Assembly: GCA_016124335.1 (NCBI GenBank)
Contig: WGNX01000009.1
Span: 184,034 to 248,033, forward strand
Length of the DNA stretch: 64,000 bases
DNA from: Alphaproteobacteria bacterium
Lineage (GTDB): Bacteria > Pseudomonadota > Alphaproteobacteria > CACIAM-22H2
Direction: 5' to 3'
The notes under the pieces were generated by a model. That model was given only the letters and a program-made list of their open reading frames with translations, was not told the origin of the DNA and did no database searches. Numbering within the stretch: position 1 is the first letter of the stretch; each line of letters begins with the position of its first letter. Positions 1 to 64,000 of this stretch are shown in pieces. The position numbers and the translations under genes were made by a program.

Positions 1-1185
1 TTCGGCAATGCCCGCACGCAACCCGCCGCCGTTCTGGACGGCGATCGTGGTTCCGGCCGCACGCGTGGCGACAAGCATCGCCTCGGCAACGAGGTTGCCC
101 AGCGCGCACTCGCGTGCCCGGCACCCGTCGAGCGCATAGGGGATTGCCGCGGCCCCCACGACCTGCGTGCGGACCTGAGCGAGCGGCGCATCGAGCCTGT
201 CGACCACCGCCTGCACGGTTGGATCGGGCCTGACCGACTGCTCGACCGTGATCGAGTTGCCGTTGGCGGCGACGACATTGCCGGCCACGTCGAAATCGAC
301 GTCGATGCGCCCGATCCAGCGCGAGAACGAACCGGACTGCACGATGGGAACCTCGCGCCCCGACGGGCCCTTGACGCGCACCGGATAGGGGCCTTCGGAG
401 CCCTTGATGTCGTTGGCAAGCAACGTGTGCGAATGGCCGCCGACGACCACGTCGATCCCGTCGACCGCGGCGGCGACCTCCTTGTCGCGGAACAGGCCGA
501 GATGCGAGACCATGATGATGTGGTTTACGCCGTCGGCCTTGAGCCGCGCCACGATCGGCGCGATCACGCCTTCCGCGCGCGGGAATTTCAGGTTCTGGCC
601 GGGCGAAGAAATCTCCGGCGTGTCCTCGGTCGTGGCGCCGATGATCCCGATCTTCACGCCGCCACGCTCCAGCACGACGGCATCGCGATATTGGCCACGG
701 ATGGCGGGTTCGGCCGATGCATCGACATTGGCCGACAGGACCGGAGATTTCGCGCCGCGCAGATAGCGCGAGAAGTTCGCGGGCCCGTCGTCGAACTCGT
801 GGTTGCCGATGGCCATCGCGTCGTAACCGAGCATGTTGTTGATCTCGAGCTCGGCGGCACCCTTGTAATGCGTGTAGAAAAGCGAGCCCTGGAAATTGTC
901 GCCCGCGTTGAGGACCAGCACCTGGCGGCCGGCGGCCGTCGCGGCGGCGCGATTCTGCGCGAACAGCGTGGCCATGCGCGCCACGCCGCCCAGGCACTTG
1001 TTCTGCTGGGCTTCCTGCGCCGAACAGGTGCTGCCGAAGGCATTCACCATCTGCAGGCGCGAATGGACGTCGTTGGAATGGAGGATGGTCAGCTTCAGCG
1101 GGGCCGGCGGCGGCTCGGCCGCGCAGGCGGCAAGCAGCACCAGACCGGCGAGGGCGAAGGGGCGCAAGGACCGCAGCGTGCTCAT
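1..1185 (-). CDS. Bifunctional metallophosphatase / 5'-nucleotidase lipoprotein (3' end runs off the window)
   Basis: Translated by hand from ATG at 1185: MSTLRSLRPFALAGLVLLAAC (lipobox), then ILHSNDVHS, NAGDNFQGS and GNHEFD metallophosphoesterase motifs; GGAG upstream. Not in the ORF track because there is no stop in the window. Confidence 0.9.
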   Translation of the reverse strand, partial: MSTLRSLRPFALAGLVLLAACAAEPPPAPLKLTILHSNDVHSRLQMVNAFGSTCSAQEAQQNKCLGGVARMATLFAQNRAAATAAGRQVLVLNAGDNFQGSLFYTHYKGAAELEINNMLGYDAMAIGNHEFDDGPANFSRYLRGAKSPVLSANVDASAEPAIRGQYRDAVVLERGGVKIGIIGATTEDTPEISSPGQNLKFPRAEGVIAPIVARLKADGVNHIIMVSHLGLFRDKEVAAAVDGIDVVVGGHSHTLLANDIKGSEGPYPVRVKGPSGREVPIVQSGSFSRWIGRIDVDFDVAGNVVAANGNSITVEQSVRPDPTVQAVVDRLDAPLAQVRTQVVGAAAIPYALDGCRARECALGNLVAEAMLVATRAAGTTIAVQNGGGLRAGIAE

Positions 1186-1217
1186 CCGATGGACTCCATA
1201 TTCGGTTTTTATGTTTT

Positions 1218-3083
1218 TCAGGCGCTCCGCCGCGAGCCGCCCGGAGGCGCGTCTTCCTCGAACAGCTCGGCCAGCTTCTCCATGACCGTGCCGCCGAGCT
1301 GCTCGGCATCCACGATCGTCACCGCGCGCCGGTAATAGCGCGTCACGTCGTGGCCGATGCCGATGGCGAGCAGTTCGACCGGCGAACGCGTCTCGATATA
1401 TTCGATCGCCTCGCGCAGATGGCGCTCAAGGTAGTTGCCCGGATTGACCGACAGGGTCGAATCGTCGACCGGCGCGCCGTCGGAAATGACCATCAGGATC
1501 TTGCGCTGCTCGGGCCGCGCGATCAGGCGCGAATGCGCCCAAAGCAGCGCCTCGCCGTCGATGTTTTCCTTGAGCAGCCCCTCGCGCAGCATCAGGCCCA
1601 GCGACTTGCGCGCGCGCCGCCACGGCGCATCGGCCCCCTTGTAGATGATGTGGCGCAGGTCGTTGAGGCGGCCCGGATTGGCGGGCTTGCCCTGCGATAG
1701 CCAGCGTTCGCGGCTCTGCCCGCCCTTCCACGCGCGCGTGGTGAAGCCGAGGATCTCGACCTTGACCGCGCAACGCTCCAGCGTGCGCGCGAGGATGTCG
1801 GCCGACATCGCGGCGACCGTGATCGGCCGGCCGCGCATCGAACCCGAATTGTCGATGAGCAACGACACCACCGTGTCGCGGAAATCGGTGTCCAGTTCGC
1901 GCTTGTAGGAAAGCGGGAAGGCCGGATTGGCGACGACGCGCGCGAGGCGCGCGGCATCGAGCGTGCCTTCCTCGAGGTCGAATTCCCACGCCCGGCTCTG
2001 GCGCGCCAGCAGGCGGCGCTGCAACCGGTTGGCGAGCCGGGCGATGACGCCCTGGAGATGGGAAAGCTGCTGGTCGAGATGCGCGCGCAGCCGCGTCAGT
2101 TCGTCGGCATCGCACAGCATGTCGGCTTCGACCGTCTCGTCGAACTCGGTCGTGAAGGCGCGATATAGTGGCGCATCGGTCGAATTGCGCATGTCGTTGG
2201 GCGGGCGCCAGCGCTTGCCGGGCCGTTCGGGCCCGTCCTCGCCCATGCCGTCGGCGTCTTCGCCTTCCTGCTCCTCGCCTTCGCCCTCGCCGCCGTCTTC
2301 GCCGGCCGCTTCGCGCGTCTCGGAGCCCATCATGGCTTCGGAGTCCGACGTGTCGCCCGATTCTTCGGCCTCGCCGGATTTCTGGCCTTCCTCGTCGTTG
2401 TCGCCCTGCTGGTCCTGGTCCTCGGCCTCGGAGGCTTGCCCCTCCTCCTCGCCGAGTTCGAGGTCGGCGACGAGCTTGCGCGCGACTTCGGCGAACGACG
2501 CCTGATCGCCGAGAGCGCGGGAAAGCTGGGTCAGGTCCTGACCGGCCTTCGCCTCGATCCACGGGCGCCACAGATCGACCATGCGCTTGGCGCTTTCGGG
2601 CGGCGGCTGGCCGGTGAAGGTCTCGCGCGCGAGCAGCGCCACCGCCTCGACGATGGGGGCCGCTTCGCGGTCGGCGATGCGCGAATAGCCGGCCTGGCGG
2701 CAGCGTTCTTCCAGTGCGGCGGACAGGTTGTTCGAAACGCCCGACATGCGGTTGGAGCCCAGCGCCTCGCAGCGTGCCTGTTCGACCGCATCGTAGATCG
2801 CCCGGCCCATCGTGCCGGCCGGCTGCCGCTTGGCATGGACGGCCGCATCGTGGAAGCGCAGCTTGAGCGCGATCGAATCGGCCTCGCCGCGCACGATGGC
2901 GACCTCGCCCGCCGGCAGGTCGCGCGCGGGCACGGGCAGGCGCGCCTCGTTGCCGCGAAGACCCGGCTGCTCGGGCACGAACGCGACATTCAGTTCCGCC
3001 TCGTGGGACATCGCGCGCATCGCTGCGGCGGTGACCTGGCGGAACTGTTCGACGGGCCCGTCGTTCCCGTTGCGCGGCGGCAT
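1218..3083 (-). CDS. cobT: Cobaltochelatase subunit CobT
   Basis: Acidic linker followed by a vWA domain ([34 protein letters not shown]); directly downstream of cobS. Start re-picked at MPPRNGN. Confidence 0.95.
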
Positions 3084-3091
3084 GGAAACCT

Positions 3092-4096
3092 TCAGCCCGC
3101 CTTCCGTACGCCCGTGCCGGCACCGCCCGGCAGTTCGGCGCCGAAGCAGCGCTGGTAGTATTCCGCCACGGTCGTCCGCTCGACCTCGTCGCACTTGTTG
3201 AGGAACGTCACGCGGAACGCGAAGCCGACATCGCCGAAGATCTTGGCGTTCTCGGCCCACGTGATGACGGTGCGCGGGCTCATCACGGTCGAGATGTCGC
3301 CTGCCATGAAGCCGGCGCGCGTCAGGTCGGCAAGCGCCACCATCGCGGAGATGATCTCGCGGCCTTCCTTGGTGTCGTAGCCGGCAGCCTTTGCCAGCAC
3401 GATGCGCGTTTCTTCCTCGTGCGGCAGGTAGTTCAGCGTCGTGACGATGTTCCAGCGGTCCATCTGACCCTGGTTGATCTGCTGCGTGCCGTGATAGAGG
3501 CCCGTCGTGTCGCCCAGCCCCACGGTGTTGGCCGTGGCGAACAGGCGGAAGGCCGGATGCGGATGCAGCACGCGGTTCTGGTCGAGCAGCGTGAGCTTGC
3601 CGTCGACTTCCAGCACGCGCTGGATGACGAACATCACGTCGGCGCGGCCGGCGTCGTATTCGTCGAACACGAGCGCGCAGGGGTGCTGGAGCGCCCAGGG
3701 CAGCAGCCCTTCGCGGAACTCGGTCACCTGCTTGCCGTCGCGCACGACGATCGCGTCGCGGCCGACGAGGTCGATGCGGCTGATATGGCTGTCGAGATTG
3801 ATGCGGATGCACGGCCAGTTTAGGCGCGCCGCAACCTGCTCGATATGCGTGGACTTGCCCGTGCCGTGATAGCCCTGGACCATCACGCGGCGGTTGAACG
3901 CGAAGCCCGCGAGGATGGCGAGCGTCGTCTCGCGGTCGAAGCGGTAGTTCTCGTCGAGATTGGGCACGTGTTCGGTCGGCGCGCTCGAAAAGGCGGGGAC
4001 CTCGAGGTCGGAATCGATGCCGAAGGTCTGACGGACCTTCACCTTGATGTCGGGAACGCGCGCGTAGTTGTCGGCGGTGGCAGTCGCAAGGGCCAT
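3092..4096 (-). CDS. cobS: Cobaltochelatase subunit CobS (MoxR-type AAA+ ATPase)
   Basis: GYHGTGKS Walker [11 protein letters not shown] Walker [10 protein letters not shown]; adjacent to cobT. Confidence 0.97.
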
Positions 4097-4160
4097 GATC
4101 TGGAAAACTCCGCTACCGGAACGTCGGGGGTGCAGCGCAGCAAAGCGCCGGCCCGGACCG

Positions 4161-4778
4161 TCATGACCCGGTCGTTGGCTTTCCTTGCTGCGCCTTCAGG
4201 AACGTGTAGGCCTGATTGATTGATTTTAGACGCTCTTCGGCGTCCTTGTCGCCCCCGTTTGCGTCCGGATGATGCCGTTTTACGAGGGACTTGTATCGAG
4301 ACTTTATCTCCTCGGGTCCGGCCGTCCAGTCGAGCTCCAGGACCGCAAGTGCCTCTTCCACCTGCGTTCCTGGCCGCTTCGGGCGCGGGGGCGGTTCCTC
4401 GCGCGCCGAGCCGTCGAATCCCGGAATGTCCGAGCCTGCAAACCAGCGCCGCATCGCCTCTTCGAGCGCCTCGGTCCGGCTCTGGCGCATTCGGCCACGT
4501 TTGCCCACGCCCATCGGCCATGTCGGACGCCGCCCGATCACGTCGGCCCGCCGCTCAAGCTCCAGCGCGTCGGCATTCATGCCCTTGTAAAAGTCCCACG
4601 ACGCGTTGTATTCGCGGACGTGCTCAAGGCAGAACCAATAGAAATCATTGAGGTTTTGCCGCCCGCGGGGCGCGCGGTAGGCGCCGGGCTCCGCGCAGCC
4701 GGGGTGATCGCACCGCTTGGGCGCTGATTTCGGATCGACCTGCGGACGATCGTATGTTCGGGCACGGACGCGAGCCAT
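4161..4778 (-). CDS. J-domain protein with N-terminal Cys-rich region
   Basis: CDHPGC...[13 protein letters not shown]-terminus; C-terminal J domain with HHPD; usual neighbour of cobS in alphaproteobacteria. Confidence 0.9.
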
Positions 4779-4984
4779 CGTAGGCAAGTATGTGCGAGGT
4801 TTTCTATCCCGACAACAGTGCGGCGCGAATCGACAAGGCTCGGGAAGGGCCTATCTGTTTACAAAAAATTCCTAAAATTGTAGATTTCTGGGGATTGCCT
4901 GGCGACCGGCGGCCTCCGCGCCCTGCCGCCAGGATCGTTTACAGGGTTGCGCGACTGGCGCGCGGCCGGCGTCGGGGAAGAGGC

Positions 4985-5371
4985 ATGGCGAGCGAGTACC
5001 GTCTGATCTTCTTCGACCAGAACGAACTGTGCCGCGCGCTCATCGAGTACAACCGCCAGCGTCGCACGCCGTTCCCGCCCGGAAACCTCAAGAAGGTCGT
5101 GATCGACCGCGACCGTCTGACGGTCACGATCCAGATCGACAAGGACTCGGGCGACACCGACAAGGTCTCGTTCGATGCGGCGTCGGTCGCTGCGGCGCTC
5201 ATCGTCTATTGCCGCGAGCGCAAGATCCCGCTGCCGGCGAAATCGGCAAAGGAAATGCGGCTCGTCGCCGACCGGCTGTGCTTCCTCATCCGCATCAAGG
5301 GCACACCAGCCGAAGCGTCGATCGCCGTCGAGTACACCGGCAAGATGGTCGCGACCGAAGCCGCCGACTAG
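4985..5371 (+). CDS. Hypothetical protein
   Basis: MASEYRLIFFDQNELCRALIEY; GAGG RBS-like sequence and host-like codon usage; no family recognised. Confidence 0.75.
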   Translation: MASEYRLIFFDQNELCRALIEYNRQRRTPFPPGNLKKVVIDRDRLTVTIQIDKDSGDTDKVSFDAASVAAALIVYCRERKIPLPAKSAKEMRLVADRLCFLIRIKGTPAEASIAVEYTGKMVATEAAD

Positions 5372-5402
5372 ACTGCCGGTTCGTCACGCCCGGAGACCCG
5401 GC

Positions 5403-5807
5403 ATGCCCCCGACACCCTATCTGTTCTTCGACGGCCGCTGCGAAGAGGCGGCCGAATTCTACAAGAAGGCGATCGACGCAGAGATCGGCCTGCTGATGCG
5501 CTTCAAGGATGCGCCCGATCCCAAGCCGCCGGGCGATCCGAACAAGGTCATGCACGCGGCGCTACGCGTGGCCGGTGGCGAAATCATGATGTCGGACGGC
5601 TATGCGAAGGGCAATCCCGAGTTCAAGGGCTTCAGCCTGTCGCTGACCGCGAAAGACGAGGCCGACGCAACGCGCATGTTCGACGCGCTTGCCGAAGGTG
5701 GCAGCGTGACGATGCCGCTGGGCCCGACGTTCTTCTCGCCCTGTTTTGGCATGCTGACCGACCGCTTTGGCGTCGGCTGGATGATCATCGTCCAGCCAGC
5801 AGGTTAG
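5403..5807 (+). CDS. VOC family / PhnB-like protein
   Basis: PYLFFDGRCEEAAEFY, VMHAAL, FGMLTDRFGVGWMI. Confidence 0.9.
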   Translation: MPPTPYLFFDGRCEEAAEFYKKAIDAEIGLLMRFKDAPDPKPPGDPNKVMHAALRVAGGEIMMSDGYAKGNPEFKGFSLSLTAKDEADATRMFDALAEGGSVTMPLGPTFFSPCFGMLTDRFGVGWMIIVQPAG

Positions 5808-6625
5808 AGCGCGAATTCCGCGCGCGCCTGCATGGCGAGATAGCCGCCCGGCCCTCGCGCCCACAATACCGCGCCCTCGCCTTCCTTGCGCCCGCACAGT
5901 TCGAACGGATGCGTATCGAAAAGCGGCGACATCGCGCGGAATTCGAATCTCTTGAGGGCACGGCCTGACCGTTCGACCGCCAGGTCCTGCAGCATCGTGG
6001 CCACCATCGGCCCGTGCACGACGAGCCCGCCATAGCCTTCCACGTCGGTCGCGTAGCTGCGGTCGTAATGGATACGGTGGCCGTTGAACGTCAGTGCGGA
6101 ATAGCGGAACAGCAGCACCGGATCGGGCACCACGCGGCGCGACCAGTCTTCGCCCGCTGGCGCCGGCTGGGGCTTGGGCGCGGGGTGCGCCGGATCGGGA
6201 TCGGCGCGGTAGACGATGTCGTGCCATTCCTCCAGCCGCAACGCGCCTTCTGCCGAAATCCCGTGGTGTACGGTGACGAAGACGAGGGCGCCCGTCTTGC
6301 CGTGCTTTTCCTCGACCTTCTCGATGCGCGAAACGCGCGTTGCAACGGCATCGACGGGCAGCCGCGAATGATAGTGAAGCCGCCCGCCCGCCCACATGCG
6401 GCGTGGCAGGGCGACCGGCGGCAGGAATCCGCCGCGCTTCGGGTGCCCGTCGCGGCCCAGATCGCGCGCCCTCTCGACCGCATTGAAAAACGCCCAATGC
6501 CAGCCCGGCGGCACGGCATCTTTCGGCGGATCGCGGTCGAACGTGGCCGCCAGCGCGGCAAGGCGTTCGCCATGGATCGTCTCGGTGCGCGTCTCGCTGC
6601 GGCCGATCCAGTCCGCGAGGTTCAT
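5804..6625 (-). CDS. Double hot-dog acyl-CoA hydratase (mesaconyl-C4-CoA / itaconyl-CoA hydratase-like)
   Basis: DGHPKRGGFLPP, RRMWAGG, LFRYSALTFNGHRIHYD, LVVHGP. Confidence 0.85.
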   Translation of the reverse strand: MNLADWIGRSETRTETIHGERLAALAATFDRDPPKDAVPPGWHWAFFNAVERARDLGRDGHPKRGGFLPPVALPRRMWAGGRLHYHSRLPVDAVATRVSRIEKVEEKHGKTGALVFVTVHHGISAEGALRLEEWHDIVYRADPDPAHPAPKPQPAPAGEDWSRRVVPDPVLLFRYSALTFNGHRIHYDRSYATDVEGYGGLVVHGPMVATMLQDLAVERSGRALKRFEFRAMSPLFDTHPFELCGRKEGEGAVLWARGPGGYLAMQARAEFAL

Positions 6626-7737
6626 GCGAACTCCGCGCGGATCGCGTCCGTGTGCTGGCCCACCGCCGGAACGGGACCAAGTGCCGGCGCACGCACCCCG
6701 TCGACGACCGGCGGCGGTGCGGGGATCGCAACGGGGCCAGCCGGCGTATCGATTTCGACGCGACGGAGTTGCGGGTGTCTGGAAAAGCGCGCGACGTCGT
6801 TGAGCTCGCCGAACGCGATGCTGCCTTTGTTGAGCCGCGCCACCAGATCGTCTCGCTTGCGCCGCGCGAAGGCGGCGGCAATGTGCGCGTCAAGCGCCGC
6901 GCGGTTCTTCACGCGCAGCACGTTGGTCGCGAATTCGGCCGCGACCGGCTCTTCGAGGACATGGGCGCAGAAATTCCCCCATTCGCGGTCGTTCTGCACC
7001 GAGATCACGATGGGGATGCCGTCCGACGATACGAAGGCGCTGTAGGGTGCGACGGACGGATGTGCGAGGCCCACGCGGCCCGGCGCCTTGCCGCCATAGT
7101 CGTGATGGAGCAGCGGCACGGCCATCCAGTCGGCCATGCCGTCGAACAGCGAGACCTTGATCGATCGGCCTTCGCCCGTCTTCCCTCGCGCGATCAGCGC
7201 TTCGAGGATCGCCTGATGGGCGTACATGCCCGCCGCGATGTCGCACACCGAAACGCCCACGCGGCCGGGTGCATCGGGCCCGCCGGTGATCGAGGCAAGG
7301 CCCGTTTCGGCCTGCACGAGCATGTCGTAGCTTTTCATCTTCGCATACGGGCCTTCGTCGCCGTAGCCGGAGATGTCGACGACGATGAGACGCGGATATT
7401 TCGCCCGCAACTCCTCGGTGCCGAAACCCGCGCGCGCGGCCGCCCCCGGCATCAGGTTCTGCACGAACACGTCGGCCTTCGCGAGGATACGGTGCAGCAA
7501 TTCCGCATCGCCCGGCACCTTGATGTCGGCCACGAGCGACTGCTTGCCGCGGTTGAGCCACACGAAATAGCTCGCCTGCCCCTTGGCGACCGCATCATAG
7601 CCGCGCGCGAAATCGCCTTCCGCACGCTCGATCTTGATGACGCGGGCGCCCGCATCGGCAAGGCGCGAGGTGCAATAGGGTGCGGCGACCGCCTGCTCGA
7701 GGCTGAGGACGAGAATGCCATCGAGTGCACCCGCCAT
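6622..7737 (-). CDS. CaiB/BaiF family III CoA-transferase
   Basis: LEQAVAAPYCT, GARVIKIER, WLNRGKQS, VSVCDIAAG. Confidence 0.93.
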   Translation of the reverse strand: MAGALDGILVLSLEQAVAAPYCTSRLADAGARVIKIERAEGDFARGYDAVAKGQASYFVWLNRGKQSLVADIKVPGDAELLHRILAKADVFVQNLMPGAAARAGFGTEELRAKYPRLIVVDISGYGDEGPYAKMKSYDMLVQAETGLASITGGPDAPGRVGVSVCDIAAGMYAHQAILEALIARGKTGEGRSIKVSLFDGMADWMAVPLLHHDYGGKAPGRVGLAHPSVAPYSAFVSSDGIPIVISVQNDREWGNFCAHVLEEPVAAEFATNVLRVKNRAALDAHIAAAFARRKRDDLVARLNKGSIAFGELNDVARFSRHPQLRRVEIDTPAGPVAIPAPPPVVDGVRAPALGPVPAVGQHTDAIRAEFA

Positions 7738-7738
7738 G

Positions 7739-8887
7739 TCAGTACGACCTCGGCAGGTCGAGCACGTGCTCGGCGAGATAGGCGAGGATCAGGTTCGTCG
7801 AGATGGGGGCGACCTGATAGAGCCTTGCCTCGCGGAACTTGCGCTCGACATCGTATTCTTCGGCAAAGCCGAAGCCGCCATGCGTCTGCAGGCAGGCCTC
7901 GGCCGCCTTCCACGAGGCATCGGCGGCCAGCATCTTGGCCATATTTGCCTGCGGCCCGCACGGCTCGCCCGCTTCGTAGAGGTCGAGCGCCTCGCGCACC
8001 ATCAGTGCCGCCGCCTGCCCGTCGGCATAGGCGCGCGCGATGGGAAACTGGATGCCCTGGTTCTGCCCGATGGGCCGGCCGAACACGACGCGCGTCCGCG
8101 CATAGGCGCTCGCCTTTTCCACGAACCAGCGCATGTCGCCGATGCATTCGGCCGATATGAGGATGCGCTCGGCATTCATGCCGTCGAGGATGTAGCGGAA
8201 GCCGCGCCCTTCCTCGCCGATGCGGTTTTCGGCCGGCACTTCCAGATCGTCGAAGAACACCTCGGTCGTCGCGTGGTTCATCATCGCGCGCAGCGGCTTG
8301 ATCGTCAGCCCCTTGGCCTTGCGCATGTCGACGACGAAGACCGATAGCCCCTCGGTCTTCTTCGCGACCTTGTCCTTGGGCGTGGTGCGCGCGAGCAGCA
8401 GCATCAGGTCGGAATGTTCGGCCCGGCTGGTCCACACCTTCTGGCCGTTGACGACATATCTGTCGCCCCTGCGCTCGGCCGTCGTGCGGATCGCGGTCGT
8501 GTCGGTGCCTGCACTGGGTTCGGTCACGCCGAACGCCTGCAGGCGCAGCTCGCCCGACGCGATGCCGGGCAGGAAGCGCTGCTTCTGTTCGGCACTGCCG
8601 TGCCGCAGGATCGTGCCCATCGTGTACATCTGCGCATGGCATGCACCGCCGTTTGCGCCCGATGCATGGATTTCCTCGAGGATCGCGGCGGCGGCCGAAA
8701 GCCCCAGGCCCGAGCCGCCATATTCCTCGGGGATCAGCACGGCGAGCATGCCGGCACTCGTCAGTTCGTCGACGAATTCTTTCGGATAGGCGCGGTCGCG
8801 ATCGAGCTTGCGCCAGTATTCGCCCGGATATTTCGCGCACAGCGCGCGGACCGACTCCCGGATTTCCGGATGTGCGGGCGCGCGCAC
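7739..8887 (-). CDS. Acyl-CoA dehydrogenase
   Basis: FGVTEPSAGTD, NGQKVWTS, QTHGGFGFAEEYDVERKFRE. Confidence 0.95.
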   Translation of the reverse strand: MRAPAHPEIRESVRALCAKYPGEYWRKLDRDRAYPKEFVDELTSAGMLAVLIPEEYGGSGLGLSAAAAILEEIHASGANGGACHAQMYTMGTILRHGSAEQKQRFLPGIASGELRLQAFGVTEPSAGTDTTAIRTTAERRGDRYVVNGQKVWTSRAEHSDLMLLLARTTPKDKVAKKTEGLSVFVVDMRKAKGLTIKPLRAMMNHATTEVFFDDLEVPAENRIGEEGRGFRYILDGMNAERILISAECIGDMRWFVEKASAYARTRVVFGRPIGQNQGIQFPIARAYADGQAAALMVREALDLYEAGEPCGPQANMAKMLAADASWKAAEACLQTHGGFGFAEEYDVERKFREARLYQVAPISTNLILAYLAEHVLDLPRSY

Positions 8888-8889
8888 GG

Positions 8890-9891
8890 CTAGCCTGCCC
8901 GCTTGCGGAGGTCGGCCAGCAGTTCGGCCGGCACCTTGATGCCGCCGGTCGCGGCAGCGGCGCGCAGCTTGAGCCGCCGGTCGCCGGGAAGGCGCGTGCC
9001 CGGCTGCGCGAGGATCGCGGCGAGCAGCATTTCGAGGCGTTGCGCGAACGCAGGTCCGGCAAAACGCATCGGGTCGATCAGCAGGAAGAACTGGCCCACG
9101 CGCGGTGGCGGGCCTTTGGCATCGAAGAACGAGCTTGCCTCGTAGCCGTAGTTGGACGCCGTCAGCGTCGCGGCGAGGATCTCGACCATCAGCACGAGGG
9201 CCGCCCCCTTCGCCTCGCCCAGCGGCAGCATCGTGCCGGCCATGCCCTTTTTCGGGTCGGTCGTGGGCTTGCCGTCGGGGTCGAGTGCCCAGCCTTCCGG
9301 GATCGCCTCGCCCTTTTGCGCCGCCACCATCAGCTTGCCGCGCGCGACCTTCGACAGCGACAGGTCGATGACGAGCGGTGCCTGACCGGCGCGCGGTGCG
9401 GCAAACGCGATGGGGTTCGTGCCGAACAGCCCTTTCGAGCCGCCCCAGGGTGCGATCGCCTGCGGCGAATTGCCGAAGCCCAGCGCCACGAGACCGGCCT
9501 TCGCCGCCACTTCGACGTGATAGCCGGCCGCGCCGAAATGATGCGAGTTGCCGATGCCGATGCCGACGACGCCGGCGTTGCGCGCCATCTCGATCCCGCG
9601 CGCGAGCCCGAGCGCGATTGCCGGATAGGCGAAGCCGTCCTTGGCATCGACGAACAGCGCGCCGGGTGCCGAAACGCGCAGTTCCGGAACTGCCTTGCCG
9701 GCAACCTTGCCCGCCTTCGCCTGATCGGCATAGGCGGCCACGCGGCTGAGCCCGTGGCTTGCCAGCCCGTCAGCCTCGGCCGCCACGAGCGCGTCGGCCA
9801 CGGCGCGCGCGTTGGCTTCTTCGGTGCCGGCGGCGACCAGCGCCTTCAGCGCCAGCGCATGCGCCTCGCTCAGCGAAATCGTCTCGCTCAT
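8890..9891 (-). CDS. comC: Ldh_2 family oxidoreductase, probable (R)-sulfolactate dehydrogenase
   Basis: SHGLSRV, NSHHFG, GTNPIAFA, KGAALVLMVEIL, RLPGDRR; in an operon with slcC-like and suyAB genes. Confidence 0.75.
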   Translation of the reverse strand: MSETISLSEAHALALKALVAAGTEEANARAVADALVAAEADGLASHGLSRVAAYADQAKAGKVAGKAVPELRVSAPGALFVDAKDGFAYPAIALGLARGIEMARNAGVVGIGIGNSHHFGAAGYHVEVAAKAGLVALGFGNSPQAIAPWGGSKGLFGTNPIAFAAPRAGQAPLVIDLSLSKVARGKLMVAAQKGEAIPEGWALDPDGKPTTDPKKGMAGTMLPLGEAKGAALVLMVEILAATLTASNYGYEASSFFDAKGPPPRVGQFFLLIDPMRFAGPAFAQRLEMLLAAILAQPGTRLPGDRRLKLRAAAATGGIKVPAELLADLRKRAG

Positions 9892-10838
9892 TTCGACCCC
9901 TTGATGCCGAGCTTGGCGAGCGCGCCGCGCACGTTTGCGACCGTTACCGAGGAAACGCGCACGTTGCCCTCAGCGGTGACGCCCGCGATATGCGGCGTCA
10001 GCCACAGGCGGGGTGCACCTTCCAGCGCCGAGCCCGCCTTCAGCGGTTCCTTGTCGTAGACGTCGATCAGCGCGCCGCCGATGGTGCCGGCCTTGAGTGC
10101 GGCGGCAAGGGCCGCTTCGTCGATGATGCCGCCACGCGCCGTGTTGATGAGAAGTGCCGTCTTCTTCATCTTCGCGAGGAGGCCGGCATCGAACATGTTG
10201 CGCGTTTCGGGCGTCAGCGGCACGTGCAGCGAGATCACGTCGCATGTGGCCGCCAGTTCGTCGAGCGTGGCGATGCGCGCCACACCATATTGCTTCCACG
10301 CCGGATCGTCGGCCTTCACCATCGGGTCGTAGGCCGCCAGATCCATCTCCAGCGCCTTCGCACGGACGGCAGTTGCCCTCGCGATACCGCCGAAGCCCAC
10401 GAACCCGAGCCGCTTGCCGTAGGCCTCGCCCAGCATCAGGTCGTTGCGTGGCCATTTGCCGGCAAGCACGTCGGCATTGGCCTTCCATACGTCGCGCAGG
10501 CCCACGAGGATCGCGCCGATCACGTATTCGGCGACCGAGACCGTGTTGGCGCCTGTCGCCGGGAAGACCTGGATGCCGCGGCGCGCGCATTCTTCCATGT
10601 CGATATTGTCGAGACCCACTCCCAGCCGGCCGATCACCTTCAGGTTCTTCATCGCCGCCAGCACCGGCCCGCGCACCTGCGTGAGGTTGCGCACGATGAT
10701 GGCCGGGCTTTCCGCCGCGAGCTTCGCCAGCTCCTCGGGTTTCGAAACCAGCGTGCGGTCGTAATGGACCTTGTAATCCTTCGCCAGATCGTCGACCGCC
10801 CACTGGTCGACGAATTCGCTCACGACGATGTCGTACAT
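9888..10838 (-). CDS. slcC: D-2-hydroxyacid dehydrogenase, probable (S)-sulfolactate dehydrogenase
   Basis: N-terminal DIVVSEF...IIVRNLTQV, RLGVGLDNID, PATGANTVSVAEY, INTARGG, TPHIAGVT; paired with comC as in the sulfolactate racemase system. Confidence 0.72.
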   Translation of the reverse strand: MYDIVVSEFVDQWAVDDLAKDYKVHYDRTLVSKPEELAKLAAESPAIIVRNLTQVRGPVLAAMKNLKVIGRLGVGLDNIDMEECARRGIQVFPATGANTVSVAEYVIGAILVGLRDVWKANADVLAGKWPRNDLMLGEAYGKRLGFVGFGGIARATAVRAKALEMDLAAYDPMVKADDPAWKQYGVARIATLDELAATCDVISLHVPLTPETRNMFDAGLLAKMKKTALLINTARGGIIDEAALAAALKAGTIGGALIDVYDKEPLKAGSALEGAPRLWLTPHIAGVTAEGNVRVSSVTVANVRGALAKLGIKGSK

Positions 10839-10839
10839 C

Positions 10840-12453
10840 TCACATCTGCTCCATGTATTCGGCCGGATCGACGACCGCGTCGATGACCGTGAATTTCCGC
10901 GCCGAGACCGCCTCGGCGAACGCCTTCTCGAAGGCCGCGAGCGTCTCCACGCGCACGCCGGCCGCCCCGCACGCCTCGCCCAGACGATCGAACCGCGGGC
11001 CTTTGAAATCGACCGCGCGCGGGGCCATCTGCATTTTGGCCTGTTTGAGCTTGATTAGCGAGAGCGCCTGGTCGTTCAGCACGACCACGACGATCGGCAA
11101 GCCAAGCTCGGCCGCCAGCGGCAGTTCGCCCGCCGTCATCAGCATGCAGCCATCACCCACCAGCGCCACGACGGGGGCTTCGGGGCAGGCAAGCTGCGCG
11201 CCGATCGCGGCAGGCACGGCATAGCCCATGCAGCACAAGCCGTTGGACTGGAGAAGCTGGCCGGGCGTGCGGCACTTGATCGCGTGGTTGGCAAGGATGC
11301 GGTGCGCGCCCACATCGACCGTGAGCTTCCAGTCCGGCGCGATTTTGTCGGAGACCGCCTTGAAGAGTCCGGCCGGCGAAATGCCCTTCTTCGGCGCGCG
11401 CGGGCGTACGATATGCGCGACGGACGTGCGGCAGGCATCGAGTTCGGCCGCCGGCCAGGCACCGGCGCCCTTCTCGCCCGAGGACGCGAGCTGGGAAAGC
11501 ATCGCGCCGAGATCGCCGTAGCATTCGCGGCCCAGCGGGAAGATGCGGTGGTTGAGCGGACCCCAGTCGAGCGTGACGACGGCGCGGTCCTGCGGCCACG
11601 CGTCAACCCAGGCATCGCGCAGTTCGATCGGGTCGAAGCCGACACACACGATCAAGTCGGCGGCGCGCACGATCTTCATGTTCTCGGCATCGACGATCGG
11701 CGACAGGCCGACCGCGCCCAGGCAAAGCGCGTGCGTCTCGTCGACCGTGCCCTTGGCCTTGTAGGTGGCGAAAAACGGAATGCCCCAGGATTCGAGGAAA
11801 TTGCGCAGCGCCGCCGGAACGCCGTCATGCACCGCGCCGCGCCCGATCAGCGCCAGCGGCCGCCGGGCGCGCGAAATCGCCAGCCGGACATCGACCGCCG
11901 CTTCGGGCGCAAGGGCCGCGCGCTCGACCGCAACGGGATGCGCGTCAAAACTCTCCTTCGAGTCCGCGCGGCCCAGATCGGCCGGCACGTTTAGCATCAC
12001 GGGCCCCGCCGGATAGCTCATCGCGATATCGAGCGCGCGCGCCAGATGCTGGGCGGGGCGCGCGGCGTTGAGCGTGGCGGCGTACTTCGTGACCGGCGTC
12101 GCCAGCGCCACATGGTCGAAGACCTGATGGTTGTAGATATGCATGTTGGACGTCGCCATCTCGCCGGTCAGCACGGCGACAGGCGAACGTTCCATCAGCG
12201 CACCGGCGATGCCGGCCGTCGCATTTGCGATGCCGGGACCGAGCGCCGGGATCAGCACCTGCGGCTTGCCCGTGATCTGGCACACCGCATCGGCCATGAA
12301 GGCCGCGGCGGGTTCGGACTTCGCGAGGACGAAGCGGATGCCCGCTTCTTCGCACGCGCGCACGGTTTCCAGCACGTCATTGCCGGGAATTCCGAACGCG
12401 AAGGAGGCGCCCCAGTTCTTGAGGGTCGCGGCGAGCTTGTCGGTCACTTTCAA
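10840..12453 (-). CDS. Thiamine-diphosphate-dependent enzyme (acetolactate synthase-like fold)
   Basis: FGIPG, SEPAAAFMA, GPGIAN, GDG...VLND ThDP motif; TTG start (GTG at 12447 is an alternative). Confidence 0.9.
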   Translation of the reverse strand: MKVTDKLAATLKNWGASFAFGIPGNDVLETVRACEEAGIRFVLAKSEPAAAFMADAVCQITGKPQVLIPALGPGIANATAGIAGALMERSPVAVLTGEMATSNMHIYNHQVFDHVALATPVTKYAATLNAARPAQHLARALDIAMSYPAGPVMLNVPADLGRADSKESFDAHPVAVERAALAPEAAVDVRLAISRARRPLALIGRGAVHDGVPAALRNFLESWGIPFFATYKAKGTVDETHALCLGAVGLSPIVDAENMKIVRAADLIVCVGFDPIELRDAWVDAWPQDRAVVTLDWGPLNHRIFPLGRECYGDLGAMLSQLASSGEKGAGAWPAAELDACRTSVAHIVRPRAPKKGISPAGLFKAVSDKIAPDWKLTVDVGAHRILANHAIKCRTPGQLLQSNGLCCMGYAVPAAIGAQLACPEAPVVALVGDGCMLMTAGELPLAAELGLPIVVVVLNDQALSLIKLKQAKMQMAPRAVDFKGPRFDRLGEACGAAGVRVETLAAFEKAFAEAVSARKFTVIDAVVDPAEYMEQM

Positions 12454-12472
12454 GGGTTGGTCCTCGGCGTTG

Positions 12473-14194
12473 CTATTCGGCGGCGCTTTCGAGCAGGCTT
12501 TCGCCCGGCCGGACGCGCGTGAAGGCGACAGGCTCGGTCGTCACCGCCAGCCCGTCCGGCCCCTGGCGTACCAGCGTGTAGCGGGAAGTTGCAAGATCGC
12601 CCGTCGCGGGATTGTCGGCGCGGAAATGGGCGCCGCGGCTGTCGGTGCGCGCGACGGCGGCGGCCCGGATCGCCTTCGAGACGGCGACGAGGTTCTTGAG
12701 GTTGAGCCAGTCGTGCCAGGTGAGATTGAAGGCGCGCGTGGTCTCGGCCACGCCCGCCGCGTCCAGTTCGGCATCAAGCGCGTCAAGCGTATCGGCCGCG
12801 CGCGCAAGCCCCTCGGCATCGCGCACGATGCCCACGTCTTCCCACATCGCGTCGTGGAGGCGCTCGCGGATCGTCTCCAGATCGGCGGGCCTGCGCGCAA
12901 AAGGTGCCAGTGCACGTGCGCACCCGGCGCGGATCGCGTCCTCGTCGGGCACGCGCAGATAGCCTTCGGCCGCGACCCAGCGCGCCATGTTGCCGCCCGC
13001 GATCCCGCCGAAAACCGTCGAATTCGCGACACCGTTGCCGCCCAGCCGGTTGGCGCCGTGCACGCCGCCCGTATCCTCGCCGGCCGCGAACAGGCCCTTG
13101 ATGTCGGTCGAGCAGTCGCCGCCGAACGGTACGCCGCCCATCATGTAATGCGCGGTCGGCACGATCTCCACGCGCCCGCCGGCAAGGTCGAAGCCGCAAT
13201 CGGCGCAACGCTCGACCATGCCCTTGAAGGTCTTGCGCACCATGTCGGCGCCCAGATGGCTCATCTGCAGCCACGCACCACCCAGCTGCGTGCCGCGACC
13301 CTTGCGCACGATATCGAACACCGCGCGGCTCACCACGTCGCGCGTCGCGCGTTCGGCCTTCGCGTCGTATTCGGCCATGAAGCGGTTGCCGTCCTTGTCG
13401 AGGAGCCAGCCGCCCGCCCCGCGCAGGCCTTCTTCCAGCACCGTGCCGGTCATGCGCGTGTCGGGCCCCGCGAGCAGGCCCGTGGGATGGAACTGCACCA
13501 TCTCCATGTCGCGCAGCGCCAGACCCGCGCGCAGCGCCATCGCCATGCCGTCGCACGATTTGTCGCCCGACGGCGTGTGATAGCGGTACATCGTCGGCCC
13601 GCCGCCGGTGGCCAGCAGAACGGCCTTGGCGCGCACGAAGACGAATTCGCCGTCGCGCATGTCGATCATCAGCACGCCCGCGATCGCCGTACCGTCGCGC
13701 TCGCGGATCAGCTCGATCGCGCGATGCTCCTCCAGCCTTGCGATGCCGCGCGCCCAGACCTGCTCGGCAAGCCTGTTCACGATCTCGATGCCCGTGAGGT
13801 CGCCCTTGTGGACGGTGCGGTCGAACGTCTGCCCGGCAAACGCCTTCTGGTGGACCGTGCCGTCGGGATTGCGGTCGAAGAAGCAGCCCAGCTCGTTCTC
13901 GAGTTCGCGGATGCGCACCTGCGCCTCAGTGACCAGCGTCCAGGCGAGGTCCTGGTCGTTGAGCCACTTGCCGCCCTCGATCGTGTCCATGAAATGGCGT
14001 TCGGCGCTGTCGCCGGGTGCGAGCGCCACGTTGTAGCCGCCCTGCACCATGCGCGTGCAGCCGCACTTTCCAAGCAGGCCCTTGACCGCGATCGTCACGC
14101 GCAACGCCGGATTGGCCTTGTGCGCGTGCAATGCCGCGAACAGCCCGGCTCCGCCCGAGCCCAGGATCAGGATGTCGGTCTCGAGCCGTCTCAT
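12473..14194 (-). CDS. Succinate dehydrogenase / fumarate reductase-like flavoprotein subunit (paralogue)
   Basis: GSGGAG, ATGG, DMEMVQFHPT, TRDVVSR, AHYMMGG, HGANRLGGN, SRGAHFR. Start re-picked at MRRLETD. Confidence 0.92.
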   Translation of the reverse strand: MRRLETDILILGSGGAGLFAALHAHKANPALRVTIAVKGLLGKCGCTRMVQGGYNVALAPGDSAERHFMDTIEGGKWLNDQDLAWTLVTEAQVRIRELENELGCFFDRNPDGTVHQKAFAGQTFDRTVHKGDLTGIEIVNRLAEQVWARGIARLEEHRAIELIRERDGTAIAGVLMIDMRDGEFVFVRAKAVLLATGGGPTMYRYHTPSGDKSCDGMAMALRAGLALRDMEMVQFHPTGLLAGPDTRMTGTVLEEGLRGAGGWLLDKDGNRFMAEYDAKAERATRDVVSRAVFDIVRKGRGTQLGGAWLQMSHLGADMVRKTFKGMVERCADCGFDLAGGRVEIVPTAHYMMGGVPFGGDCSTDIKGLFAAGEDTGGVHGANRLGGNGVANSTVFGGIAGGNMARWVAAEGYLRVPDEDAIRAGCARALAPFARRPADLETIRERLHDAMWEDVGIVRDAEGLARAADTLDALDAELDAAGVAETTRAFNLTWHDWLNLKNLVAVSKAIRAAAVARTDSRGAHFRADNPATGDLATSRYTLVRQGPDGLAVTTEPVAFTRVRPGESLLESAAE

Positions 14195-14802
14195 GCCTTG
14201 ACGCCGAGGGCCGCGAGTGCCGCCGCACGTTTGCCCGCGGCAACCTCGCGCACGCGCTCGTAGATCGAGCCGCCGTGGCTGTCCATCGCGACCAGCAGCG
14301 GGCCGAAATCGCGCACCTGGAAATGCCAGAGGCTTTCGGGGTTGAGGTCGTCGAGATCTACGTCGAGGATCCGCTCGATCCACGTCGTCTCCAGCGCCGC
14401 AGTACCCCCGATGATGGCGAGATAAGCACCACCGAGTTCGCGGAACGCGTCGGCCGAAGCCTCGCGAAGCCCGCCCTTGCCAATCACGAAGCGCACGCCG
14501 TACTGCGCCATCAGCGGCCGGGTGAAGCGCTCCATGCGGTCGGACGTGGTGGTGCCCACGCACACTGGCTGGTAGCCGACCGGGCATTCGTTTGACGCGG
14601 GCACCTTGCGCACGTTTGGTGCGGTGTGGATGACCGCGTGCCCGCGCATGTCGAAGCGCGCCTTGCGGCCGCGGTCGAACATGTGGATCTGCGTGGCGTC
14701 GCGGATGCCGAACAGCGAGCCCGAGAACGTGACCGTATCGCCCGTGCGCAGCGCACGTGCCTGCGCCTCGCCGACCGGCATCTGGAGAACATGGTGGGCC
14801 AT
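14191..14802 (-). CDS. Fe-S hydro-lyase beta subunit (class I fumarase / tartrate dehydratase type)
   Basis: IRDA, GTTTSDRME, IGKGG, FGPLLVAMDSHG. Confidence 0.92.
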   Translation of the reverse strand: MAHHVLQMPVGEAQARALRTGDTVTFSGSLFGIRDATQIHMFDRGRKARFDMRGHAVIHTAPNVRKVPASNECPVGYQPVCVGTTTSDRMERFTRPLMAQYGVRFVIGKGGLREASADAFRELGGAYLAIIGGTAALETTWIERILDVDLDDLNPESLWHFQVRDFGPLLVAMDSHGGSIYERVREVAAGKRAAALAALGVKA

Positions 14803-14803
14803 C

Positions 14804-15691
14804 TCAGAATCCGATCTCGACGCCCGAGGGCGTGAATGTCGCCGAGGCGCGCCGCGCCGAATGGCACTGGATGTTGATCGCGACGGGATTCATCGTGATG
14901 TGCGTGGCCGCCGTCTCGACATGCACGGCAAACGCCGTACCGTCGCCGCCCAGCCCCTGCGGGCCGATGCCCAGCGCGTTGACCGCATTCGACAGCAGCT
15001 TTTCGAGTGCAGCCCCTTCGGGATCGGAACACACGCTGCCCAGTTCGCGCGTCGCGGCGACCTTGGCCAGGTGCATGCACAGGTCCGACGTGCCGCCGAT
15101 GCCCACACCCACGATCGTCGGCGGGCAGACCTTGCCGCCGGCTTCCATCACGCGGTCGATGACGAAGGTCTTGATGCCGTCGATCCCGTCGGCCGGGATC
15201 AGCATCTTCAGGAACGAGCCGTTTTCCGAGCCCGATCCCTTCGGGATCATCTCGATGCGCAGCGTGCGCGGCCGGTCGACGAAATCGATGTTGATGACCG
15301 GCACGCGGATGCCCGAGGACGTGTGCTCGTTCTTGCGCGTGAGCGGATGCACGACCGAGGACCGCAGCGGATATTCCCTCGTCGCGCGCGCGGTTCCGCG
15401 GCGGATCGCTTCCTTCAATTCGACGCCGTCGACCTCGACATCGCGGCCGATCTCGACATTGAAGATCGGGATGCCGGTATCCTGGCAGAGCAGGTTGTCG
15501 GTCTTTTCGGCAACCGCGATGTTCTCGATCATCGTGGCAAGGATCGTCTTGGCCGTGCCGTCGGTTTCGGCGCTGTCCAGGCGCCTGAAGCCGCGCTTGA
15601 TGTCGTCGGGCAGCAGCTTGAGCGCGCGGATATAGAGGAGCTTGGCCGCTTCCTCGACCGCCGGGATATCGATATGGAGTTTGCCGCTCAC
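14804..15691 (-). CDS. Fe-S hydro-lyase alpha subunit (class I fumarase / tartrate dehydratase type)
   Basis: LCQDTG, PKGSGSEN, CPPTIVGVGIGG, GIGPQGLGG, QCHSARR; GTG start overlapping the upstream stop. Confidence 0.92.
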   Translation of the reverse strand: MSGKLHIDIPAVEEAAKLLYIRALKLLPDDIKRGFRRLDSAETDGTAKTILATMIENIAVAEKTDNLLCQDTGIPIFNVEIGRDVEVDGVELKEAIRRGTARATREYPLRSSVVHPLTRKNEHTSSGIRVPVINIDFVDRPRTLRIEMIPKGSGSENGSFLKMLIPADGIDGIKTFVIDRVMEAGGKVCPPTIVGVGIGGTSDLCMHLAKVAATRELGSVCSDPEGAALEKLLSNAVNALGIGPQGLGGDGTAFAVHVETAATHITMNPVAINIQCHSARRASATFTPSGVEIGF

Positions 15692-16824
15692 GCCGCCTCC
15701 AAAGTGCGCTTCAGGAAATCGGGATCTGGATCGTAGCCGAGACCGGGCCGGTCGGGCAGCCGCAACCGGCCCTTCGACACGCGCGGGAAGTCGCCCAGCG
15801 CCTCGGTGCGCAGCGGATTGTCCTGTGCGTCGATCTCGAGCTTGCCCTCGCCGCCTGCCGCGGCAAGAAGATGCGCGCTCGCCGCAAGGCCGACCGCACC
15901 GCCCAGATAGTGCGGGCAGAACATCAGGCCCGCTTCGATCGTCTGCCTCGCGACGGCAAGGCAGCCGGTGAAGCCGCCCCATTTGGCAAGATCCGGCTGG
16001 ATCACGCCGAAGGCGTTGGACTCGATCGCATGGCGGAACTGGGCGGCCCCGCGCATGTTCTCGCCCGCCGCGATCTTCGAAGCCGAAAGCCCCGCGACCA
16101 GCTGCCATTCGGCTTCCGTCGCATCGGCGGCAAGCGGTTCCTCGATCCAGGCCGGGCGGAACTTCGCGAATTCGCGCACGCGCCGGCTCGCGGTCTCGAC
16201 GTCCCAGGCCTGATTGGCGTCGATCGCGATGAACGCATCGGGCCCAAGCTCCACGCGCAGCGCGCCAAGCGCCGCAAGATCGGATTCGTGCGCAAACCCG
16301 ACCTTGAGCTTGAAGGCTTCGTAGCCGGCGGCAACGCTGGCCTTCGCCTGCTTGAGTGCGACTGCCGTATCCGGCCCCATGCCCGAGGCATAGACCGCGA
16401 CCTCGCCCGAAGCGCCGCCCAGATGCTTCCACAGCGGCTGCTTCGCGCGCCGCGCGGAAAGGTCCCACAGCGCCTGATCGATTCCGGCCAGCACCTGCGC
16501 GAACGGGCCGGGCTCGCCGGCCTGGATCGCCATGATGCGCGTGCGCCGCCCGATCTCGGCATAGGCCTCGGCCGGGCCGTCGAAGGTGGCGCCTTCGAGC
16601 ATCGGCACGAACAGCTCGTCGAAATGCCGCTTGCGCGTCTCGCCGCCGCCGGGCGGAAAGTTGCACCAGATCTCGCCCCAGCCGCAGGCGCCGTCCTTGT
16701 CTTCGATGCGCACGAGCAGCATGGGGCGCGCGCGCATCGCGCCGAAGGACGAGAGCACCGGAACCTTCAGCCGGTGCAGATGGAGCGAGGCACTCGCGCG
16801 CGCGATCCGCAGGGGCCCGCTCAT
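15688..16824 (-). CDS. Mandelate racemase / muconate lactonising enzyme family (enolase superfamily) protein
   Basis: GWGE, FKLKVG, IDANQAW, WIEEP, AAGEN, QPDLAKWGG. Confidence 0.9.
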   Translation of the reverse strand: MSGPLRIARASASLHLHRLKVPVLSSFGAMRARPMLLVRIEDKDGACGWGEIWCNFPPGGGETRKRHFDELFVPMLEGATFDGPAEAYAEIGRRTRIMAIQAGEPGPFAQVLAGIDQALWDLSARRAKQPLWKHLGGASGEVAVYASGMGPDTAVALKQAKASVAAGYEAFKLKVGFAHESDLAALGALRVELGPDAFIAIDANQAWDVETASRRVREFAKFRPAWIEEPLAADATEAEWQLVAGLSASKIAAGENMRGAAQFRHAIESNAFGVIQPDLAKWGGFTGCLAVARQTIEAGLMFCPHYLGGAVGLAASAHLLAAAGGEGKLEIDAQDNPLRTEALGDFPRVSKGRLRLPDRPGLGYDPDPDFLKRTLEAA

Positions 16825-17705
16825 CGCTGCATGCCCCAGCGCCGCACGGTGCGCGCCTCGATCGCGCGGAAGATCACGCCTTCGACGAACAGGCCGATGA
16901 CGATGACGGTGAGAAGGCCGGCAAACACGTTGGCGGTTTCCAGCAGGTTGCGGTTTTCGAAGATGTACCAGCCAAGCCCGCCCGAGCGCGAGGAGACGCC
17001 GAACACGAGTTCGGCCGCGATCAGCGTGCGCCACGCGAACGCCCAGCCGATCTTGAGGCCCGCAAGGATCGAGGGGAACGCTGCCGGGATCAGGATCTTG
17101 CGCACATAGGCAACACCGCGCAGGCCGAAATTCTGCCCGGCCATGCGCAACGTCTCGGAAACCGACTTGAAGCCCGTGTGCGTGTTGAGCGCCACCGCCC
17201 ACAGGACCGAATGGATGATGACGAAGACGAGCGAGGGAATGCCGAGCCCGAACCACAGGAGCGCCAGCGGCAGCAGCGCGATCGCCGGCAGCGGGTTGAA
17301 CATCGCCGTCAGCGTCGAGAGCAGGTCGTTGCCGAAGCGCGTGGAGACGGCAAGCGTCGTGAACACGGCGGCGATCGCAAGCCCGGCCGAATAGCCAAGG
17401 ATCAGCACCTGCAGCGTCGTCGTCATCCGGCTCAGCAGCGGGCCTTTGACGAAATCATGCCAGAGCGCCTGCGCCACGTCCCAGAAGGGCGGGAACATCA
17501 GCGGATTGTCGAGCGTGCGGCCGTAGATCTCCCACGCCAGCGCCAGGAACGCGACGATGGCGGCACGTCGTACCCATGCCTGGTTCCACACGCGCTCGAA
17601 GGCGGACAGCGGCCGCTCGACTTCGCCGAACTGGGCGGCCGCGACATCGCGCAGCTCGAACTCGGCGCGGACCGGCGGTTCGATCTTGCCTGCGGTGTCA
17701 ATCAT
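16821..17705 (-). CDS. NitT/TauT/SsuC-type ABC transporter permease
   Basis: NPLPAIALLPL, GWAFAWRTLIAAEL, hydrophobic segments. Confidence 0.93.
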   Translation of the reverse strand: MIDTAGKIEPPVRAEFELRDVAAAQFGEVERPLSAFERVWNQAWVRRAAIVAFLALAWEIYGRTLDNPLMFPPFWDVAQALWHDFVKGPLLSRMTTTLQVLILGYSAGLAIAAVFTTLAVSTRFGNDLLSTLTAMFNPLPAIALLPLALLWFGLGIPSLVFVIIHSVLWAVALNTHTGFKSVSETLRMAGQNFGLRGVAYVRKILIPAAFPSILAGLKIGWAFAWRTLIAAELVFGVSSRSGGLGWYIFENRNLLETANVFAGLLTVIVIGLFVEGVIFRAIEARTVRRWGMQR

Positions 17706-18507
17706 GGGCGTCGGCGGCCTCGGCCTCGATGCGTTCGGCGAACAGCATGTCGTGGATGCGTCGCTGCAAGGTCTGGAATTCCACCCCGCCCTGCGCGGTG
17801 TGACCGAACTGGTGGCAGTTGAGCTCGGCCTTCACGCGGCCGGGATGCGGGGACAGCACGAGGATGCGGCTGCCCACCACGATCGCCTCCTCGATCGAGT
17901 GCGTGACGAACAGCACGGTGAAGCGCACGTCGTCCCACAGCTCGAGCAGTTCTTCCTGCATCTTTCGCCGCGTCAGCGCATCAAGCGCGGCATAAGGCTC
18001 GTCCATCAGCAGGATGTCGGGTTCCATCGCCATCGCGCGCGCGATGGCCACGCGCTGCTTCATGCCGCCCGACAGCATGTGCGGATAGACCTCGGCGAAT
18101 TTCGTCAGGTTGACCTTCTCGATGAAATGGCGGGCACGCTCGGCGGCTTCCGCGCCGCGCCACTTGCCCGCGCACTCCATCGGGAACATCACGTTCTGCA
18201 AAACGGTCTTCCAGGGCAGCAGCTGGTCGAATTCCTGGAAGACCATCATGCGGTCGGGGCCGGGCCGGTCGATGATCCGGCCATTGAGCGACATCGTGCC
18301 CTCGACCGGCGTCATGAACCCGCCCACGCCCTTGAGCAGCGTCGACTTCCCGCAGCCCGACGGCCCGAGCAGCACGAAGCGATCGCCGCGATGTACCTCG
18401 AAACTCACGCGGTACGTCGCGGTGACCAGATGCTCGGTCGTCTTGTACTGGAGCGTGACCCCGTCGACCTTCAGGATCGGCGGGGCGCTCCGGCTCGCGT
18501 CGGGCAT
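17698..18507 (-). CDS. NitT/TauT/SsuB-type ABC transporter ATP-binding protein
   Basis: GPSGCGKS, LSGGMKQR, LLMDEP, VTHSIEEA. Confidence 0.95.
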   Translation of the reverse strand: MPDASRSAPPILKVDGVTLQYKTTEHLVTATYRVSFEVHRGDRFVLLGPSGCGKSTLLKGVGGFMTPVEGTMSLNGRIIDRPGPDRMMVFQEFDQLLPWKTVLQNVMFPMECAGKWRGAEAAERARHFIEKVNLTKFAEVYPHMLSGGMKQRVAIARAMAMEPDILLMDEPYAALDALTRRKMQEELLELWDDVRFTVLFVTHSIEEAIVVGSRILVLSPHPGRVKAELNCHQFGHTAQGGVEFQTLQRRIHDMLFAERIEAEAADAHD

Positions 18508-18523
18508 TCTCAAGCCGCTCCCC

Positions 18524-19546
18524 TCACGAACCCTTCAGGGCGTGCATTTCGGGGAAGTACATCTCCTTCCAGTCCGCCGGAAGGACCTTGATCGTCCCGG
18601 TGCGGTGCATGAAATCGGCGTACTTCATCGTGTTGCGGGGCACGTTCGTGAATTCGTGCTGCGGATCGTTCAGCAGCGACATCACGAAGTCCTTCGACGG
18701 CGAGCCCTTTTCCACGCGCATGTAGATCTCGGCCGCCCGCGCCTTGTCCTTGGTGATGATCGCCTGCGCCTCGGCCAGCGCGTCGTAGAAGGCCTTGTAG
18801 ACCTTCGGATTCTGCGTGCGGACCTTCTCGGTCGTCCACATGAAGTTGAACGAGCACGAGCCGCCCAGCACGTCGTAGTTCGACAGCACGCGATGCACGC
18901 GGCTGTCGAGCAGCTCCTGGTTCTGGAACGGCGGCGAGGCGAAATGCGAGGTGACCTCGCTCTTGCCCGACATCATCGCGTTCATCGCGTCGGGGTGCGA
19001 CATCGAGACGGTGAGGCTGTCGAGCTTGTCGTGCTTGCCGACACCGAATTCCTTCTCGCACGCCATCTGCAGCGTGATCGCCTGGATCGAGACGCGAACC
19101 GCCGGCAGGCCGATGCGATCCTTGTCGGAGAAATCCGCCAGCTTCTTGACGTTGGCGTTGATCGTGTTGAGGTAGAGCGGCAGCGAATTGAGCGAGGCCA
19201 CGCCCTTGACGTTGAGGGAGCCCTTGGTCTTTGCCCACAGCACGATCATCGGCCCGACGCCGCCGCCGGCAAACTCGAGATTGCCGGAAATGAGCGCGTC
19301 GTTGATCGGCGCGCCGCCCGCGAATTGCAGCCAGCTCGTCTTCACGTTGGGCAGGCCCGCGGCCGCTGCATGCTTCTCGACGAGCTTGAGGTCTTCCATG
19401 ATCATCAGCGGCAGATAGGAAATGCCGAACTGCTTGGCGATGCGCACTTCGCCGATTTCGCTCTGCGCGCGCACGACGGCGGGGGCCGCGAGCACTGCGC
19501 CGGCGCCGATGACGAATTCGCGGCGTGTGGGTCGGATCGTGGTCAT
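18524..19546 (-). CDS. NitT/TauT-type ABC transporter substrate-binding protein (Tat signal)
   Basis: TRREFV twin-arginine leader ending VRAQ; QFGISYLP; adjacent to the ATPase and permease genes. Confidence 0.92.
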   Translation of the reverse strand: MTTIRPTRREFVIGAGAVLAAPAVVRAQSEIGEVRIAKQFGISYLPLMIMEDLKLVEKHAAAAGLPNVKTSWLQFAGGAPINDALISGNLEFAGGGVGPMIVLWAKTKGSLNVKGVASLNSLPLYLNTINANVKKLADFSDKDRIGLPAVRVSIQAITLQMACEKEFGVGKHDKLDSLTVSMSHPDAMNAMMSGKSEVTSHFASPPFQNQELLDSRVHRVLSNYDVLGGSCSFNFMWTTEKVRTQNPKVYKAFYDALAEAQAIITKDKARAAEIYMRVEKGSPSKDFVMSLLNDPQHEFTNVPRNTMKYADFMHRTGTIKVLPADWKEMYFPEMHALKGS

Positions 19547-19625
19547 GGGTCGTCTCTCCTCCTCTTTGCGAACTTTGTTTGCCGGGCGTTTTCGCCTCTG
19601 GCCATTTGGATTTTTTCTATCACGT

Positions 19626-20354
19626 TCAAACCACCAGAACGACTCCCGAGGCCAGCAGCAACGCCAGCACGATGCGGCGGAACTGCACGTCGTCCACGCG
19701 CGCGTAGAGTTTCAGCCCCAGCCATACGCCCAGCGCCACCGCCGGCAGGCACCACGCGAAATCGGCGATTGCCGTGGGGCCGATCCCGCCGTCGAGCCAG
19801 AGCCAGGCGAGTGCCGCTGCCTGCATGGCGAAGATGTAGGGTTGGTAGACCGCGCGCTGCTCGTTCTTCGTCCAGCCGCGAAGGCCGGTCCAGATCGTGG
19901 GCACCGCGCCCGACAGCCCGCCAAGCCCGCCCATGGCGCCGCCCACGAAACCGATCGCCGCATCGAGCGGCCGCCCGCCGGCGCTGATCGGCTGCGGCTG
20001 GCCGCGCAGCAGCATGAACAACGCATAGGCGACGAGGAACGCGCCGATCCCCTGCTTGAGCGGGCCGGGCGAAACGCCGTGCAGCAGCGCCACGCCGAGC
20101 GGAATGCCGACGAGCCCGCCGACGAGGAACGGCGCCAGCCGCTTCCAGTCGATGGCATCGCGGATCGCGAGGATCGAGAAGCACTGTGCGATCAGGCTTG
20201 CTGCGAGTACGAGCGGCGTCGCGTCGATGGGGGCGCGAAAATGCAGGAAGGTGCCGGAAGCCACGAGCGCGAAGGCAAAGCCCGCGAGGCCCGAGGCAAT
20301 GGCGGCCACGAACGCGCCGCCGACAAGCCACGCTTCGCTTGGGATCGCGCTCAT
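19626..20354 (-). CDS. TauE/SafE family sulfite exporter
   Basis: SGLAGFAFALV, GGLGGLSGAVPTIW, multiple TM helices; lies in the suyAB operon. Confidence 0.85.
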   Translation of the reverse strand: MSAIPSEAWLVGGAFVAAIASGLAGFAFALVASGTFLHFRAPIDATPLVLAASLIAQCFSILAIRDAIDWKRLAPFLVGGLVGIPLGVALLHGVSPGPLKQGIGAFLVAYALFMLLRGQPQPISAGGRPLDAAIGFVGGAMGGLGGLSGAVPTIWTGLRGWTKNEQRAVYQPYIFAMQAAALAWLWLDGGIGPTAIADFAWCLPAVALGVWLGLKLYARVDDVQFRRIVLALLLASGVVLVV

Positions 20355-20698
20355 GCGACCCCCACGTTGAAAAGGAACAAAAGGCCCGCGGCGAGCGCGA
20401 AGCCGGCGCTGACGGCGACGGCCGCCTTCTGGCGTGGGCTCCAGGGCAGGAATTCGATGGCAAGCACGCGCAGGCCGCCCGCGAGATGTGCCGCGAGAAG
20501 CACGACAAGGCCGGTTTCGGCGAATTTCGCGAGCGGATTTTCGGTCCAGCGCAGGAAGCCATCGAGTGCCGCCTCGCCGCCGATCGCCTGCCCGAGCGCC
20601 CAGAAATGCAGCGGCAGGAACAGCGCCAGCGCCAGGCCCGAGAGCCGGTGCACGGCGAATGCCCACCAGGCCGGATGATTGCGGTGCGGCCGGTTCAT
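20351..20698 (-). CDS. SDH/FRD membrane anchor subunit (SdhC-like, cytochrome b type)
   Basis: HRLSGLALALFLPLH, AHLAGGLRVL; three TM segments. Confidence 0.85.
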   Translation of the reverse strand: MNRPHRNHPAWWAFAVHRLSGLALALFLPLHFWALGQAIGGEAALDGFLRWTENPLAKFAETGLVVLLAAHLAGGLRVLAIEFLPWSPRQKAAVAVSAGFALAAGLLFLFNVGVA

Positions 20699-21039
20699 CC
20701 GAACAGCCCCCCGACCGCGCGCCAGCCGAACCACACGAGGAAGACCGCGACAGCCGCCGCCGCAAGATCGAGCGCGCCGCCGCGCCAGCCGAACGTCTCG
20801 CGCGCGATCGTGCGCAACCCGAGCGGGGCGTGGATCGAAACCGCAACGACGAAGAGGCCATAAAAGAGGGCCAGTGCCGCAGAGCCGCGCGTACGGCCAA
20901 GGATTTCGGCCGCTGTCAGCCCGCCACGCACCGCGTAAAGGATCGTTGCCAGATGGACGAGCACGCACACGCCGAGCACGGCGGCACTTGCACGCTGCGC
21001 GCCCCAGGCGATCGTCTCGGCGCGCGCGCGGAAATTCAT
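20695..21039 (-). CDS. SDH/FRD second membrane anchor subunit (SdhD-like)
   Basis: AQRASAAVL, HAPLGLRTI; three TM segments; between the Fe-S subunit and the other anchor. Confidence 0.82.
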   Translation of the reverse strand: MNFRARAETIAWGAQRASAAVLGVCVLVHLATILYAVRGGLTAAEILGRTRGSAALALFYGLFVVAVSIHAPLGLRTIARETFGWRGGALDLAAAAVAVFLVWFGWRAVGGLFG

Positions 21040-21749
21040 GCCCCGCCCTTCCAGGCCGCGCGCAGGCTCGCGCGCTTCAGCCCCGCGATCGACGCGGTGG
21101 GATTTAGCGATTTGGGACAGTGCTCGCGGCAGGATTGCTGCGAATGGCACGCATGGCAGCCCGCATCGCCCGCCACGGCCGAAAGCCTTGCTTCCTGCCC
21201 GCCGTCGCGCACGTCGTTGACGAGCGTCCAGGCCCGGTTGAGTGCCGCGGGACCAAGATAGTCGGGGTTCCACGAAACGAGATCGCAGGCCGAATAGCAG
21301 ACCGCACAGCCGATGCACTCGATGCCCGCATCGGCCTGCCGGCGCGCTTCGCTTTCCGGTTCGACGCGCGCGAAATCCGCACCTTCGGCGGCGGAAGGAA
21401 CGAACTTCCCGCCCGCCTTCGCCCACTTGTCGAAGAACGGCGCCATGTCGACCGCGAGATCCTTGATGCGCGGCAGGTTGGCGAGCGGTTCGACCGTCAG
21501 CGGCCCGTCGCCGAGCCTTGCCACGTGCGTGCGGCATGTCCAGCGCGGGCGGCCGTTCACGGTCATCGCACACGAGCCGCACATGCCCACGCGGCACGCG
21601 AATCGGTAGGAAAGCGTGGGGTCGAGCTTGCGCTGGATGAAAGTCACGACGTCGAGCACGGTCTGGCTCTCGCGGCGCGGAACGGAGAAGGTTTCGAACT
21701 TCCCCGCCGCACCGCCGCGCCAGATCCGCGCCTCGATCGTCGCCGACAC
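21036..21749 (-). CDS. SDH/FRD iron-sulfur subunit (SdhB-like paralogue)
   Basis: CRVGMCGSC...C (2Fe-2S), CIGCAVCYSAC and CHSQQSCREHCP cluster motifs; GTG start. Confidence 0.93.
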   Translation of the reverse strand: MSATIEARIWRGGAAGKFETFSVPRRESQTVLDVVTFIQRKLDPTLSYRFACRVGMCGSCAMTVNGRPRWTCRTHVARLGDGPLTVEPLANLPRIKDLAVDMAPFFDKWAKAGGKFVPSAAEGADFARVEPESEARRQADAGIECIGCAVCYSACDLVSWNPDYLGPAALNRAWTLVNDVRDGGQEARLSAVAGDAGCHACHSQQSCREHCPKSLNPTASIAGLKRASLRAAWKGGA

Positions 21750-21757
21750 GCCCTTCC

Positions 21758-22966
21758 TTAAGCGCTCGGATAGAGCTTGGTCATCACGAACTCGCGATGG
21801 CCCAGCGCCTCGGCGCAGGTGTAGCGCCCGTTGCACACGCGGATCATGACGTCGATCAGGCGGTCGCCCGCCTCGTCGAGATCCATCTCGCGGCGCAGGA
21901 TGCCGGAGACGTCGAGATCGATGTGCTCGGGCATCTCGCGCGCCGTCTTCGGGTTCGCCGTGAGCTTGATGACCGGCTCGATCGGGTTGCCGATGACGTT
22001 GCCCTGGCCCGTCGGGAACAGGTGCACGACGAAGCCGGCCGCGGCCTGCAGCGTCACGCACTCGGCCGCCGCCGAGGAGGTGTCCATGAAGTAGAGGCCC
22101 GCACCCTTCTTGGGCAGTTCGGCCGGGCCCAGCACGTCGACATACTTCGTCTTGTGGCCGATCTTCTGGAAATTGCCGAAGGCCTTTTCCTCGATCGTCG
22201 TGAGGCCGCCCGCGATATTGCCCTTGGTCGGCTGGGATTCCGACAGGTCGCTCGTCTTGTGGCGGTTGATCATGTCCTGATAGGCGTTGAAGACGGTCAT
22301 GAACTTGTCGGCGACCTTCTTGTCCATCGCCCGCTTGACCATCTCCTTCTCCGCACCCGTCAGCTCGGAGGTTTCCCCGAAGCAGGTCGTGGCGCCCATC
22401 GGATCGATCTTGTCGATGAGGTTGCCCACCGTGGGGCACGAGGCGAGGCCCGAGGTCGTGTCGGATTCGCCGCACTTGGTCGAAACCCACAGCTCCTCGA
22501 TCGTGCACTGCTCGCGCTGCTTTTCGGTCGCCCACATGACGAACTGCTGGGCGACCCGGCTGGCCTTCTCGATGGTCTTCAGGTCGCCGTTGCCTTCGAT
22601 GGCGAAGCCCTGCACGGGCTTGCCGGTCTTGGCGATGCCTTCCACGACGCGGCCCGTCCAGCCCGGCTCGATGCCGATGACGACGACGGCCGCGACGTTG
22701 GCATTGCAGCCCGTGCCGATCAGCGTGCGGAAATGCAGCGCCAGATCTTCGCCGAACTGCAGCCGCCCGTAAGCGTGCGGCAGGGCGAGCGTGCCCTTGA
22801 TGTTGTTGGCGACCGCCTCGGCCGCCGAATTCGAAAGGTCGTCGAGCGGCAGGATGATGACGTGGTTGCGGATGCCGACGCGCCCGTTTTCGCGGCGATA
22901 GCCCATGAAGGGCAGCTTGCCGACGTTGCGCGAGCGCTTCTTGATGATTGCCGGGGCCTTGGCCAT
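21758..22966 (-). CDS. suyB: (2R)-sulfolactate sulfo-lyase large subunit (UxaA family)
   Basis: [64 protein letters not shown]; split SAF subunit upstream. Confidence 0.88.
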
Positions 22967-22979
22967 GTGGGTCGCTCCC

Positions 22980-23264
22980 TTACCAGCGCTTCGTTTTCAT
23001 GTTGTGGACGTGCACGTGGTCGCCCTTCTTGGCGTCGGCGACGATCTTGCCGATGTCGTGCCCGTACTTGATGACGGTGTCGCCCTTCTTGAGGTCGACG
23101 AGCGCGATCTTGTGGCCGAGCGGAATCGGCTTCAGCGCCTTGAGGCGCACGGTCCCGTCGCCTTCCATGAGCCAGCCTTCGAGTGCCGCCCCGGCCTTGA
23201 CGTTCTCAACGACAATGACACCGACGGTGTCCTTCTTGTCGTGGACGATGAATTGGGTCGCCAT
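22980..23264 (-). CDS. suyA: (2R)-sulfolactate sulfo-lyase small subunit (SAF domain)
   Basis: [39 protein letters not shown]. Confidence 0.88.
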
Positions 23265-23305
23265 TTCCCCCTCGCGGTTTCTTTGATGTTGTCGAACGGA
23301 CGCGA

Positions 23306-23334
23306 ACGCTACGCGCGAGGGTGTAGGGCGTCAA
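23306..23334 (-). promoter_or_regulatory. Putative sigma70 promoter of the suyA operon
   Basis: Minus strand reads TTGACG-N17-TAGCGT, ending about 40 nt upstream of suyA. Confidence 0.55.
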
Positions 23335-23345
23335 CATACTCATAT

Positions 23346-23359
23346 GTCTTATATATGAC
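23346..23359. promoter_or_regulatory. Putative GntR/HutC-type operator
   Basis: Near-palindrome GTCTTATATATGAC in the AT-rich divergent gap between suyA and the GntR gene. Confidence 0.55.
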
Positions 23360-23389
23360 TTTGTAACAGGCCATGCTAACGTCGGCGTC

Positions 23390-24112
23390 ATGGAAATGCC
23401 GCGCGCCCAGCCGCTCTACCGCCAGACCAAGGCCGCCTTGATGCGCCGCATGGTCGACGGCCGCTGGCGCGCGGGCGACATGCTGCCCGCCGAACCCGCG
23501 CTCGCCGCCGAGTTCGGCGTGAGCCAGGGCACCGTGCGCCGCGCGCTCGACGAGCTTGCCCAGATCAATCTCGTCGTGCGCCGGCAGGGCAAGGGCACGT
23601 TCGTGGCCGAGCACACGCGCGAACGCGCGCTGTTCCATTTCTTCCATCTTGTCGGCGACGACGGCAAGCGTGCACTCCCCGGCAGCCGGATGCTGTCGAT
23701 GAAGGCCGGGGCGGCGACGCGCGAGGAATCGCGCCGGCTGAAGCTTGCGGCCGGCACGCGCGTGGTGCGGCTGCACAGGCTGCGCATGCTCGACGGGCGC
23801 GCGGCGATCGTCGAGCGCATCGTGCTGCCCGCCTCGCTCTATGACGGGTTCGAGCGGCTGGACCGCGCGAGCCTGCCGAACGAGCTTTACAAGCTCTACC
23901 AGGAGCGCTGGGGCGTCACGGTCGCGCGTGCGGCCGAGAAGCTCAAATCGGCGCTGGCCGGGCCGGAGGACGCGGCCCATCTGGGCCTGCGCAGCGGCGC
24001 GCCGGTGCTGGAGATCGACCGCATCGCCTATGCGCTTGACGGCAATCCGTGCGAGTGGCGCGTGTCGCGCTGCGATACCTCGGCGCACCACTATGTCTCG
24101 GAAGTGGTCTAG
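23390..24112 (+). CDS. GntR family regulator, HutC/UTRA subfamily
   Basis: PLYRQ, LPAEPALAAEFGVSQGTVRRAL, RRQGKGTFV; UTRA-like C-terminus. Confidence 0.95.
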   Translation: MEMPRAQPLYRQTKAALMRRMVDGRWRAGDMLPAEPALAAEFGVSQGTVRRALDELAQINLVVRRQGKGTFVAEHTRERALFHFFHLVGDDGKRALPGSRMLSMKAGAATREESRRLKLAAGTRVVRLHRLRMLDGRAAIVERIVLPASLYDGFERLDRASLPNELYKLYQERWGVTVARAAEKLKSALAGPEDAAHLGLRSGAPVLEIDRIAYALDGNPCEWRVSRCDTSAHHYVSEVV

Positions 24113-24123
24113 GATCGGGGCCG

Positions 24124-25257
24124 ATGGCGAGTCCGGAAGACATACGTAACGGCCTGCGCGAGCTGGATTCAGCACTGCACGCCTGCTGGAAGCTGGGCCA
24201 GCACATGGTCGCCGGCTGGATGCACGAGGGCAACTCGGTCTCGATCTGCGCCGCACCGGTCTGGCGCGTGCTGGCCGAGGCGCCCAATACGCCGCGCATC
24301 CTGTCGGGCGGGCGCATGATGGGCGCGCAGACCTTCGGCGAGGTGTGCAAGGCGCTGCAGGCGCGGCCCATCAAGGTCGAACTTCCCTTCGCCGTGGGCG
24401 AGAACAAGGGCGAGGTCGATCCGCAGGTGATCGACCAGGTCGTGCGCCGCTACGGCGTATCGCGCACCGAGCACCGCGCGGTGATGCTGTTCGACATCGT
24501 GGGCTTCTCGAAGGTCGATCCGCTTGCCCAGATGGCGCAGCTCGCCTCGCTCGAATTCTCGATCAACAACGCCGCCAAGAAGATGGCCGAGGCCGGGCTC
24601 GATGTGGAACTCGCGCGCTCGACCGTGGGCGACGGCTTCTATGTGTGGAACCGCGCGCGCGGCTTCGAGGCGGATCTGCGCACCTATGCCGCACTGGTGC
24701 TGATGCTTGCCGACAACGCGGTCGCGCGCGCGCGCGGCGAGGCGCGCTTCGTGCCCACGCTGCGCACCTGCTTTTCGATCGGCAGCCATTACGCCTATCA
24801 CCAGATCGAAGGGACGCGGCCGCGCGGCTTCGAATATCTCGTGGGCGAGGTGACGATCCAGCTTGCCCGCCTCATCGGCAAGGCGCTGGCCCATCAGGTT
24901 TGCATCGGCAGTTTCGTGCGCCCGACCGAACCGCCGGTCGTGCGCAACCTCGACACGATCCTGTTTCTGGCGCGCGCGGAAAAGCTGCTCGAGAAGATCC
25001 AGGGCCTGTCGATCGGCGGCTACGCGATCAGCCGCGTGCGCAGCCAGATCACCGGCGGCAAGATCGGCGAGGCGACGCTGCCCGTCGTCATGCACCGCAT
25101 CGTCGACAAGCACGGCTACAACCACGATCTGTTCAACGCGCGCGTGCTCGTGCAGCGCGACGAGACCGATCCGATCGTGGTGGGGCTGAAGCCGGACGAG
25201 CTTGGCGAGTTCGACGCCAAGCCGCTTGCCTACAAGCTGCCGGACCCGACGGCCTGA
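24124..25257 (+). CDS. Hypothetical protein with class III nucleotidyl cyclase-like domain
   Basis: AVMLFDIVGFSK and STVGDGFYV motifs; GEVTIQLARL. Confidence 0.65.
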   Translation: MASPEDIRNGLRELDSALHACWKLGQHMVAGWMHEGNSVSICAAPVWRVLAEAPNTPRILSGGRMMGAQTFGEVCKALQARPIKVELPFAVGENKGEVDPQVIDQVVRRYGVSRTEHRAVMLFDIVGFSKVDPLAQMAQLASLEFSINNAAKKMAEAGLDVELARSTVGDGFYVWNRARGFEADLRTYAALVLMLADNAVARARGEARFVPTLRTCFSIGSHYAYHQIEGTRPRGFEYLVGEVTIQLARLIGKALAHQVCIGSFVRPTEPPVVRNLDTILFLARAEKLLEKIQGLSIGGYAISRVRSQITGGKIGEATLPVVMHRIVDKHGYNHDLFNARVLVQRDETDPIVVGLKPDELGEFDAKPLAYKLPDPTA

Positions 25258-25263
25258 CGGTTC

Positions 25264-26532
25264 TTATTTGATGCCGAGCCGTGCCTTGAGGCGCGGGTCG
25301 AGCACCGCATCGGCAAGCTCGAGGCCGTTCAACTCCTCGTCCACCGTCACGTCGCGCAAATCGATGCCTGATATCGACGCGCCCGCGAACTTGGCGCCGC
25401 GGATGTCGGCCGCGCGCAGGATCGCCTTGTCGAGCCTGGCCGGGAACGAGCGCCCGGCGGCCAGCGGCAACGGCGAGAAGTCGCAGTCGCGCAGGTCCGC
25501 GCGCGTGAGCTTGGCGCCGACGAGATTGACCCCGCGCATGTCGGCACCCGCGAACTTGCAGTCGCGCAGGTCGGCGCCGGCAAGGCGCGCGCCCTGCAAC
25601 TGGCAGCCGCGCAGGTCGAGACCCACGAGCATGGCGCCTTCCGCGCGCAGCCCCACCAGAAGCTGGCCCTTGAGCGGCGGCAGCGAGCGGCAGTCGTAAC
25701 CCGAAAGGTCGGCGACCTTGCCCTCGGCCCCGCCGGTCTTCGCCCACAGCGAATGCAGGCGCAGCAGTTCGTCGGCCGGCATGCCCTGGTCGGACAGCGG
25801 CTTGCCCGCGAGATTGTCGTTCACGACATCGACGAGCGAGGCGCCGTCGAGCACGGCATTCGCCATCTTCGTGCCGGTCATCACCGCGCCGTCGAGCGAT
25901 GCGCCCGAGCAGTTCGCACCGGAAAGATCGGCCCCTGCGAGATTGGCGCCGACGAGCTGGGCCTTCTGCAGGTTGGCGCGCGCGAGCTTGCAGTCGCGCA
26001 TGATCGCATCGGTGAAATCGGCCTGGCCGGCGAGCATGCCGTCCATCACGGCTTCGGAAAGGTTGGCGGCGGCAAGCTTGGCGCCCTGCAGTTCGGTCGC
26101 CCCCACCTCGCCCAGCCGCAGGGCGTGCAGGTTGCCGGCCTTGTCCTTCTGCGTGATCGAGCCTTCACGCAGATCGGCCTGGATCAGGTTGGCGCGCGTG
26201 AGGTTGGCGCCACGCAGGCACGCCCCGCGCAGGTCGGCGCGCACGAGGCTTGCCCCTTCGAGATCGGCCTCGCGGAAGTCGCAGGCGAACAGCGCCGCCC
26301 GGTCGAAAACGCAGTCCGACAGCATCGCGCCCCGGAACGAGGCGCCCGTGCAGTCCGCTTCGGTCAGGTTGGCGCCGGCCATCGCCATGCCGCCCAGATC
26401 GGCAAAAGCCAGCATCGCGCGAACCCCGCCGGGCTTGCCGGTGCGGTAGCGCTCGTGCAACGCGATCACGTTGGCAAGCTCGGAATGCGAGTACTTCTTG
26501 CGCGCGATCTTGGAATTCTGGGTCGACAGCAT
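25264..26532 (-). CDS. Pentapeptide repeat protein
   Basis: Many A(D/N)Lxx repeats in two blocks. Start re-picked at MLSTQNS. Confidence 0.92.
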   Translation of the reverse strand: MLSTQNSKIARKKYSHSELANVIALHERYRTGKPGGVRAMLAFADLGGMAMAGANLTEADCTGASFRGAMLSDCVFDRAALFACDFREADLEGASLVRADLRGACLRGANLTRANLIQADLREGSITQKDKAGNLHALRLGEVGATELQGAKLAAANLSEAVMDGMLAGQADFTDAIMRDCKLARANLQKAQLVGANLAGADLSGANCSGASLDGAVMTGTKMANAVLDGASLVDVVNDNLAGKPLSDQGMPADELLRLHSLWAKTGGAEGKVADLSGYDCRSLPPLKGQLLVGLRAEGAMLVGLDLRGCQLQGARLAGADLRDCKFAGADMRGVNLVGAKLTRADLRDCDFSPLPLAAGRSFPARLDKAILRAADIRGAKFAGASISGIDLRDVTVDEELNGLELADAVLDPRLKARLGIK

Positions 26533-26640
26533 GGGCCCCGTCTCAACCGCTGCGGTACGATTGCCCGACTCCCGTTTGGAAATCAAGGCGTTACCGCGCG
26601 ACTGCGTCGCGATAGAATGTAGTCCAAACCGTCCGCCCCG

Positions 26641-27390
26641 ATGGAGATGGCCATGTTGACCCGCCGCGCCCTGACCCTTGCCGCACTTGCCTTTCCCGCC
26701 ACCGCGGGCGCGCAAAGCCTTTTCGACCAAGGGCGTAACCTGCTCAACCAAGGCGGCATTTCGCTTCCCGGTGCTGCGCGCGGCACAGGCCTTTCGCTCG
26801 CCGACATCACGCAAGGCCTCAAGGACGCGCTCGCCAAGGGCAGCCAGGCCACGCTCGCCCGTCTCGGCAAGGCCGACGGCTTCCTCTCCGATCAGGCGGT
26901 CCATATCCCGCTTCCCGACCAGCTGCGGCAGGTCCAGTCGGCGCTGAAGCTGGTGGGGGCGGCCGGTCTGGCGGACGATCTTGAAACCCGCATGAACCAC
27001 GCAGCCGAGCAGGCCGTGCCGAAAGCCAAGGACATCTTCCTGGGGGCGATCCGCAACATGTCGGTTTCCGACGCCAAGGGCATCCTCGACGGCCCGACCG
27101 ACGCGGCAACCCAGTATCTGCGCCGCACGACCGGCACGCAGATCGGCGCGCAGATCCGCCCGCTCATCGAAACGGCACTCCAGCAGGCCGGTGCCGTGAA
27201 TGCCTATGACCGGATGCTGGGCCGCTACGCGCAGATCCCCGGCATGCCCGACGCGAAGGCCAGCATTGTCGACTGGACGCGCGACAAGGGTCTCGACGGC
27301 ATCTTCCATTATATCGCGCAGGAGGAAGCCGACATCCGCGCCAACCCCGCCGCGCGCACGACCGAACTCCTGAAAAAAGTATTCGGCTGA
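26641..27390 (+). CDS. DUF4197 family exported protein
   Basis: TRR leader, GLKDAL, MNHAAEQA, AATQYLRRTT, IAQEEADIRANPAARTTELLKKVFG; the real start may be a few codons downstream. Confidence 0.88.
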   Translation: MEMAMLTRRALTLAALAFPATAGAQSLFDQGRNLLNQGGISLPGAARGTGLSLADITQGLKDALAKGSQATLARLGKADGFLSDQAVHIPLPDQLRQVQSALKLVGAAGLADDLETRMNHAAEQAVPKAKDIFLGAIRNMSVSDAKGILDGPTDAATQYLRRTTGTQIGAQIRPLIETALQQAGAVNAYDRMLGRYAQIPGMPDAKASIVDWTRDKGLDGIFHYIAQEEADIRANPAARTTELLKKVFG

Positions 27391-27451
27391 CCTCTACATA
27401 GTTATTCTCCGCCGCTCCGCCCTTTCCGCTCTCACGAAGGTTGCCCCGACA

Positions 27452-29326
27452 ATGGCCCCGCCCGTCCCCTCCACGTTCACGACCCGCCCCGAAATCGCCG
27501 GCACGTTCGGCGTCGTCTCGTCCACGCACTGGATCGCCAGCCAGGTCGGCATGAGCGTGCTCGAGAAAGGCGGCAACGCGTTCGACGCGGCCGTCGCGGC
27601 AGGGCTGACGCTGCAGGTGGTCGAGCCGCACATGAACGGGCTTGGCGGCGATGCGGTGATCATCGCCTGCACGGCCGACGGGAGCCCCAAGGTGATCTGC
27701 GGGCAGGGCGTGGCGCCCGCGAAGGCGACCATCGCGCACTACCGTGCGGAAGGCATCGAGACGATCCCGGGCACGGGCCTGCTCGCCGCGGTGGTGCCGG
27801 GCGCCTTCGACGCGTGGATGACGATGCTGCGCGACTACGGCACGATGACGCTGGCCGAAGTGATGTCGCCGGCCATCGGCTATGCGCGCGACGGCTATCC
27901 GCTGCTGCCGGGCGTGTGCGGCGCCGTTCAGTCGGTCAGCGAGATCTTCAAGACCGAGTGGAAAAGCTCGGCCGCCACCTGGATGCCGGGCGGCAACGTG
28001 CCCACGGCGGGAACACTCTTCACCAACCCGAAGCTTGCCGACACGCTCCAGCGCCTGCTGGGCGAAGGTACCTCCGCCGGCCCCGACCGCGAGGCGCAGA
28101 TCGAGAAGGCGCGCAACGCCTACTACAAGGGCTTCGTCGCCGAGGCGATCGACAGGTTCTGCCGCGAGAACGAGATCATGGACGTTTCGGGCAAGCGCCA
28201 TCGCGGCGTACTGTCGGCCGACGACATGGCCGAGTGGCGGGCCCCCGTCGAAGACCCCGCGACCTACGACTATCGCGGCATCACCGTGTGCAAGGCGGGG
28301 CCGTGGAGCCAGGGGCCGGTGCTGCTGCAGGTGCTGGCCCTGCTGCAGGGCTACGACGTTCCCTCGATGGACACGACGGGGCCTGAATTCATCCACCTGC
28401 TGATCGAGGCGACGAAGATCGCCTATGCCGACCGCGAAGCCTGGTACGCCGACCCGAACTTCACCGACGTGCCGCTGAAGACGATGCTGTCGGAGAAATA
28501 CAACGTCGAGCGCCGCAAGCTGATCGGCGATACCGCGAATTTCGAGCTGCGCCCCGGCACGCCCGACGGGCGCAACCCCGCGCTGCCGAAGTTCAACGTG
28601 GCCGGCGTCAAGAAGATGATCCCGGGCATGGGCGGCTTCGGCGAGCCCGCGCGCGTGGAAAGCGACGCGATGGCGACCGAACGCTACCGCGATGGCGGCG
28701 CTTCGGCGATGGCACGCGCGGGCCGTGCCGCGCAGGGCCCGGCCGAAGGCGACACCTGCCATCTCGATGTCATCGACCGCTGGGGCAATGCGGTCGCCTG
28801 CACGCCTTCGGGCGGCTGGCTGCAAAGCTCGCCGACCGTTCCCGATCTCGGATTCTGTCTGGGCACGCGCGGCCAGATGTTCTGGCTGCAGGACGGCCTC
28901 CCATCGAGCCTGACGCCCAAGATGCGCCCGCGCACGACGCTCACGCCCTCGATGGCGATGAAGGACGGCAAGCCGTGGATGGCCTTCGGCTCGCCCGGCG
29001 GCGACAACCAGGACCAGTGGATCGCGCAGTTCTTCCTTCGCCATGTCGACCACAAGCTCAACATGCAGGCCGCGATGGACGCGCCCATGCTGCAGACCGA
29101 CCATTGGCCCAACTCGTTCTTCCCGCGCGAGGCGCGGCCCGGCAAGGTGCAGCTCGAGGCACGCTTCCCCAAGGAAACGATCGAGGCGCTCAAGGCCAAG
29201 GGCCACGAGATCGAGATCGGCGGCGAATGGTCGCTGGGCCGCAACGCGGCGGCCAAGCGCGAAGGCAAGCTGATGAAGGCGGCCGCCACGCCGCGCCTGC
29301 AGCAGGCCTACGCGGTCGGCCGCTGA
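27452..29326 (+). CDS. Gamma-glutamyltransferase family protein
   Basis: GGNAFDAAVA, VVEPHMNGLGGD, GDTCHLDVIDRWGN (Thr nucleophile), RPRTTLTP, GSPGGD. Confidence 0.93.
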   Translation: MAPPVPSTFTTRPEIAGTFGVVSSTHWIASQVGMSVLEKGGNAFDAAVAAGLTLQVVEPHMNGLGGDAVIIACTADGSPKVICGQGVAPAKATIAHYRAEGIETIPGTGLLAAVVPGAFDAWMTMLRDYGTMTLAEVMSPAIGYARDGYPLLPGVCGAVQSVSEIFKTEWKSSAATWMPGGNVPTAGTLFTNPKLADTLQRLLGEGTSAGPDREAQIEKARNAYYKGFVAEAIDRFCRENEIMDVSGKRHRGVLSADDMAEWRAPVEDPATYDYRGITVCKAGPWSQGPVLLQVLALLQGYDVPSMDTTGPEFIHLLIEATKIAYADREAWYADPNFTDVPLKTMLSEKYNVERRKLIGDTANFELRPGTPDGRNPALPKFNVAGVKKMIPGMGGFGEPARVESDAMATERYRDGGASAMARAGRAAQGPAEGDTCHLDVIDRWGNAVACTPSGGWLQSSPTVPDLGFCLGTRGQMFWLQDGLPSSLTPKMRPRTTLTPSMAMKDGKPWMAFGSPGGDNQDQWIAQFFLRHVDHKLNMQAAMDAPMLQTDHWPNSFFPREARPGKVQLEARFPKETIEALKAKGHEIEIGGEWSLGRNAAAKREGKLMKAAATPRLQQAYAVGR

Positions 29327-29330
29327 CGCG

Positions 29331-29945
29331 TTGGAGGGCCACACCGCACAGATCCTGGCCCTTGCCTCCGCACTCGCGTGGGCAAGCGGGATCAATGTCT
29401 ACGCGGCAATCCTCGTCCTCGGCATCCTGAAGCTCACAGGCCTCGTCGCGCTGCCGCACGAGCTGGATACGCTCGCCACGATGCCGGTGATCGCGACGGC
29501 CGCCGTGCTGTTCGCCGGCCAGTTCATCGCCGACAAGATCCCCGGCGTCGATACGCTGTGGGACTCGGTCCACACCTTCATCCGCGTGCCGGCCGGCGCG
29601 TTCCTTGCCGCCGCCACGTTGGGCGATGCCGACGCGGCCCTGAAGGTGGCGGCCGCACTTGCGGGCGGAGCCCTCAGCCTCGGCACGCACGCGACCAAGG
29701 CGGGCGGACGGCTGTTCGTCAATTCGCACATCCCGATCATCGGCACGATCGCCGCCTCGTTGGGCGAAGACGTGCTCGCCATCGGCGGACTGTTCCTCGC
29801 CGCCACGCACCCGGCGGCATTCCTCGGCCTGCTGGTGCTCGCCATCGTCGCGATGGCCGTGCTGCTGTGGTGGCTCGCGAAATTCGTCGCCTTCGCCGCA
29901 CGAAAGGTGGCGGGGCTGTTTGGAACGCACGCGGCCGCTAAGTGA
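29331..29945 (+). CDS. DUF4126 family membrane protein
   Basis: WASGINVY, ADKIPGVDTLWDSVHTFIRVPAGA, SLGED. Confidence 0.88.
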   Translation: MEGHTAQILALASALAWASGINVYAAILVLGILKLTGLVALPHELDTLATMPVIATAAVLFAGQFIADKIPGVDTLWDSVHTFIRVPAGAFLAAATLGDADAALKVAAALAGGALSLGTHATKAGGRLFVNSHIPIIGTIAASLGEDVLAIGGLFLAATHPAAFLGLLVLAIVAMAVLLWWLAKFVAFAARKVAGLFGTHAAAK

Positions 29946-29951
29946 AGAATC

Positions 29952-30052
29952 CCGTCATGCCCGCACTTGATGCGGGCATCCACGACTTGATTGCGAACCG
30001 CCCAGATGTGCCCAAACGATGTGGATGCCCGGCTCAGGGCCGGGCATGACGG
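29952..30052. repeat. Inverted doublet of REP-like palindromes (REPIN-like)
   Basis: 29952-29983 CCGTCATGCCCGCACTTGATGCGGGCATCCAC matches the reverse complement of 30021-30052 (CCGTCATGCCCGGCCCTGAGCCGGGCATCCAC); each arm is itself a hairpin; lies between convergent genes. Confidence 0.8.
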
Positions 30053-30059
30053 TGGGGGC

Positions 30060-30341
30060 TCAATACTGGTTGATATCCGGCGTGCGGTCGACGACGCGGC
30101 GCAGCAGCGTGCGGAACGGCACGATGAGCGCCACGCCGATCGCCGCGAACACGACGAGCTTCATCAGCAGCGTTTCGGGCAGGATGCCGGCATAGGCGCA
30201 CACGGCCACGAGGAAGCCCGACGCCGCGAAGGACAGGAAGAAGCCCATCGGCAGCAGGATTTCCACGATCAGGAAAAGCACGCCGATGCAGGCCCACGCG
30301 GCCACCGGATAGTCCGCGAAGATCGGATCGAGGAAGCTCAT
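30060..30341 (-). CDS. NfeD-like small membrane protein
   Basis: WACIGVLFLIVEILLPMGFFL; start overlaps the SPFH gene stop; a standard SPFH partner. Confidence 0.75.
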   Translation of the reverse strand: MSFLDPIFADYPVAAWACIGVLFLIVEILLPMGFFLSFAASGFLVAVCAYAGILPETLLMKLVVFAAIGVALIVPFRTLLRRVVDRTPDINQY

Positions 30342-31222
30342 TTGGGTTTCAGCGCCTCCAGGATCGTCGCAAGGCCACCCAGCGACTTCGTGATGTCGGT
30401 CGGGATGACGATGAGCTTGGAATTGCCCGACTTGGCAAGCTCGGCGATCGAGCCGATCTGCTGTTTCAGGATTTCGAAATCGATCGCCGCGCGCCCGTTC
30501 GTCTCGATCGCGCGTCCCACCGCCGTGGTCGCGTAGGCTTCGGCATCGGCCAGCACGCGGCGCGCCTCGGCCTGCTTCTGCGCGGTGTAGAATTCGCCGT
30601 CCGCCTTCAATTGCTGCGCCTGCCGGTCGCCCTCGGCCTTGGTGACGGCCGCGCGCCGCTCGCGCTCGGCATTGAGCTGCTGCTGCATGGCGGTGCGCGT
30701 CGCGGTATCGACCGACACGTCGAGCACTTCGGTGCGCGTGATCTCGATGCCCCACACCGCGCAGGCTTCCGAAAGCGAATCCTTGATCTTCTCGTTGATG
30801 AAGTCGCGCTTGGCCTGCACCTCGTCGAACTCCATCAGGCCGCCGGTCGAGCGCACGATGCTGGTGATCGTGGTCTTCACCGCCTGATCGACATTCGTGA
30901 TCCGGTAGACCGACTTCGCCGCATCGACGACGCGGAAAAACACCGCCGTCGTCAGATGGATCTCGACATTGTCCTTGGTGATGACGCTGATCTGCTGCGG
31001 CTCGAGCTGGCGCTCGAGGACACTGACCTTCGCCGAAACGCTGTAGAGCACCGGCACGATGAAATTGAGGCCCGCGCGCAGCGTGGTGACGTATTTGCCG
31101 AACTGCTCGACGACATATTCGTGCGACTGCGGCACGATCTTGATCCCGCTGAGCGCCACGAGCACCAGCAGGATGAAGATCGCGGCGGGCAGGTATTCGG
31201 CGGCGAATGCGACTGGCGACAT
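30338..31222 (-). CDS. SPFH/band 7 (QmcA/stomatin-like) protein
   Basis: N-terminal TM, VITKDNV, WGIEITRTEV, QQLNAERERRA. Confidence 0.93.
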   Translation of the reverse strand: MSPVAFAAEYLPAAIFILLVLVALSGIKIVPQSHEYVVEQFGKYVTTLRAGLNFIVPVLYSVSAKVSVLERQLEPQQISVITKDNVEIHLTTAVFFRVVDAAKSVYRITNVDQAVKTTITSIVRSTGGLMEFDEVQAKRDFINEKIKDSLSEACAVWGIEITRTEVLDVSVDTATRTAMQQQLNAERERRAAVTKAEGDRQAQQLKADGEFYTAQKQAEARRVLADAEAYATTAVGRAIETNGRAAIDFEILKQQIGSIAELAKSGNSKLIVIPTDITKSLGGLATILEALKPK

Positions 31223-31432
31223 GTCCTCGGCGCTCCCGTTTCGGGTCTCGTTGCAAGCGATGATAGCAACGGCGGCGGCCGGCCGCGAGCCCTGTCGTTC
31301 CCGTCACTCCACGGGGCTTGACAGATAGATCAACTGTCTCGCAATAAATCCGAATGATGCACCGCAACCAGCCAACATAGCGTCGCAGAACGGGATGCAT
31401 CGACACGTTAGTTTTCGGACAATCAGCGGCTG

Positions 31433-32164
31433 CTATAGATCGATCGATATTGTTCTTATCGCAGGCATCAATCCAAAATTCTCGAATTCTTCATAGTAAA
31501 GTTTTGACGCAATCCGGATCGCACAGACACCTGCCGTGGCTACCGTCTTTATTGAATGCATCATCGTCAAATCACCGCCATGTAAATATATCGTATTAAT
31601 TTTTTTCCCGTCTCTCGTGTCGATAATATCAAGACTCGCCAGAACGCCTTGCGGATTTGGGTGGGCGCCGAAATCGATCGCTCGCTCATAAAGAATGTCA
31701 AAAACATCGGCATCTTTCACGTCGAGTTTCCGCAGCCGTCCCTTCACATTCCGAATTGTGAATTCACGCTTCATTCTTTCCCGAGTTTGATCGTCAGTAT
31801 GTCGATTTAGCCATAATTTCGTCAGTTCCTCATTCTCGTGGATGTACGCGGCGTACCCGATCATCTCGAGGAGCATTCGCACAGCCGTCATCGTCTCTAC
31901 CCCATGCCCTGCAGTCGCAAGGGACGAAGCGGCTCGGAACGCCGAGTGACAGCGATAAATTAGAGAGGCGGAGACCAAATTTTTGGGGTCGGTACTCTTC
32001 GAGCAGTAGCCATAAAAGACGTCGTCGATATTCGCCAGCTTGTGATGCAACTCCGGATTCTGGACGAATGTCGCATATCGATTCTCAATTTCTTCCTGAA
32101 AGAAACCTGAGAGTCGATCATTCAACCAACCGACAGGTGGTTCAAATTCGGGGGCTTTTATCAT
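31433..32164 (-). CDS. Hypothetical protein in an AT-richer segment (possible DUF5677/HEPN-like)
   Basis: Long open frame with atypical codon usage; AVRMLLE...AAYI and LYERAIDFGAHPN motifs; start uncertain (32164 or 32239). Confidence 0.7.
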   Translation of the reverse strand: MIKAPEFEPPVGWLNDRLSGFFQEEIENRYATFVQNPELHHKLANIDDVFYGYCSKSTDPKNLVSASLIYRCHSAFRAASSLATAGHGVETMTAVRMLLEMIGYAAYIHENEELTKLWLNRHTDDQTRERMKREFTIRNVKGRLRKLDVKDADVFDILYERAIDFGAHPNPQGVLASLDIIDTRDGKKINTIYLHGGDLTMMHSIKTVATAGVCAIRIASKLYYEEFENFGLMPAIRTISIDL

Positions 32165-32319
32165 CTGCGACTCGATCTCTTGAGAACAACGCAATTTGCC
32201 AGTCCCTGACCTCAATTGCGTAGGCGAACGCGTCTGCATAAAAGCCGTACGCGACCAGGAGCGGCCAACCCCAATTCATTTACCTCGCCGCACGGCCGCG
32301 AGAAGATTGCGCCGCGCCC

Positions 32320-32943
32320 TTACCCGCCCTTCGTCTTGTAGAGCGGCTCCGACACGCCCTTGAGCGACAGGCGCTGGCGCCCCGGCTCGGGGGCTTCCAG
32401 CGCGTCGCATTCCTCGAACGTGGCAAGGCAGCGCAGCGTCAGGTTCTGGTAGTCGCGCGTGCCCGAGCGCTTCCACTCGATTTCCCTGTCGGTGAGTTCG
32501 CGCATGATCTTGGCCGGGATGCCGCCCACCAGCGTGCGCGGCGGCACGACGAAGCCCGCGCGCACGAACGCCATCGCGGCCACGAACGCGCTTTCGCCCA
32601 CGACGGCACCGTCCATCACCGTCGCGTTCATGCCGACCAATGCGTCGCGCTTGATCGTGCAGCCATGCAGGATCGCGCCGTGGCCGATATGCGCGTCCAC
32701 CTCCAGCACCGTGTCGGTGTCGGGGAAGCCGTGCACCACGCAGCTGTCCTGCAGGTTCGAGCCCTTTTCCATGACGAGCCGGCCGAAATCGCCGCGCATC
32801 GTGGCGCCTGCGCCGATATAGCAGCCGGGGCCCACGATCACGTCGCCGATCAGCACGGCGGTCGGATGCACGAAGCTCGTGGGATCGACGACGGGCACAA
32901 GCCCGTCGATCGCGTAGACGCGCGGGCGGCGAGGCTTGCTCAT
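32320..32943 (-). CDS. paaY: Phenylacetate degradation protein PaaY (hexapeptide repeat)
   Basis: VYAIDGLVPVVDPTSFVHPTAVLIGDV, RGDFG, HIGHGAILHGC; paa context. Confidence 0.92.
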   Translation of the reverse strand: MSKPRRPRVYAIDGLVPVVDPTSFVHPTAVLIGDVIVGPGCYIGAGATMRGDFGRLVMEKGSNLQDSCVVHGFPDTDTVLEVDAHIGHGAILHGCTIKRDALVGMNATVMDGAVVGESAFVAAMAFVRAGFVVPPRTLVGGIPAKIMRELTDREIEWKRSGTRDYQNLTLRCLATFEECDALEAPEPGRQRLSLKGVSEPLYKTKGG

Positions 32944-34607
32944 GCGACGGCCGCCTTTGCCGCGCGGCGCACCTGGGCCACGTGGAAGCGCGGGGCGACG
33001 AAGCCCGCATCGGTGAGCGAGGCGTTGGCCGCCGGGTTGCAGCCTGTCGCGTGATAGTCGCTGAACGCGGCCGACTGGTTGACGAACACGCCGCCGGTCA
33101 GGTTTTCCGACAGCGCCACGCCCACGTCAGCCGCACGCTCGGCAGCTTTTTCAAGGAAGGCGGGATCGGTCGAATAGACCGAGGCCGTAATCGCCCCCTT
33201 CCTGGCGATCGTGCCGAAGGCGGCTTCCAGCGCCGCGTCGCGGTCGGGTGCGGTCACGATGAACGAGATCGGCCCGAACATCTCGTGCGCATAAAGCGTG
33301 CCCTCGCCCACGTCCGCCGCCATCACCAGCGGCGTGCGCAGTTCGGCATCCGCGAACACGGGGTGCTTGGCCGCCGCACTGGCATGGACGACCTTGCCGT
33401 TGCGGCTTGCCGCCTCGATGCGCGCAAGTGTCGCGTGGCTCTGGATCGCGCCAAGCACTTCGGCCGCGCGCGCGGGATCGCCGAGCAGCCTGTCGATCGC
33501 CTCGCCCAGCTTCTGTCCGAAGGATTCGGGCGAAAGCGGGCCGTCGGGCGTCTTCACGCCGCTTGCGGGCACGAAGATATTCTGCGGCGTCGTGCACATC
33601 TGGCCGGAATAGAGGCATAGCGAGAAGGCAAGATTCTGGAACATGCCCTTGGCGTCGTCCGTGCCGTCGACGACGACGGCATTGGTGCCCGCCTTCTCGG
33701 CAAAGATCGTCGCGTGCCCTGCATTGGCCGAGAGCCACGCGCCGAATTCCGGCCCGCCGGTATAGTCGATCAGCGCCACTTCCGGCCGGCGCGCGAGGAG
33801 CTGGGCGACGGGCGCGTAGAGCGAATCGGCCACGAGCTGCACGGCATCGGGGTCGAGGCCCGCTTCCTTCAGCACGTCGCGCGCCACGCGCACGGTGATG
33901 GCGAGCGGGAGGACGGCCGCCGGATGCGGCTTCACCAGCGTGGGATTGCCGGTGGCAAGATTGGCGAAGATCGCCGGATATGTGTTCCACGTGGGGAATG
34001 TCGCGCAGCCGATCGCAAGCCCGATGCCCTTGGGCACGATGCGGTAGTCTTTCTCCATCACCAGTGCGGGGTTCTTGCCCTGCGGTTTTTCCCAGCGCGC
34101 ATGCGCGGGCACGCGCATCATCTCGCGCCAGGCGGTGGCGACCGCCTCGAGCCCGCGGTCCTGCGCATGCGGGCCGCCGGCCTGGAAGGCCATCACGAAG
34201 CCCTGCCCGGTCGTGTGCATCACGGCGTAGGCGATCTCGAACGACATCCTGTTGAGCCGCGCGAGGATTTCCAGACACACGCCCACGCGCATCCGCGCGC
34301 CGGCCTTGCGCAGGCTCGCGCGCGCGGCGAGCGCATTGGCAATCGCCGGATCGGCGTCGAGGCGCGGATAGGCGATCTTCAGGTCGAAGCCGTAGGGCGA
34401 ACGCTCGGCGCCCACCGTGCCGTTGGCCGACTGGTCCAGCGCGAAGGGCTGGCCGATCTGCGCCTCGAACGCCTTCTTCGCGTCCTCGTTGGCGGTCTCG
34501 CCGTAGATCTTGCCCGAGGGTGCTTCGGGATAGGCCGACCAGTAGCCGCGGCTGTCGATTGCCGCGAGGGCCGCATCCAGCGTTGCGCGATGGCGATCGA
34601 AAAACAT
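32940..34607 (-). CDS. paaN: Phenylacetate degradation protein PaaN (aldehyde dehydrogenase-like)
   Basis: RGYWSAYPE, AFQAGGPHAQDRGLEA, LYSGQMCTTPQN, NQSAAFSDYH. Confidence 0.9.
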   Translation of the reverse strand: MFFDRHRATLDAALAAIDSRGYWSAYPEAPSGKIYGETANEDAKKAFEAQIGQPFALDQSANGTVGAERSPYGFDLKIAYPRLDADPAIANALAARASLRKAGARMRVGVCLEILARLNRMSFEIAYAVMHTTGQGFVMAFQAGGPHAQDRGLEAVATAWREMMRVPAHARWEKPQGKNPALVMEKDYRIVPKGIGLAIGCATFPTWNTYPAIFANLATGNPTLVKPHPAAVLPLAITVRVARDVLKEAGLDPDAVQLVADSLYAPVAQLLARRPEVALIDYTGGPEFGAWLSANAGHATIFAEKAGTNAVVVDGTDDAKGMFQNLAFSLCLYSGQMCTTPQNIFVPASGVKTPDGPLSPESFGQKLGEAIDRLLGDPARAAEVLGAIQSHATLARIEAASRNGKVVHASAAAKHPVFADAELRTPLVMAADVGEGTLYAHEMFGPISFIVTAPDRDAALEAAFGTIARKGAITASVYSTDPAFLEKAAERAADVGVALSENLTGGVFVNQSAAFSDYHATGCNPAANASLTDAGFVAPRFHVAQVRRAAKAAVA

Positions 34608-34726
34608 GCGCGTCCTTATCCTCCCGCAATGCACCCCAGACTTAGCGCGAAACGGCCATACCGGGAAACGCCCATCCGATTGCGTTCGGGGTTGCGGGCC
34701 GCCTGCCGGCTTGGCATGGTCCGGCC

Positions 34727-35506
34727 ATGGCCTACCAGACGATCCGGCATTCGATCGAGGACGGCGTGGCGTCGATCGCGCTCAACCGCCCCGACAAGCT
34801 CAACGCCTTCGTGCCGGAAATGCACATGGAACTGCGTGCGGCACTGGAAGCGGCCCCCGCCGCGGGGGCACGCGCCGTTTTCCTGACCGGCGAGGGCCGC
34901 GGCTTCTGCGCCGGGCAGGATCTGGGCCAGCGCAAGGACGGGCCGACACCCGACCTGTCCGAAACGCTCGGCAAATTCTACAACCCGCTGATCCGCACGA
35001 TCCGCGCCTTGCCGCTTCCGGTGGTCTGCGCGGTCAATGGCGTGGCGGCGGGAGCCGGCATGTCGCTGGCGCTGACCTGCGACATCGTCTACGCGGCGCG
35101 CTCGGCCACGTTCCTTCAGGCCTTCGTCAAGATCGGGCTCGTGCCCGACAGCGGCTCGACCTGGTTCCTGCCGCGCCTTGCCGGAAGCGCACGCGCCAAG
35201 GGCCTTGCGATGCTGGGCGAGAAGATTTCGGCCGAGCAGGCGCACGAATGGGGGCTCATCTGGAAGGTGTGCGAGGACGAGCGCGTGAAGGATGAAGCGC
35301 TGGGCCTCGCCCGCCATCTCGCAACGCAGCCGACCACGGCGCTGGCCGCGATCAAGGCGGCCATCGACGGCGCCTGGGACCGCGATCTCGACAAGGCGCT
35401 CGATCACGAACGAGACGTGCAAGGCGCACTCGGCCGCACGGCCGACTATCGCGAGGGCGTCGCCGCCTTCTTCGAGAAGCGCAAGCCCGCCTTCAAGGGG
35501 AACTGA
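34727..35506 (+). CDS. paaG: 2-(1,2-epoxy-1,2-dihydrophenyl)acetyl-CoA isomerase
   Basis: LNRPDKLNAF, GFCAGQDL, YNPL, GLVPDSG; paa context. Confidence 0.9.
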   Translation: MAYQTIRHSIEDGVASIALNRPDKLNAFVPEMHMELRAALEAAPAAGARAVFLTGEGRGFCAGQDLGQRKDGPTPDLSETLGKFYNPLIRTIRALPLPVVCAVNGVAAGAGMSLALTCDIVYAARSATFLQAFVKIGLVPDSGSTWFLPRLAGSARAKGLAMLGEKISAEQAHEWGLIWKVCEDERVKDEALGLARHLATQPTTALAAIKAAIDGAWDRDLDKALDHERDVQGALGRTADYREGVAAFFEKRKPAFKGN

Positions 35507-35509
35507 GCG

Positions 35510-37024
35510 ATGCCCGCCATTCCCGCCGACCGCACGATCGGCATCGTCGGTGCCGGCGCCATGGGGGCCGGCATCGCGCAGGTGGCGGCAACCGCGGGCC
35601 ATCGCGTGCGGCTTTACGACGTGCGCGAGGGGGCCGTCGAGACGGCGATCGAAAATCTCGGCCGCACGCTCGAAACGCTTGTTGCCAAGGGCAAGATGGG
35701 CGCGGACAAGGCCGAGCTTGTGAAGGGCCGGCTCGAACCGGCCGAGAGCCCCGGCGATTTCGACGTGTGTGCGCTCGTCGTCGAGGCGATCGTCGAGGAT
35801 GTCGAGGCCAAGCGGAAGCTGTTCGCGGAACTGGAAGGCATTGTCGCGGATGACTGCATCCTTGCGACCAACACCTCCTCGCTGTCGATTTCCGCCATCG
35901 CGCGCGGGCTCGCCAGGCCCGGCCGCGTGGCGGGCTTCCATTTTTTCAATCCGGCACCGGTGATGGCGCTGGTCGAGATCGTCTCGGGCCTGACGACCGA
36001 TGCCAACGCGGCCGAAACGCTGTTCGACACCGCCGCCGCGTGGGGCAAGGCGCCCGTGCACGCGGCCTCCACGCCGGGCTTCGTCGTCAACCGCTGCGCA
36101 CGGCCCTTCTATGCCGAAGCGCTGCGCCTCCTGACCGAGCGCGCGACCGATGCCGCCACCATCGATGCGGTGATGCGCGATTGCGGCGGCTTCCGCATGG
36201 GCCCGTGCGAACTGATGGACATGATCGGGCACGACGTGAATTTCGCGGTCACGCGCTCGGTCTACGAGGCCTATTTCAACGATCCGCGCTACCTGCCCTC
36301 GGTCCTGCAGGCCGAGATGGTCGCGGCCGGCAGGCTCGGCCGCAAGAGCGGGCGCGGCTTCTTCGGCTACGGCAAGGAAGCCGACAAGCCGTGGCCCGCG
36401 ACCGAACCGGTGGGCACAAGGCCCAATCAGGTCGTCGTCGAAGGCGATCTCGATTTCCTCGAAACCATGGTCGCGCGCGCACAGGCGGCCGAAATTCCCG
36501 TGCATCGCCGCCCGGCAGGCCCGCGCGGCCCCACGCTGCTGGTCGACGGCGTGGCGCTGCGGCTGACCGACGGGCGCACCGCCACCGTGCGCGCGCGCGA
36601 GACGGGCGAGCCGTCGCTGGTGCTGCACGATCTGGCGCTCGACTATGCCGAATGCACGCGCATTGCCATCGCGGTTGCCGATCTGGCGACCGGTCAGGCG
36701 AGTGCTGTCGCCACCGGTTTCTTCCAGGCCTGCAGCATCGCCGTTTCGCTGATCGACGACGTGCCGGGCCTCGTGGTGATGCGCACGCTCGCCATGCTGG
36801 TGAACGAGGCGCTGGAAGCCGTGCAGCAGGGCGTGGTCAGCGCGGACGGGGTCGATCTGGCGATGACCAAGGGCGTCAATTATCCCAAGGGGCCGTTCGC
36901 CTGGGGCCGCGAGATCGGCCTGCCGACGGTCAAGGCCGTGCTCGACAACCTGCATTTCCATTACGGCGAGGACCGCTATCGCGCCTCGCCGCGGCTCACC
37001 CGGCTGGTGGCGCGCGAACGATGA
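35510..37024 (+). CDS. paaH: 3-hydroxyadipyl-CoA dehydrogenase
   Basis: GAGAMGAGIA, TNTSSLS, HFFNPAP, duplicated C-terminal domain with GVNYP. Confidence 0.92.
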   Translation: MPAIPADRTIGIVGAGAMGAGIAQVAATAGHRVRLYDVREGAVETAIENLGRTLETLVAKGKMGADKAELVKGRLEPAESPGDFDVCALVVEAIVEDVEAKRKLFAELEGIVADDCILATNTSSLSISAIARGLARPGRVAGFHFFNPAPVMALVEIVSGLTTDANAAETLFDTAAAWGKAPVHAASTPGFVVNRCARPFYAEALRLLTERATDAATIDAVMRDCGGFRMGPCELMDMIGHDVNFAVTRSVYEAYFNDPRYLPSVLQAEMVAAGRLGRKSGRGFFGYGKEADKPWPATEPVGTRPNQVVVEGDLDFLETMVARAQAAEIPVHRRPAGPRGPTLLVDGVALRLTDGRTATVRARETGEPSLVLHDLALDYAECTRIAIAVADLATGQASAVATGFFQACSIAVSLIDDVPGLVVMRTLAMLVNEALEAVQQGVVSADGVDLAMTKGVNYPKGPFAWGREIGLPTVKAVLDNLHFHYGEDRYRASPRLTRLVARER

Positions 37025-37479
37025 CCAGACCCACGAAGGAAGAAATCGCGACGAAATCCGCCGAGGCGATGTGGTCGACCGACCGCGCCTCGCGCCACAT
37101 GGGCATGGAGATCGTGCAGGCCCTGCCTTCGGAAGCCGTGCTGCGCATGAAGGTGCGCCCCGAATTCTGCAACGGCCATGCGATCTGCCACGGCGGCTTC
37201 ATCTTCACGCTCGCCGATTCCGCCTTCGCGTTCGCGTGCAACAGCCACAACAAGGTGACGGTCGCCAACAACTGCGCGATCACGTTCGTTGCCGCCGCCA
37301 AGGAAGGCGACGTGCTGACCGCGCATGCGCGCGAGGTGCATCGCGGCGGCCGCTCGGGCGTGACCGAGGTGGAAGTGCGCGACCAGAATGCCAAGCTCGT
37401 GGCGCTTTTCCGCGGCCATTCGACCCAGATCAAGGGCGAACTCGTGCCCGGCCTTACTCCCGAAGGACACGCACAATGA
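37021..37479 (+). CDS. paaI: Phenylacetyl-CoA thioesterase
   Basis: NGHAICHGGFIFTLADSAFAFACNS. Confidence 0.93.
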   Translation: MTRPTKEEIATKSAEAMWSTDRASRHMGMEIVQALPSEAVLRMKVRPEFCNGHAICHGGFIFTLADSAFAFACNSHNKVTVANNCAITFVAAAKEGDVLTAHAREVHRGGRSGVTEVEVRDQNAKLVALFRGHSTQIKGELVPGLTPEGHAQ

Positions 37480-38675
37480 ACGACGCCTTCATCTGCGACG
37501 GCATCCGTACGCCCGTGGGCCGCTATGCCGGGGCGCTGTCCGGCGTGCGAACCGACGATCTGGCGGCCGTCCCGTTGCGCGAACTCATGAAGCGCAACCC
37601 GTCGGTCGACTGGGCGGCGGTGGACGACGTGGTGTTCGGCTGCGCCAACCAGGCGGGCGAGGACAACCGCAACGTCGCGCGCATGGCGCTGCTGCTGGCG
37701 GGGTTCCCCGTGGGCGTGTCGGGCACGACGATCAACCGGCTGTGCGGCTCGGGCCTCGATGCGCTGGCCACGGCCGCGCGCGCGATCCGCACGGGCGAGT
37801 GCGACCTGATGGTGGCAGGCGGCGTGGAAAGCATGAGCCGTGCGCCCTTCGTGATGGGCAAGGCCGAGACGGCGTTCAGCCGCGAGAACGCGATCCACGA
37901 CACGACGATCGGCTGGCGCTTCGTCAATCCGCTGATGAAGCAGCTGCACGGTACCGATTCGATGCCCGAGACGGCCGAGAACGTCGCCGCCGATTATAAA
38001 GTGAGCCGCGAGGACCAGGACGCCTTTGCGCTGCGCAGCCAGCAGAAAGCGCTGGCCGCCCAGGCCAACGGAAGGCTTGCCAGGGAAATCGTCGCGGTCG
38101 AGACGAAGAAGGGCAAGGAGACGGTGATCGTCGACAAGGACGAACACCCGCGCGCCACCTCGCTCGAAGCGCTTGCGAAGCTGAAGGCGCCCTTTCGTGC
38201 CGGCGGCAGCGTGACGGCCGGCAACGCGTCGGGCGTCAATGACGGGGCCGCTGCACTGATCGTCGCTTCCGAAGCGGCGGTGAAGCGCTTCGGCCTGACG
38301 CCGAAGGCGCGCATCGTGGGGGCCGCCACGGCGGGCGTGCCGCCGCGCATCATGGGCATGGGCCCCGCACCCGCGACCAGGAAGCTGCTGGCGAAGCTCG
38401 GCTGGAAGGTTTCCGATCTCGACGTGATCGAACTCAACGAGGCGTTCGCCGCACAGGCGCTGCCCGTGCTGCGCGAGCTTGGCCTTGCCGACGATGCGCC
38501 GCACGTGAACCCCAATGGCGGGGCGATCGCGCTGGGCCATCCGCTGGGCATGTCGGGTGCGCGCATGGCGCTGTCGGCGACGATCGAACTGCATCACGCG
38601 AACAAGAAGCGCGCGCTGGCGACGATGTGCATCGGCGTGGGCCAGGGCATCGCGCTGGCGCTCGAACGTGTGTGA
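37476..38675 (+). CDS. paaJ: 3-oxoadipyl-CoA thiolase (PaaJ/PcaF)
   Basis: GCANQAGEDNRNVAR, INRLCGS, NEAFA, GHPLG, CIGVGQG. Confidence 0.92.
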   Translation: MNDAFICDGIRTPVGRYAGALSGVRTDDLAAVPLRELMKRNPSVDWAAVDDVVFGCANQAGEDNRNVARMALLLAGFPVGVSGTTINRLCGSGLDALATAARAIRTGECDLMVAGGVESMSRAPFVMGKAETAFSRENAIHDTTIGWRFVNPLMKQLHGTDSMPETAENVAADYKVSREDQDAFALRSQQKALAAQANGRLAREIVAVETKKGKETVIVDKDEHPRATSLEALAKLKAPFRAGGSVTAGNASGVNDGAAALIVASEAAVKRFGLTPKARIVGAATAGVPPRIMGMGPAPATRKLLAKLGWKVSDLDVIELNEAFAAQALPVLRELGLADDAPHVNPNGGAIALGHPLGMSGARMALSATIELHHANKKRALATMCIGVGQGIALALERV

Positions 38676-38684
38676 GGACCGAGG

Positions 38685-40115
38685 ATGGCGGCCAGGAAAA
38701 AGAAGACGGCGAAAAAGGGAGGAACGGCGAAGAAGAAGGCGGCAAGGCCCGCCTTCCGCTTCCGCCTGACCGCGCGCGGGGCGGCGGCCGTCGCCGGCAA
38801 GCAGCTGCGTGGCGGCTGCCCGCGCAACCTGCTTGATCCCATCGAGATCGCCAGCCGCGACGAGATCGCGGCCGTGCAGACCAGGCGCCTCAGATGGACG
38901 CTCGCGCACGCCTACAGGAACGTGCCGCTCTATAAGCAGAAGTTCGATGCGGCAGGCGTGCACCCGCGCGATTTCCGCAAGCTCGACGATCTTGCGAAAT
39001 TCCCGTTCACCACGAAGGACGATTTGCGCCGCGCCTACCCGTTCGGCATGTTCGCCATCCCGCGCGAGAAGTGCGTGCGCGTCCATGCCTCGTCGGGCAC
39101 CACGGGCAAGCCCACGGTCGTCGGCTACAGCCGGGCCGACATCGCGAACTGGGCCGCCCTCGTCGCCCGTTCCATCCGCGCTTCGGGCGGGTTGCCGGGC
39201 GACCTGCTGCATGTCGCCTACGGCTACGGGCTTTTCACCGGCGGGCTGGGTGCCCACTACGGCGGCGAGGCGCTGGGCTGCACGGTCATCCCGATGTCGG
39301 GCGGGCAGACCGAAAAGCAGGTGCAGCTCATCGCCGATTTCAAGCCGCAGCTCATCATGGTGACGCCCAGCTACATGCTCGCCATCGCCGACGAATTCGA
39401 GAAGCAGGGCCTCGACCCACGCAGATCCTCGCTGCTGGTGGGCATCCACGGCGCGGAACCCTGGACCGATTCGATGCGCCGCGAAATCGAGGCGCGTTTC
39501 GCGATGGACGCGCTCGACATCTACGGCCTGTCGGAAGTGATGGGGCCGGGTGTGGCCAACGAATGCATCGAGACGAAGGATGGCCCGACGATCTGGGAAG
39601 ACCATTTCTTCCCCGAGATCCTCGATCCCGCGACCGGAACGCCGCTGCCCGACGGCACTTCGGGCGAGCTTGCCTTCACGACGCTGACGAAGGAGGCCTT
39701 CCCCGTCATCCGCTACCGCACGCGCGACCTGACGACGCTGCTGCCGGGCACGGCGCGTTCGATGCGCCGCATGGCGCGCATCACCGGGCGCAGCGACGAC
39801 ATGATGATCGTGCGCGGGGTCAACGTGTTCCCCACGCAGATCGAGGAGCTGATCCTGAAGGACCAGCGCCTGTCGCCGCATTACGTGCTGGAGCTGCGCC
39901 GCGAGGAACGGCTCGACCGGCTCGACATCGTGGTCGAGCCCAAGGCCGAGCGCGCGGCGGATGCCGAAGGGCTGCGACAGGCCGCCGCGTTGCTGGCACA
40001 GAACGTCAAGGCGTATGTGGGGGTGACCGCCAACGTGCGGATCGCCGGGATCGGCCAGGTCGCGCGCTCGATCGGCAAGGCCAAGCGCGTGATCGACCTG
40101 CGGCCGAAGGACTGA
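38685..40115 (+). CDS. paaK: Phenylacetate-CoA ligase with Lys-rich N-terminal extension
   Basis: HASSGTTGKPTVVGY, YGYGLFTGGLG, DIYGLSEVMGPG, GRSDDM, GKAKRVID. Confidence 0.95.
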   Translation: MAARKKKTAKKGGTAKKKAARPAFRFRLTARGAAAVAGKQLRGGCPRNLLDPIEIASRDEIAAVQTRRLRWTLAHAYRNVPLYKQKFDAAGVHPRDFRKLDDLAKFPFTTKDDLRRAYPFGMFAIPREKCVRVHASSGTTGKPTVVGYSRADIANWAALVARSIRASGGLPGDLLHVAYGYGLFTGGLGAHYGGEALGCTVIPMSGGQTEKQVQLIADFKPQLIMVTPSYMLAIADEFEKQGLDPRRSSLLVGIHGAEPWTDSMRREIEARFAMDALDIYGLSEVMGPGVANECIETKDGPTIWEDHFFPEILDPATGTPLPDGTSGELAFTTLTKEAFPVIRYRTRDLTTLLPGTARSMRRMARITGRSDDMMIVRGVNVFPTQIEELILKDQRLSPHYVLELRREERLDRLDIVVEPKAERAADAEGLRQAAALLAQNVKAYVGVTANVRIAGIGQVARSIGKAKRVIDLRPKD

Positions 40116-40146
40116 CCGGCGGAACGCCGGTACGCGAGCTGCGCCA

Positions 40147-41742
40147 ATGTCCTTCGCCCATCCCGACTATGCCTTCCGGCCCGTGCCCGACATGCACGCG
40201 ATGCCGCCCGCCCGCCATCCCGTCGTCGTGATCGGGGCCGGCCCCGTGGGCCTGTCGCTCGCCATCGACCTTGCCCTGCGCGGCACGCGCGTCGTGCTGC
40301 TCGACGAGGACAACACCGTCTCGGTCGGCTCGCGCGGCATCTGCTATGCCAAGCGCACGCTCGAGATCTTCGACCGGCTGGGCTGTGCGGCCCCCATGCT
40401 CGACAAGGGCGTGACCTGGCAGGTGGGCAAGGTCTTCTTCGGCGAGGGACAGGTCTATTCTTTCGACCTGCTGCCCGAAAGCGGCCACCGCTTCCCGGCC
40501 TTCATCAACCTGCAGCAATACTGGCTGGAGAAATTCCTCGTCGATCGCGCGCAGGCGATGAGCGGGCTCGACCTGCGCTGGAAAAGCCGGGTCAGCGCCA
40601 TCGAGCCGCGCGACAGCCACGTGGCGCTGACGGTGGAGACGCCCGGCGGCAGCTACGCGCTCGACGCGGACTGGGTGGTCGCGTGCGACGGGGCACGCAG
40701 CCCCACGCGCAAGGCGCTGGGCCTCGATTTCCGCGGCCGCGTGTTCGAGGACCGCTTCCTCATCGCCGACGTGCGCATGAAGGCGGCCTTCCCGTCCGAA
40801 CGCTGGTTCTGGTTCGAGCCGCCGTTCCATTCGGGCGGCTCGACGCTGCTGCACAAGCAGCCCGACGATCTGTGGCGCATCGATTTCCAGCTCGGCTGGA
40901 ACGCCGACCCGGAAGCCGAGAAGGACCCCGCGCGCGTGGCCGAACGCGTGCGCGCGATGCTGGGACCGGATGCGCAATTCGACCTCGAATGGGTCAGCGT
41001 CTACACGTTCCAGTGCCGCCGGCTCGAGCGCTTCCGCCACGGCCGCGTGCTTTTTGCGGGCGATGCCGCCCATCAGGTGAGCCCGTTTGGTGCCCGCGGC
41101 GCCAATTCCGGCGTGCAGGATGCCGACAATCTCGCCTGGAAACTTGCCGCCGTCGTCGCGGGCGACGCACCCGAAAGCCTGCTCGACAGCTACGAGGCCG
41201 AGCGCACCGAGGCGGCCGACGAGAACATCCTCAATTCCACCCGCGCGACGGATTTCATCACGCCCAAGAACGCCGCCTCGCGCGTGTTCCGCGACGCCAC
41301 GCTGGAACTGGCGCGCGACCATGCCTTCGCGCGAAGGCTCGTCAATTCCGGCCGCCTTTCGGTGCCCACCAGACACGCGGGCTCGCCGCTCTCGTCGCCC
41401 GACACGGAAGCTTTCGATGGCGGCGTGGCGCCGGGCGCGCCCGCGCTCGACGCGCCCGACGGTGCGGGCTGGCTGCTCGACCGGCTCAAATTCGGTTTCT
41501 CGCTGCTGCTGTTCGGCGCGCCGGACAATGCGGCGTTCGACGCGCTGACGCGGCTTCCCGTGCCGGTGCACGCAAGTGCGGTGCCCGAAAGTGCCGCGGC
41601 CGCCTGGGCGCGCTACGACGCGAAGCCGGGCACGGCCTATCTGTTCCGCCCCGACCAGCTGGTGTGCTGGCGCGCGCGCCGGCTCGACCTTGCGGCGATC
41701 GAAAAGGCGCAGGCGCGCGCCCTGGCGAAGGAGAAAGCGTGA
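40147..41742 (+). CDS. FAD-dependent aromatic monooxygenase (MhaA/MhpA-like)
   Basis: GAGPVG, ACDG, GDAAHQVSPFGARGANSG, NLAWKL, RPD. Confidence 0.9.
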   Translation: MSFAHPDYAFRPVPDMHAMPPARHPVVVIGAGPVGLSLAIDLALRGTRVVLLDEDNTVSVGSRGICYAKRTLEIFDRLGCAAPMLDKGVTWQVGKVFFGEGQVYSFDLLPESGHRFPAFINLQQYWLEKFLVDRAQAMSGLDLRWKSRVSAIEPRDSHVALTVETPGGSYALDADWVVACDGARSPTRKALGLDFRGRVFEDRFLIADVRMKAAFPSERWFWFEPPFHSGGSTLLHKQPDDLWRIDFQLGWNADPEAEKDPARVAERVRAMLGPDAQFDLEWVSVYTFQCRRLERFRHGRVLFAGDAAHQVSPFGARGANSGVQDADNLAWKLAAVVAGDAPESLLDSYEAERTEAADENILNSTRATDFITPKNAASRVFRDATLELARDHAFARRLVNSGRLSVPTRHAGSPLSSPDTEAFDGGVAPGAPALDAPDGAGWLLDRLKFGFSLLLFGAPDNAAFDALTRLPVPVHASAVPESAAAAWARYDAKPGTAYLFRPDQLVCWRARRLDLAAIEKAQARALAKEKA

Positions 41743-41945
41743 TGGCGAAGCTGAAGACCGGGCCGGGCGCCGCTGATCCCGACACGCTTTATGAAATGCT
41801 GGTCGATGCGCACCGCGATCTCGACGACGCGGCCTCGGCCAAGGTCAACGCCAAGCTCGTGCTGCTGCTGGCCAACCACATCGACGATCTCGACGTGGTG
41901 CGCGCGGCGATCGCGGCGGCGCGCGCGGGCGGGCGCGCCGGCTAG
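41742..41945 (+). CDS. DUF2783 small protein (MhaB-like partner)
   Basis: PDTLYEMLVDAHRDL...NAKLVLLLANHI; start overlaps the monooxygenase stop. Confidence 0.88.
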   Translation: MAKLKTGPGAADPDTLYEMLVDAHRDLDDAASAKVNAKLVLLLANHIDDLDVVRAAIAAARAGGRAG

Positions 41946-42754
41946 AACGGCAGCATGACCGTCCCGGCGTCGACCGGGTGGCCGGCGGCGTACATCGCCT
42001 GCAGCTTGAGCGCCGTGGCGTGAGCGCCTTCGACCGGTGAAAGACCGTTCCTTGCGGCCATGATCTCCGCCAGCCGCTTCAGCTGGCCGGTGGCCCGCGC
42101 GTCGGGCGACAGGGTATCGAGGCCGTTCGCGTCGAACTCGATGACACCATCGCTGCGCACGCGGAACAGCGCAGGGCCTTCCAGCCCCTCGATCAGCGCC
42201 GCCGTCCCCGCCTTGACGGAAGCGGCATGCGCGTTGGCGCGCCCGGTTTCAAGTGCCGTTTCGGCCGCGAAAACCGCCAGCCGGTTGCACATCGCCTCGA
42301 ATCGCGCGCGGCCGTCCGCGCGCGCCTGTTCGGTTGCGGCAAAACGCATGTCCCAGCCGGCCGTCGCCAGCGCATCGGTCGCTTCGCGCAGCAGAAGCGT
42401 GCGGTCGTTCATCGCGGCGGACCGGTGCGCAAGATCGCCGAACCGCTCAAGTTCGACGCGCATCGTCTCGAGCGCGGCCAGGTCGGCCAGCCGGTCGTCC
42501 ACCGTCGGCGCATCGGCGCCGTATTTTCCGAGAAACGCGCGTTTGGCGGCTTCGTAGTCCGCCGTGCGCCGCGCCAGTTCGGCGCGGTCTGCCTCGGCGG
42601 CGATCGCGAAGGTCTCGCGCGAGCGAACAAGGGCGGCTTGTGCCGCACCGCGCCGCGCCAGCTCGCTTGCCAGATCGGGATCGGGCGACTTCGATTGCCG
42701 GTGCGGCCGGACATAGTCGAACGGGGCGGGCCGATAGGGCATGTAATTGAGCAT
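41942..42754 (-). CDS. Hypothetical protein (helical, no family recognised)
   Basis: 270-codon frame with GGGAG shortly upstream of the ATG and an AT-rich upstream region. Confidence 0.7.
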   Translation of the reverse strand: MLNYMPYRPAPFDYVRPHRQSKSPDPDLASELARRGAAQAALVRSRETFAIAAEADRAELARRTADYEAAKRAFLGKYGADAPTVDDRLADLAALETMRVELERFGDLAHRSAAMNDRTLLLREATDALATAGWDMRFAATEQARADGRARFEAMCNRLAVFAAETALETGRANAHAASVKAGTAALIEGLEGPALFRVRSDGVIEFDANGLDTLSPDARATGQLKRLAEIMAARNGLSPVEGAHATALKLQAMYAAGHPVDAGTVMLPF

Positions 42755-42894
42755 CGCGTTCTCCCACGGGATTTCGCTGAGCTTCTTGCGCGAGGGGAAA
42801 CGCTAGCACCCGCCTCACATTTTTCAAGTTTTATTAAAAATATACTTAATTTCTATGCACACGCTCTTTTGCGCCGGTTCGATCTCTTTTGGAT

Positions 42895-42926
42895 TTGACA
42901 ATTATCCTATCTTAGGATAGTATAAT
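42895..42926 (+). promoter_or_regulatory. Near-consensus sigma70 promoter with internal palindromic operator
   Basis: TTGACA (42895-42900), N17, TAGTAT (42918-42923, overlapping TATAAT at 42921-42926); TATCCTA-N3-TAGGATA at 42903-42919. Confidence 0.6.
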
Positions 42927-43003
42927 TTGTGCAGAAACAGCCGAAAGTAGGACAAGCGGATGCACTTTGACGATATGCGACAATCAAACGATATCAATCG
43001 GAT

Positions 43004-43037
43004 AAACAGGCGACGGTCGCCTTTCGTCGCCTGTTTT
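43004..43037. terminator. Intrinsic terminator, probably bidirectional
   Basis: Perfect 12-bp inverted repeat AAACAGGCGACG / CGTCGCCTGTTT with a 9-nt loop, just past the stop of the quinone oxidoreductase gene. Confidence 0.75.
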
Positions 43038-43043
43038 CGGGGT

Positions 43044-44045
43044 TCACTTGCCCACGGTCAGCACGATCTTGCCGATATGCGTGTCGGCCTCCATCAGCGC
43101 GTGCGCCTTGGCGGCTTCGGCCAGCGGGAAGGTCGCGTGGATCACCGGGCGCACGCGGCCGGATTCGAGCAGCGGCCACACCTTGTCGGCAAGCGCGCTG
43201 GCGATGGCGCCCTTCTGCTCGACCGTGCGCGGGCGCAGCGTCGAACCGGTATAGGTCAGTCGCTTGCGCATGATCTGGTCCATCGAGACCTCGACCTTCG
43301 GCCCGCGCAGGAAGGCGATCTGCACGATACGCCCTTCCACCGCGCAGGCTTCGACATTGCGCATGAAATAGTCGCCGCCCACCATGTCGAGGATCAGGTC
43401 GACGCCGCGCCCGTCGGTGAATTCCTTCGCCGCGGCGACGAAATCCTCCTTCTTGTAGTCGATCGCGCGTTCCGCACCCAGCTTCGCCACGGCAGCACAC
43501 TTCTCGGCCGACCCCGCCGTCGCCAGCACGTGTGCGCCGAAGGCCGATGCCAACTGCACCGCCGTCGTGCCGATGCCCGAGGCACCGCCGTGCACGAGGA
43601 AATATTCGCCCGCCTTCAGCCCGCCGCGCTCGAACACGTTGGTCCAGACGGTAAAGAATGTTTCCGGTACGGCCGCCGCCTCGACGTCGCTGAAGCCCTT
43701 GGGGACCGGCAGGCACTGCAAGGCGGGTGCGGCGGCATATTGCGCATAACCCCCGCCGGCCACGAGCGCGCACACGCGCGCCCCCGGCTTGGGCCAGTGC
43801 ACGTCGGGCGCGGCCGCCACGACCGTGCCGGCCACTTCCAGCCCCAGCGTGGCCGGAGCGCCCGGCGGCGGCGGATACTTGCCCTGCCGTTGCAGCACGT
43901 CGGGCCGGTTGACGCCTGCGGCCGCCACCTCGATCAGCACCTCCCCCGCCTTCGGTTCCGGCACCGGAATCCGGCCGGCGACGAGGTTCTCGGGCGCGCC
44001 CGGTGCGCGAAGCTCGACGGCGGACATCGTTTGGGGGAGAGTCAT
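43044..44045 (-). CDS. NAD(P)H-quinone oxidoreductase, PIG3 family
   Basis: AAGVNRPDVLQRQG, PETFFTVW, HGGASGIG, GSTLRPR, HIGKIVL. Confidence 0.93.
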   Translation of the reverse strand: MTLPQTMSAVELRAPGAPENLVAGRIPVPEPKAGEVLIEVAAAGVNRPDVLQRQGKYPPPPGAPATLGLEVAGTVVAAAPDVHWPKPGARVCALVAGGGYAQYAAAPALQCLPVPKGFSDVEAAAVPETFFTVWTNVFERGGLKAGEYFLVHGGASGIGTTAVQLASAFGAHVLATAGSAEKCAAVAKLGAERAIDYKKEDFVAAAKEFTDGRGVDLILDMVGGDYFMRNVEACAVEGRIVQIAFLRGPKVEVSMDQIMRKRLTYTGSTLRPRTVEQKGAIASALADKVWPLLESGRVRPVIHATFPLAEAAKAHALMEADTHIGKIVLTVGK

Positions 44046-44075
44046 GGCAACCTCGTTGCGAAGCGGAGACGGGCG

Positions 44076-44258
44076 ATGGAATTCGAAGACCTTGAACCGA
44101 AAAACAAGATCGTCAAACCGAAGGATTTATCGGGCTGGGGCATCGGCGAACTCAAGGACTATATTGCCCGGCTTGAAGCAGAGATCGCCCGTGCACGCGC
44201 GGCCATCGATGCCAAGGACAAGCACCGCAACGCGGCCGCTTCGTTCTTCAAGAGCTAA
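44076..44258 (+). CDS. DUF1192 family protein
   Basis: DLSGWGIGELKDYIARLEAEIAR...AAASFFK; GGAG RBS. Confidence 0.88.
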   Translation: MEFEDLEPKNKIVKPKDLSGWGIGELKDYIARLEAEIARARAAIDAKDKHRNAAASFFKS

Positions 44259-44333
44259 GAACGCCCGGATTCTGGCCACGCGGGCCGTCTGGCGCTAATA
44301 CTCGGGGGAACCTGGAAACGGATGGGTAAGGAA

Positions 44334-45116
44334 ATGACGCTCAAGGGCAAATCGGCGATCGTGACGGGGTCGACCAGCGGCATCGGGCTTGGCATCGCGC
44401 GGGCACTGGCGGCACAGGGCGCCAGCGTGATGCTCAACGGCTTCGGCGATGCCGCGGCGATCGAGGCGCTGCGCAAGGAACTCGCTTCCGGCGGCGGCAA
44501 GATCGCCTATTCGGCCGCCGACCTGACCAAGCCCGAGGCAGTCGCCGGGCTCGTTGAAAGCTGCATCAAGGAATTCGGCACGGTCGACATCCTCGTCAAC
44601 AATGCGGGCATGCAGCACGTGGCTCCGGTCGACAAGTTCCCGCTGGAGATGTGGGACAAGGTCATCCAGCTCAACCTCTCCTCCTGCTTCCAGGCGATCC
44701 GTGCGGCCCTGCCCGACATGAAGAAGCGCAACTGGGGCCGCATCATCAACATCGCGTCCGCGCACGGCATCGTGGCGTCGGTCGAGAAGGCCGCCTATGT
44801 CGCCTCCAAGCACGGGCTCATCGGGCTCACCAAGGTCGTGGCGCTGGAAACCGCGAAGAGCGGCATCACCTGCAACGCGATCTGCCCGGGCTGGGTGCTG
44901 ACCCCGCTCGTGCAGAAGCAGATCGACGCGCTGGCCGAACGCAAGGGCATCTCGGGCGAAGCCGCCAAGATCGATCTCCTTTCGGAAAAGCAGCCCTCGC
45001 ACGAATTCGCCACGCCCGAGCAGATCGGCGGGCTTGCCGCCTTCCTGTGTTCGCCCGCGGCCGACCAGATCCGCGGCTCGTCCTTCTCCATCGACGGCGG
45101 CTGGACCGCCCAGTAA
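44334..45116 (+). CDS. bdhA: 3-hydroxybutyrate dehydrogenase
   Basis: TGSTSGIG, NNAGMQH, SAHG, AYVASKHG, CPGWVLTPLV, EKQP, DGGWTAQ. Confidence 0.93.
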   Translation: MTLKGKSAIVTGSTSGIGLGIARALAAQGASVMLNGFGDAAAIEALRKELASGGGKIAYSAADLTKPEAVAGLVESCIKEFGTVDILVNNAGMQHVAPVDKFPLEMWDKVIQLNLSSCFQAIRAALPDMKKRNWGRIINIASAHGIVASVEKAAYVASKHGLIGLTKVVALETAKSGITCNAICPGWVLTPLVQKQIDALAERKGISGEAAKIDLLSEKQPSHEFATPEQIGGLAAFLCSPAADQIRGSSFSIDGGWTAQ

Positions 45117-45132
45117 GGCCGGAGCGCGCGCG

Positions 45133-45849
45133 ATGAAGACCGTTTTCGCCAAGGACGTTCCGGAAAGCGCCGTGAAGGGCGCTGCCTGGGCCGTCCACGC
45201 GCTGACGGCCTCGGGCGCGGTGATCGGGCTGCTTGCGCTCATCGCCGTCATCGAGGGCGACGCGCGCAAGGCGCTGCTGTGGCTGGGGCTTGCCCTCATC
45301 GTCGACGGGATCGACGGGCCGGTGGCGCGCAAGCTCGACGTGGCAAGCCGCCTGCCGCGCTTCGACGGTGCGCTGCTCGACCTCGTGGTCGACTATCTCA
45401 CCTACGTGGTCGTGCCGGCCGTGATGATGTGGCAGTTCGGCTGGATGGGCAACGGGTGGCTGGCGGCGGCGGCGGCGGGCTGGATCCTGTTCTCCTCGCT
45501 TTACGTCTTCGCAAATCTCGACCTCAAGACGCGCGACAACTATTTCGTCGGCTTCCCGGCGATCTGGAACGTCGTGGCGCTCTACATGTTCGTGCTCGGG
45601 CTCGACCCGCACTGGAACCTGTTCTTCGTGGCCGCGCTCGGCGGCTTCAGCTTCACCAAGGTGAAGTCGGTCCATCCGCTGCGCGTGCGCGATTTCCGCG
45701 TCGTGACGCTTGCCGCCACCGCATTGTGGTGCGCGGCGTCTTTCGTGCTCGTCTGGTGGGCGCCGGACCGGCCGCTCGCGGTGATGGTGCCGTGGGCCGC
45801 GGCGACGGCCTGGCTGCTAGGCCTCAGCTTCTGGCGCAGCCTGCGCTAG
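45133..45849 (+). CDS. pcs: Phosphatidylcholine synthase
   Basis: VHALTASG, DGIDGPVAR, DGALLDLVVDYLTYV, YFVGFPAIWN, HPLRV. Confidence 0.88.
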   Translation: MKTVFAKDVPESAVKGAAWAVHALTASGAVIGLLALIAVIEGDARKALLWLGLALIVDGIDGPVARKLDVASRLPRFDGALLDLVVDYLTYVVVPAVMMWQFGWMGNGWLAAAAAGWILFSSLYVFANLDLKTRDNYFVGFPAIWNVVALYMFVLGLDPHWNLFFVAALGGFSFTKVKSVHPLRVRDFRVVTLAATALWCAASFVLVWWAPDRPLAVMVPWAAATAWLLGLSFWRSLR

Positions 45850-45865
45850 CCGGCATGCGCAAGCC

Positions 45866-46246
45866 TCACTCGCCCTGCGGGCGCACGCCCATATGTTTCC
45901 AAAGCTCGTCGCGCAGGTCGCCCTCGCGCACGACGGGGCCGGTCGGCCGCGGCGGCGCAAGCGACGGCGGCGGGATGTCGACATATACCGGGTCCGGCTC
46001 GCGGATGAGCACTGCCCAGCCCGCCACGCCAAGCGTGGCCAGCATCGCGACACCCAGCGCCACGAATATGAAAAGCTTCAGGCGCTTGAGCCGCGGGCTG
46101 GGTGCCGGCGGCGGCGGTTCGGCCTTCGCTTCGGGCGGGGCCTTGCCCTTTGCCGCAAAGCCTCCCTTGCCCGGCGGGCCCTTCCCGGCCGGACCGCGGG
46201 CGCCTTGCGGCGCTTTTGCGGATGCTGTCTTGGCTGCGGTCGCCAT
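45866..46246 (-). CDS. Small single-pass membrane protein
   Basis: Lys/Pro/Ala-rich N-terminus followed by one TM helix. Confidence 0.6.
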   Translation of the reverse strand: MATAAKTASAKAPQGARGPAGKGPPGKGGFAAKGKAPPEAKAEPPPPAPSPRLKRLKLFIFVALGVAMLATLGVAGWAVLIREPDPVYVDIPPPSLAPPRPTGPVVREGDLRDELWKHMGVRPQGE

Positions 46247-46319
46247 TTATACCATTGTAGCCGAACCGCCCGTTCCCGTCATTTGACGGACATCAACCGC
46301 GAAAGAAGGCCGGCCGATC

Positions 46320-47084
46320 ATGGAATTCGTCGAGCAGCTCAAGGATCTTCTCACCCAGTACGGACCGCCTTTCGTCGCGGGCATCGCCATCCTCGTCATC
46401 GGCTCGTGGGTGGCAAGCTTCGTCCAGCATGGGATCGCAACGGCGCTTGAGAAGGTCGGCAAGGTCGAGCTGACGCTGGCACGCTTCCTTGCCAGCCTTG
46501 CGCGGTATCTGGTGCTCACGGTCGTCGTGCTCGCGGCGCTCTCGCAGTTCGGCGTGCAGACCGCAAGCCTCGTGGCGATCTTCGGCGCCGCCGGCCTCGC
46601 CGTTGGCCTGGCGCTTCAGGGCACGCTTGCGAACGTCGCGGCCGGCGTGATGCTGCTCGCCTTCCGGCCCTACCGCGTGGGCGACCGGATCGAGGCGGCC
46701 GGCACGGCCGGCAAGGTCGAGGCGATCGACCTGTTCGTCACCGACATCCGCACCGACGACAACATCCAGGTCCTCGTGCCCAACGGCAAGATCTGGGGCG
46801 ACAAGGTGACCAACCACTCGAAGTACCAGATGAAGCGTCTCGACTTCGAGATCGCGGTGCCGGACTCCGCCGACGTCGAAGCCGCCTGCACGAAGGTCGT
46901 GACCATCGCCGCGGGCGATCCGCGCGCGCTTAAATCGCCCGCACCGGAGGCGATCATCGCGAAATATTCGGGCGACGGCGTCACGCTGGCGCTGCGCGTA
47001 TGGGTGTCGCCCGCCGACGAAGGCGCCATGCGCTCGTCCATGAATCTGGCGCTGCGCAACCTCACCAAGAACGCGTTTGCCTGA
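46320..47084 (+). CDS. mscS: Small-conductance mechanosensitive channel
   Basis: [31 protein letters not shown]. Confidence 0.92.
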
Positions 47085-47097
47085 AGGACAAGGCGGC

Positions 47098-47430
47098 ATG
47101 CGCGCGGCGAAATTCAGGATCGGCGAGATCGTGCGGCACCGGATCTTCGAGTTCCGCGGCGTCGTCTACGACGTCGACCCGGTCTTCGCGAATACCGAGG
47201 AATGGTACAACTCTATCCCGCCCGCCGTGCGGCCGCGCAAGGACCAGCCGTTCTATCATCTCTTCGCGCTCAACGCCGACCAGGGCCCCTATCAGGCCTA
47301 TGTCAGCGAACAGAACCTGCTCAACGACGCCGAGAACGGCCCCGTCGACCACCCCGACGTCCGGCGGGAATTCGGCGCACTGGTAGATGGTATTTACAAA
47401 CAGAAGCGCGATGCGCGCGCGCTGAACTGA
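47098..47430 (+). CDS. hspQ: Heat shock protein HspQ
   Basis: AKFRIGEIVRHR, RGVVYDVDP, DQPFYHL, AYVSEQNL. Confidence 0.92.
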   Translation: MRAAKFRIGEIVRHRIFEFRGVVYDVDPVFANTEEWYNSIPPAVRPRKDQPFYHLFALNADQGPYQAYVSEQNLLNDAENGPVDHPDVRREFGALVDGIYKQKRDARALN

Positions 47431-47434
47431 CGCC

Positions 47435-49249
47435 TCAGTCCCGGTGCGCGAGCACGACGTCGAGGAACGCGCGCCCGTAGCGGCCCAATTTCGCCTCGCC
47501 GATCCCGTGGACCAGCCGCATGTCGTCAAGCGTCTTCGGCCCGATCGCCGCCATCTCGACGAGCGTACGGTCGGCGAACACGACATAGGCCGGCTGGCGG
47601 ATCTCCTTGGCGATGCGCGTGCGCAGCGCCTTCAGCGCGGCCAGCAGGCCCGCATCCTCGGGGGCGGTCGCAAGTACGGCCCGCGTGCCTTCCTTCTTCT
47701 TCTCACCCTTGCCCGCCCACAGCGCGTCCTTGCGCGCCTCGAACGGCTTCTCGCCACGCAAAACCGCAAGGCCTTCGTCGGTGATCGACCAGCTGCCGTG
47801 ACCGGCGATGTCGAGCGTCGTCAGCCCCGCGGCGTACATCTGGCGGAAGATCGAGCGCCATTCGCCCGGCTGCCGGTCCTTGCCTACGCCGAAAGTCGGC
47901 AGGCGGTCATGGCCGTGCCGCGTCATCGCCTCGCCCGTCTGTCCGGTCAAGATGGCGACCAGATGTTCGGTGCCGAAGCGTTCGCCCGTGCGCGCGATCG
48001 CCGACATGGCCTTGCGCGCTTCGGTCGTGGCATCGACGGTTTCGACACCTTCGGCGCACAGGTCGCAGTTTCCGCACGGGCCGGATGACTCGCCGAAATA
48101 GGCCAGCAATGTCTGGCGGCGACAGCGTGGTGCCTCGCACAGCGCCACCAGCGCATTGAAACGCTGGCGTTCAACGCGCTTGCGCTCGTCCGATGCGTCG
48201 CCGTCCTCGATCTGCTGGCGGCGCAGGCGGAAGTCGTCGAGACCGAACAGCGTCAGCGTTTCTGCCGGCAGCCCGTCGCGGCCCGCGCGCCCGATCTCCT
48301 GATAGTAGCTCTCGACGTTCGAGGGCAGGTCGGCGTGCACGACGAAGCGCACGTCGGGCTTGTCGATTCCCATGCCGAAGGCGACGGTCGCGCACATGAC
48401 CACGCCGTCCTCCTGAAGGAACGTATCGTGGTTTGCGCTGCGAACCGCGCCATCGAGCCCCGCATGATAGGCGAGCGCACGGATGCCCGCCTTCTGCAGC
48501 GCTTCGGCCAGCGCTTCGGTGCGCTTGCGCGAACTGCAATAGACAATGCCGCTCTGTCCCTTGCGCGCGGCAACGAAGCGTTCCACCTGCTTGCGCGCGT
48601 TGTCCTTGGGCCGCATGGCGAGGCGCAGGTTCGGCCGATCGAATGAGCGCATGAAAATGCGCGGACGCTCGGCGAAGAGCTTGCCCTCGATATCCTGGCG
48701 CGTGGGTGCATCGGCGGTCGCCGTCAACGCAATCGTCTGCACGTCGCCCAGTTCGCGCCGGATGCGCCCCAGCGCCAGATACTCCGGCCGGAAATCGTGG
48801 CCCCATTGCGATACGCAATGCGCCTCGTCGATGGCCAGCAGGGTCGTGTGGGCATCGGCCAGCAGTTCGAGCGTGTCCTCGCGCACCAAGCGTTCGGGCG
48901 CCATATAGAGCAGGCGTAGCCGGTCCGCGCGGATCGCGCGGCGAACGTCTGCGTTGGCCGCCGCATCGTTGGCGGAATTCAGGCTCGCCGCCTCGATGCC
49001 GTATTCGCGAAGCTGGCCCACCTGATCGCGCATCAGCGCGATCAACGGCGAAACCACAACGGTAAGCCCGCCGCGCAACACCGCCGGCAGCTGGTAGCAA
49101 AGGGATTTGCCCGAGCCCGTGGGCATCACCGCAAGCACGTTCTCGCCGGAAAGGACGGCGTCGACGATTTCGGCCTGGCCGGGCCGGAAGGAATCGAAAC
49201 CGAACGTCGCCTTCAGGCACGCGCGGGCCGAATCGATGTCTCGAGACAT
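47435..49249 (-). CDS. recQ: ATP-dependent DNA helicase RecQ
   Basis: MPTGSGKS, DEAHCVSQWGHDFRPEY, QEIGRAGRDG, CRR...CGNCDLC, HRDC domain; start 49249 or 49264. Confidence 0.97.
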   Translation of the reverse strand: MSRDIDSARACLKATFGFDSFRPGQAEIVDAVLSGENVLAVMPTGSGKSLCYQLPAVLRGGLTVVVSPLIALMRDQVGQLREYGIEAASLNSANDAAANADVRRAIRADRLRLLYMAPERLVREDTLELLADAHTTLLAIDEAHCVSQWGHDFRPEYLALGRIRRELGDVQTIALTATADAPTRQDIEGKLFAERPRIFMRSFDRPNLRLAMRPKDNARKQVERFVAARKGQSGIVYCSSRKRTEALAEALQKAGIRALAYHAGLDGAVRSANHDTFLQEDGVVMCATVAFGMGIDKPDVRFVVHADLPSNVESYYQEIGRAGRDGLPAETLTLFGLDDFRLRRQQIEDGDASDERKRVERQRFNALVALCEAPRCRRQTLLAYFGESSGPCGNCDLCAEGVETVDATTEARKAMSAIARTGERFGTEHLVAILTGQTGEAMTRHGHDRLPTFGVGKDRQPGEWRSIFRQMYAAGLTTLDIAGHGSWSITDEGLAVLRGEKPFEARKDALWAGKGEKKKEGTRAVLATAPEDAGLLAALKALRTRIAKEIRQPAYVVFADRTLVEMAAIGPKTLDDMRLVHGIGEAKLGRYGRAFLDVVLAHRD

Positions 49250-49294
49250 GTGCGCTTTTGCCATCGCATGCGCCCCATGCCAAGCTCCGCGCCG

Positions 49295-49801
49295 ATGATC
49301 GTATCCGGCCTATTCCATATCGCGATAAAGACCAACGATCTCGCGGCGACGGAACGCTTCTATGTCGATGTTCTGGGCCTGCGGAAGGTCGCGCGTCCGG
49401 AGTTCGGCTATCCCGGCGCATGGCTGGCGGCACCAGGTCCGGCGGGTGCGGCCATCATCCACATCTATGCCGGTGGCCCGGCACTTGGCGCCGACGGTCG
49501 TGCACCATCCGGCACAGCAGCCATCGACCATGTTTCAATTGCGGCGCACGGCTATCATGATTTTCGCGCGGTCTTCGAGCGGAACGGCCTGCCTTATCGC
49601 GAATTTCTCGTTCCCGGAACGACGCTCTGGCAACTCTTCGTCTACGACCCCTCGGGCGTGCAGCTCGAACTGACCTTCGAGGGTGAAAATGAAACCGGCC
49701 GACCGCCCGACATGCGGCCCGGCCGCAGCTATGTCGCCGGTAGCAGCTTCTTCGATCCCGCCTCCCACGCCACATTTGCAAAACAGGATCGCCTGCAATG
49801 A
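49295..49801 (+). CDS. VOC/glyoxalase family protein
   Basis: FHIAIKT, FYVDVLGL, IDHVS, DPSGVQLEL. Confidence 0.88.
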   Translation: MIVSGLFHIAIKTNDLAATERFYVDVLGLRKVARPEFGYPGAWLAAPGPAGAAIIHIYAGGPALGADGRAPSGTAAIDHVSIAAHGYHDFRAVFERNGLPYREFLVPGTTLWQLFVYDPSGVQLELTFEGENETGRPPDMRPGRSYVAGSSFFDPASHATFAKQDRLQ

Positions 49802-50502
49802 CTCTCGTCCTTGGTCCGTCCGTCGATCCCCATCCCGCTCCCCACCCCGTTCATGTCGCGATCGAGGGCCGCTTCTGCCGGCTGCGCGCGATCGAACCTG
49901 CGCGCGACACGGACGGACTTTATGCGCTTTCGCACGGGCCCGAAAAGGAAAGCCAGTGGGCCTATCTTTTCACCGGCCCGTACCCGGAAAAGACCGGGTT
50001 CGATGAACATGTCGCCAAGATCGCGACGGGCACGACCGATCCGGTTTATTGGGCGATCGCCGATCGCGACGACCGCGCGGTCGGCTGGCTGTCGCTGATG
50101 CGCATAGACCGCACGCATCGCGTGATCGAGGTGGGATCGATCCTGCACACGCCCGCCCTCCAACGCACGCCGGCCTCGACCGAGGCGCAGTACCTGATGG
50201 CGCGCCATGTGTTCGATACGCTGGGCTACCGGCGCTACGAGTGGAAATGCAACGATCTCAATGAACCCTCGAAGCGCGCGGCCCTGCGCCTCGGCTTTTC
50301 CTATGAAGGGCTTTTCCGTCAGCACATGATCGTCAAGGGCCGCAACCGCGACACGGCCTGGTTTTCAATGCTCGACCGAGAATGGCCTTCCCGCAAGGCC
50401 GCCTTCGAGAACTGGCTCGATCCCTCGAACTTCGATGCCGGCGGCCGCCAGAAGCGCCCGCTTGGCGCGTTGATGGCGGACGCCGCCAAGAACGGCGCCT
50501 GA
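49798..50502 (+). CDS. GNAT N-acetyltransferase (RimJ/RimL type)
   Basis: IEVG, LGYRRYEWKC, RLGFSYEG, KGRNRDTAWFS. Confidence 0.92.
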   Translation: MTLVLGPSVDPHPAPHPVHVAIEGRFCRLRAIEPARDTDGLYALSHGPEKESQWAYLFTGPYPEKTGFDEHVAKIATGTTDPVYWAIADRDDRAVGWLSLMRIDRTHRVIEVGSILHTPALQRTPASTEAQYLMARHVFDTLGYRRYEWKCNDLNEPSKRAALRLGFSYEGLFRQHMIVKGRNRDTAWFSMLDREWPSRKAAFENWLDPSNFDAGGRQKRPLGALMADAAKNGA

Positions 50503-50503
50503 T

Positions 50504-51250
50504 CTAGCCGCCCAGATACGTGCCGCCGTTGACATGGATGACCTGCCCGGTGACAAACCGGCCGGCCGGGCCCACAAGCCAGCGCACGGCACCTGCGATC
50601 TCGTCCGGCCGGCCGCGCCGACCGATGAGCGGCTTGTGCGTGGAATGGTGGCGCGGCTGCTGGTGACCGGCCGAAGCGCCACGCGCCGTATCCATCATGC
50701 CCGGCGAGACGTTGTTGACGGTGATGCCGAACTCCGCGAGATCGTGCGCCAGAGCGCGCGTCAGCCCGACCAGGCCCGATTTCGCCGTCACGACATGCGC
50801 ACGATCGGCCGCACCGGTATGTGCAGTCAGCCCGCCGATATTGACGATCGTGCCGGAACCGGAAGCCTTCAGCGCCGCAAGTGCAGCCTGCGAGCAGTTG
50901 AACGCGCCATCGAGGCAGATCGCGAGCACCTTGCGCCAGGTCTCGTAGTCGAGCTCCTCGAACGCCTTCTCGCCGCGGACGGCCGCGTTATTGACGAGGA
51001 TGTCGAGCCGCCCGAAGCGCCGCATTGTCGCATCGACCATCGCATCGACCGAAGGGCGATCAGTCACGTCGGCCATCGCGACGAGCGCGTCGGGCCCGAT
51101 TTCGGCCGCGACCGCCTCGGCTTCGGCACGGCTCGCACGCGCGTTGACGACGACGCTGGCGCCCGCTGCCGCAAGCTCGAGCGCGATCGCCCGCCCGATA
51201 TTGCGTCCCGCACCCGTCACGAGCGCCACGCGCCCCTTGAGTTCAGCCAT
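50504..51250 (-). CDS. Short-chain dehydrogenase/reductase
   Basis: TGAGRNIG, NNAA; catalytic YxxxK replaced by VVTAK. Confidence 0.9.
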   Translation of the reverse strand: MAELKGRVALVTGAGRNIGRAIALELAAAGASVVVNARASRAEAEAVAAEIGPDALVAMADVTDRPSVDAMVDATMRRFGRLDILVNNAAVRGEKAFEELDYETWRKVLAICLDGAFNCSQAALAALKASGSGTIVNIGGLTAHTGAADRAHVVTAKSGLVGLTRALAHDLAEFGITVNNVSPGMMDTARGASAGHQQPRHHSTHKPLIGRRGRPDEIAGAVRWLVGPAGRFVTGQVIHVNGGTYLGG

Positions 51251-51274
51251 TCGTACCCTCTCGATGAGATGCGT

Positions 51275-52996
51275 TCAACCCGAGCGCAGGCGCGTGCCTG
51301 CGCCCGCCCCGGATAGGAGATTTGCAATTCCGACGACCGCGAATGTGACAATCAGCATCGCCACGCCGATGACGGCGATCGCACCAAGATTTCCGCTCTC
51401 GTTGAGATCGAAGATAACGACCGACAGCACCTTCGTCGCCGACGACGAAAGCATCACGGCCGCCGACAGCTCGCGCACGACCCCGATGAAGATGAGGCAC
51501 CAGCCGGCGATCACGCCGCTTTTCAGCAGTGGTGCCGTGATGCGCCGGAGCGTGACGAGGCGGTCCGCACCGAGGATCCGGGAAGCTTCCTCAAGCTCGG
51601 GATGCAGGCCGCGGAAGGCCGCGCGCATCTGCTGGAACGCCGCGGGCATCTCGATCGTCAGGAAGGCGAGCAGAAGGATCCAGAGCGTGCCGTAGAGAAC
51701 GACCGGGCCACGCGTATAGGCAAGGAACAATCCCACACCCAGAACAATGCCTGGAATGGCGATGGGCGCGGTCGCGAGAAACTCGAGCACGCGCCCGTAG
51801 AACCCGCCCCGCCGGGCGGCCAGCGAGGCCACGAGCAACGCCAGGACGGTTCCCCCCGTTGCCGTGGCAATCGCAAGCACGAACGTGTTCGAAAAAGCGA
51901 GGCGCGTTTGCGAGAACTCGAAGAACACGAACGTGAAATTCTCCGAGGTCAAATTCGCAAGATCGAATGGTCCCGACGGCACGCGGCTGACCGCGGCTTT
52001 CAGAAGTGCGGCGTAAGGCAGGAACAGCGGCAAGGACAGTGTCGCCAATGTCAGCGCAAGAACCGGCCATCGCCATGCGCCAAGTGCGACCAGCCGCGGC
52101 TCGCCGTTCTTGCCGCCGACCACCGCATAGCCCCTGCGACCGAGCACCTTCGCCTGCAGCCACAGCAGCGTGATCGTCACGGCAAGAAGCGGAATTGCGG
52201 CGGCGGAAGCCACCTGCGGGCGCGGCGGGAACTGGAAGAGCGAATAGATCTTCGTCGTGACCGTGTGGAAACCCGCCGGGATCGCGAGGATCGCGGGCGA
52301 GCCGAACAGCGTCATCGCCTGCAGGAAGGCAACAAGCGTTCCCGCGAGCAAGGCCGGTAGCGCCAGTGGCAGGGTAACGCCAATGACGACCTTCCAGCGG
52401 CCTGCTCCGAGGATCCCGGCCGCATCTTCGAGATCGGCCGGAATCCGGTCGAGCGCGTTCGAAAGCACGACAAACACGTAAGGGGCCGTGTAGCAGCTGA
52501 TGACGAAGACGAGACCGGCAAAGCTGTAGACGTCGAAAAGCGCATCCTCCGCACCCGTCACGTCGCGCCAGACCTTGTTGAGAATGCCGCTGTTCGGTGC
52601 CGCAAGGATTTCCCATGCGATGGCGCCAAGAAAAGGCGGCGTGACGAAACTTGCCGTCATCAGCATCCGCACGATGCGGCGGCCGGGCATGTCGGTGCGG
52701 GCGACGATCCAGGCAAGCGGTGCCGCCGCGAGTGCCGCTGCAACCGCGACGCAGATCGAGATTCCGAAGGTCGTTACGAGCGGCTCGAACAGCGTCGGAT
52801 CGTCGATCAGCGCCACGAAGTTCGAGAGCGTCGGGTCGCCGGCGCGATCGCTGAACGCATAGGCAACGAGCCAACCGATCGGCAGGCACACGAGGCCCGC
52901 AAGAAACAGCCCGGACGCGGCGAGAACCGGACCCGATAGGTCCGGCCCCGCCGCGCGACCGGCCATTGGCACGGCGGCTGCCACGGAAGACGTCAC
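51275..52996 (-). CDS. FbpB-type ABC transporter permease (duplicated)
   Basis: Two EAA-like loops (LEDAAGILGA, LEEASRILGA); GTG start overlapping the binding-protein stop. Confidence 0.92.
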   Translation of the reverse strand: MTSSVAAAVPMAGRAAGPDLSGPVLAASGLFLAGLVCLPIGWLVAYAFSDRAGDPTLSNFVALIDDPTLFEPLVTTFGISICVAVAAALAAAPLAWIVARTDMPGRRIVRMLMTASFVTPPFLGAIAWEILAAPNSGILNKVWRDVTGAEDALFDVYSFAGLVFVISCYTAPYVFVVLSNALDRIPADLEDAAGILGAGRWKVVIGVTLPLALPALLAGTLVAFLQAMTLFGSPAILAIPAGFHTVTTKIYSLFQFPPRPQVASAAAIPLLAVTITLLWLQAKVLGRRGYAVVGGKNGEPRLVALGAWRWPVLALTLATLSLPLFLPYAALLKAAVSRVPSGPFDLANLTSENFTFVFFEFSQTRLAFSNTFVLAIATATGGTVLALLVASLAARRGGFYGRVLEFLATAPIAIPGIVLGVGLFLAYTRGPVVLYGTLWILLLAFLTIEMPAAFQQMRAAFRGLHPELEEASRILGADRLVTLRRITAPLLKSGVIAGWCLIFIGVVRELSAAVMLSSSATKVLSVVIFDLNESGNLGAIAVIGVAMLIVTFAVVGIANLLSGAGAGTRLRSG

Positions 52997-54030
52997 GTCT
53001 TGAAGTAACGCAGGTAGCGGCTCTTGAGCTCCTCGACCTGCTTGTCGACCGAGATGGGGTCTTCCTTCATCAGCTTGATGTCCTTGAGCGGCTTGCGGCC
53101 GGCCGGCTCCTTGACGCCGGGATGGAACGAGCGCAGGCCGCCGTCGTCGACGGCGATCTGCTGGGCTTCCAGCGAGAATGTCCAGGCATGGAAGAGCCGG
53201 GCCGCATTCGGGTTCTTCGCAAACTTCATGACGCCCGAGGGACCGACGACCAGCGGCGAGCCTTCCGTGGCGTAGACGACTTCGATCGGCGCGCCCTTCT
53301 GCTTTTCGAGGAACACGTTGTACTCGTTGCCGTCGACCATGACGGCGCGTTCGCCGGCGACGACCTTGCGCGGCGGCTCGGTCGACGACTGGACCTGCAT
53401 CACCTGCTGTCCCGCCAGCTTTTCGAAGAAGGCCCAGCCAAGGTCGCGCGATGTCTGGAATGTCGCCGTGAGGATCGTGCCGGAATAACCGGGATGCGCC
53501 TTCACGAGCTTGCCCTTCCATTTCGGGTCGAGCAGGTCCTTGAAGCTTTTCGGCGCATCGGCCGCCGATACGAGCTTGGTGTTATAGGCAATGACGCTGA
53601 GGCTCGCGCGCATCGGCGCATAAAATCCTTGCGGATCGTATGAGCCCTTCGGATAAAGCTTCATCACCTCTTCGGGCAAGGCGGCCGCAAGCCAGCCTTC
53701 GCGCTTCCAATAAATGAAGTGCGACGCGTCCGAGCTGTTGACCGTGTCGACGTTGTAGATCTTGCTCGAATATTCCTGCCCGATCTTCGAGAACTGGCGC
53801 TCGGCGCCGTTGCGTTCCACATGGACCTTGATGCCCGGGTAGCGCTTCTCGAACGCCTTCGCGAGATCCTCGGCCACCTTCACGTCGATCGACGTGTAGT
53901 AGACAACATTGCCTTCCTTCTTTGCGGCCGCCTCGAGTTCGGGCGTGATCGAATAGACCGGGCTCTGCGCGAGCGCGGCGCCGGCGTAGAATACGCCTGC
54001 CGCGAGTGTCGCTATCGCTCTGCCTTTCAT
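52993..54030 (-). CDS. ABC transporter substrate-binding protein (Fe3+/AfuA-like family)
   Basis: Signal peptide, AAKKEGNVVYYTS, YNT, DLLDPKWKG, PNAARLF. Confidence 0.92.
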   Translation of the reverse strand: MKGRAIATLAAGVFYAGAALAQSPVYSITPELEAAAKKEGNVVYYTSIDVKVAEDLAKAFEKRYPGIKVHVERNGAERQFSKIGQEYSSKIYNVDTVNSSDASHFIYWKREGWLAAALPEEVMKLYPKGSYDPQGFYAPMRASLSVIAYNTKLVSAADAPKSFKDLLDPKWKGKLVKAHPGYSGTILTATFQTSRDLGWAFFEKLAGQQVMQVQSSTEPPRKVVAGERAVMVDGNEYNVFLEKQKGAPIEVVYATEGSPLVVGPSGVMKFAKNPNAARLFHAWTFSLEAQQIAVDDGGLRSFHPGVKEPAGRKPLKDIKLMKEDPISVDKQVEELKSRYLRYFKT

Positions 54031-54065
54031 CGGTGTTCCTCCTCTAATGCGGTTTCTCTTTTTTC

Positions 54066-55118
54066 TTAAACCGTCACGGGCCGACATCGGTCGGGCGGCA
54101 AGGCCACCCAGACGCGTGCGTCGGCCGGAATCGCGAGATCGGGGGGTGCCGAGGCCCGCAATGGCGTTCCGTCGGCGAGCGCGAGCGACAAGTCGCGCGT
54201 CGAGCCGAGGAAGGTCTGACGTGTCACGCGCGCGGGCAAGGTGTCGGGTGCCTCGCGCGAGAGGACATTGATTTCGTGGAAGCGGATGGACAAGGCACCG
54301 CCGCGACCGGCGACGAAGGCCGGCTCGGCGCAACGCAGGACGCCAGCGCCGATATCGAGGCGCTGCGCATCGACCGCGCGCCCCTGCAGGATATTGGCGC
54401 CACCAAGGAAATTCGCCACGAAACCGGTGCGCGGATGCGAATAGATTTCCTCCGGCGCGCCGGCCTGCTCGATGCGACCCTGGTTCATCACGACGATCGT
54501 ATCGGCCGCCGTCATCGCCTCGGCCTGATCGTGCGTCACGTAGACGGTCGTGTACCTGAATTCGTCGTGCAGGCGGCGCACTTCAAAGCGCATCTCTTCG
54601 CGAAGTGCGGCATCAAGATTCGAAAGCGGCTCGTCGAGAAGCAGGATTTCGGGCTCGACGACGAGCGCTCGGGCGAGCGCCACGCGCTGCTGCTGGCCGC
54701 CGGAAAGCTCGCCCGGATATCGATCGGCAAGATGGTCGAGCCTGACGGCGCCGAGCATCTTCTTCACCCGCCCTTCGATTTCCGAATTCGCAAGTTTGCG
54801 CAGCGTCAACCCGTAGGCGACGTTGTCGAAGATCGTCATGTGCGGCCAGAGCGCATAGGACTGGAAGATCATCGACATGCCGCGCCGTTCCGGCGGCAGC
54901 GCCGAACCGGGTTGCGAGAGCACGCGGCCGCCGACGCTGACCTTCCCCGCACTCGGCTCCATGAATCCGGCGACCAGCCGAAGCGTCGTCGTCTTGCCGC
55001 AGCCCGACGGCCCGAGAAGGCAGACGAGCTTGCCCTTCTCGACCGACAGATCGATCCTGTCGAGGACGGTCTGGCTCCCGTACTGCTTTGTCAGGCCTTC
55101 GAGGACGAGGTGGCTCAC
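54066..55118 (-). CDS. ABC transporter ATP-binding protein (FbpC/PotA-like)
   Basis: GPSGCGKT, LSGGQQQR, LLDEPLSNLD, VTHDQ. Confidence 0.95.
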   Translation of the reverse strand: MSHLVLEGLTKQYGSQTVLDRIDLSVEKGKLVCLLGPSGCGKTTTLRLVAGFMEPSAGKVSVGGRVLSQPGSALPPERRGMSMIFQSYALWPHMTIFDNVAYGLTLRKLANSEIEGRVKKMLGAVRLDHLADRYPGELSGGQQQRVALARALVVEPEILLLDEPLSNLDAALREEMRFEVRRLHDEFRYTTVYVTHDQAEAMTAADTIVVMNQGRIEQAGAPEEIYSHPRTGFVANFLGGANILQGRAVDAQRLDIGAGVLRCAEPAFVAGRGGALSIRFHEINVLSREAPDTLPARVTRQTFLGSTRDLSLALADGTPLRASAPPDLAIPADARVWVALPPDRCRPVTV

Positions 55119-55804
55119 GCGACCTCCGATCCGGCGGCATCGACGCCGCAGGCACGACGACGCATGTCGCCTGCACCGACATGCGCCTTGAGCGCGGCAG
55201 CCGCCGCGTCCGGATCGCGCGCGGCAAGTGCATCGACGATCCGGCGGTGCTCGATATTCGAAACCGCCAGACCGCCGCCGCGCAGCAGGCCGTTGCGGCG
55301 AACGGTGTGAAGCTCGTTGGTCAGGCGCTGGTACATGTCGAGCAGTCGGCCGTTTCCGGCCATCTCGAACACGCGCCTGTGAAATTTGAGATTGAGCGGG
55401 AAATACCGGTGGAACTGGTCGGGGTCGAGATAGTGATCGAGTTCGTCGACATAGGCGCGCAGTTCGCTCACTTCAGCATCGGAGATCTTTGGTGCGAGGA
55501 TCGATCCGGCGAGCGCCTCGAGCTGTTCACGCACGACGTACATCTCGCGCGCTTCGATTTCGCTGACCACACGCACGAAGGCGCCGCGGTTTTTCTCGAT
55601 GCGCACGAGGCCCGCCGCCTCGAGTGCCCGCAGCGCTTCGCGCACCGACGAGCGGCCCACGCCCAACCGCGCTGCGATGGCGACTTCCTTGATCTGCTGG
55701 CCGGAGTCGAGCTCGCCCGCGAGAATCAGGCGCATGACCTCTGATTCGACCAGGCTCGATAGCGAGGTCGACCGCACGAGCGCGATGGCCGATGGCGTGT
55801 CCAT
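55115..55804 (-). CDS. GntR/FCD family regulator
   Basis: VGRSSVREAL, EKNRGAFVR, NLKFH, EHRRIV. Confidence 0.93.
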   Translation of the reverse strand: MDTPSAIALVRSTSLSSLVESEVMRLILAGELDSGQQIKEVAIAARLGVGRSSVREALRALEAAGLVRIEKNRGAFVRVVSEIEAREMYVVREQLEALAGSILAPKISDAEVSELRAYVDELDHYLDPDQFHRYFPLNLKFHRRVFEMAGNGRLLDMYQRLTNELHTVRRNGLLRGGGLAVSNIEHRRIVDALAARDPDAAAAALKAHVGAGDMRRRACGVDAAGSEVA

Positions 55805-55813
55805 CGCAGCCCC

Positions 55814-56599
55814 TCAGGTTCCCGTGAACTGCGGCTTGCGCTTTTCAAGGAAGGCCTTCCGGCCTTCCTTGTAGTCGCTGCTGGCGAAGCACGCGGCGAC
55901 CATCGCGTCGCACGCGGCGATATCCTGCTTGTCGGGATCCTTCAGGACTTCGACCGTGCTGCGCTTGATCGTCGCGATCGTCAGCGGCGCGTTGTCGGCG
56001 ATGGTGTTCGCGACCTCCATGACGGTCGACTCAAGTTCTCCGTCGGGTACGACCCGGTTGAGCATGTTCCAGCGCAGCGCTTCGGCGCTCGTGAGCTGGC
56101 GTGCGGTATAGAAGATCTCCTTCGTGGCGACGGGGCCGATCGTTTCTATATAGCGGCGCAGCCCCTTGTAACCGTAGCCGAGACCGAGCTTGGCCGCAGG
56201 CAGCGCGAATTTCGAGTTCTCGGTCGCGAAGCGCATGTCGCAGCAGATCGCCAGATTGAGCCCGCCGCCGATGCAGTAGCCGCGGATCATCGCGATCGTC
56301 GGCTTCGGCATCTGGTAGATGCGCAGATAGACCTTTTCCACGAGCGCGTTGTAGCGCTGCACGGCTTCTTCTGAGGCGCGCTCGCTCTCGAACTTCGAGA
56401 TGTCGGCACCCGATACGAACGCCTTTCCGCCCGCACCGGTCAGCACGATCACGCGCACGTCTTTGTCGGCGAGGAAATCGTCGAGGATCTTCTCGGCGGC
56501 TTCCCACATCTCGAACGACACGGCGTTGTGCTTCTCGGGATTGTTGAAAGTCATGATCCCGACCCGGCCGTCCTTGCGTGACAGCATCTTCTCGCTCAT
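55814..56599 (-). CDS. Enoyl-CoA hydratase/isomerase
   Basis: NNPEKHNA, FVSGADI, GYCIGGG, DYKEGRKAFLEKR. Confidence 0.92.
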   Translation of the reverse strand: MSEKMLSRKDGRVGIMTFNNPEKHNAVSFEMWEAAEKILDDFLADKDVRVIVLTGAGGKAFVSGADISKFESERASEEAVQRYNALVEKVYLRIYQMPKPTIAMIRGYCIGGGLNLAICCDMRFATENSKFALPAAKLGLGYGYKGLRRYIETIGPVATKEIFYTARQLTSAEALRWNMLNRVVPDGELESTVMEVANTIADNAPLTIATIKRSTVEVLKDPDKQDIAACDAMVAACFASSDYKEGRKAFLEKRKPQFTGT

Positions 56600-56613
56600 A
56601 CGCGTCGTCTCCT

Positions 56614-57810
56614 TCAGATCGTTCCGGCGGCCTTCAGGGCCGCGATTTCGTCTTTTGCCAGGCCGAATTCGGCCAGGATCTCTTCGTTCTGGGCGCCGCG
56701 CGCCGGCGGCGGCGTGTCGAGATGGCTTGGCGTGCGGCTCAGGCCGAATGGCTGTCCCATCAGCGTCAGGTCCGCACCATCGACCTTCTGCGCGATGCCC
56801 AGATGCTTCACTTGCGTATCCGCGAACATCTGGTCGATCGCATAGATCGGCCCGCACGGAACGCCAGCGGCGTTGAGCTTCTCGACCCAGTTCGCGGTGT
56901 CATCCTTTTCGAAATAGGCCTGAAGCTCGGCGTTGAGCTTGTCGCGGTTCTGCGAGCGCAGCGACATCTTCGCGTATTCCGGGCGCGCGATCAGTTCGTC
57001 GGCGCCCATGGCTTTCGCGCAACGCTCCCAGATCGCCTGCCCTGTCGTGGCGAGATTGAGATAGCCGTCGCGCGTCTTGAATACGCCGGTCGGGATGCTC
57101 GTGGGATGGTTGTTGCCCGCCTGCTTGGCGACTTCGCCCTTGACGAGAAAGCGCGCGGCCTGGAAATCGAGCATGAAGGCCTGCGCCTGCAAAAGCGACG
57201 TCTGCACCCATTGCCCTTCGCCCGAGACCTCCCGCTCGAGGAGCGCCGTGAGAATTCCCAACGCGCAGAACAGGCCTGCGGTCAGATCGGCGAGCGGAAT
57301 GCCCGCACGCACCGGCCCCTGCCCCGGCAACCCGGTCACCGACATGAGGCCGCCCATGCCCTGCGCGATCTGGTCGAAGCCGGGCCGCTTCGCGTAGGGG
57401 CCGTCCTGGCCGAAGCCGGAGATGCTTCCGTAGACGACGCGCGGATTGATCATCCTGAGATCGCCATAGGCAATGCCAAGACGGTCCTTCACGTCGGGCC
57501 GGAAATTCTCGACGACGACGTCGGCCTTCGCGACAAGACGCCTGAACAGGGCCACGCCTTCCGGCGATTTCAGATTCAGCGTCAGCGAGCGCTTGTTGCG
57601 GTGCAGGTTCATGAAGTCCGCGCCGTCGCGCGGCCCCCCCATCGGGTCGCCCTCCTCGAGATGTTCGGGCATCTCGATCTTGATGACGTTGGCTCCCCAG
57701 TCGGCGAGCTGGCGCACGCAGGTCGGGCCGGAACGGACCCGCGTCAGATCAAGGACGGTAAAGCGCTGAAGCGCAGACGAAGCGCGAGGGGCAGGCATCG
57801 GCGGCGTCAC
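56614..57810 (-). CDS. CaiB/BaiF family III CoA-transferase
   Basis: DLTRVRSGP, LHRNKRS, ENFRP, ADLTAG; start 57810 or 57798. Confidence 0.93.
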   Translation of the reverse strand: MTPPMPAPRASSALQRFTVLDLTRVRSGPTCVRQLADWGANVIKIEMPEHLEEGDPMGGPRDGADFMNLHRNKRSLTLNLKSPEGVALFRRLVAKADVVVENFRPDVKDRLGIAYGDLRMINPRVVYGSISGFGQDGPYAKRPGFDQIAQGMGGLMSVTGLPGQGPVRAGIPLADLTAGLFCALGILTALLEREVSGEGQWVQTSLLQAQAFMLDFQAARFLVKGEVAKQAGNNHPTSIPTGVFKTRDGYLNLATTGQAIWERCAKAMGADELIARPEYAKMSLRSQNRDKLNAELQAYFEKDDTANWVEKLNAAGVPCGPIYAIDQMFADTQVKHLGIAQKVDGADLTLMGQPFGLSRTPSHLDTPPPARGAQNEEILAEFGLAKDEIAALKAAGTI

Positions 57811-57819
57811 TCCCTGAAG

Positions 57820-57923
57820 CCGGAATTTTGGTATTCCGGTAATCTTCCTGTCAAACTGCTGTCGATTGTCGACAAAGTCAACGTGGAAGAGCCGGAATTC
57901 GATGTATTCGTATGTATACGAAT
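57820..57923. promoter_or_regulatory. Divergent regulatory region with three palindromes
   Basis: CCGGAAT-N6-ATTCCGG (57820-57839), TTGTCGACAA (57866-57875), ATTCGTAT-GT-ATACGAAT (57906-57923). Confidence 0.55.
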
Positions 57924-58058
57924 GAGAAAATCACCGAATCTCGAAAGATGTGATCGGCGAATTGCCAAAACAGGCCGTAACCAAGCCCGACTCCTATTCG
58001 GACAAATGGAGCGCTAGTGTTTTCGGCCGTTCAGCTTTGCCCCGGGGAGGAAATGCCG

Positions 58059-58508
58059 ATGGCCGTCCTGACGATCAACGGAAAGCGACACGACGCATCG
58101 GTCGATCCGGAGACGCCGCTCCTTTGGGTCCTTCGCGACACACTGGGCATGACCGGCACAAAATATGGCTGCGGGATCGCGCAATGCGGTGCCTGCACGG
58201 TCCATATCGATGGCGTCCCGGTGCGCAGTTGTTCGCTTCCGGTCAGCGCGGTTGGCGAGGGAAAGATCACGACGATCGAGGGCCTCGCCGACAACGGCAA
58301 GCTCCACAAGATCCAGCAGGCCTGGATCGAGAACGACGTGCCCCAGTGCGGCTACTGCCAGAGTGGCATGATCATGGCCGCCGCCGCCCTTCTCGCCGAA
58401 AAGCCGAACCCGACCGATACCGACATCGACGAAGCGATGACGAACATCTGCCGCTGCGGCACGTACCAGCAGGTGCGTGCGGCAATCCACGCCGCCGCAA
58501 AGGCCTGA
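58059..58508 (+). CDS. (2Fe-2S) small subunit of a xanthine-oxidase-family enzyme (IorA-like)
   Basis: [23 protein letters not shown]; GGAGG RBS. Confidence 0.95.
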
Positions 58509-58522
58509 GGGAGGGCACGACC

Positions 58523-60679
58523 ATGAATGCGATCGCTTCGATGGACCGCCGCTCGTTCCTCGTCGGCTCGACGGCCGGCGTCTTCTCGCTCGGATTTGCG
58601 ATTCCGTTCGCGCGCGCGCAGGGTGCTGCGGGTGCCGTACGCGAGATCAATGCGTGGGTCGTCATCCACCCCGACGACAAGGTCGTGATCCGCATCGCGC
58701 GCTCGGAAATGGGCCAGGGCACGCTGACCGGCCTCGCCCAGCTCGTGGCCGAGGAACTGGAGTGCGACTGGTCGAAGGTCTCGACCGAGTTTCCCACCCC
58801 CGGCCAGAACGTCGCGCGCAATCGCGTGTGGCGGAATTTCTCGACCGGCGGCAGCCGCGGAATCCGCGAGTCGCATGAATATGTCCGCCAGGGGGGGGCG
58901 GCCGCGCGCATGATGCTGGTCGCCGCCGCGGCGAAACGCTGGGGCGTCGCTGAGGCCGAATGTACGGCCGCCAACAGCGTCGTCACGCACGGCGCGTCGG
59001 GCCGCAAGCTCGGCTTCGGCGCACTTGCCGCCGACGCGGCGACGATGGAGCCACCCAAGGAGATCAGGCTCAAGGACGTCAAAGACTGGAAGGTCGCCGG
59101 CAAGGGCGTGAAGCGCCTCGACACCGCACCGAAGGTCGACGGCACGCTCGTCTACGGGATCGACCTGCGTTTTCCCGGAATGCTCACTGCCACGATCCGC
59201 GATTGCCCGGTGCAGGGCGGCAAGCTGAAGAGCTTCGATGCCGCCAAGGTCGAGAAAATGCCGGGCGTGCGCAAGGTCGTGGCCGTCGACGGAACGGGCG
59301 TGGCCGTGATCGCCGACGGCTACTGGCAGGCGCACAAGGCATTGGAAGCGCTGCCGGTGGAATGGGACATGGGACCGGGGGGCAAGACGTCAAGCGCCAC
59401 GATCGACGCGATGCTGACCGAAGGTCTCACGGCCGAGAACGTGTTCATCGGCACGAAGATCGGCGACGCGAAGGCTGCCATCGCCGGAGCGGCGAAGGTT
59501 GTCGAAGCGGTCTATTCGTACCCCTACCAGAACCACGCGACGATGGAGCCGATGAACGCCACGGCCGTGTGGACGGCCGATCGCTGCGAGGTCTGGTGCC
59601 CGACGCAGAACGGCGAAGCCGCACTTGCCGCAGCCGCCGAAGCCGCCGAACTGCCCGTGGCCAAATGCGACGTGCACAAGGCCTTCCTTGGCGGCGGCTT
59701 CGGCCGGCGCGGCCGGTCGGATTATGTCCGTCAGGCCGTGCTGATCGCCAAGCAGATGCCCGGCACGCCGGTCAAGCTCATCTGGTCGCGCGAAGAAGAC
59801 ATGATGCATTGCGCCTTCCACCCGGTGACGAAGTGCAAGATGACCGGCGCGTTCGATGCGGCGGGCAAGCTCGTCGGCCTGCATATGCGCATCTCCGGCC
59901 AATCGATCCTGGCTTCGCTCGCCCCGCAAGGCCTGCAGAACGGCATGGATCCGGTCGTTTTCCAGGGACTGAACGGAGGCGGTGCGGAAGGCCAGTTCGG
60001 CTACGACGTGCCGAACCTGCTGGTCGATCACGCGATGCGCAACACGCATATCCTTGCGGGCTTCTGGCGCGGCGTGAACCTGAACCACAACGCGATCTAC
60101 GTCGAAAGCTTCATGGACGAGCTTGCACGCGCGGCGGGCGAAGACCCGCTTGCCTTCCGTCGCAAGTATCTCAAGCCCAAGCATCGCGCCGTGCTGGACG
60201 CGGCGTGCGAACGCGCCGGCTATGGCAAGGCGGCCCCCGGCATATTTCATGGCGTCGCGCAGATCATGGGTTTCGGCAGCTACGTCGCGGCCTGCGCGGA
60301 AGTGTCGGTCAAGGACGGCAAGCTCAAGATCCACCGCATCGTCGCGGCGACCGACCCCGGCACCGTCGTCAATCCCGCGCAGATCGAGCGTCAGGTCGCA
60401 GGCTCGTTCGTCTACGGCCTTTCGGCAGCCCTTTACGGCGAATGCACCGTCAAGGACGGCGCCATCGAGCAGACGAACTTCGACACCTATCCCGTCCTTC
60501 ACATGGACGAGATGCCGAAGGTCGAAGCCGTGCTCGTGCCGTCGGGCGGCTTCTGGGGCGGCGTGGGCGAACCGACGATCGGCGTGGCTGCGCCCGCGGT
60601 TCTAAATGCGATCTACGCCGCGACGGGCAAGCGCATCCGCTCGCTGCCGTTGTCCAAGCACGATCTGCGCAGCGCGTGA
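58523..60679 (+). CDS. Molybdopterin-binding large subunit, xanthine oxidase family (IorB-like), Tat-exported
   Basis: DRRSFL leader, RSEMGQG, TGGS, HATMEP, GGGFGRR, GGVGEP. Confidence 0.93.
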   Translation: MNAIASMDRRSFLVGSTAGVFSLGFAIPFARAQGAAGAVREINAWVVIHPDDKVVIRIARSEMGQGTLTGLAQLVAEELECDWSKVSTEFPTPGQNVARNRVWRNFSTGGSRGIRESHEYVRQGGAAARMMLVAAAAKRWGVAEAECTAANSVVTHGASGRKLGFGALAADAATMEPPKEIRLKDVKDWKVAGKGVKRLDTAPKVDGTLVYGIDLRFPGMLTATIRDCPVQGGKLKSFDAAKVEKMPGVRKVVAVDGTGVAVIADGYWQAHKALEALPVEWDMGPGGKTSSATIDAMLTEGLTAENVFIGTKIGDAKAAIAGAAKVVEAVYSYPYQNHATMEPMNATAVWTADRCEVWCPTQNGEAALAAAAEAAELPVAKCDVHKAFLGGGFGRRGRSDYVRQAVLIAKQMPGTPVKLIWSREEDMMHCAFHPVTKCKMTGAFDAAGKLVGLHMRISGQSILASLAPQGLQNGMDPVVFQGLNGGGAEGQFGYDVPNLLVDHAMRNTHILAGFWRGVNLNHNAIYVESFMDELARAAGEDPLAFRRKYLKPKHRAVLDAACERAGYGKAAPGIFHGVAQIMGFGSYVAACAEVSVKDGKLKIHRIVAATDPGTVVNPAQIERQVAGSFVYGLSAALYGECTVKDGAIEQTNFDTYPVLHMDEMPKVEAVLVPSGGFWGGVGEPTIGVAAPAVLNAIYAATGKRIRSLPLSKHDLRSA

Positions 60680-61113
60680 GGGCGGCAACGCTTTCGTTCC
60701 TTCTGCTCGCGGCGGCAACGCCGGCCGCTGCCGCGGGCTACACGGTCGTTGGCGACGCAATTCCGGCACCGCTCGAGGGAGCGATTGGCGATGCCGCGCG
60801 TGGCCGAGCGATCGTCGCCGACCGGACCGTCGGGCTCTGCGTGCTGTGCCATTCGGGGCCGTTTCCCGAACTGCATTTCCAGGGCGATCTTGCACCCCCG
60901 CTCGACGGTGCCGGTTCGCGATGGAGTGCAGGCCAGATCCGCCTGCGTCTGGTCGAGCCGCAACGCCTGACCCCCGGCACGATCATGCCCGCCTATTATC
61001 GCGCCGACGGCTTCGAGCGCGTGGCACCCGCCTTTGCCGGCAAATCGATTCTTACCGCAGGCCAGATCGAAGACGTCGTCGCCTATCTGTCGACGTTGCG
61101 CGGCGCGAAATGA
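60676..61113 (+). CDS. soxX: Monoheme cytochrome c SoxX
   Basis: Signal peptide, IPAPL, GDAARGR, CVLCH, TIMPAY; GTG start overlapping the Mo-subunit stop. Confidence 0.88.
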   Translation: MRAATLSFLLLAAATPAAAAGYTVVGDAIPAPLEGAIGDAARGRAIVADRTVGLCVLCHSGPFPELHFQGDLAPPLDGAGSRWSAGQIRLRLVEPQRLTPGTIMPAYYRADGFERVAPAFAGKSILTAGQIEDVVAYLSTLRGAK

Positions 61114-61559
61114 CGATCGCCATAACACGGCGCATGTTGATCGGCGGGCTCGCGGTGAGCCTGGTTCCCGTTCGCGCGAACGCCACGCCCGAAACCATGC
61201 AGGCGGCCATCGCCGATGCGACCGGCGGGCGGGCGCTGCGCGAAGGCAAGGTCACGCTCGACATCCAGCCGCTGATCGACAATGGCAACACGGTACCCAT
61301 GCGCGTGCGTGTCGATAGCACGATGACGGGCGTCGACCGGGTCAAGGCGCTTCACGTCTTCAACGAGAAGAATCCGCAGCCCCATGTGCTGAGCGTGCGT
61401 TTCGGGCCACGCGCCGGGCGGGCCGAAATCGCCACGCGCATCAAGCTTGCCGATACGCAGAAGGTCATCGCCGTCGCCGAGATGGAGGACGGCACGCTGT
61501 GGACCGCCGCGATCGACGTCATCGTGACGATCGCGGCCTGCATCGAAGGGCTCGAGTGA
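61110..61559 (+). CDS. soxY: SoxY-like sulfur carrier with non-canonical C-terminus
   Basis: TRR Tat leader, DNGNTVP, EKNPQP, TRIKL, ends VIVTIAACIEGLE. Confidence 0.82.
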   Translation: MTIAITRRMLIGGLAVSLVPVRANATPETMQAAIADATGGRALREGKVTLDIQPLIDNGNTVPMRVRVDSTMTGVDRVKALHVFNEKNPQPHVLSVRFGPRAGRAEIATRIKLADTQKVIAVAEMEDGTLWTAAIDVIVTIAACIEGLE

Positions 61560-61879
61560 TGGCGGCCCCGCTCGTCAGCGCCCCCAAGCGTGTCCGGCGC
61601 GGCGACGTCTTCGAAGTGAAGACGCTGATCTCGCATCCGATGGAGACAGGCTTCCGCCCGGGAACGAACGGCACGATCATTCCGCGCGACATCGTCCAGA
61701 AAATGCGCTGCCGTTTTGCCGGCGAGGCCGTTTTCGATCTCGAGCTGTCGCCGGCGATCTCGGCAAATCCATATTTCATCTTCTATGTCCGCGCCGAGAC
61801 CGGCGGCGCGCTTGAAATCGAATGGACGGGCGACAACGGCTTTTCGGCAAGCTACAGCGCCCTGATCCTCGTCGAATGA
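61559..61879 (+). CDS. soxZ: SoxZ
   Basis: VKTLISHPMETG, IP, AISANPYF. Confidence 0.88.
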   Translation: MAAPLVSAPKRVRRGDVFEVKTLISHPMETGFRPGTNGTIIPRDIVQKMRCRFAGEAVFDLELSPAISANPYFIFYVRAETGGALEIEWTGDNGFSASYSALILVE

Positions 61880-62649
61880 TCATGCGCAAGCCTGTCGCTG
61901 CTCTCCTGCTCGCGTCGATGGCCGCAGCCGCATTCGCGCAAGCGCCTGCCGACACGCGCCGTTCGGGCTTCGACGACATGAGCCCGGCGCTGCAGGCCAT
62001 CCAGATGGACGATTTCGCCAATCCCGCCGCCCTGTGGCTTGCCGAAGGCGAAGCCCAGTGGAACACCCGCACCGGGTCAGCAGGAAAATCCTGCGCGGAT
62101 TGCCATGGCACGCCGGCGACCATGCGCGGCGTTGCCGCCCGCTTTCCGGCCTTCGATACGACGCTCGCAAATGTCATCGACCTTGATGCCAAAATCGACG
62201 ACTGCCGGACACGCCGGCAGGGCGCCGCCTCGCCGCCCCACGAAAGCCGCGCGCGCGTGGCGCTTGAGGCATTCGTCGCGCATCAGTCGCGCGGCATGCC
62301 GATCACGTCGGCTGCGGAGCCGCATCTCGACGCGTCGGTCGCGGCAGGCGCGCGCATTTTCCGCCAACGCATGGGGCAGATCGATCTGTCCTGCGCGCAA
62401 TGCCATGACGAGCGCGCGGGCCGGCATCTTGCCGGCACGGCCATTCCGCAAGGCCACCCGACAGGATATCCCGTCTACCGCTCGGAATGGCAAGCCGTCG
62501 GGACGCTGCAACGCCGACTGCGGAATTGCCTGAGCGGCGTGCGCGCGCAGCCCTATGCGTTCGGCTCGCCGGAGATGATCGCACTCGAGGCGTTCCTGAT
62601 GCGTCGTGCCGCCGGGATGAAACTCGAAACGCCCGGCGTTCGTCCCTAG
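61876..62649 (+). CDS. soxA: Diheme cytochrome c SoxA
   Basis: CADCH and CAQCH heme motifs, YPVYR, QRRLRNC active-site Cys, C-terminal PGVRP. Confidence 0.92.
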   Translation: MIMRKPVAALLLASMAAAAFAQAPADTRRSGFDDMSPALQAIQMDDFANPAALWLAEGEAQWNTRTGSAGKSCADCHGTPATMRGVAARFPAFDTTLANVIDLDAKIDDCRTRRQGAASPPHESRARVALEAFVAHQSRGMPITSAAEPHLDASVAAGARIFRQRMGQIDLSCAQCHDERAGRHLAGTAIPQGHPTGYPVYRSEWQAVGTLQRRLRNCLSGVRAQPYAFGSPEMIALEAFLMRRAAGMKLETPGVRP

Positions 62650-64000
62650 CCAGCCACGTCGAACGTCACGCCCTGCGCCAGCGGCAGCGTCGTGCCGTAG
62701 TTGACGGTGTTCGTCGCCCGGCGCATGTACGCCTTCCAGGCATCCGAGCCTGCCTCGCGGCCGCCGCCGGTTTCCTTTTCGCCCCCGAACGCGCCGCCGA
62801 TTTCGGCACCCGACGGACCGATATTGACGTTGGCGATGCCGCAGTCCGAGCCGACGTCGGAAACGAACAATTCGGCTTCGCGCATGTCTTGCGTGAAGAT
62901 CGACGACGAGAGCCCCGCGCCCACGCCATTCTGGATCGCGACGGCTTCGGCGAAGTCGCGATAGCGCACGACGTAAAGGATCGGCGCGAAGGTCTCGTGC
63001 AGCATAGGTCCGGCTTGGGAGGGCATCTCGACCAGTGCCGGCTGCATGTATCTGGCGTGCGTGGAAAGTTCCGCACGCTCGACCCGCCCGCCGCCATGGA
63101 CCTTGCCGCCCAAAGCCTTCGCCTCCGCAAGCGCCTTCTGCGCGCCGTCGAACGCCGCAACATCGATCAGCGGCCCGACAAGCGTTCCGTTGGCGCGCGG
63201 GTCGCCGATCGCGACACCCGCGTAGGCCCGCGCGAGCCGCGGCACCAGCTTGTCATAAACGCTCTCGTGCACGATCAGGCGCCGCAACGTCGTGCAGCGC
63301 TGGCCGGCCGTGCCCATCGCTGCGAATGCGATGGCCCGCAGCGAAAGGTCGAGATCGGCGCTGGGCGCCACGATCGCCGCGTTGTTGCCGCCGAGTTCAA
63401 GGATCGCGCGCGCGAACCGCTGCCCGAGTTTGGCACCCACTTCGCGACCCATCCGCGTGGAACCCGTTGCCGAAAGGATTTGCACGAGCGGGCTTTCGAC
63501 GAGCGCTTCGCCCGGCGCGCGGGCGCCGGTCAGCACGCCATGAAGGCCCGTCGGCACGCCGCCATGGCGCTTGGCCGCCTTCTCGAAGATCGCGGCGACC
63601 GCAAGCGCCGTCAGCGGCGTCTTTTCCGACGGCTTCCAGACGATCGCGTTTCCGCACACGAGCGCAAGTGCGGCATTCCACGACCAGACCGCGACCGGGA
63701 AATTGAACGCGGTGATGATCCCGCACACGCCCATCGGATGCCACGTCTCCATCATGCGATGGTTCGGACGCTCGGTTGCGATCGTCAGGCCGTGCAGCTG
63801 GCGGGAAAGGCCGACGGCGAAATCGCAGATGTCGATCATTTCCTGCACTTCGCCCAACCCTTCGGAAACGATCTTGCCGGCCTCGATCGTGACCAGTCGG
63901 CCGAGATCGGCCTTCGCCGCGCGCAACTCTTCACCAAGAAGGCGCACGAGTTCGCCACGATGGGGTGCCGGCACCTTGCGCCATTCGAGGAATGCCTGAT
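62646..64000 (-). CDS. Aldehyde dehydrogenase, ALDH7 / piperideine-6-carboxylate dehydrogenase type (5' end outside the window)
   Basis: AFNFPVAVW, LELGGNN, GTAGQRCT, GAEIGGAFGGEKETG, LPLAQG. Confidence 0.92.
   Translation of the reverse strand, partial: QAFLEWRKVPAPHRGELVRLLGEELRAAKADLGRLVTIEAGKIVSEGLGEVQEMIDICDFAVGLSRQLHGLTIATERPNHRMMETWHPMGVCGIITAFNFPVAVWSWNAALALVCGNAIVWKPSEKTPLTALAVAAIFEKAAKRHGGVPTGLHGVLTGARAPGEALVESPLVQILSATGSTRMGREVGAKLGQRFARAILELGGNNAAIVAPSADLDLSLRAIAFAAMGTAGQRCTTLRRLIVHESVYDKLVPRLARAYAGVAIGDPRANGTLVGPLIDVAAFDGAQKALAEAKALGGKVHGGGRVERAELSTHARYMQPALVEMPSQAGPMLHETFAPILYVVRYRDFAEAVAIQNGVGAGLSSSIFTQDMREAELFVSDVGSDCGIANVNIGPSGAEIGGAFGGEKETGGGREAGSDAWKAYMRRATNTVNYGTTLPLAQGVTFDVAG

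Follow-up and report, generated by a model that had tools for sequence, protein, structure and literature searches.

3-Sulfopropanoate is the sulfonate analogue of succinate, and to our knowledge no enzymes have been described for the step that degrades such a sulfonated succinate analogue. A route leading from homotaurine through 3-sulfopropanoate and sulfoacrylate to sulfolactate has been attributed to Roseovarius nubinhibens in a thesis cited in PMC11489063, where the citing passage leaves the enzymes unnamed, and a passage of PMC9457059 treats sulfoacrylate as an established fumarate analogue for enzymes of the aspartase/fumarase superfamily. The locus described here lies in the window, the whole stretch of 64,000 nucleotides that was analysed, and carries second copies of succinate dehydrogenase (SDH) and fumarase genes among sulfolactate genes. 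Since this pairing recurs in many bacteria, it is probable that the two copies act in the degradation of a sulfonated compound resembling succinate.

The operon, read from open reading frames and their translations, occupies positions 5804-23264 of the minus strand and consists of 19 tightly packed genes. A HutC-type GntR/UTRA regulator gene (23390-24112, plus strand, 240 aa, GntR and UTRA Pfam domains) diverges from it. Nine junctions between the genes overlap by 4-8 nt and nine have gaps of 1-79 nt, the widest separating tauE from the binding-protein gene, and GC3 is 0.81-0.92 in the chosen reading frames. Families were assigned by Pfam and NCBIfam model searches, with PDB matches for some proteins. 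The 19 co-oriented genes and the divergent regulator listed in the initial annotation are present, with exactly the families and the order given there, from suyA to the hot-dog hydratase. The GTG starts (sdhB, fumarase alpha and acyl-CoA dehydrogenase genes) and TTG starts (ABC ATPase and ThDP enzyme genes) were picked from GC3 and homology and may shift by a few codons. An identical 19-gene order, with 69-96% protein identity, is found in G045, a genome of the same genus, so that the arrangement is not a chance run of open reading frames. For comparison, 80 related loci were used, the best 80 of at least 598 confirmed SdhA-like relatives (69-76% identity); a GntR homologue is found in 33 of these best 80, mostly divergent from suyA.

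At the sulfolactate end, the SuyA-like small subunit (22980-23264, 94 aa; minus strand, as for all 19 genes) has no Pfam match and aligns with residues 6-79 of TIGR03248, the model for galactarate dehydratase (2e-9); homologues with 51-71% identity adjoin suyB in 36 of the best 80 loci. The SuyB-like large subunit (21758-22966, 402 aa, GD_AH_second and GD_AH_C domains) has 83-94% identical homologues named '(2R)-sulfolactate sulfo-lyase subunit beta' by automatic JGI annotation, and its sole PDB relative is GarD (6u7l). The operon further encodes a TauE/SafE family anion exporter (19626-20354, 242 aa, PF01925 with 101.8 bits) and two dehydrogenases. One is a SlcC-like D-isomer-specific 2-hydroxyacid dehydrogenase (9888-10838, 316 aa, 2-Hacid_dh and 2-Hacid_dh_C), for which no NCBIfam model reaches its cut-off and of which 80-82% identical copies lie within a five-gene module of same-genus genomes. 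The other is a ComC-like Ldh_2 family enzyme (8890-9891, 333 aa, Ldh_2 with 339.5 bits), which scores 207.2 with the L-sulfolactate dehydrogenase model NF040650, below its cut-off of 500. The slcC and comC identities proposed initially therefore hold at the family level only; the SuyAB, SlcC and ComC assignments are based on family, context and automatic names.

The complex II paralogue includes an SdhB-like Fe-S subunit (21036-21749, 237 aa, Fer2_3 and Fer4), which exceeds the TIGR00384 cut-off (187.2 against 88) and whose translation shows the Cys motifs CxxxxCxxC...C, CxxCxxCxxxC and CxxxxxCxxxCP. Its two membrane anchors (anchor 1, 20695-21039, 114 aa; the cytochrome b556-like anchor 2, 20351-20698, 115 aa) match Sdh_cyt with 30.0 and 47.3 bits (cut-off 25.8), and anchor 2 falls just below the cut-off of TIGR02970 (52.1 against 52.3). 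The SdhA-like flavoprotein (12473-14194, 573 aa, FAD_binding_2 and Succ_DH_flav_C) has the thiol:fumarate reductase TfrA as its top NCBIfam model, below cut-off (506.5 against 718). Canonical sdhA and sdhB lie on contig C1 of the same genome, the operon copies being 33-35% and 34% identical to them, which confirms the paralogue as a true second copy. The flavoprotein bears a clade signature in which RSHTVAAQGG reads GCTRMVQGG, so that a Cys stands in the place of the covalent-FAD His, a six-residue insertion with a basic residue follows HPTG, and ITEG becomes EEG, with a Glu for the substrate Thr; the HPTG His, RDVVSR Arg, HYxMGG His and HGANRLG Arg are retained. This signature is invariant in the window and 78 relatives (the 78 of the 80 loci with a full-length, stop-free match) and recurs in another 18 loci, among which are Rhodococcus (53%) and one haloarchaeon (49%). 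The clade as a whole ranges over alpha-, beta- and gamma-proteobacteria, Rhodococcus and haloarchaea. The conserved catalytic residues imply that the machinery for alpha,beta-dehydrogenation beside a carboxylate is retained, with a partly remodelled substrate/flavin site. In the complex II enzymes of E. coli, the covalent FAD bond is considered necessary for succinate oxidation. With the covalent-FAD His missing, oxidation is in doubt as the direction of the reaction, unless the invariant Cys or the surrounding protein makes up for it, and the Glu in place of the substrate Thr is odd for anion binding.

The class I fumarase-type hydro-lyase has an alpha subunit (14804-15691, 295 aa, Fumerase with 302 bits) that scores 314.7 with NF004885, above the genuine fumarate hydratase equivalog threshold of 276, and a beta subunit (14191-14802, 203 aa, Fumerase_C) that stays below the cut-off of TIGR00723 (137.2 against 145.15). 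Relative to 7xky, CQDTG and KGSGSEN (chain A) are conserved in alpha and GTTTSDRM and GKGG (chain B) in beta, so that every canonical fumarase residue is present in the pair. The importer genes encode a periplasmic binding protein of the NMT1/SsuA type (18524-19546, 340 aa), which is just below the cut-off of NMT1_2 (23.7 against 24.7) and well below that of the SsuA family model TIGR01728 (54.7 against 163.5), and for which a PDB search gave no informative relative; an ABC ATPase (17698-18513, 271 aa, ABC_tran), for which the taurine ABC ATPase ranks first among NCBIfam models without reaching its cut-off (209.4 against 357); and a permease (16821-17705, 294 aa, BPD_transp_1), whose top models SaoP, TauC and SsuC are each below cut-off.

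The gene-neighbourhood check suggested initially has been run, and elsewhere too the SdhA clade is linked to the fumarase paralogue, suyAB, slcC and comC. In the best 80 of the at least 598 relatives, where many loci end early at contig ends, the neighbours include sdhB (62), anchor 1 (60), anchor 2 (63), fumA (66), fumB (70), suyA (36), suyB (35), ComC-like (45) and SlcC-like (24) genes. In 41 of these loci the sequence extends 9 kb or more to each side, and of these 41, sdhB is present in 40, window-type fumarase in 37, suyA plus suyB within 10 kb in 26, and at least one of SuyB, SlcC and ComC in 33. In 5 of 5 window-type loci without suyB, a SuyB orthologue (68-79%) is encoded elsewhere in the genome. 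Across 200 genomes sampled evenly from the class, SdhA-like proteins occur in 14, SuyB in 20 and both in 6, so that SuyB is enriched (6/14 against 14/186; odds ratio 9.2, Fisher p = 8e-4, with kin non-independent); the SuyB orthologue is missing in 8 of the 14, most of which bear a different hydratase type. TauE, TctC, TauD, sulfite-oxidase-type Mo enzymes and DctA recur near the module. On plasmids, the complete set including suyAB is found on pMRAD01 of Methylobacterium radiotolerans, the module adjoins TTT, Ldh_2, 2-hydroxyacid dehydrogenase and hisD/SDR/ADH genes on pTAV3 of Paracoccus versutus, and on a haloarchaeal plasmid SdhAB-like genes adjoin suyAB-like genes and TauE. Cultured bacteria with the complete set include Methylobacterium radiotolerans JCM 2831 and Chelatococcus sambhunathii. 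A variant six-gene module has a fumarase-type hydratase beside the flavoprotein gene in 17/17 loci and, apart from LysR (7/17), no conserved partner across these 17, often standing with just LysR and a transporter. The module of Pseudomonas sp. MPC6 shows translational coupling to the gene of a CoA-acylating (methyl)malonate-semialdehyde dehydrogenase (TIGR01722, 695 against 448.5), and that of Pseudorhizobium has a succinate-semialdehyde dehydrogenase nearby; the two suggest that the product of the variant module is a C3 semialdehyde. What the analysis shows is the gene content, the paralogy, the invariant flavoprotein signature and the recurrent linkage of the SDH and fumarase paralogues, SuyAB and sulfite-handling genes.

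From these we infer substrate, direction and stereochemistry, and our preferred reading, which we rate at somewhat below an even chance, is that 3-sulfopropanoate would be converted through sulfoacrylate to sulfolactate. Import would take place by the TauT/Ssu-type ABC system, the complex II paralogue (SdhA-like, SdhB-like and two anchors) would oxidise 3-sulfopropanoate to 3-sulfoacrylate with electrons passing to quinone, and the two-subunit fumarase paralogue would add water to sulfoacrylate at C2, giving 3-sulfolactate, of which (R)-sulfolactate would be the L-malate-like isomer. SuyAB would then cleave sulfolactate to pyruvate and sulfite, which would leave via TauE, and the 2-hydroxyacid dehydrogenase and Ldh_2 enzyme would convert the sulfolactate enantiomers into one another, with sulfopyruvate as the intermediate. 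Against this scheme, it leaves the ThDP and enolase-family enzymes without a role, two routes in one operon, for the free acid and for a CoA ester, are seemingly redundant, and the SuyB orthologue is missing in the eight SdhA-like-positive genomes mentioned above.

The initial annotation had proposed an upper pathway mirroring the succinate-fumarate-malate sequence, of which the link of the SDH and fumarase paralogues to suyAB has stood, whereas its C4 substrate demands extra steps. Sulfosuccinate would pass through sulfofumarate, 3-sulfomalate, sulfo-oxaloacetate and sulfopyruvate to (R)-sulfolactate for SuyAB cleavage, the Ldh_2 or 2-hydroxyacid dehydrogenase oxidising sulfomalate, followed by decarboxylation of sulfo-oxaloacetate and reduction of sulfopyruvate. 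The same conserved genes would serve this route (ComC-like in 45/80), the flavoprotein keeps all canonical carboxylate ligands except one, and the added basic residues (the GCTR Arg and an Arg or Lys of the insertion) could bind the extra sulfonate. The SlcC/ComC linkage and the transporters, tricarboxylate-type TTT in 36 and DctA in 5 of the best 80 of at least 598 loci, suit sulfosuccinate equally well, and the single Ldh_2 of many beta-proteobacterial loci would be explicable by a redox-neutral oxidation then reduction. We nevertheless consider it unlikely, as the C3 route reaches the SuyAB substrate with two conserved enzymes and the C4 route adds an oxidation and a decarboxylation, the latter without a conserved enzyme, while hydration at the sulfonated carbon would yield oxaloacetate and sulfite directly and render SuyAB superfluous. 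The semialdehyde dehydrogenases also argue for a C3 product, the thesis cited above gives the C3 route a precedent at second hand, and sulfofumarate and sulfomalate are unmentioned in the literature searched. Sulfosuccinate is known chiefly as a surfactant building block, yet the clade spans proteobacteria, Rhodococcus and haloarchaea.

That the paralogues act on non-sulfonated acids (succinate/fumarate, tartrate or methylsuccinate/mesaconate) is quite improbable in our view; they might be isoenzymes sustaining a TCA segment during sulfite production, or a dicarboxylate module sharing sulfonate islands. Given the equivalog score and canonical residues, the alpha/beta pair could be an ordinary fumarase, and both the sparse surroundings of the variant module and the genomes missing SuyB are in keeping with this. 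Invariant across the clade and absent from the genome's own SdhA, the remodelled flavoprotein site argues instead for a different substrate. Also against this reading are SuyAB within 10 kb in 26/41 full loci, the recurrence of TauE, TauD and sulfite-oxidase-type genes, and the way the genes come and go together with an ABC importer of the sulfonate type within an operon that contains suyAB. Superfamily members with non-covalent FAD are typically alpha,beta-unsaturated acid reductases or L-aspartate oxidases, and the absent covalent-FAD His and the TfrA model would fit a reductive flavoprotein, a quinol:sulfoacrylate reductase fed by sulfolactate dehydration; a dehydrogenase for 3-sulfinopropanoate, cysteate or a methyl-branched C4 sulfonate would be a further version, a 3-sulfinopropanoyl-CoA desulfinase gene lying near the module on a Sulfitobacter plasmid. 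Such functions are very unlikely, since reduction of sulfoacrylate to 3-sulfopropanoate runs away from SuyAB with no carbon gained, and an amine oxidase would need no hydratase partner, yet fumA, fumB and the variant hydratase are found as frequently as counted above.

The remaining genes bear on whether all 19 form one conserved pathway, as was first proposed. This is not supported, because the enolase-family, window-type ThDP, acyl-CoA dehydrogenase, CoA-transferase and hot-dog genes are missing from nearly all 80 loci. The enolase-superfamily (MR/MLE) enzyme (15688-16824, 378 aa, MR_MLE_N and MR_MLE_C; top model L-talarate/galactarate dehydratase, 144 against 500) has a single weak match (30%) across the best 80 of at least 598 loci, and a 41% homologue adjoins the Sulfitobacter module. 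The acetolactate-synthase-like ThDP enzyme (10840-12453, 537 aa, three TPP domains; NF006187, 327.7 against 509) shares no more than 27-28% identity with the ThDP family recurring in about 25 related loci. The acyl-CoA dehydrogenase (7739-8887, 382 aa, three ACAD domains) has acryloyl-CoA reductase, glutaryl-CoA dehydrogenase and 3-sulfinopropanoyl-CoA desulfinase as top models, all below cut-off, and in its alignment Glu is missing at what we take to be the MCAD position and present at the presumed IVD position. It is followed by a family III CoA-transferase (6622-7737, 371 aa, CoA_transf_3 with 340.8 bits; top PDB match 4ed9, CaiB/BaiF) and an itaconyl-CoA-hydratase-like hot-dog hydratase (5804-6625, 273 aa), which matches itaconyl-CoA hydratase 8khg across residues 3-271 (2.8e-73) and FAS1_DH_region weakly. 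Together with the 2-hydroxyacid dehydrogenase and TauE genes, these three make up a module that also occurs where neither SuyAB nor the SDH paralogue is present, and that is older, family-wide and separate from the SDH/SuyAB part. The operon is a composite and would be a sulfonate-catabolic unit under the divergent GntR regulator. The five-gene module would have come first, then SuyAB, ComC and the enolase gene, and last the SDH, fumarase, ABC and ThDP genes; G047, of the same genus, is without exactly sdhB and the anchors, the ABC genes, fumAB, sdhA and the ThDP gene, and keeps the other operon genes.

Between 5804 and 24112 the window holds 19 genes on the minus strand (5804-23264) and one divergent gene on the plus strand (23390-24112), with reading frames set by third-position GC (0.81-0.92) and homology. 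The junctions among the 19 genes divide equally into overlaps (nine, 4-8 nt) and gaps (nine, 1-79 nt). By Pfam and NCBIfam, the transcription order starts with a SuyA-like (94 aa) and a SuyB-like (402 aa) subunit, an SdhB-like protein, two Sdh_cyt anchors and TauE, followed by an NMT1/SsuA-type binding protein, an ABC ATPase, a permease and an MR/MLE enolase-family enzyme. Class I fumarase alpha and beta, the SdhA-like flavoprotein and a three-domain ThDP enzyme come next, and the operon ends with a D-2-hydroxyacid dehydrogenase, an Ldh_2 dehydrogenase, an acyl-CoA dehydrogenase, a family III CoA-transferase and a hot-dog hydratase. The divergent regulator carries GntR and UTRA domains. The gene list of the initial annotation, made from the sequence alone, is matched exactly by these families and in the same order. 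Nearly every operon protein scores under the curated NCBIfam cut-offs, the exceptions being the SdhB subfamily model and fumarase alpha (NF004885, 314.7 against 276); TauE passes the cut-off of PF01925 (101.8 against 32.6). The sole PDB relative of the binding protein appears at E = 0.004, from which its ligand is not inferable. A scan of 4800-24400 is uninformative, as it gives 2 sites that resemble promoters (shuffle mean 1.9) and 14 that resemble terminators (mean 12.0). Directly 3' of gntR lies the gene of a 377-aa protein (24124-25257, plus strand) that has zero Pfam or NCBIfam matches and finds only clusters named 'hypothetical protein' in the ESM Atlas; its homologues adjoin a tauE/CoA module, in divergent orientation, in three genomes of the same genus (G044, G038 and G047).

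The SlcC-like protein belongs to the D-isomer-specific 2-hydroxyacid dehydrogenase family, of which SlcC itself is a member, and its gene is adjacent to the ComC-like one; an SlcC-like gene at 80-82% identity also sits, without ComC, in a five-gene module of G044 and G038. The ComC-like protein is an Ldh_2 family member (339.5 bits) and scores under the L-sulfolactate dehydrogenase model NF040650 (207.2 against 500). The SuyA-like and SuyB-like subunits, from the UxaA/GarD family, have the split small/large layout, with genes 13 nt apart, and their release of sulfite from (R)-sulfolactate is putative. JGI automatic names sit on homologues 83-94% identical to the SuyB-like protein, and the PDB offers only GarD. 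Two GarD cysteines (YGCG and GCE) are replaced by other residues in the window protein, the mapping to the family cysteines being approximate, in loose accord with PMC6336799, which remarks that SuyAB is devoid of the conserved cysteines of its family, four of which are named. At family level the operon resembles the sulfolactate pathway known from Chromohalobacter salexigens and Paracoccus pantotrophus, as far as the available part of PMC12421959 describes it, in its split UxaA-family lyase, D-2-hydroxyacid dehydrogenase, Ldh_2 protein, TauE and one regulator; however, the published clusters, as described in that part, include no SDH or fumarase paralogue.

The assembly (2.9 Mb, 15 contigs, 74.6% complete) carries canonical sdhA and sdhB on contig C1, with 33-35% and 34% identity to the operon copies, which are true second copies and lie among sulfonate genes rather than beside sucABCD-type genes. 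The operon set shares with complex II its four subunits and the same domains. The flavoprotein (12473-14194, minus strand, 573 aa) matches FAD_binding_2 (257.4 bits) and Succ_DH_flav_C (91.7 bits), the SdhB-like subunit passes TIGR00384 (187.2 against a cut-off of 88) with the cysteine motifs of three clusters readable, and the two Sdh_cyt anchors are encoded alongside. Nevertheless, the flavoprotein falls under every SdhA/FrdA equivalog cut-off, with 434.5 against 567.3 for TIGR01812 and 316.6 against 727 for TIGR01816. Its top-scoring NCBIfam model is TfrA (NF004900), from the thiol:fumarate reductase TfrAB of methanogens, but the 506.5 bits stay under the cut-off of 718, and the operon has anchors and an Fe-S subunit of SdhB length instead of the long TfrB.

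The window protein and 78 close relatives were aligned to the genome's own SdhA, and 18 more distant loci were added later; 2 of the 80 loci were left out, as they have no full-length, stop-free SdhA match. Throughout this clade the histidine that binds FAD covalently is replaced by a cysteine, GCTRMVQGG being invariant where complex II and the genome's own SdhA have RSHTVAAQGG. Of the five canonical residues of the dicarboxylate site of complex II, four are kept, in HPTG (His), RDVVSR (the catalytic Arg), HYxMGG (His) and HGANRLG (Arg); the fifth, the threonine of ITEG, is an invariant glutamate (EEG), and between HPTG and this glutamate the whole clade alignment has six inserted residues, including a basic one. 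The same pattern appears against E. coli FrdA in the PDB alignment, and even at 53% identity (Rhodococcus jostii pRHL1) and 49% identity (a haloarchaeal plasmid) the signature does not differ. That it is unchanged across such distant relatives argues for one conserved substrate, which would be other than succinate. Three otherwise full-length matches in other genomes contain a lone in-frame stop and may be pseudogenes or sequencing errors: an SdhA-like one with TAG (G100:C36:11825-13540), a SuyB one with TAG (G135:C1:2431049-2432233) and a hot-dog one with TGA (G037:C583:163-978).

In the two-subunit Fe-S hydratase, the CQDTG, KGSGSEN, GTTTSDRM (TTSxRM in class I fumarase) and GKGG motifs align with chains A and B of 7xky. 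The beta subunit scores under TIGR00723 (137.2 against 145.15) and NF004708 (124.8 against 269), in distinction to alpha, which passes its model. The beta subunit was searched for a clue to the substrate, and its distal-carboxylate residues are all conserved, despite the change that was expected there; this speaks neither for nor against a sulfonate.

The clade is common. Relatives of the flavoprotein, scanned in one genome per species, amount to at least 598 confirmed stretches, and linkage was read from the best 80 of these (69-76% identity, chiefly Beta- and Alphaproteobacteria), many of which end at contig ends. By tblastn of the 20 window proteins, ignoring matches that cover less than half of the query, these best 80 loci contain sdhB in 62, the anchors in 60 and 63, fumarase alpha in 66 and fumarase beta in 70. 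SuyA is found in 36 of the 80, suyB in 35, the ComC-like gene in 45, the SlcC-like gene in 24, GntR in 33, the ABC ATPase in 30, the permease in 24 and the binding protein in 21. The remaining operon genes are rare in the same set: CoA-transferase in 3 (at most 34% identity), acyl-CoA dehydrogenase in 2, enolase in 1 (30% identity), the window-type ThDP enzyme in 1 at 40% identity or more, and hot-dog in 0. When the count is restricted to loci flanked by 9 kb or more on both sides, 41 in all, sdhB is present in 40, the window-type fumarase in 37, at least one of SuyB, SlcC and ComC in 33, and suyA together with suyB in 26, so the linkage to suyAB on which the initial annotation had made its proposal depend does recur in other genomes. 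All five window-type loci without suyB nearby carry a SuyB orthologue of 68-79% identity elsewhere in the genome. Among 200 genomes drawn evenly from the class, each at least 90% complete, 14 have the flavoprotein clade, 20 have SuyB and 6 have both (odds ratio 9.2; Fisher p = 8e-4, a value inflated by relatedness).

Clustering of the unassigned ORFs of the best 80 loci reveals further recurrent partners: a TctC binding protein in 36, extra TauE genes in 18, LysR in 18, sulfatase in 8, TauD in 7, a sulfite-oxidase-type molybdoenzyme in 6 and DctA in 5. In about 25 of the 80, a ThDP enzyme like 2-hydroxyacyl-CoA lyase or oxalyl-CoA decarboxylase lies beside the module (for instance at 11711-13387 of locus L024, 15727-17352 of L081 and 7329-8930 of L083); the window ThDP enzyme at the same position is acetolactate-synthase-like, with 27-28% identity to it. 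The clade is often plasmid-borne. PLSDB has it on 18 plasmid or megaplasmid records, and since 5 of them are of conjugative type, mobility of the module is probable; the hosts are Methylobacterium, Paracoccus, Cupriavidus, Sulfitobacter, Pseudorhizobium, Pseudomonas, Rhodococcus and two haloarchaea. Among annotated plasmids, pMRAD01 of Methylobacterium radiotolerans bears the full set with suyAB, SlcC, ComC, TauE and GntR, and on pTAV3 of Paracoccus versutus the module adjoins TauE, TTT, Ldh_2, 2-hydroxyacid dehydrogenase and hisD/SDR/ADH genes. Cultured bacteria that carry the full window-type set include Methylobacterium radiotolerans JCM 2831, Methylobacterium sp. Leaf104, Chelatococcus sambhunathii S14, Paraburkholderia diazotrophica JPY565 and Imbroritus primus LMG 32992. 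A Natribaculum luteum plasmid (locus L085, 5485-12453) encodes suyAB-like, TauE, ArgH/XcbC-like lyase and SdhA/SdhB-like proteins, and neither a class I fumarase nor anchors appear in its annotation. The ArgH-like gene of this haloarchaeal locus resembles XcbC (260, under the cut-off of 575) and also passes the cut-off for genuine argH (323 against 279.5), and is discounted as evidence.

Elsewhere the flavoprotein, with the same signature, is joined to a second type of hydratase, in a module of the order sdhB-anchor-anchor-sdhA-fumA2-fumB2 (loci L082 at 12503-17333, L083 at 10549-15323 and L084 at 10488-15337, and also L114-L121, L124 and L125). This variant hydratase shares just 33-39% (alpha) and 26-30% (beta) identity with the window type, has CADTG or CGDTG, is missing GSEN and shows TAS-RF. 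The 17 variant loci have only the six core genes in common, and the module is mostly not linked to SuyAB. In the class sample, with a G152 match at a contig end left out of the typing, the variant hydratase occurs in 7 of the 8 flavoprotein-positive genomes without SuyB; SuyB is present in all three genomes with the window-type hydratase and in 3 of 5 other variant-type genomes tested. The variant hydratase gene of Pseudomonas sp. MPC6 overlaps, at its start, a gene for a CoA-acylating (methyl)malonate-semialdehyde dehydrogenase, and TauE, a YeiH exporter and sulfite oxidase are encoded nearby; in Pseudorhizobium banfieldiae the variant hydratase gene precedes those for YeiH, NIPSNAP, TauE, a TRAP system and succinate-semialdehyde dehydrogenase. 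These semialdehyde dehydrogenases would fit a C3 product, conjecturally, supposing that the variant hydratase hydrates the sulfonated carbon.

Within the genus, operon content comes in three layers. In G044, G038 and G031 (98-99% complete) it is limited to tauE and the genes for the 2-hydroxyacid dehydrogenase, acyl-CoA dehydrogenase, CoA-transferase and hot-dog protein (at 6109-10888 of L110 in G044 and 10067-14846 of L112 in G038), and in all three the SdhA-like gene and a SuyB orthologue (best match 37%) are absent. G047 has this five-gene module with suyAB, the enolase-family gene and comC, and G045 and the window further add sdhB with its anchors, the ABC genes and fumAB-sdhA-ThDP, at three separate places of the operon. 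That the SDH, fumarase, importer and ThDP genes are gained or lost jointly suggests a joint function. The hot-dog gene has a homologue in 48 of 50 genomes of an order-level sample, and its product is a close relative of itaconyl-CoA hydratase (PDB 8khg, 2.8e-73). In this bacterial family the CoA trio always adjoins TauE and the 2-hydroxyacid dehydrogenase. The trio has the same composition as the itaconate CoA-transferase and (RS)-methylsuccinyl-C4-CoA dehydrogenase, together with the itaconyl-CoA hydratase, of itaconate and methylsuccinate metabolism, in the available part of PMC12290011, with a family III CoA-transferase, an acyl-CoA dehydrogenase and an itaconyl-CoA-hydratase relative as the last three operon genes. 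It differs by its tie to TauE and the dehydrogenase, and by the absence of citramalyl-CoA lyase and MmgE/PrpD among the 19 operon products (Pfam). The five-gene module may be a CoA-dependent desulfonation route, or may not be related to sulfonates.

Taken together, the SDH and fumarase paralogues quite probably form a functional unit of sulfonate catabolism. The chemistry of their families, alpha,beta-dehydrogenation next to a carboxylate and hydration of an enoate, together with the linkage to SuyAB, points to a sulfonated analogue of succinate. 3-Sulfopropanoate is the shortest fit, since it is two steps away from sulfolactate and every fumarase residue is kept in the hydratase, and it is proposed here as a possible, if not quite a probable, substrate. 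Just as succinate is converted to fumarate and malate by complex II and class I fumarase, the two paralogues would convert 3-sulfopropanoate to sulfoacrylate and sulfolactate, and by analogy with L-malate the product of hydration would be (R)-sulfolactate, the substrate of SuyAB. The same intermediates and end point are reported for Roseovarius nubinhibens ISM, where homotaurine goes through 3-sulfopropanoate and sulfoacrylate to sulfolactate (J. Mayer thesis, as cited in the available part of PMC11489063); the operon differs in having no aminotransferase or aldehyde dehydrogenase for homotaurine, and the enzymes of the thesis are not named in that part of the paper. Sulfoacrylate is moreover a proven fumarate analogue for enzymes of the fumarase superfamily, XcbC and XcbD of bacterial coenzyme M biosynthesis, according to the available part of PMC9457059. 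These two are biosynthetic members of the aspartase/fumarase (class II) superfamily, whereas the operon hydratase belongs to the class I Fe-S enzymes and its setting is catabolic, and an ArgH/XcbC-like lyase is found only at the haloarchaeal locus.

Several points weigh against 3-sulfopropanoate. The sulfosuccinate route, given as one possibility in the initial annotation, draws on the same conserved genes, and would need in addition one dehydrogenase and a spontaneous decarboxylation. The hydratase, with its full set of fumarase residues, could be a plain fumarase. The missing histidyl-FAD site casts doubt on an oxidation of the succinate type, and a glutamate is unexpected next to an anion. 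The 3-sulfopropanoate route also leaves the ThDP and enolase-family enzymes without a role, and the seemingly redundant CoA route without an explanation.

A wider model, unlikely to hold in all its parts, would join the 3-sulfopropanoate reading with the two hydratase types and the CoA module. A dedicated complex II paralogue, with an invariant cysteine in place of the FAD histidine and possibly with cysteinyl-FAD, would pass electrons from 3-sulfopropanoate to the quinone pool. The hydratase type would then fix how sulfur is released. The window type would add water at C2 of sulfoacrylate, giving sulfolactate for SuyAB, and the variant type (CADTG/CGDTG, TAS-RF) would add it at the sulfonated carbon, giving an alpha-hydroxysulfonate that would break into malonate semialdehyde and sulfite, with no need for a lyase. 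The CoA-transferase/acyl-CoA dehydrogenase/itaconyl-CoA-hydratase-like module beside TauE would carry out the same lyase-free desulfonation on a CoA ester.

3-Sulfopropanoate originates from homotaurine, for instance in Cupriavidus necator H16, which excretes it and is not known to degrade it, and, in gut Firmicutes, from dihydroxypropanesulfonate. Its formation from homotaurine in that strain is the subject of a 2009 study in the reference list of PMC11489063. The operon probably represents known enzyme families with a new substrate and pathway, and no published description of these enzymes was found in the searchable literature, with subscription journals and supplements outside its reach. 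Degradation of 3-sulfopropanoate by bacteria is unreported except for one thesis, according to the available part of the 2024 paper PMC11489063, and a 2026 review (PMC12890257) calls the mechanism in Bilophila unclear, so if the 3-sulfopropanoate reading holds, candidate genes can be named for the missing degradation step. The complex II family would also gain a new class of substrate and a flavoprotein without histidyl-FAD, and the two hydratase types would provide a testable case of enzymes that set two desulfonation chemistries.

The region of 32-64 kb of the window encodes RecQ, an ABC system, a Mo hydroxylase and beta-oxidation enzymes of the phenylacetate type, and is free of additional sulfonate genes. 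Its genes at 32943-41739, for aldehyde dehydrogenase, enoyl-CoA-type, 3-hydroxyacyl-CoA dehydrogenase, thiolase, AMP-ligase and FAD monooxygenase proteins, look like a beta-oxidation set of the aromatic-acid or phenylacetate type, with no relation to the sulfonate operon. An interval without a called gene lies at 31222-32320, and GC content at 30001-32000 is 0.588, compared with 0.62-0.70 elsewhere in the window.
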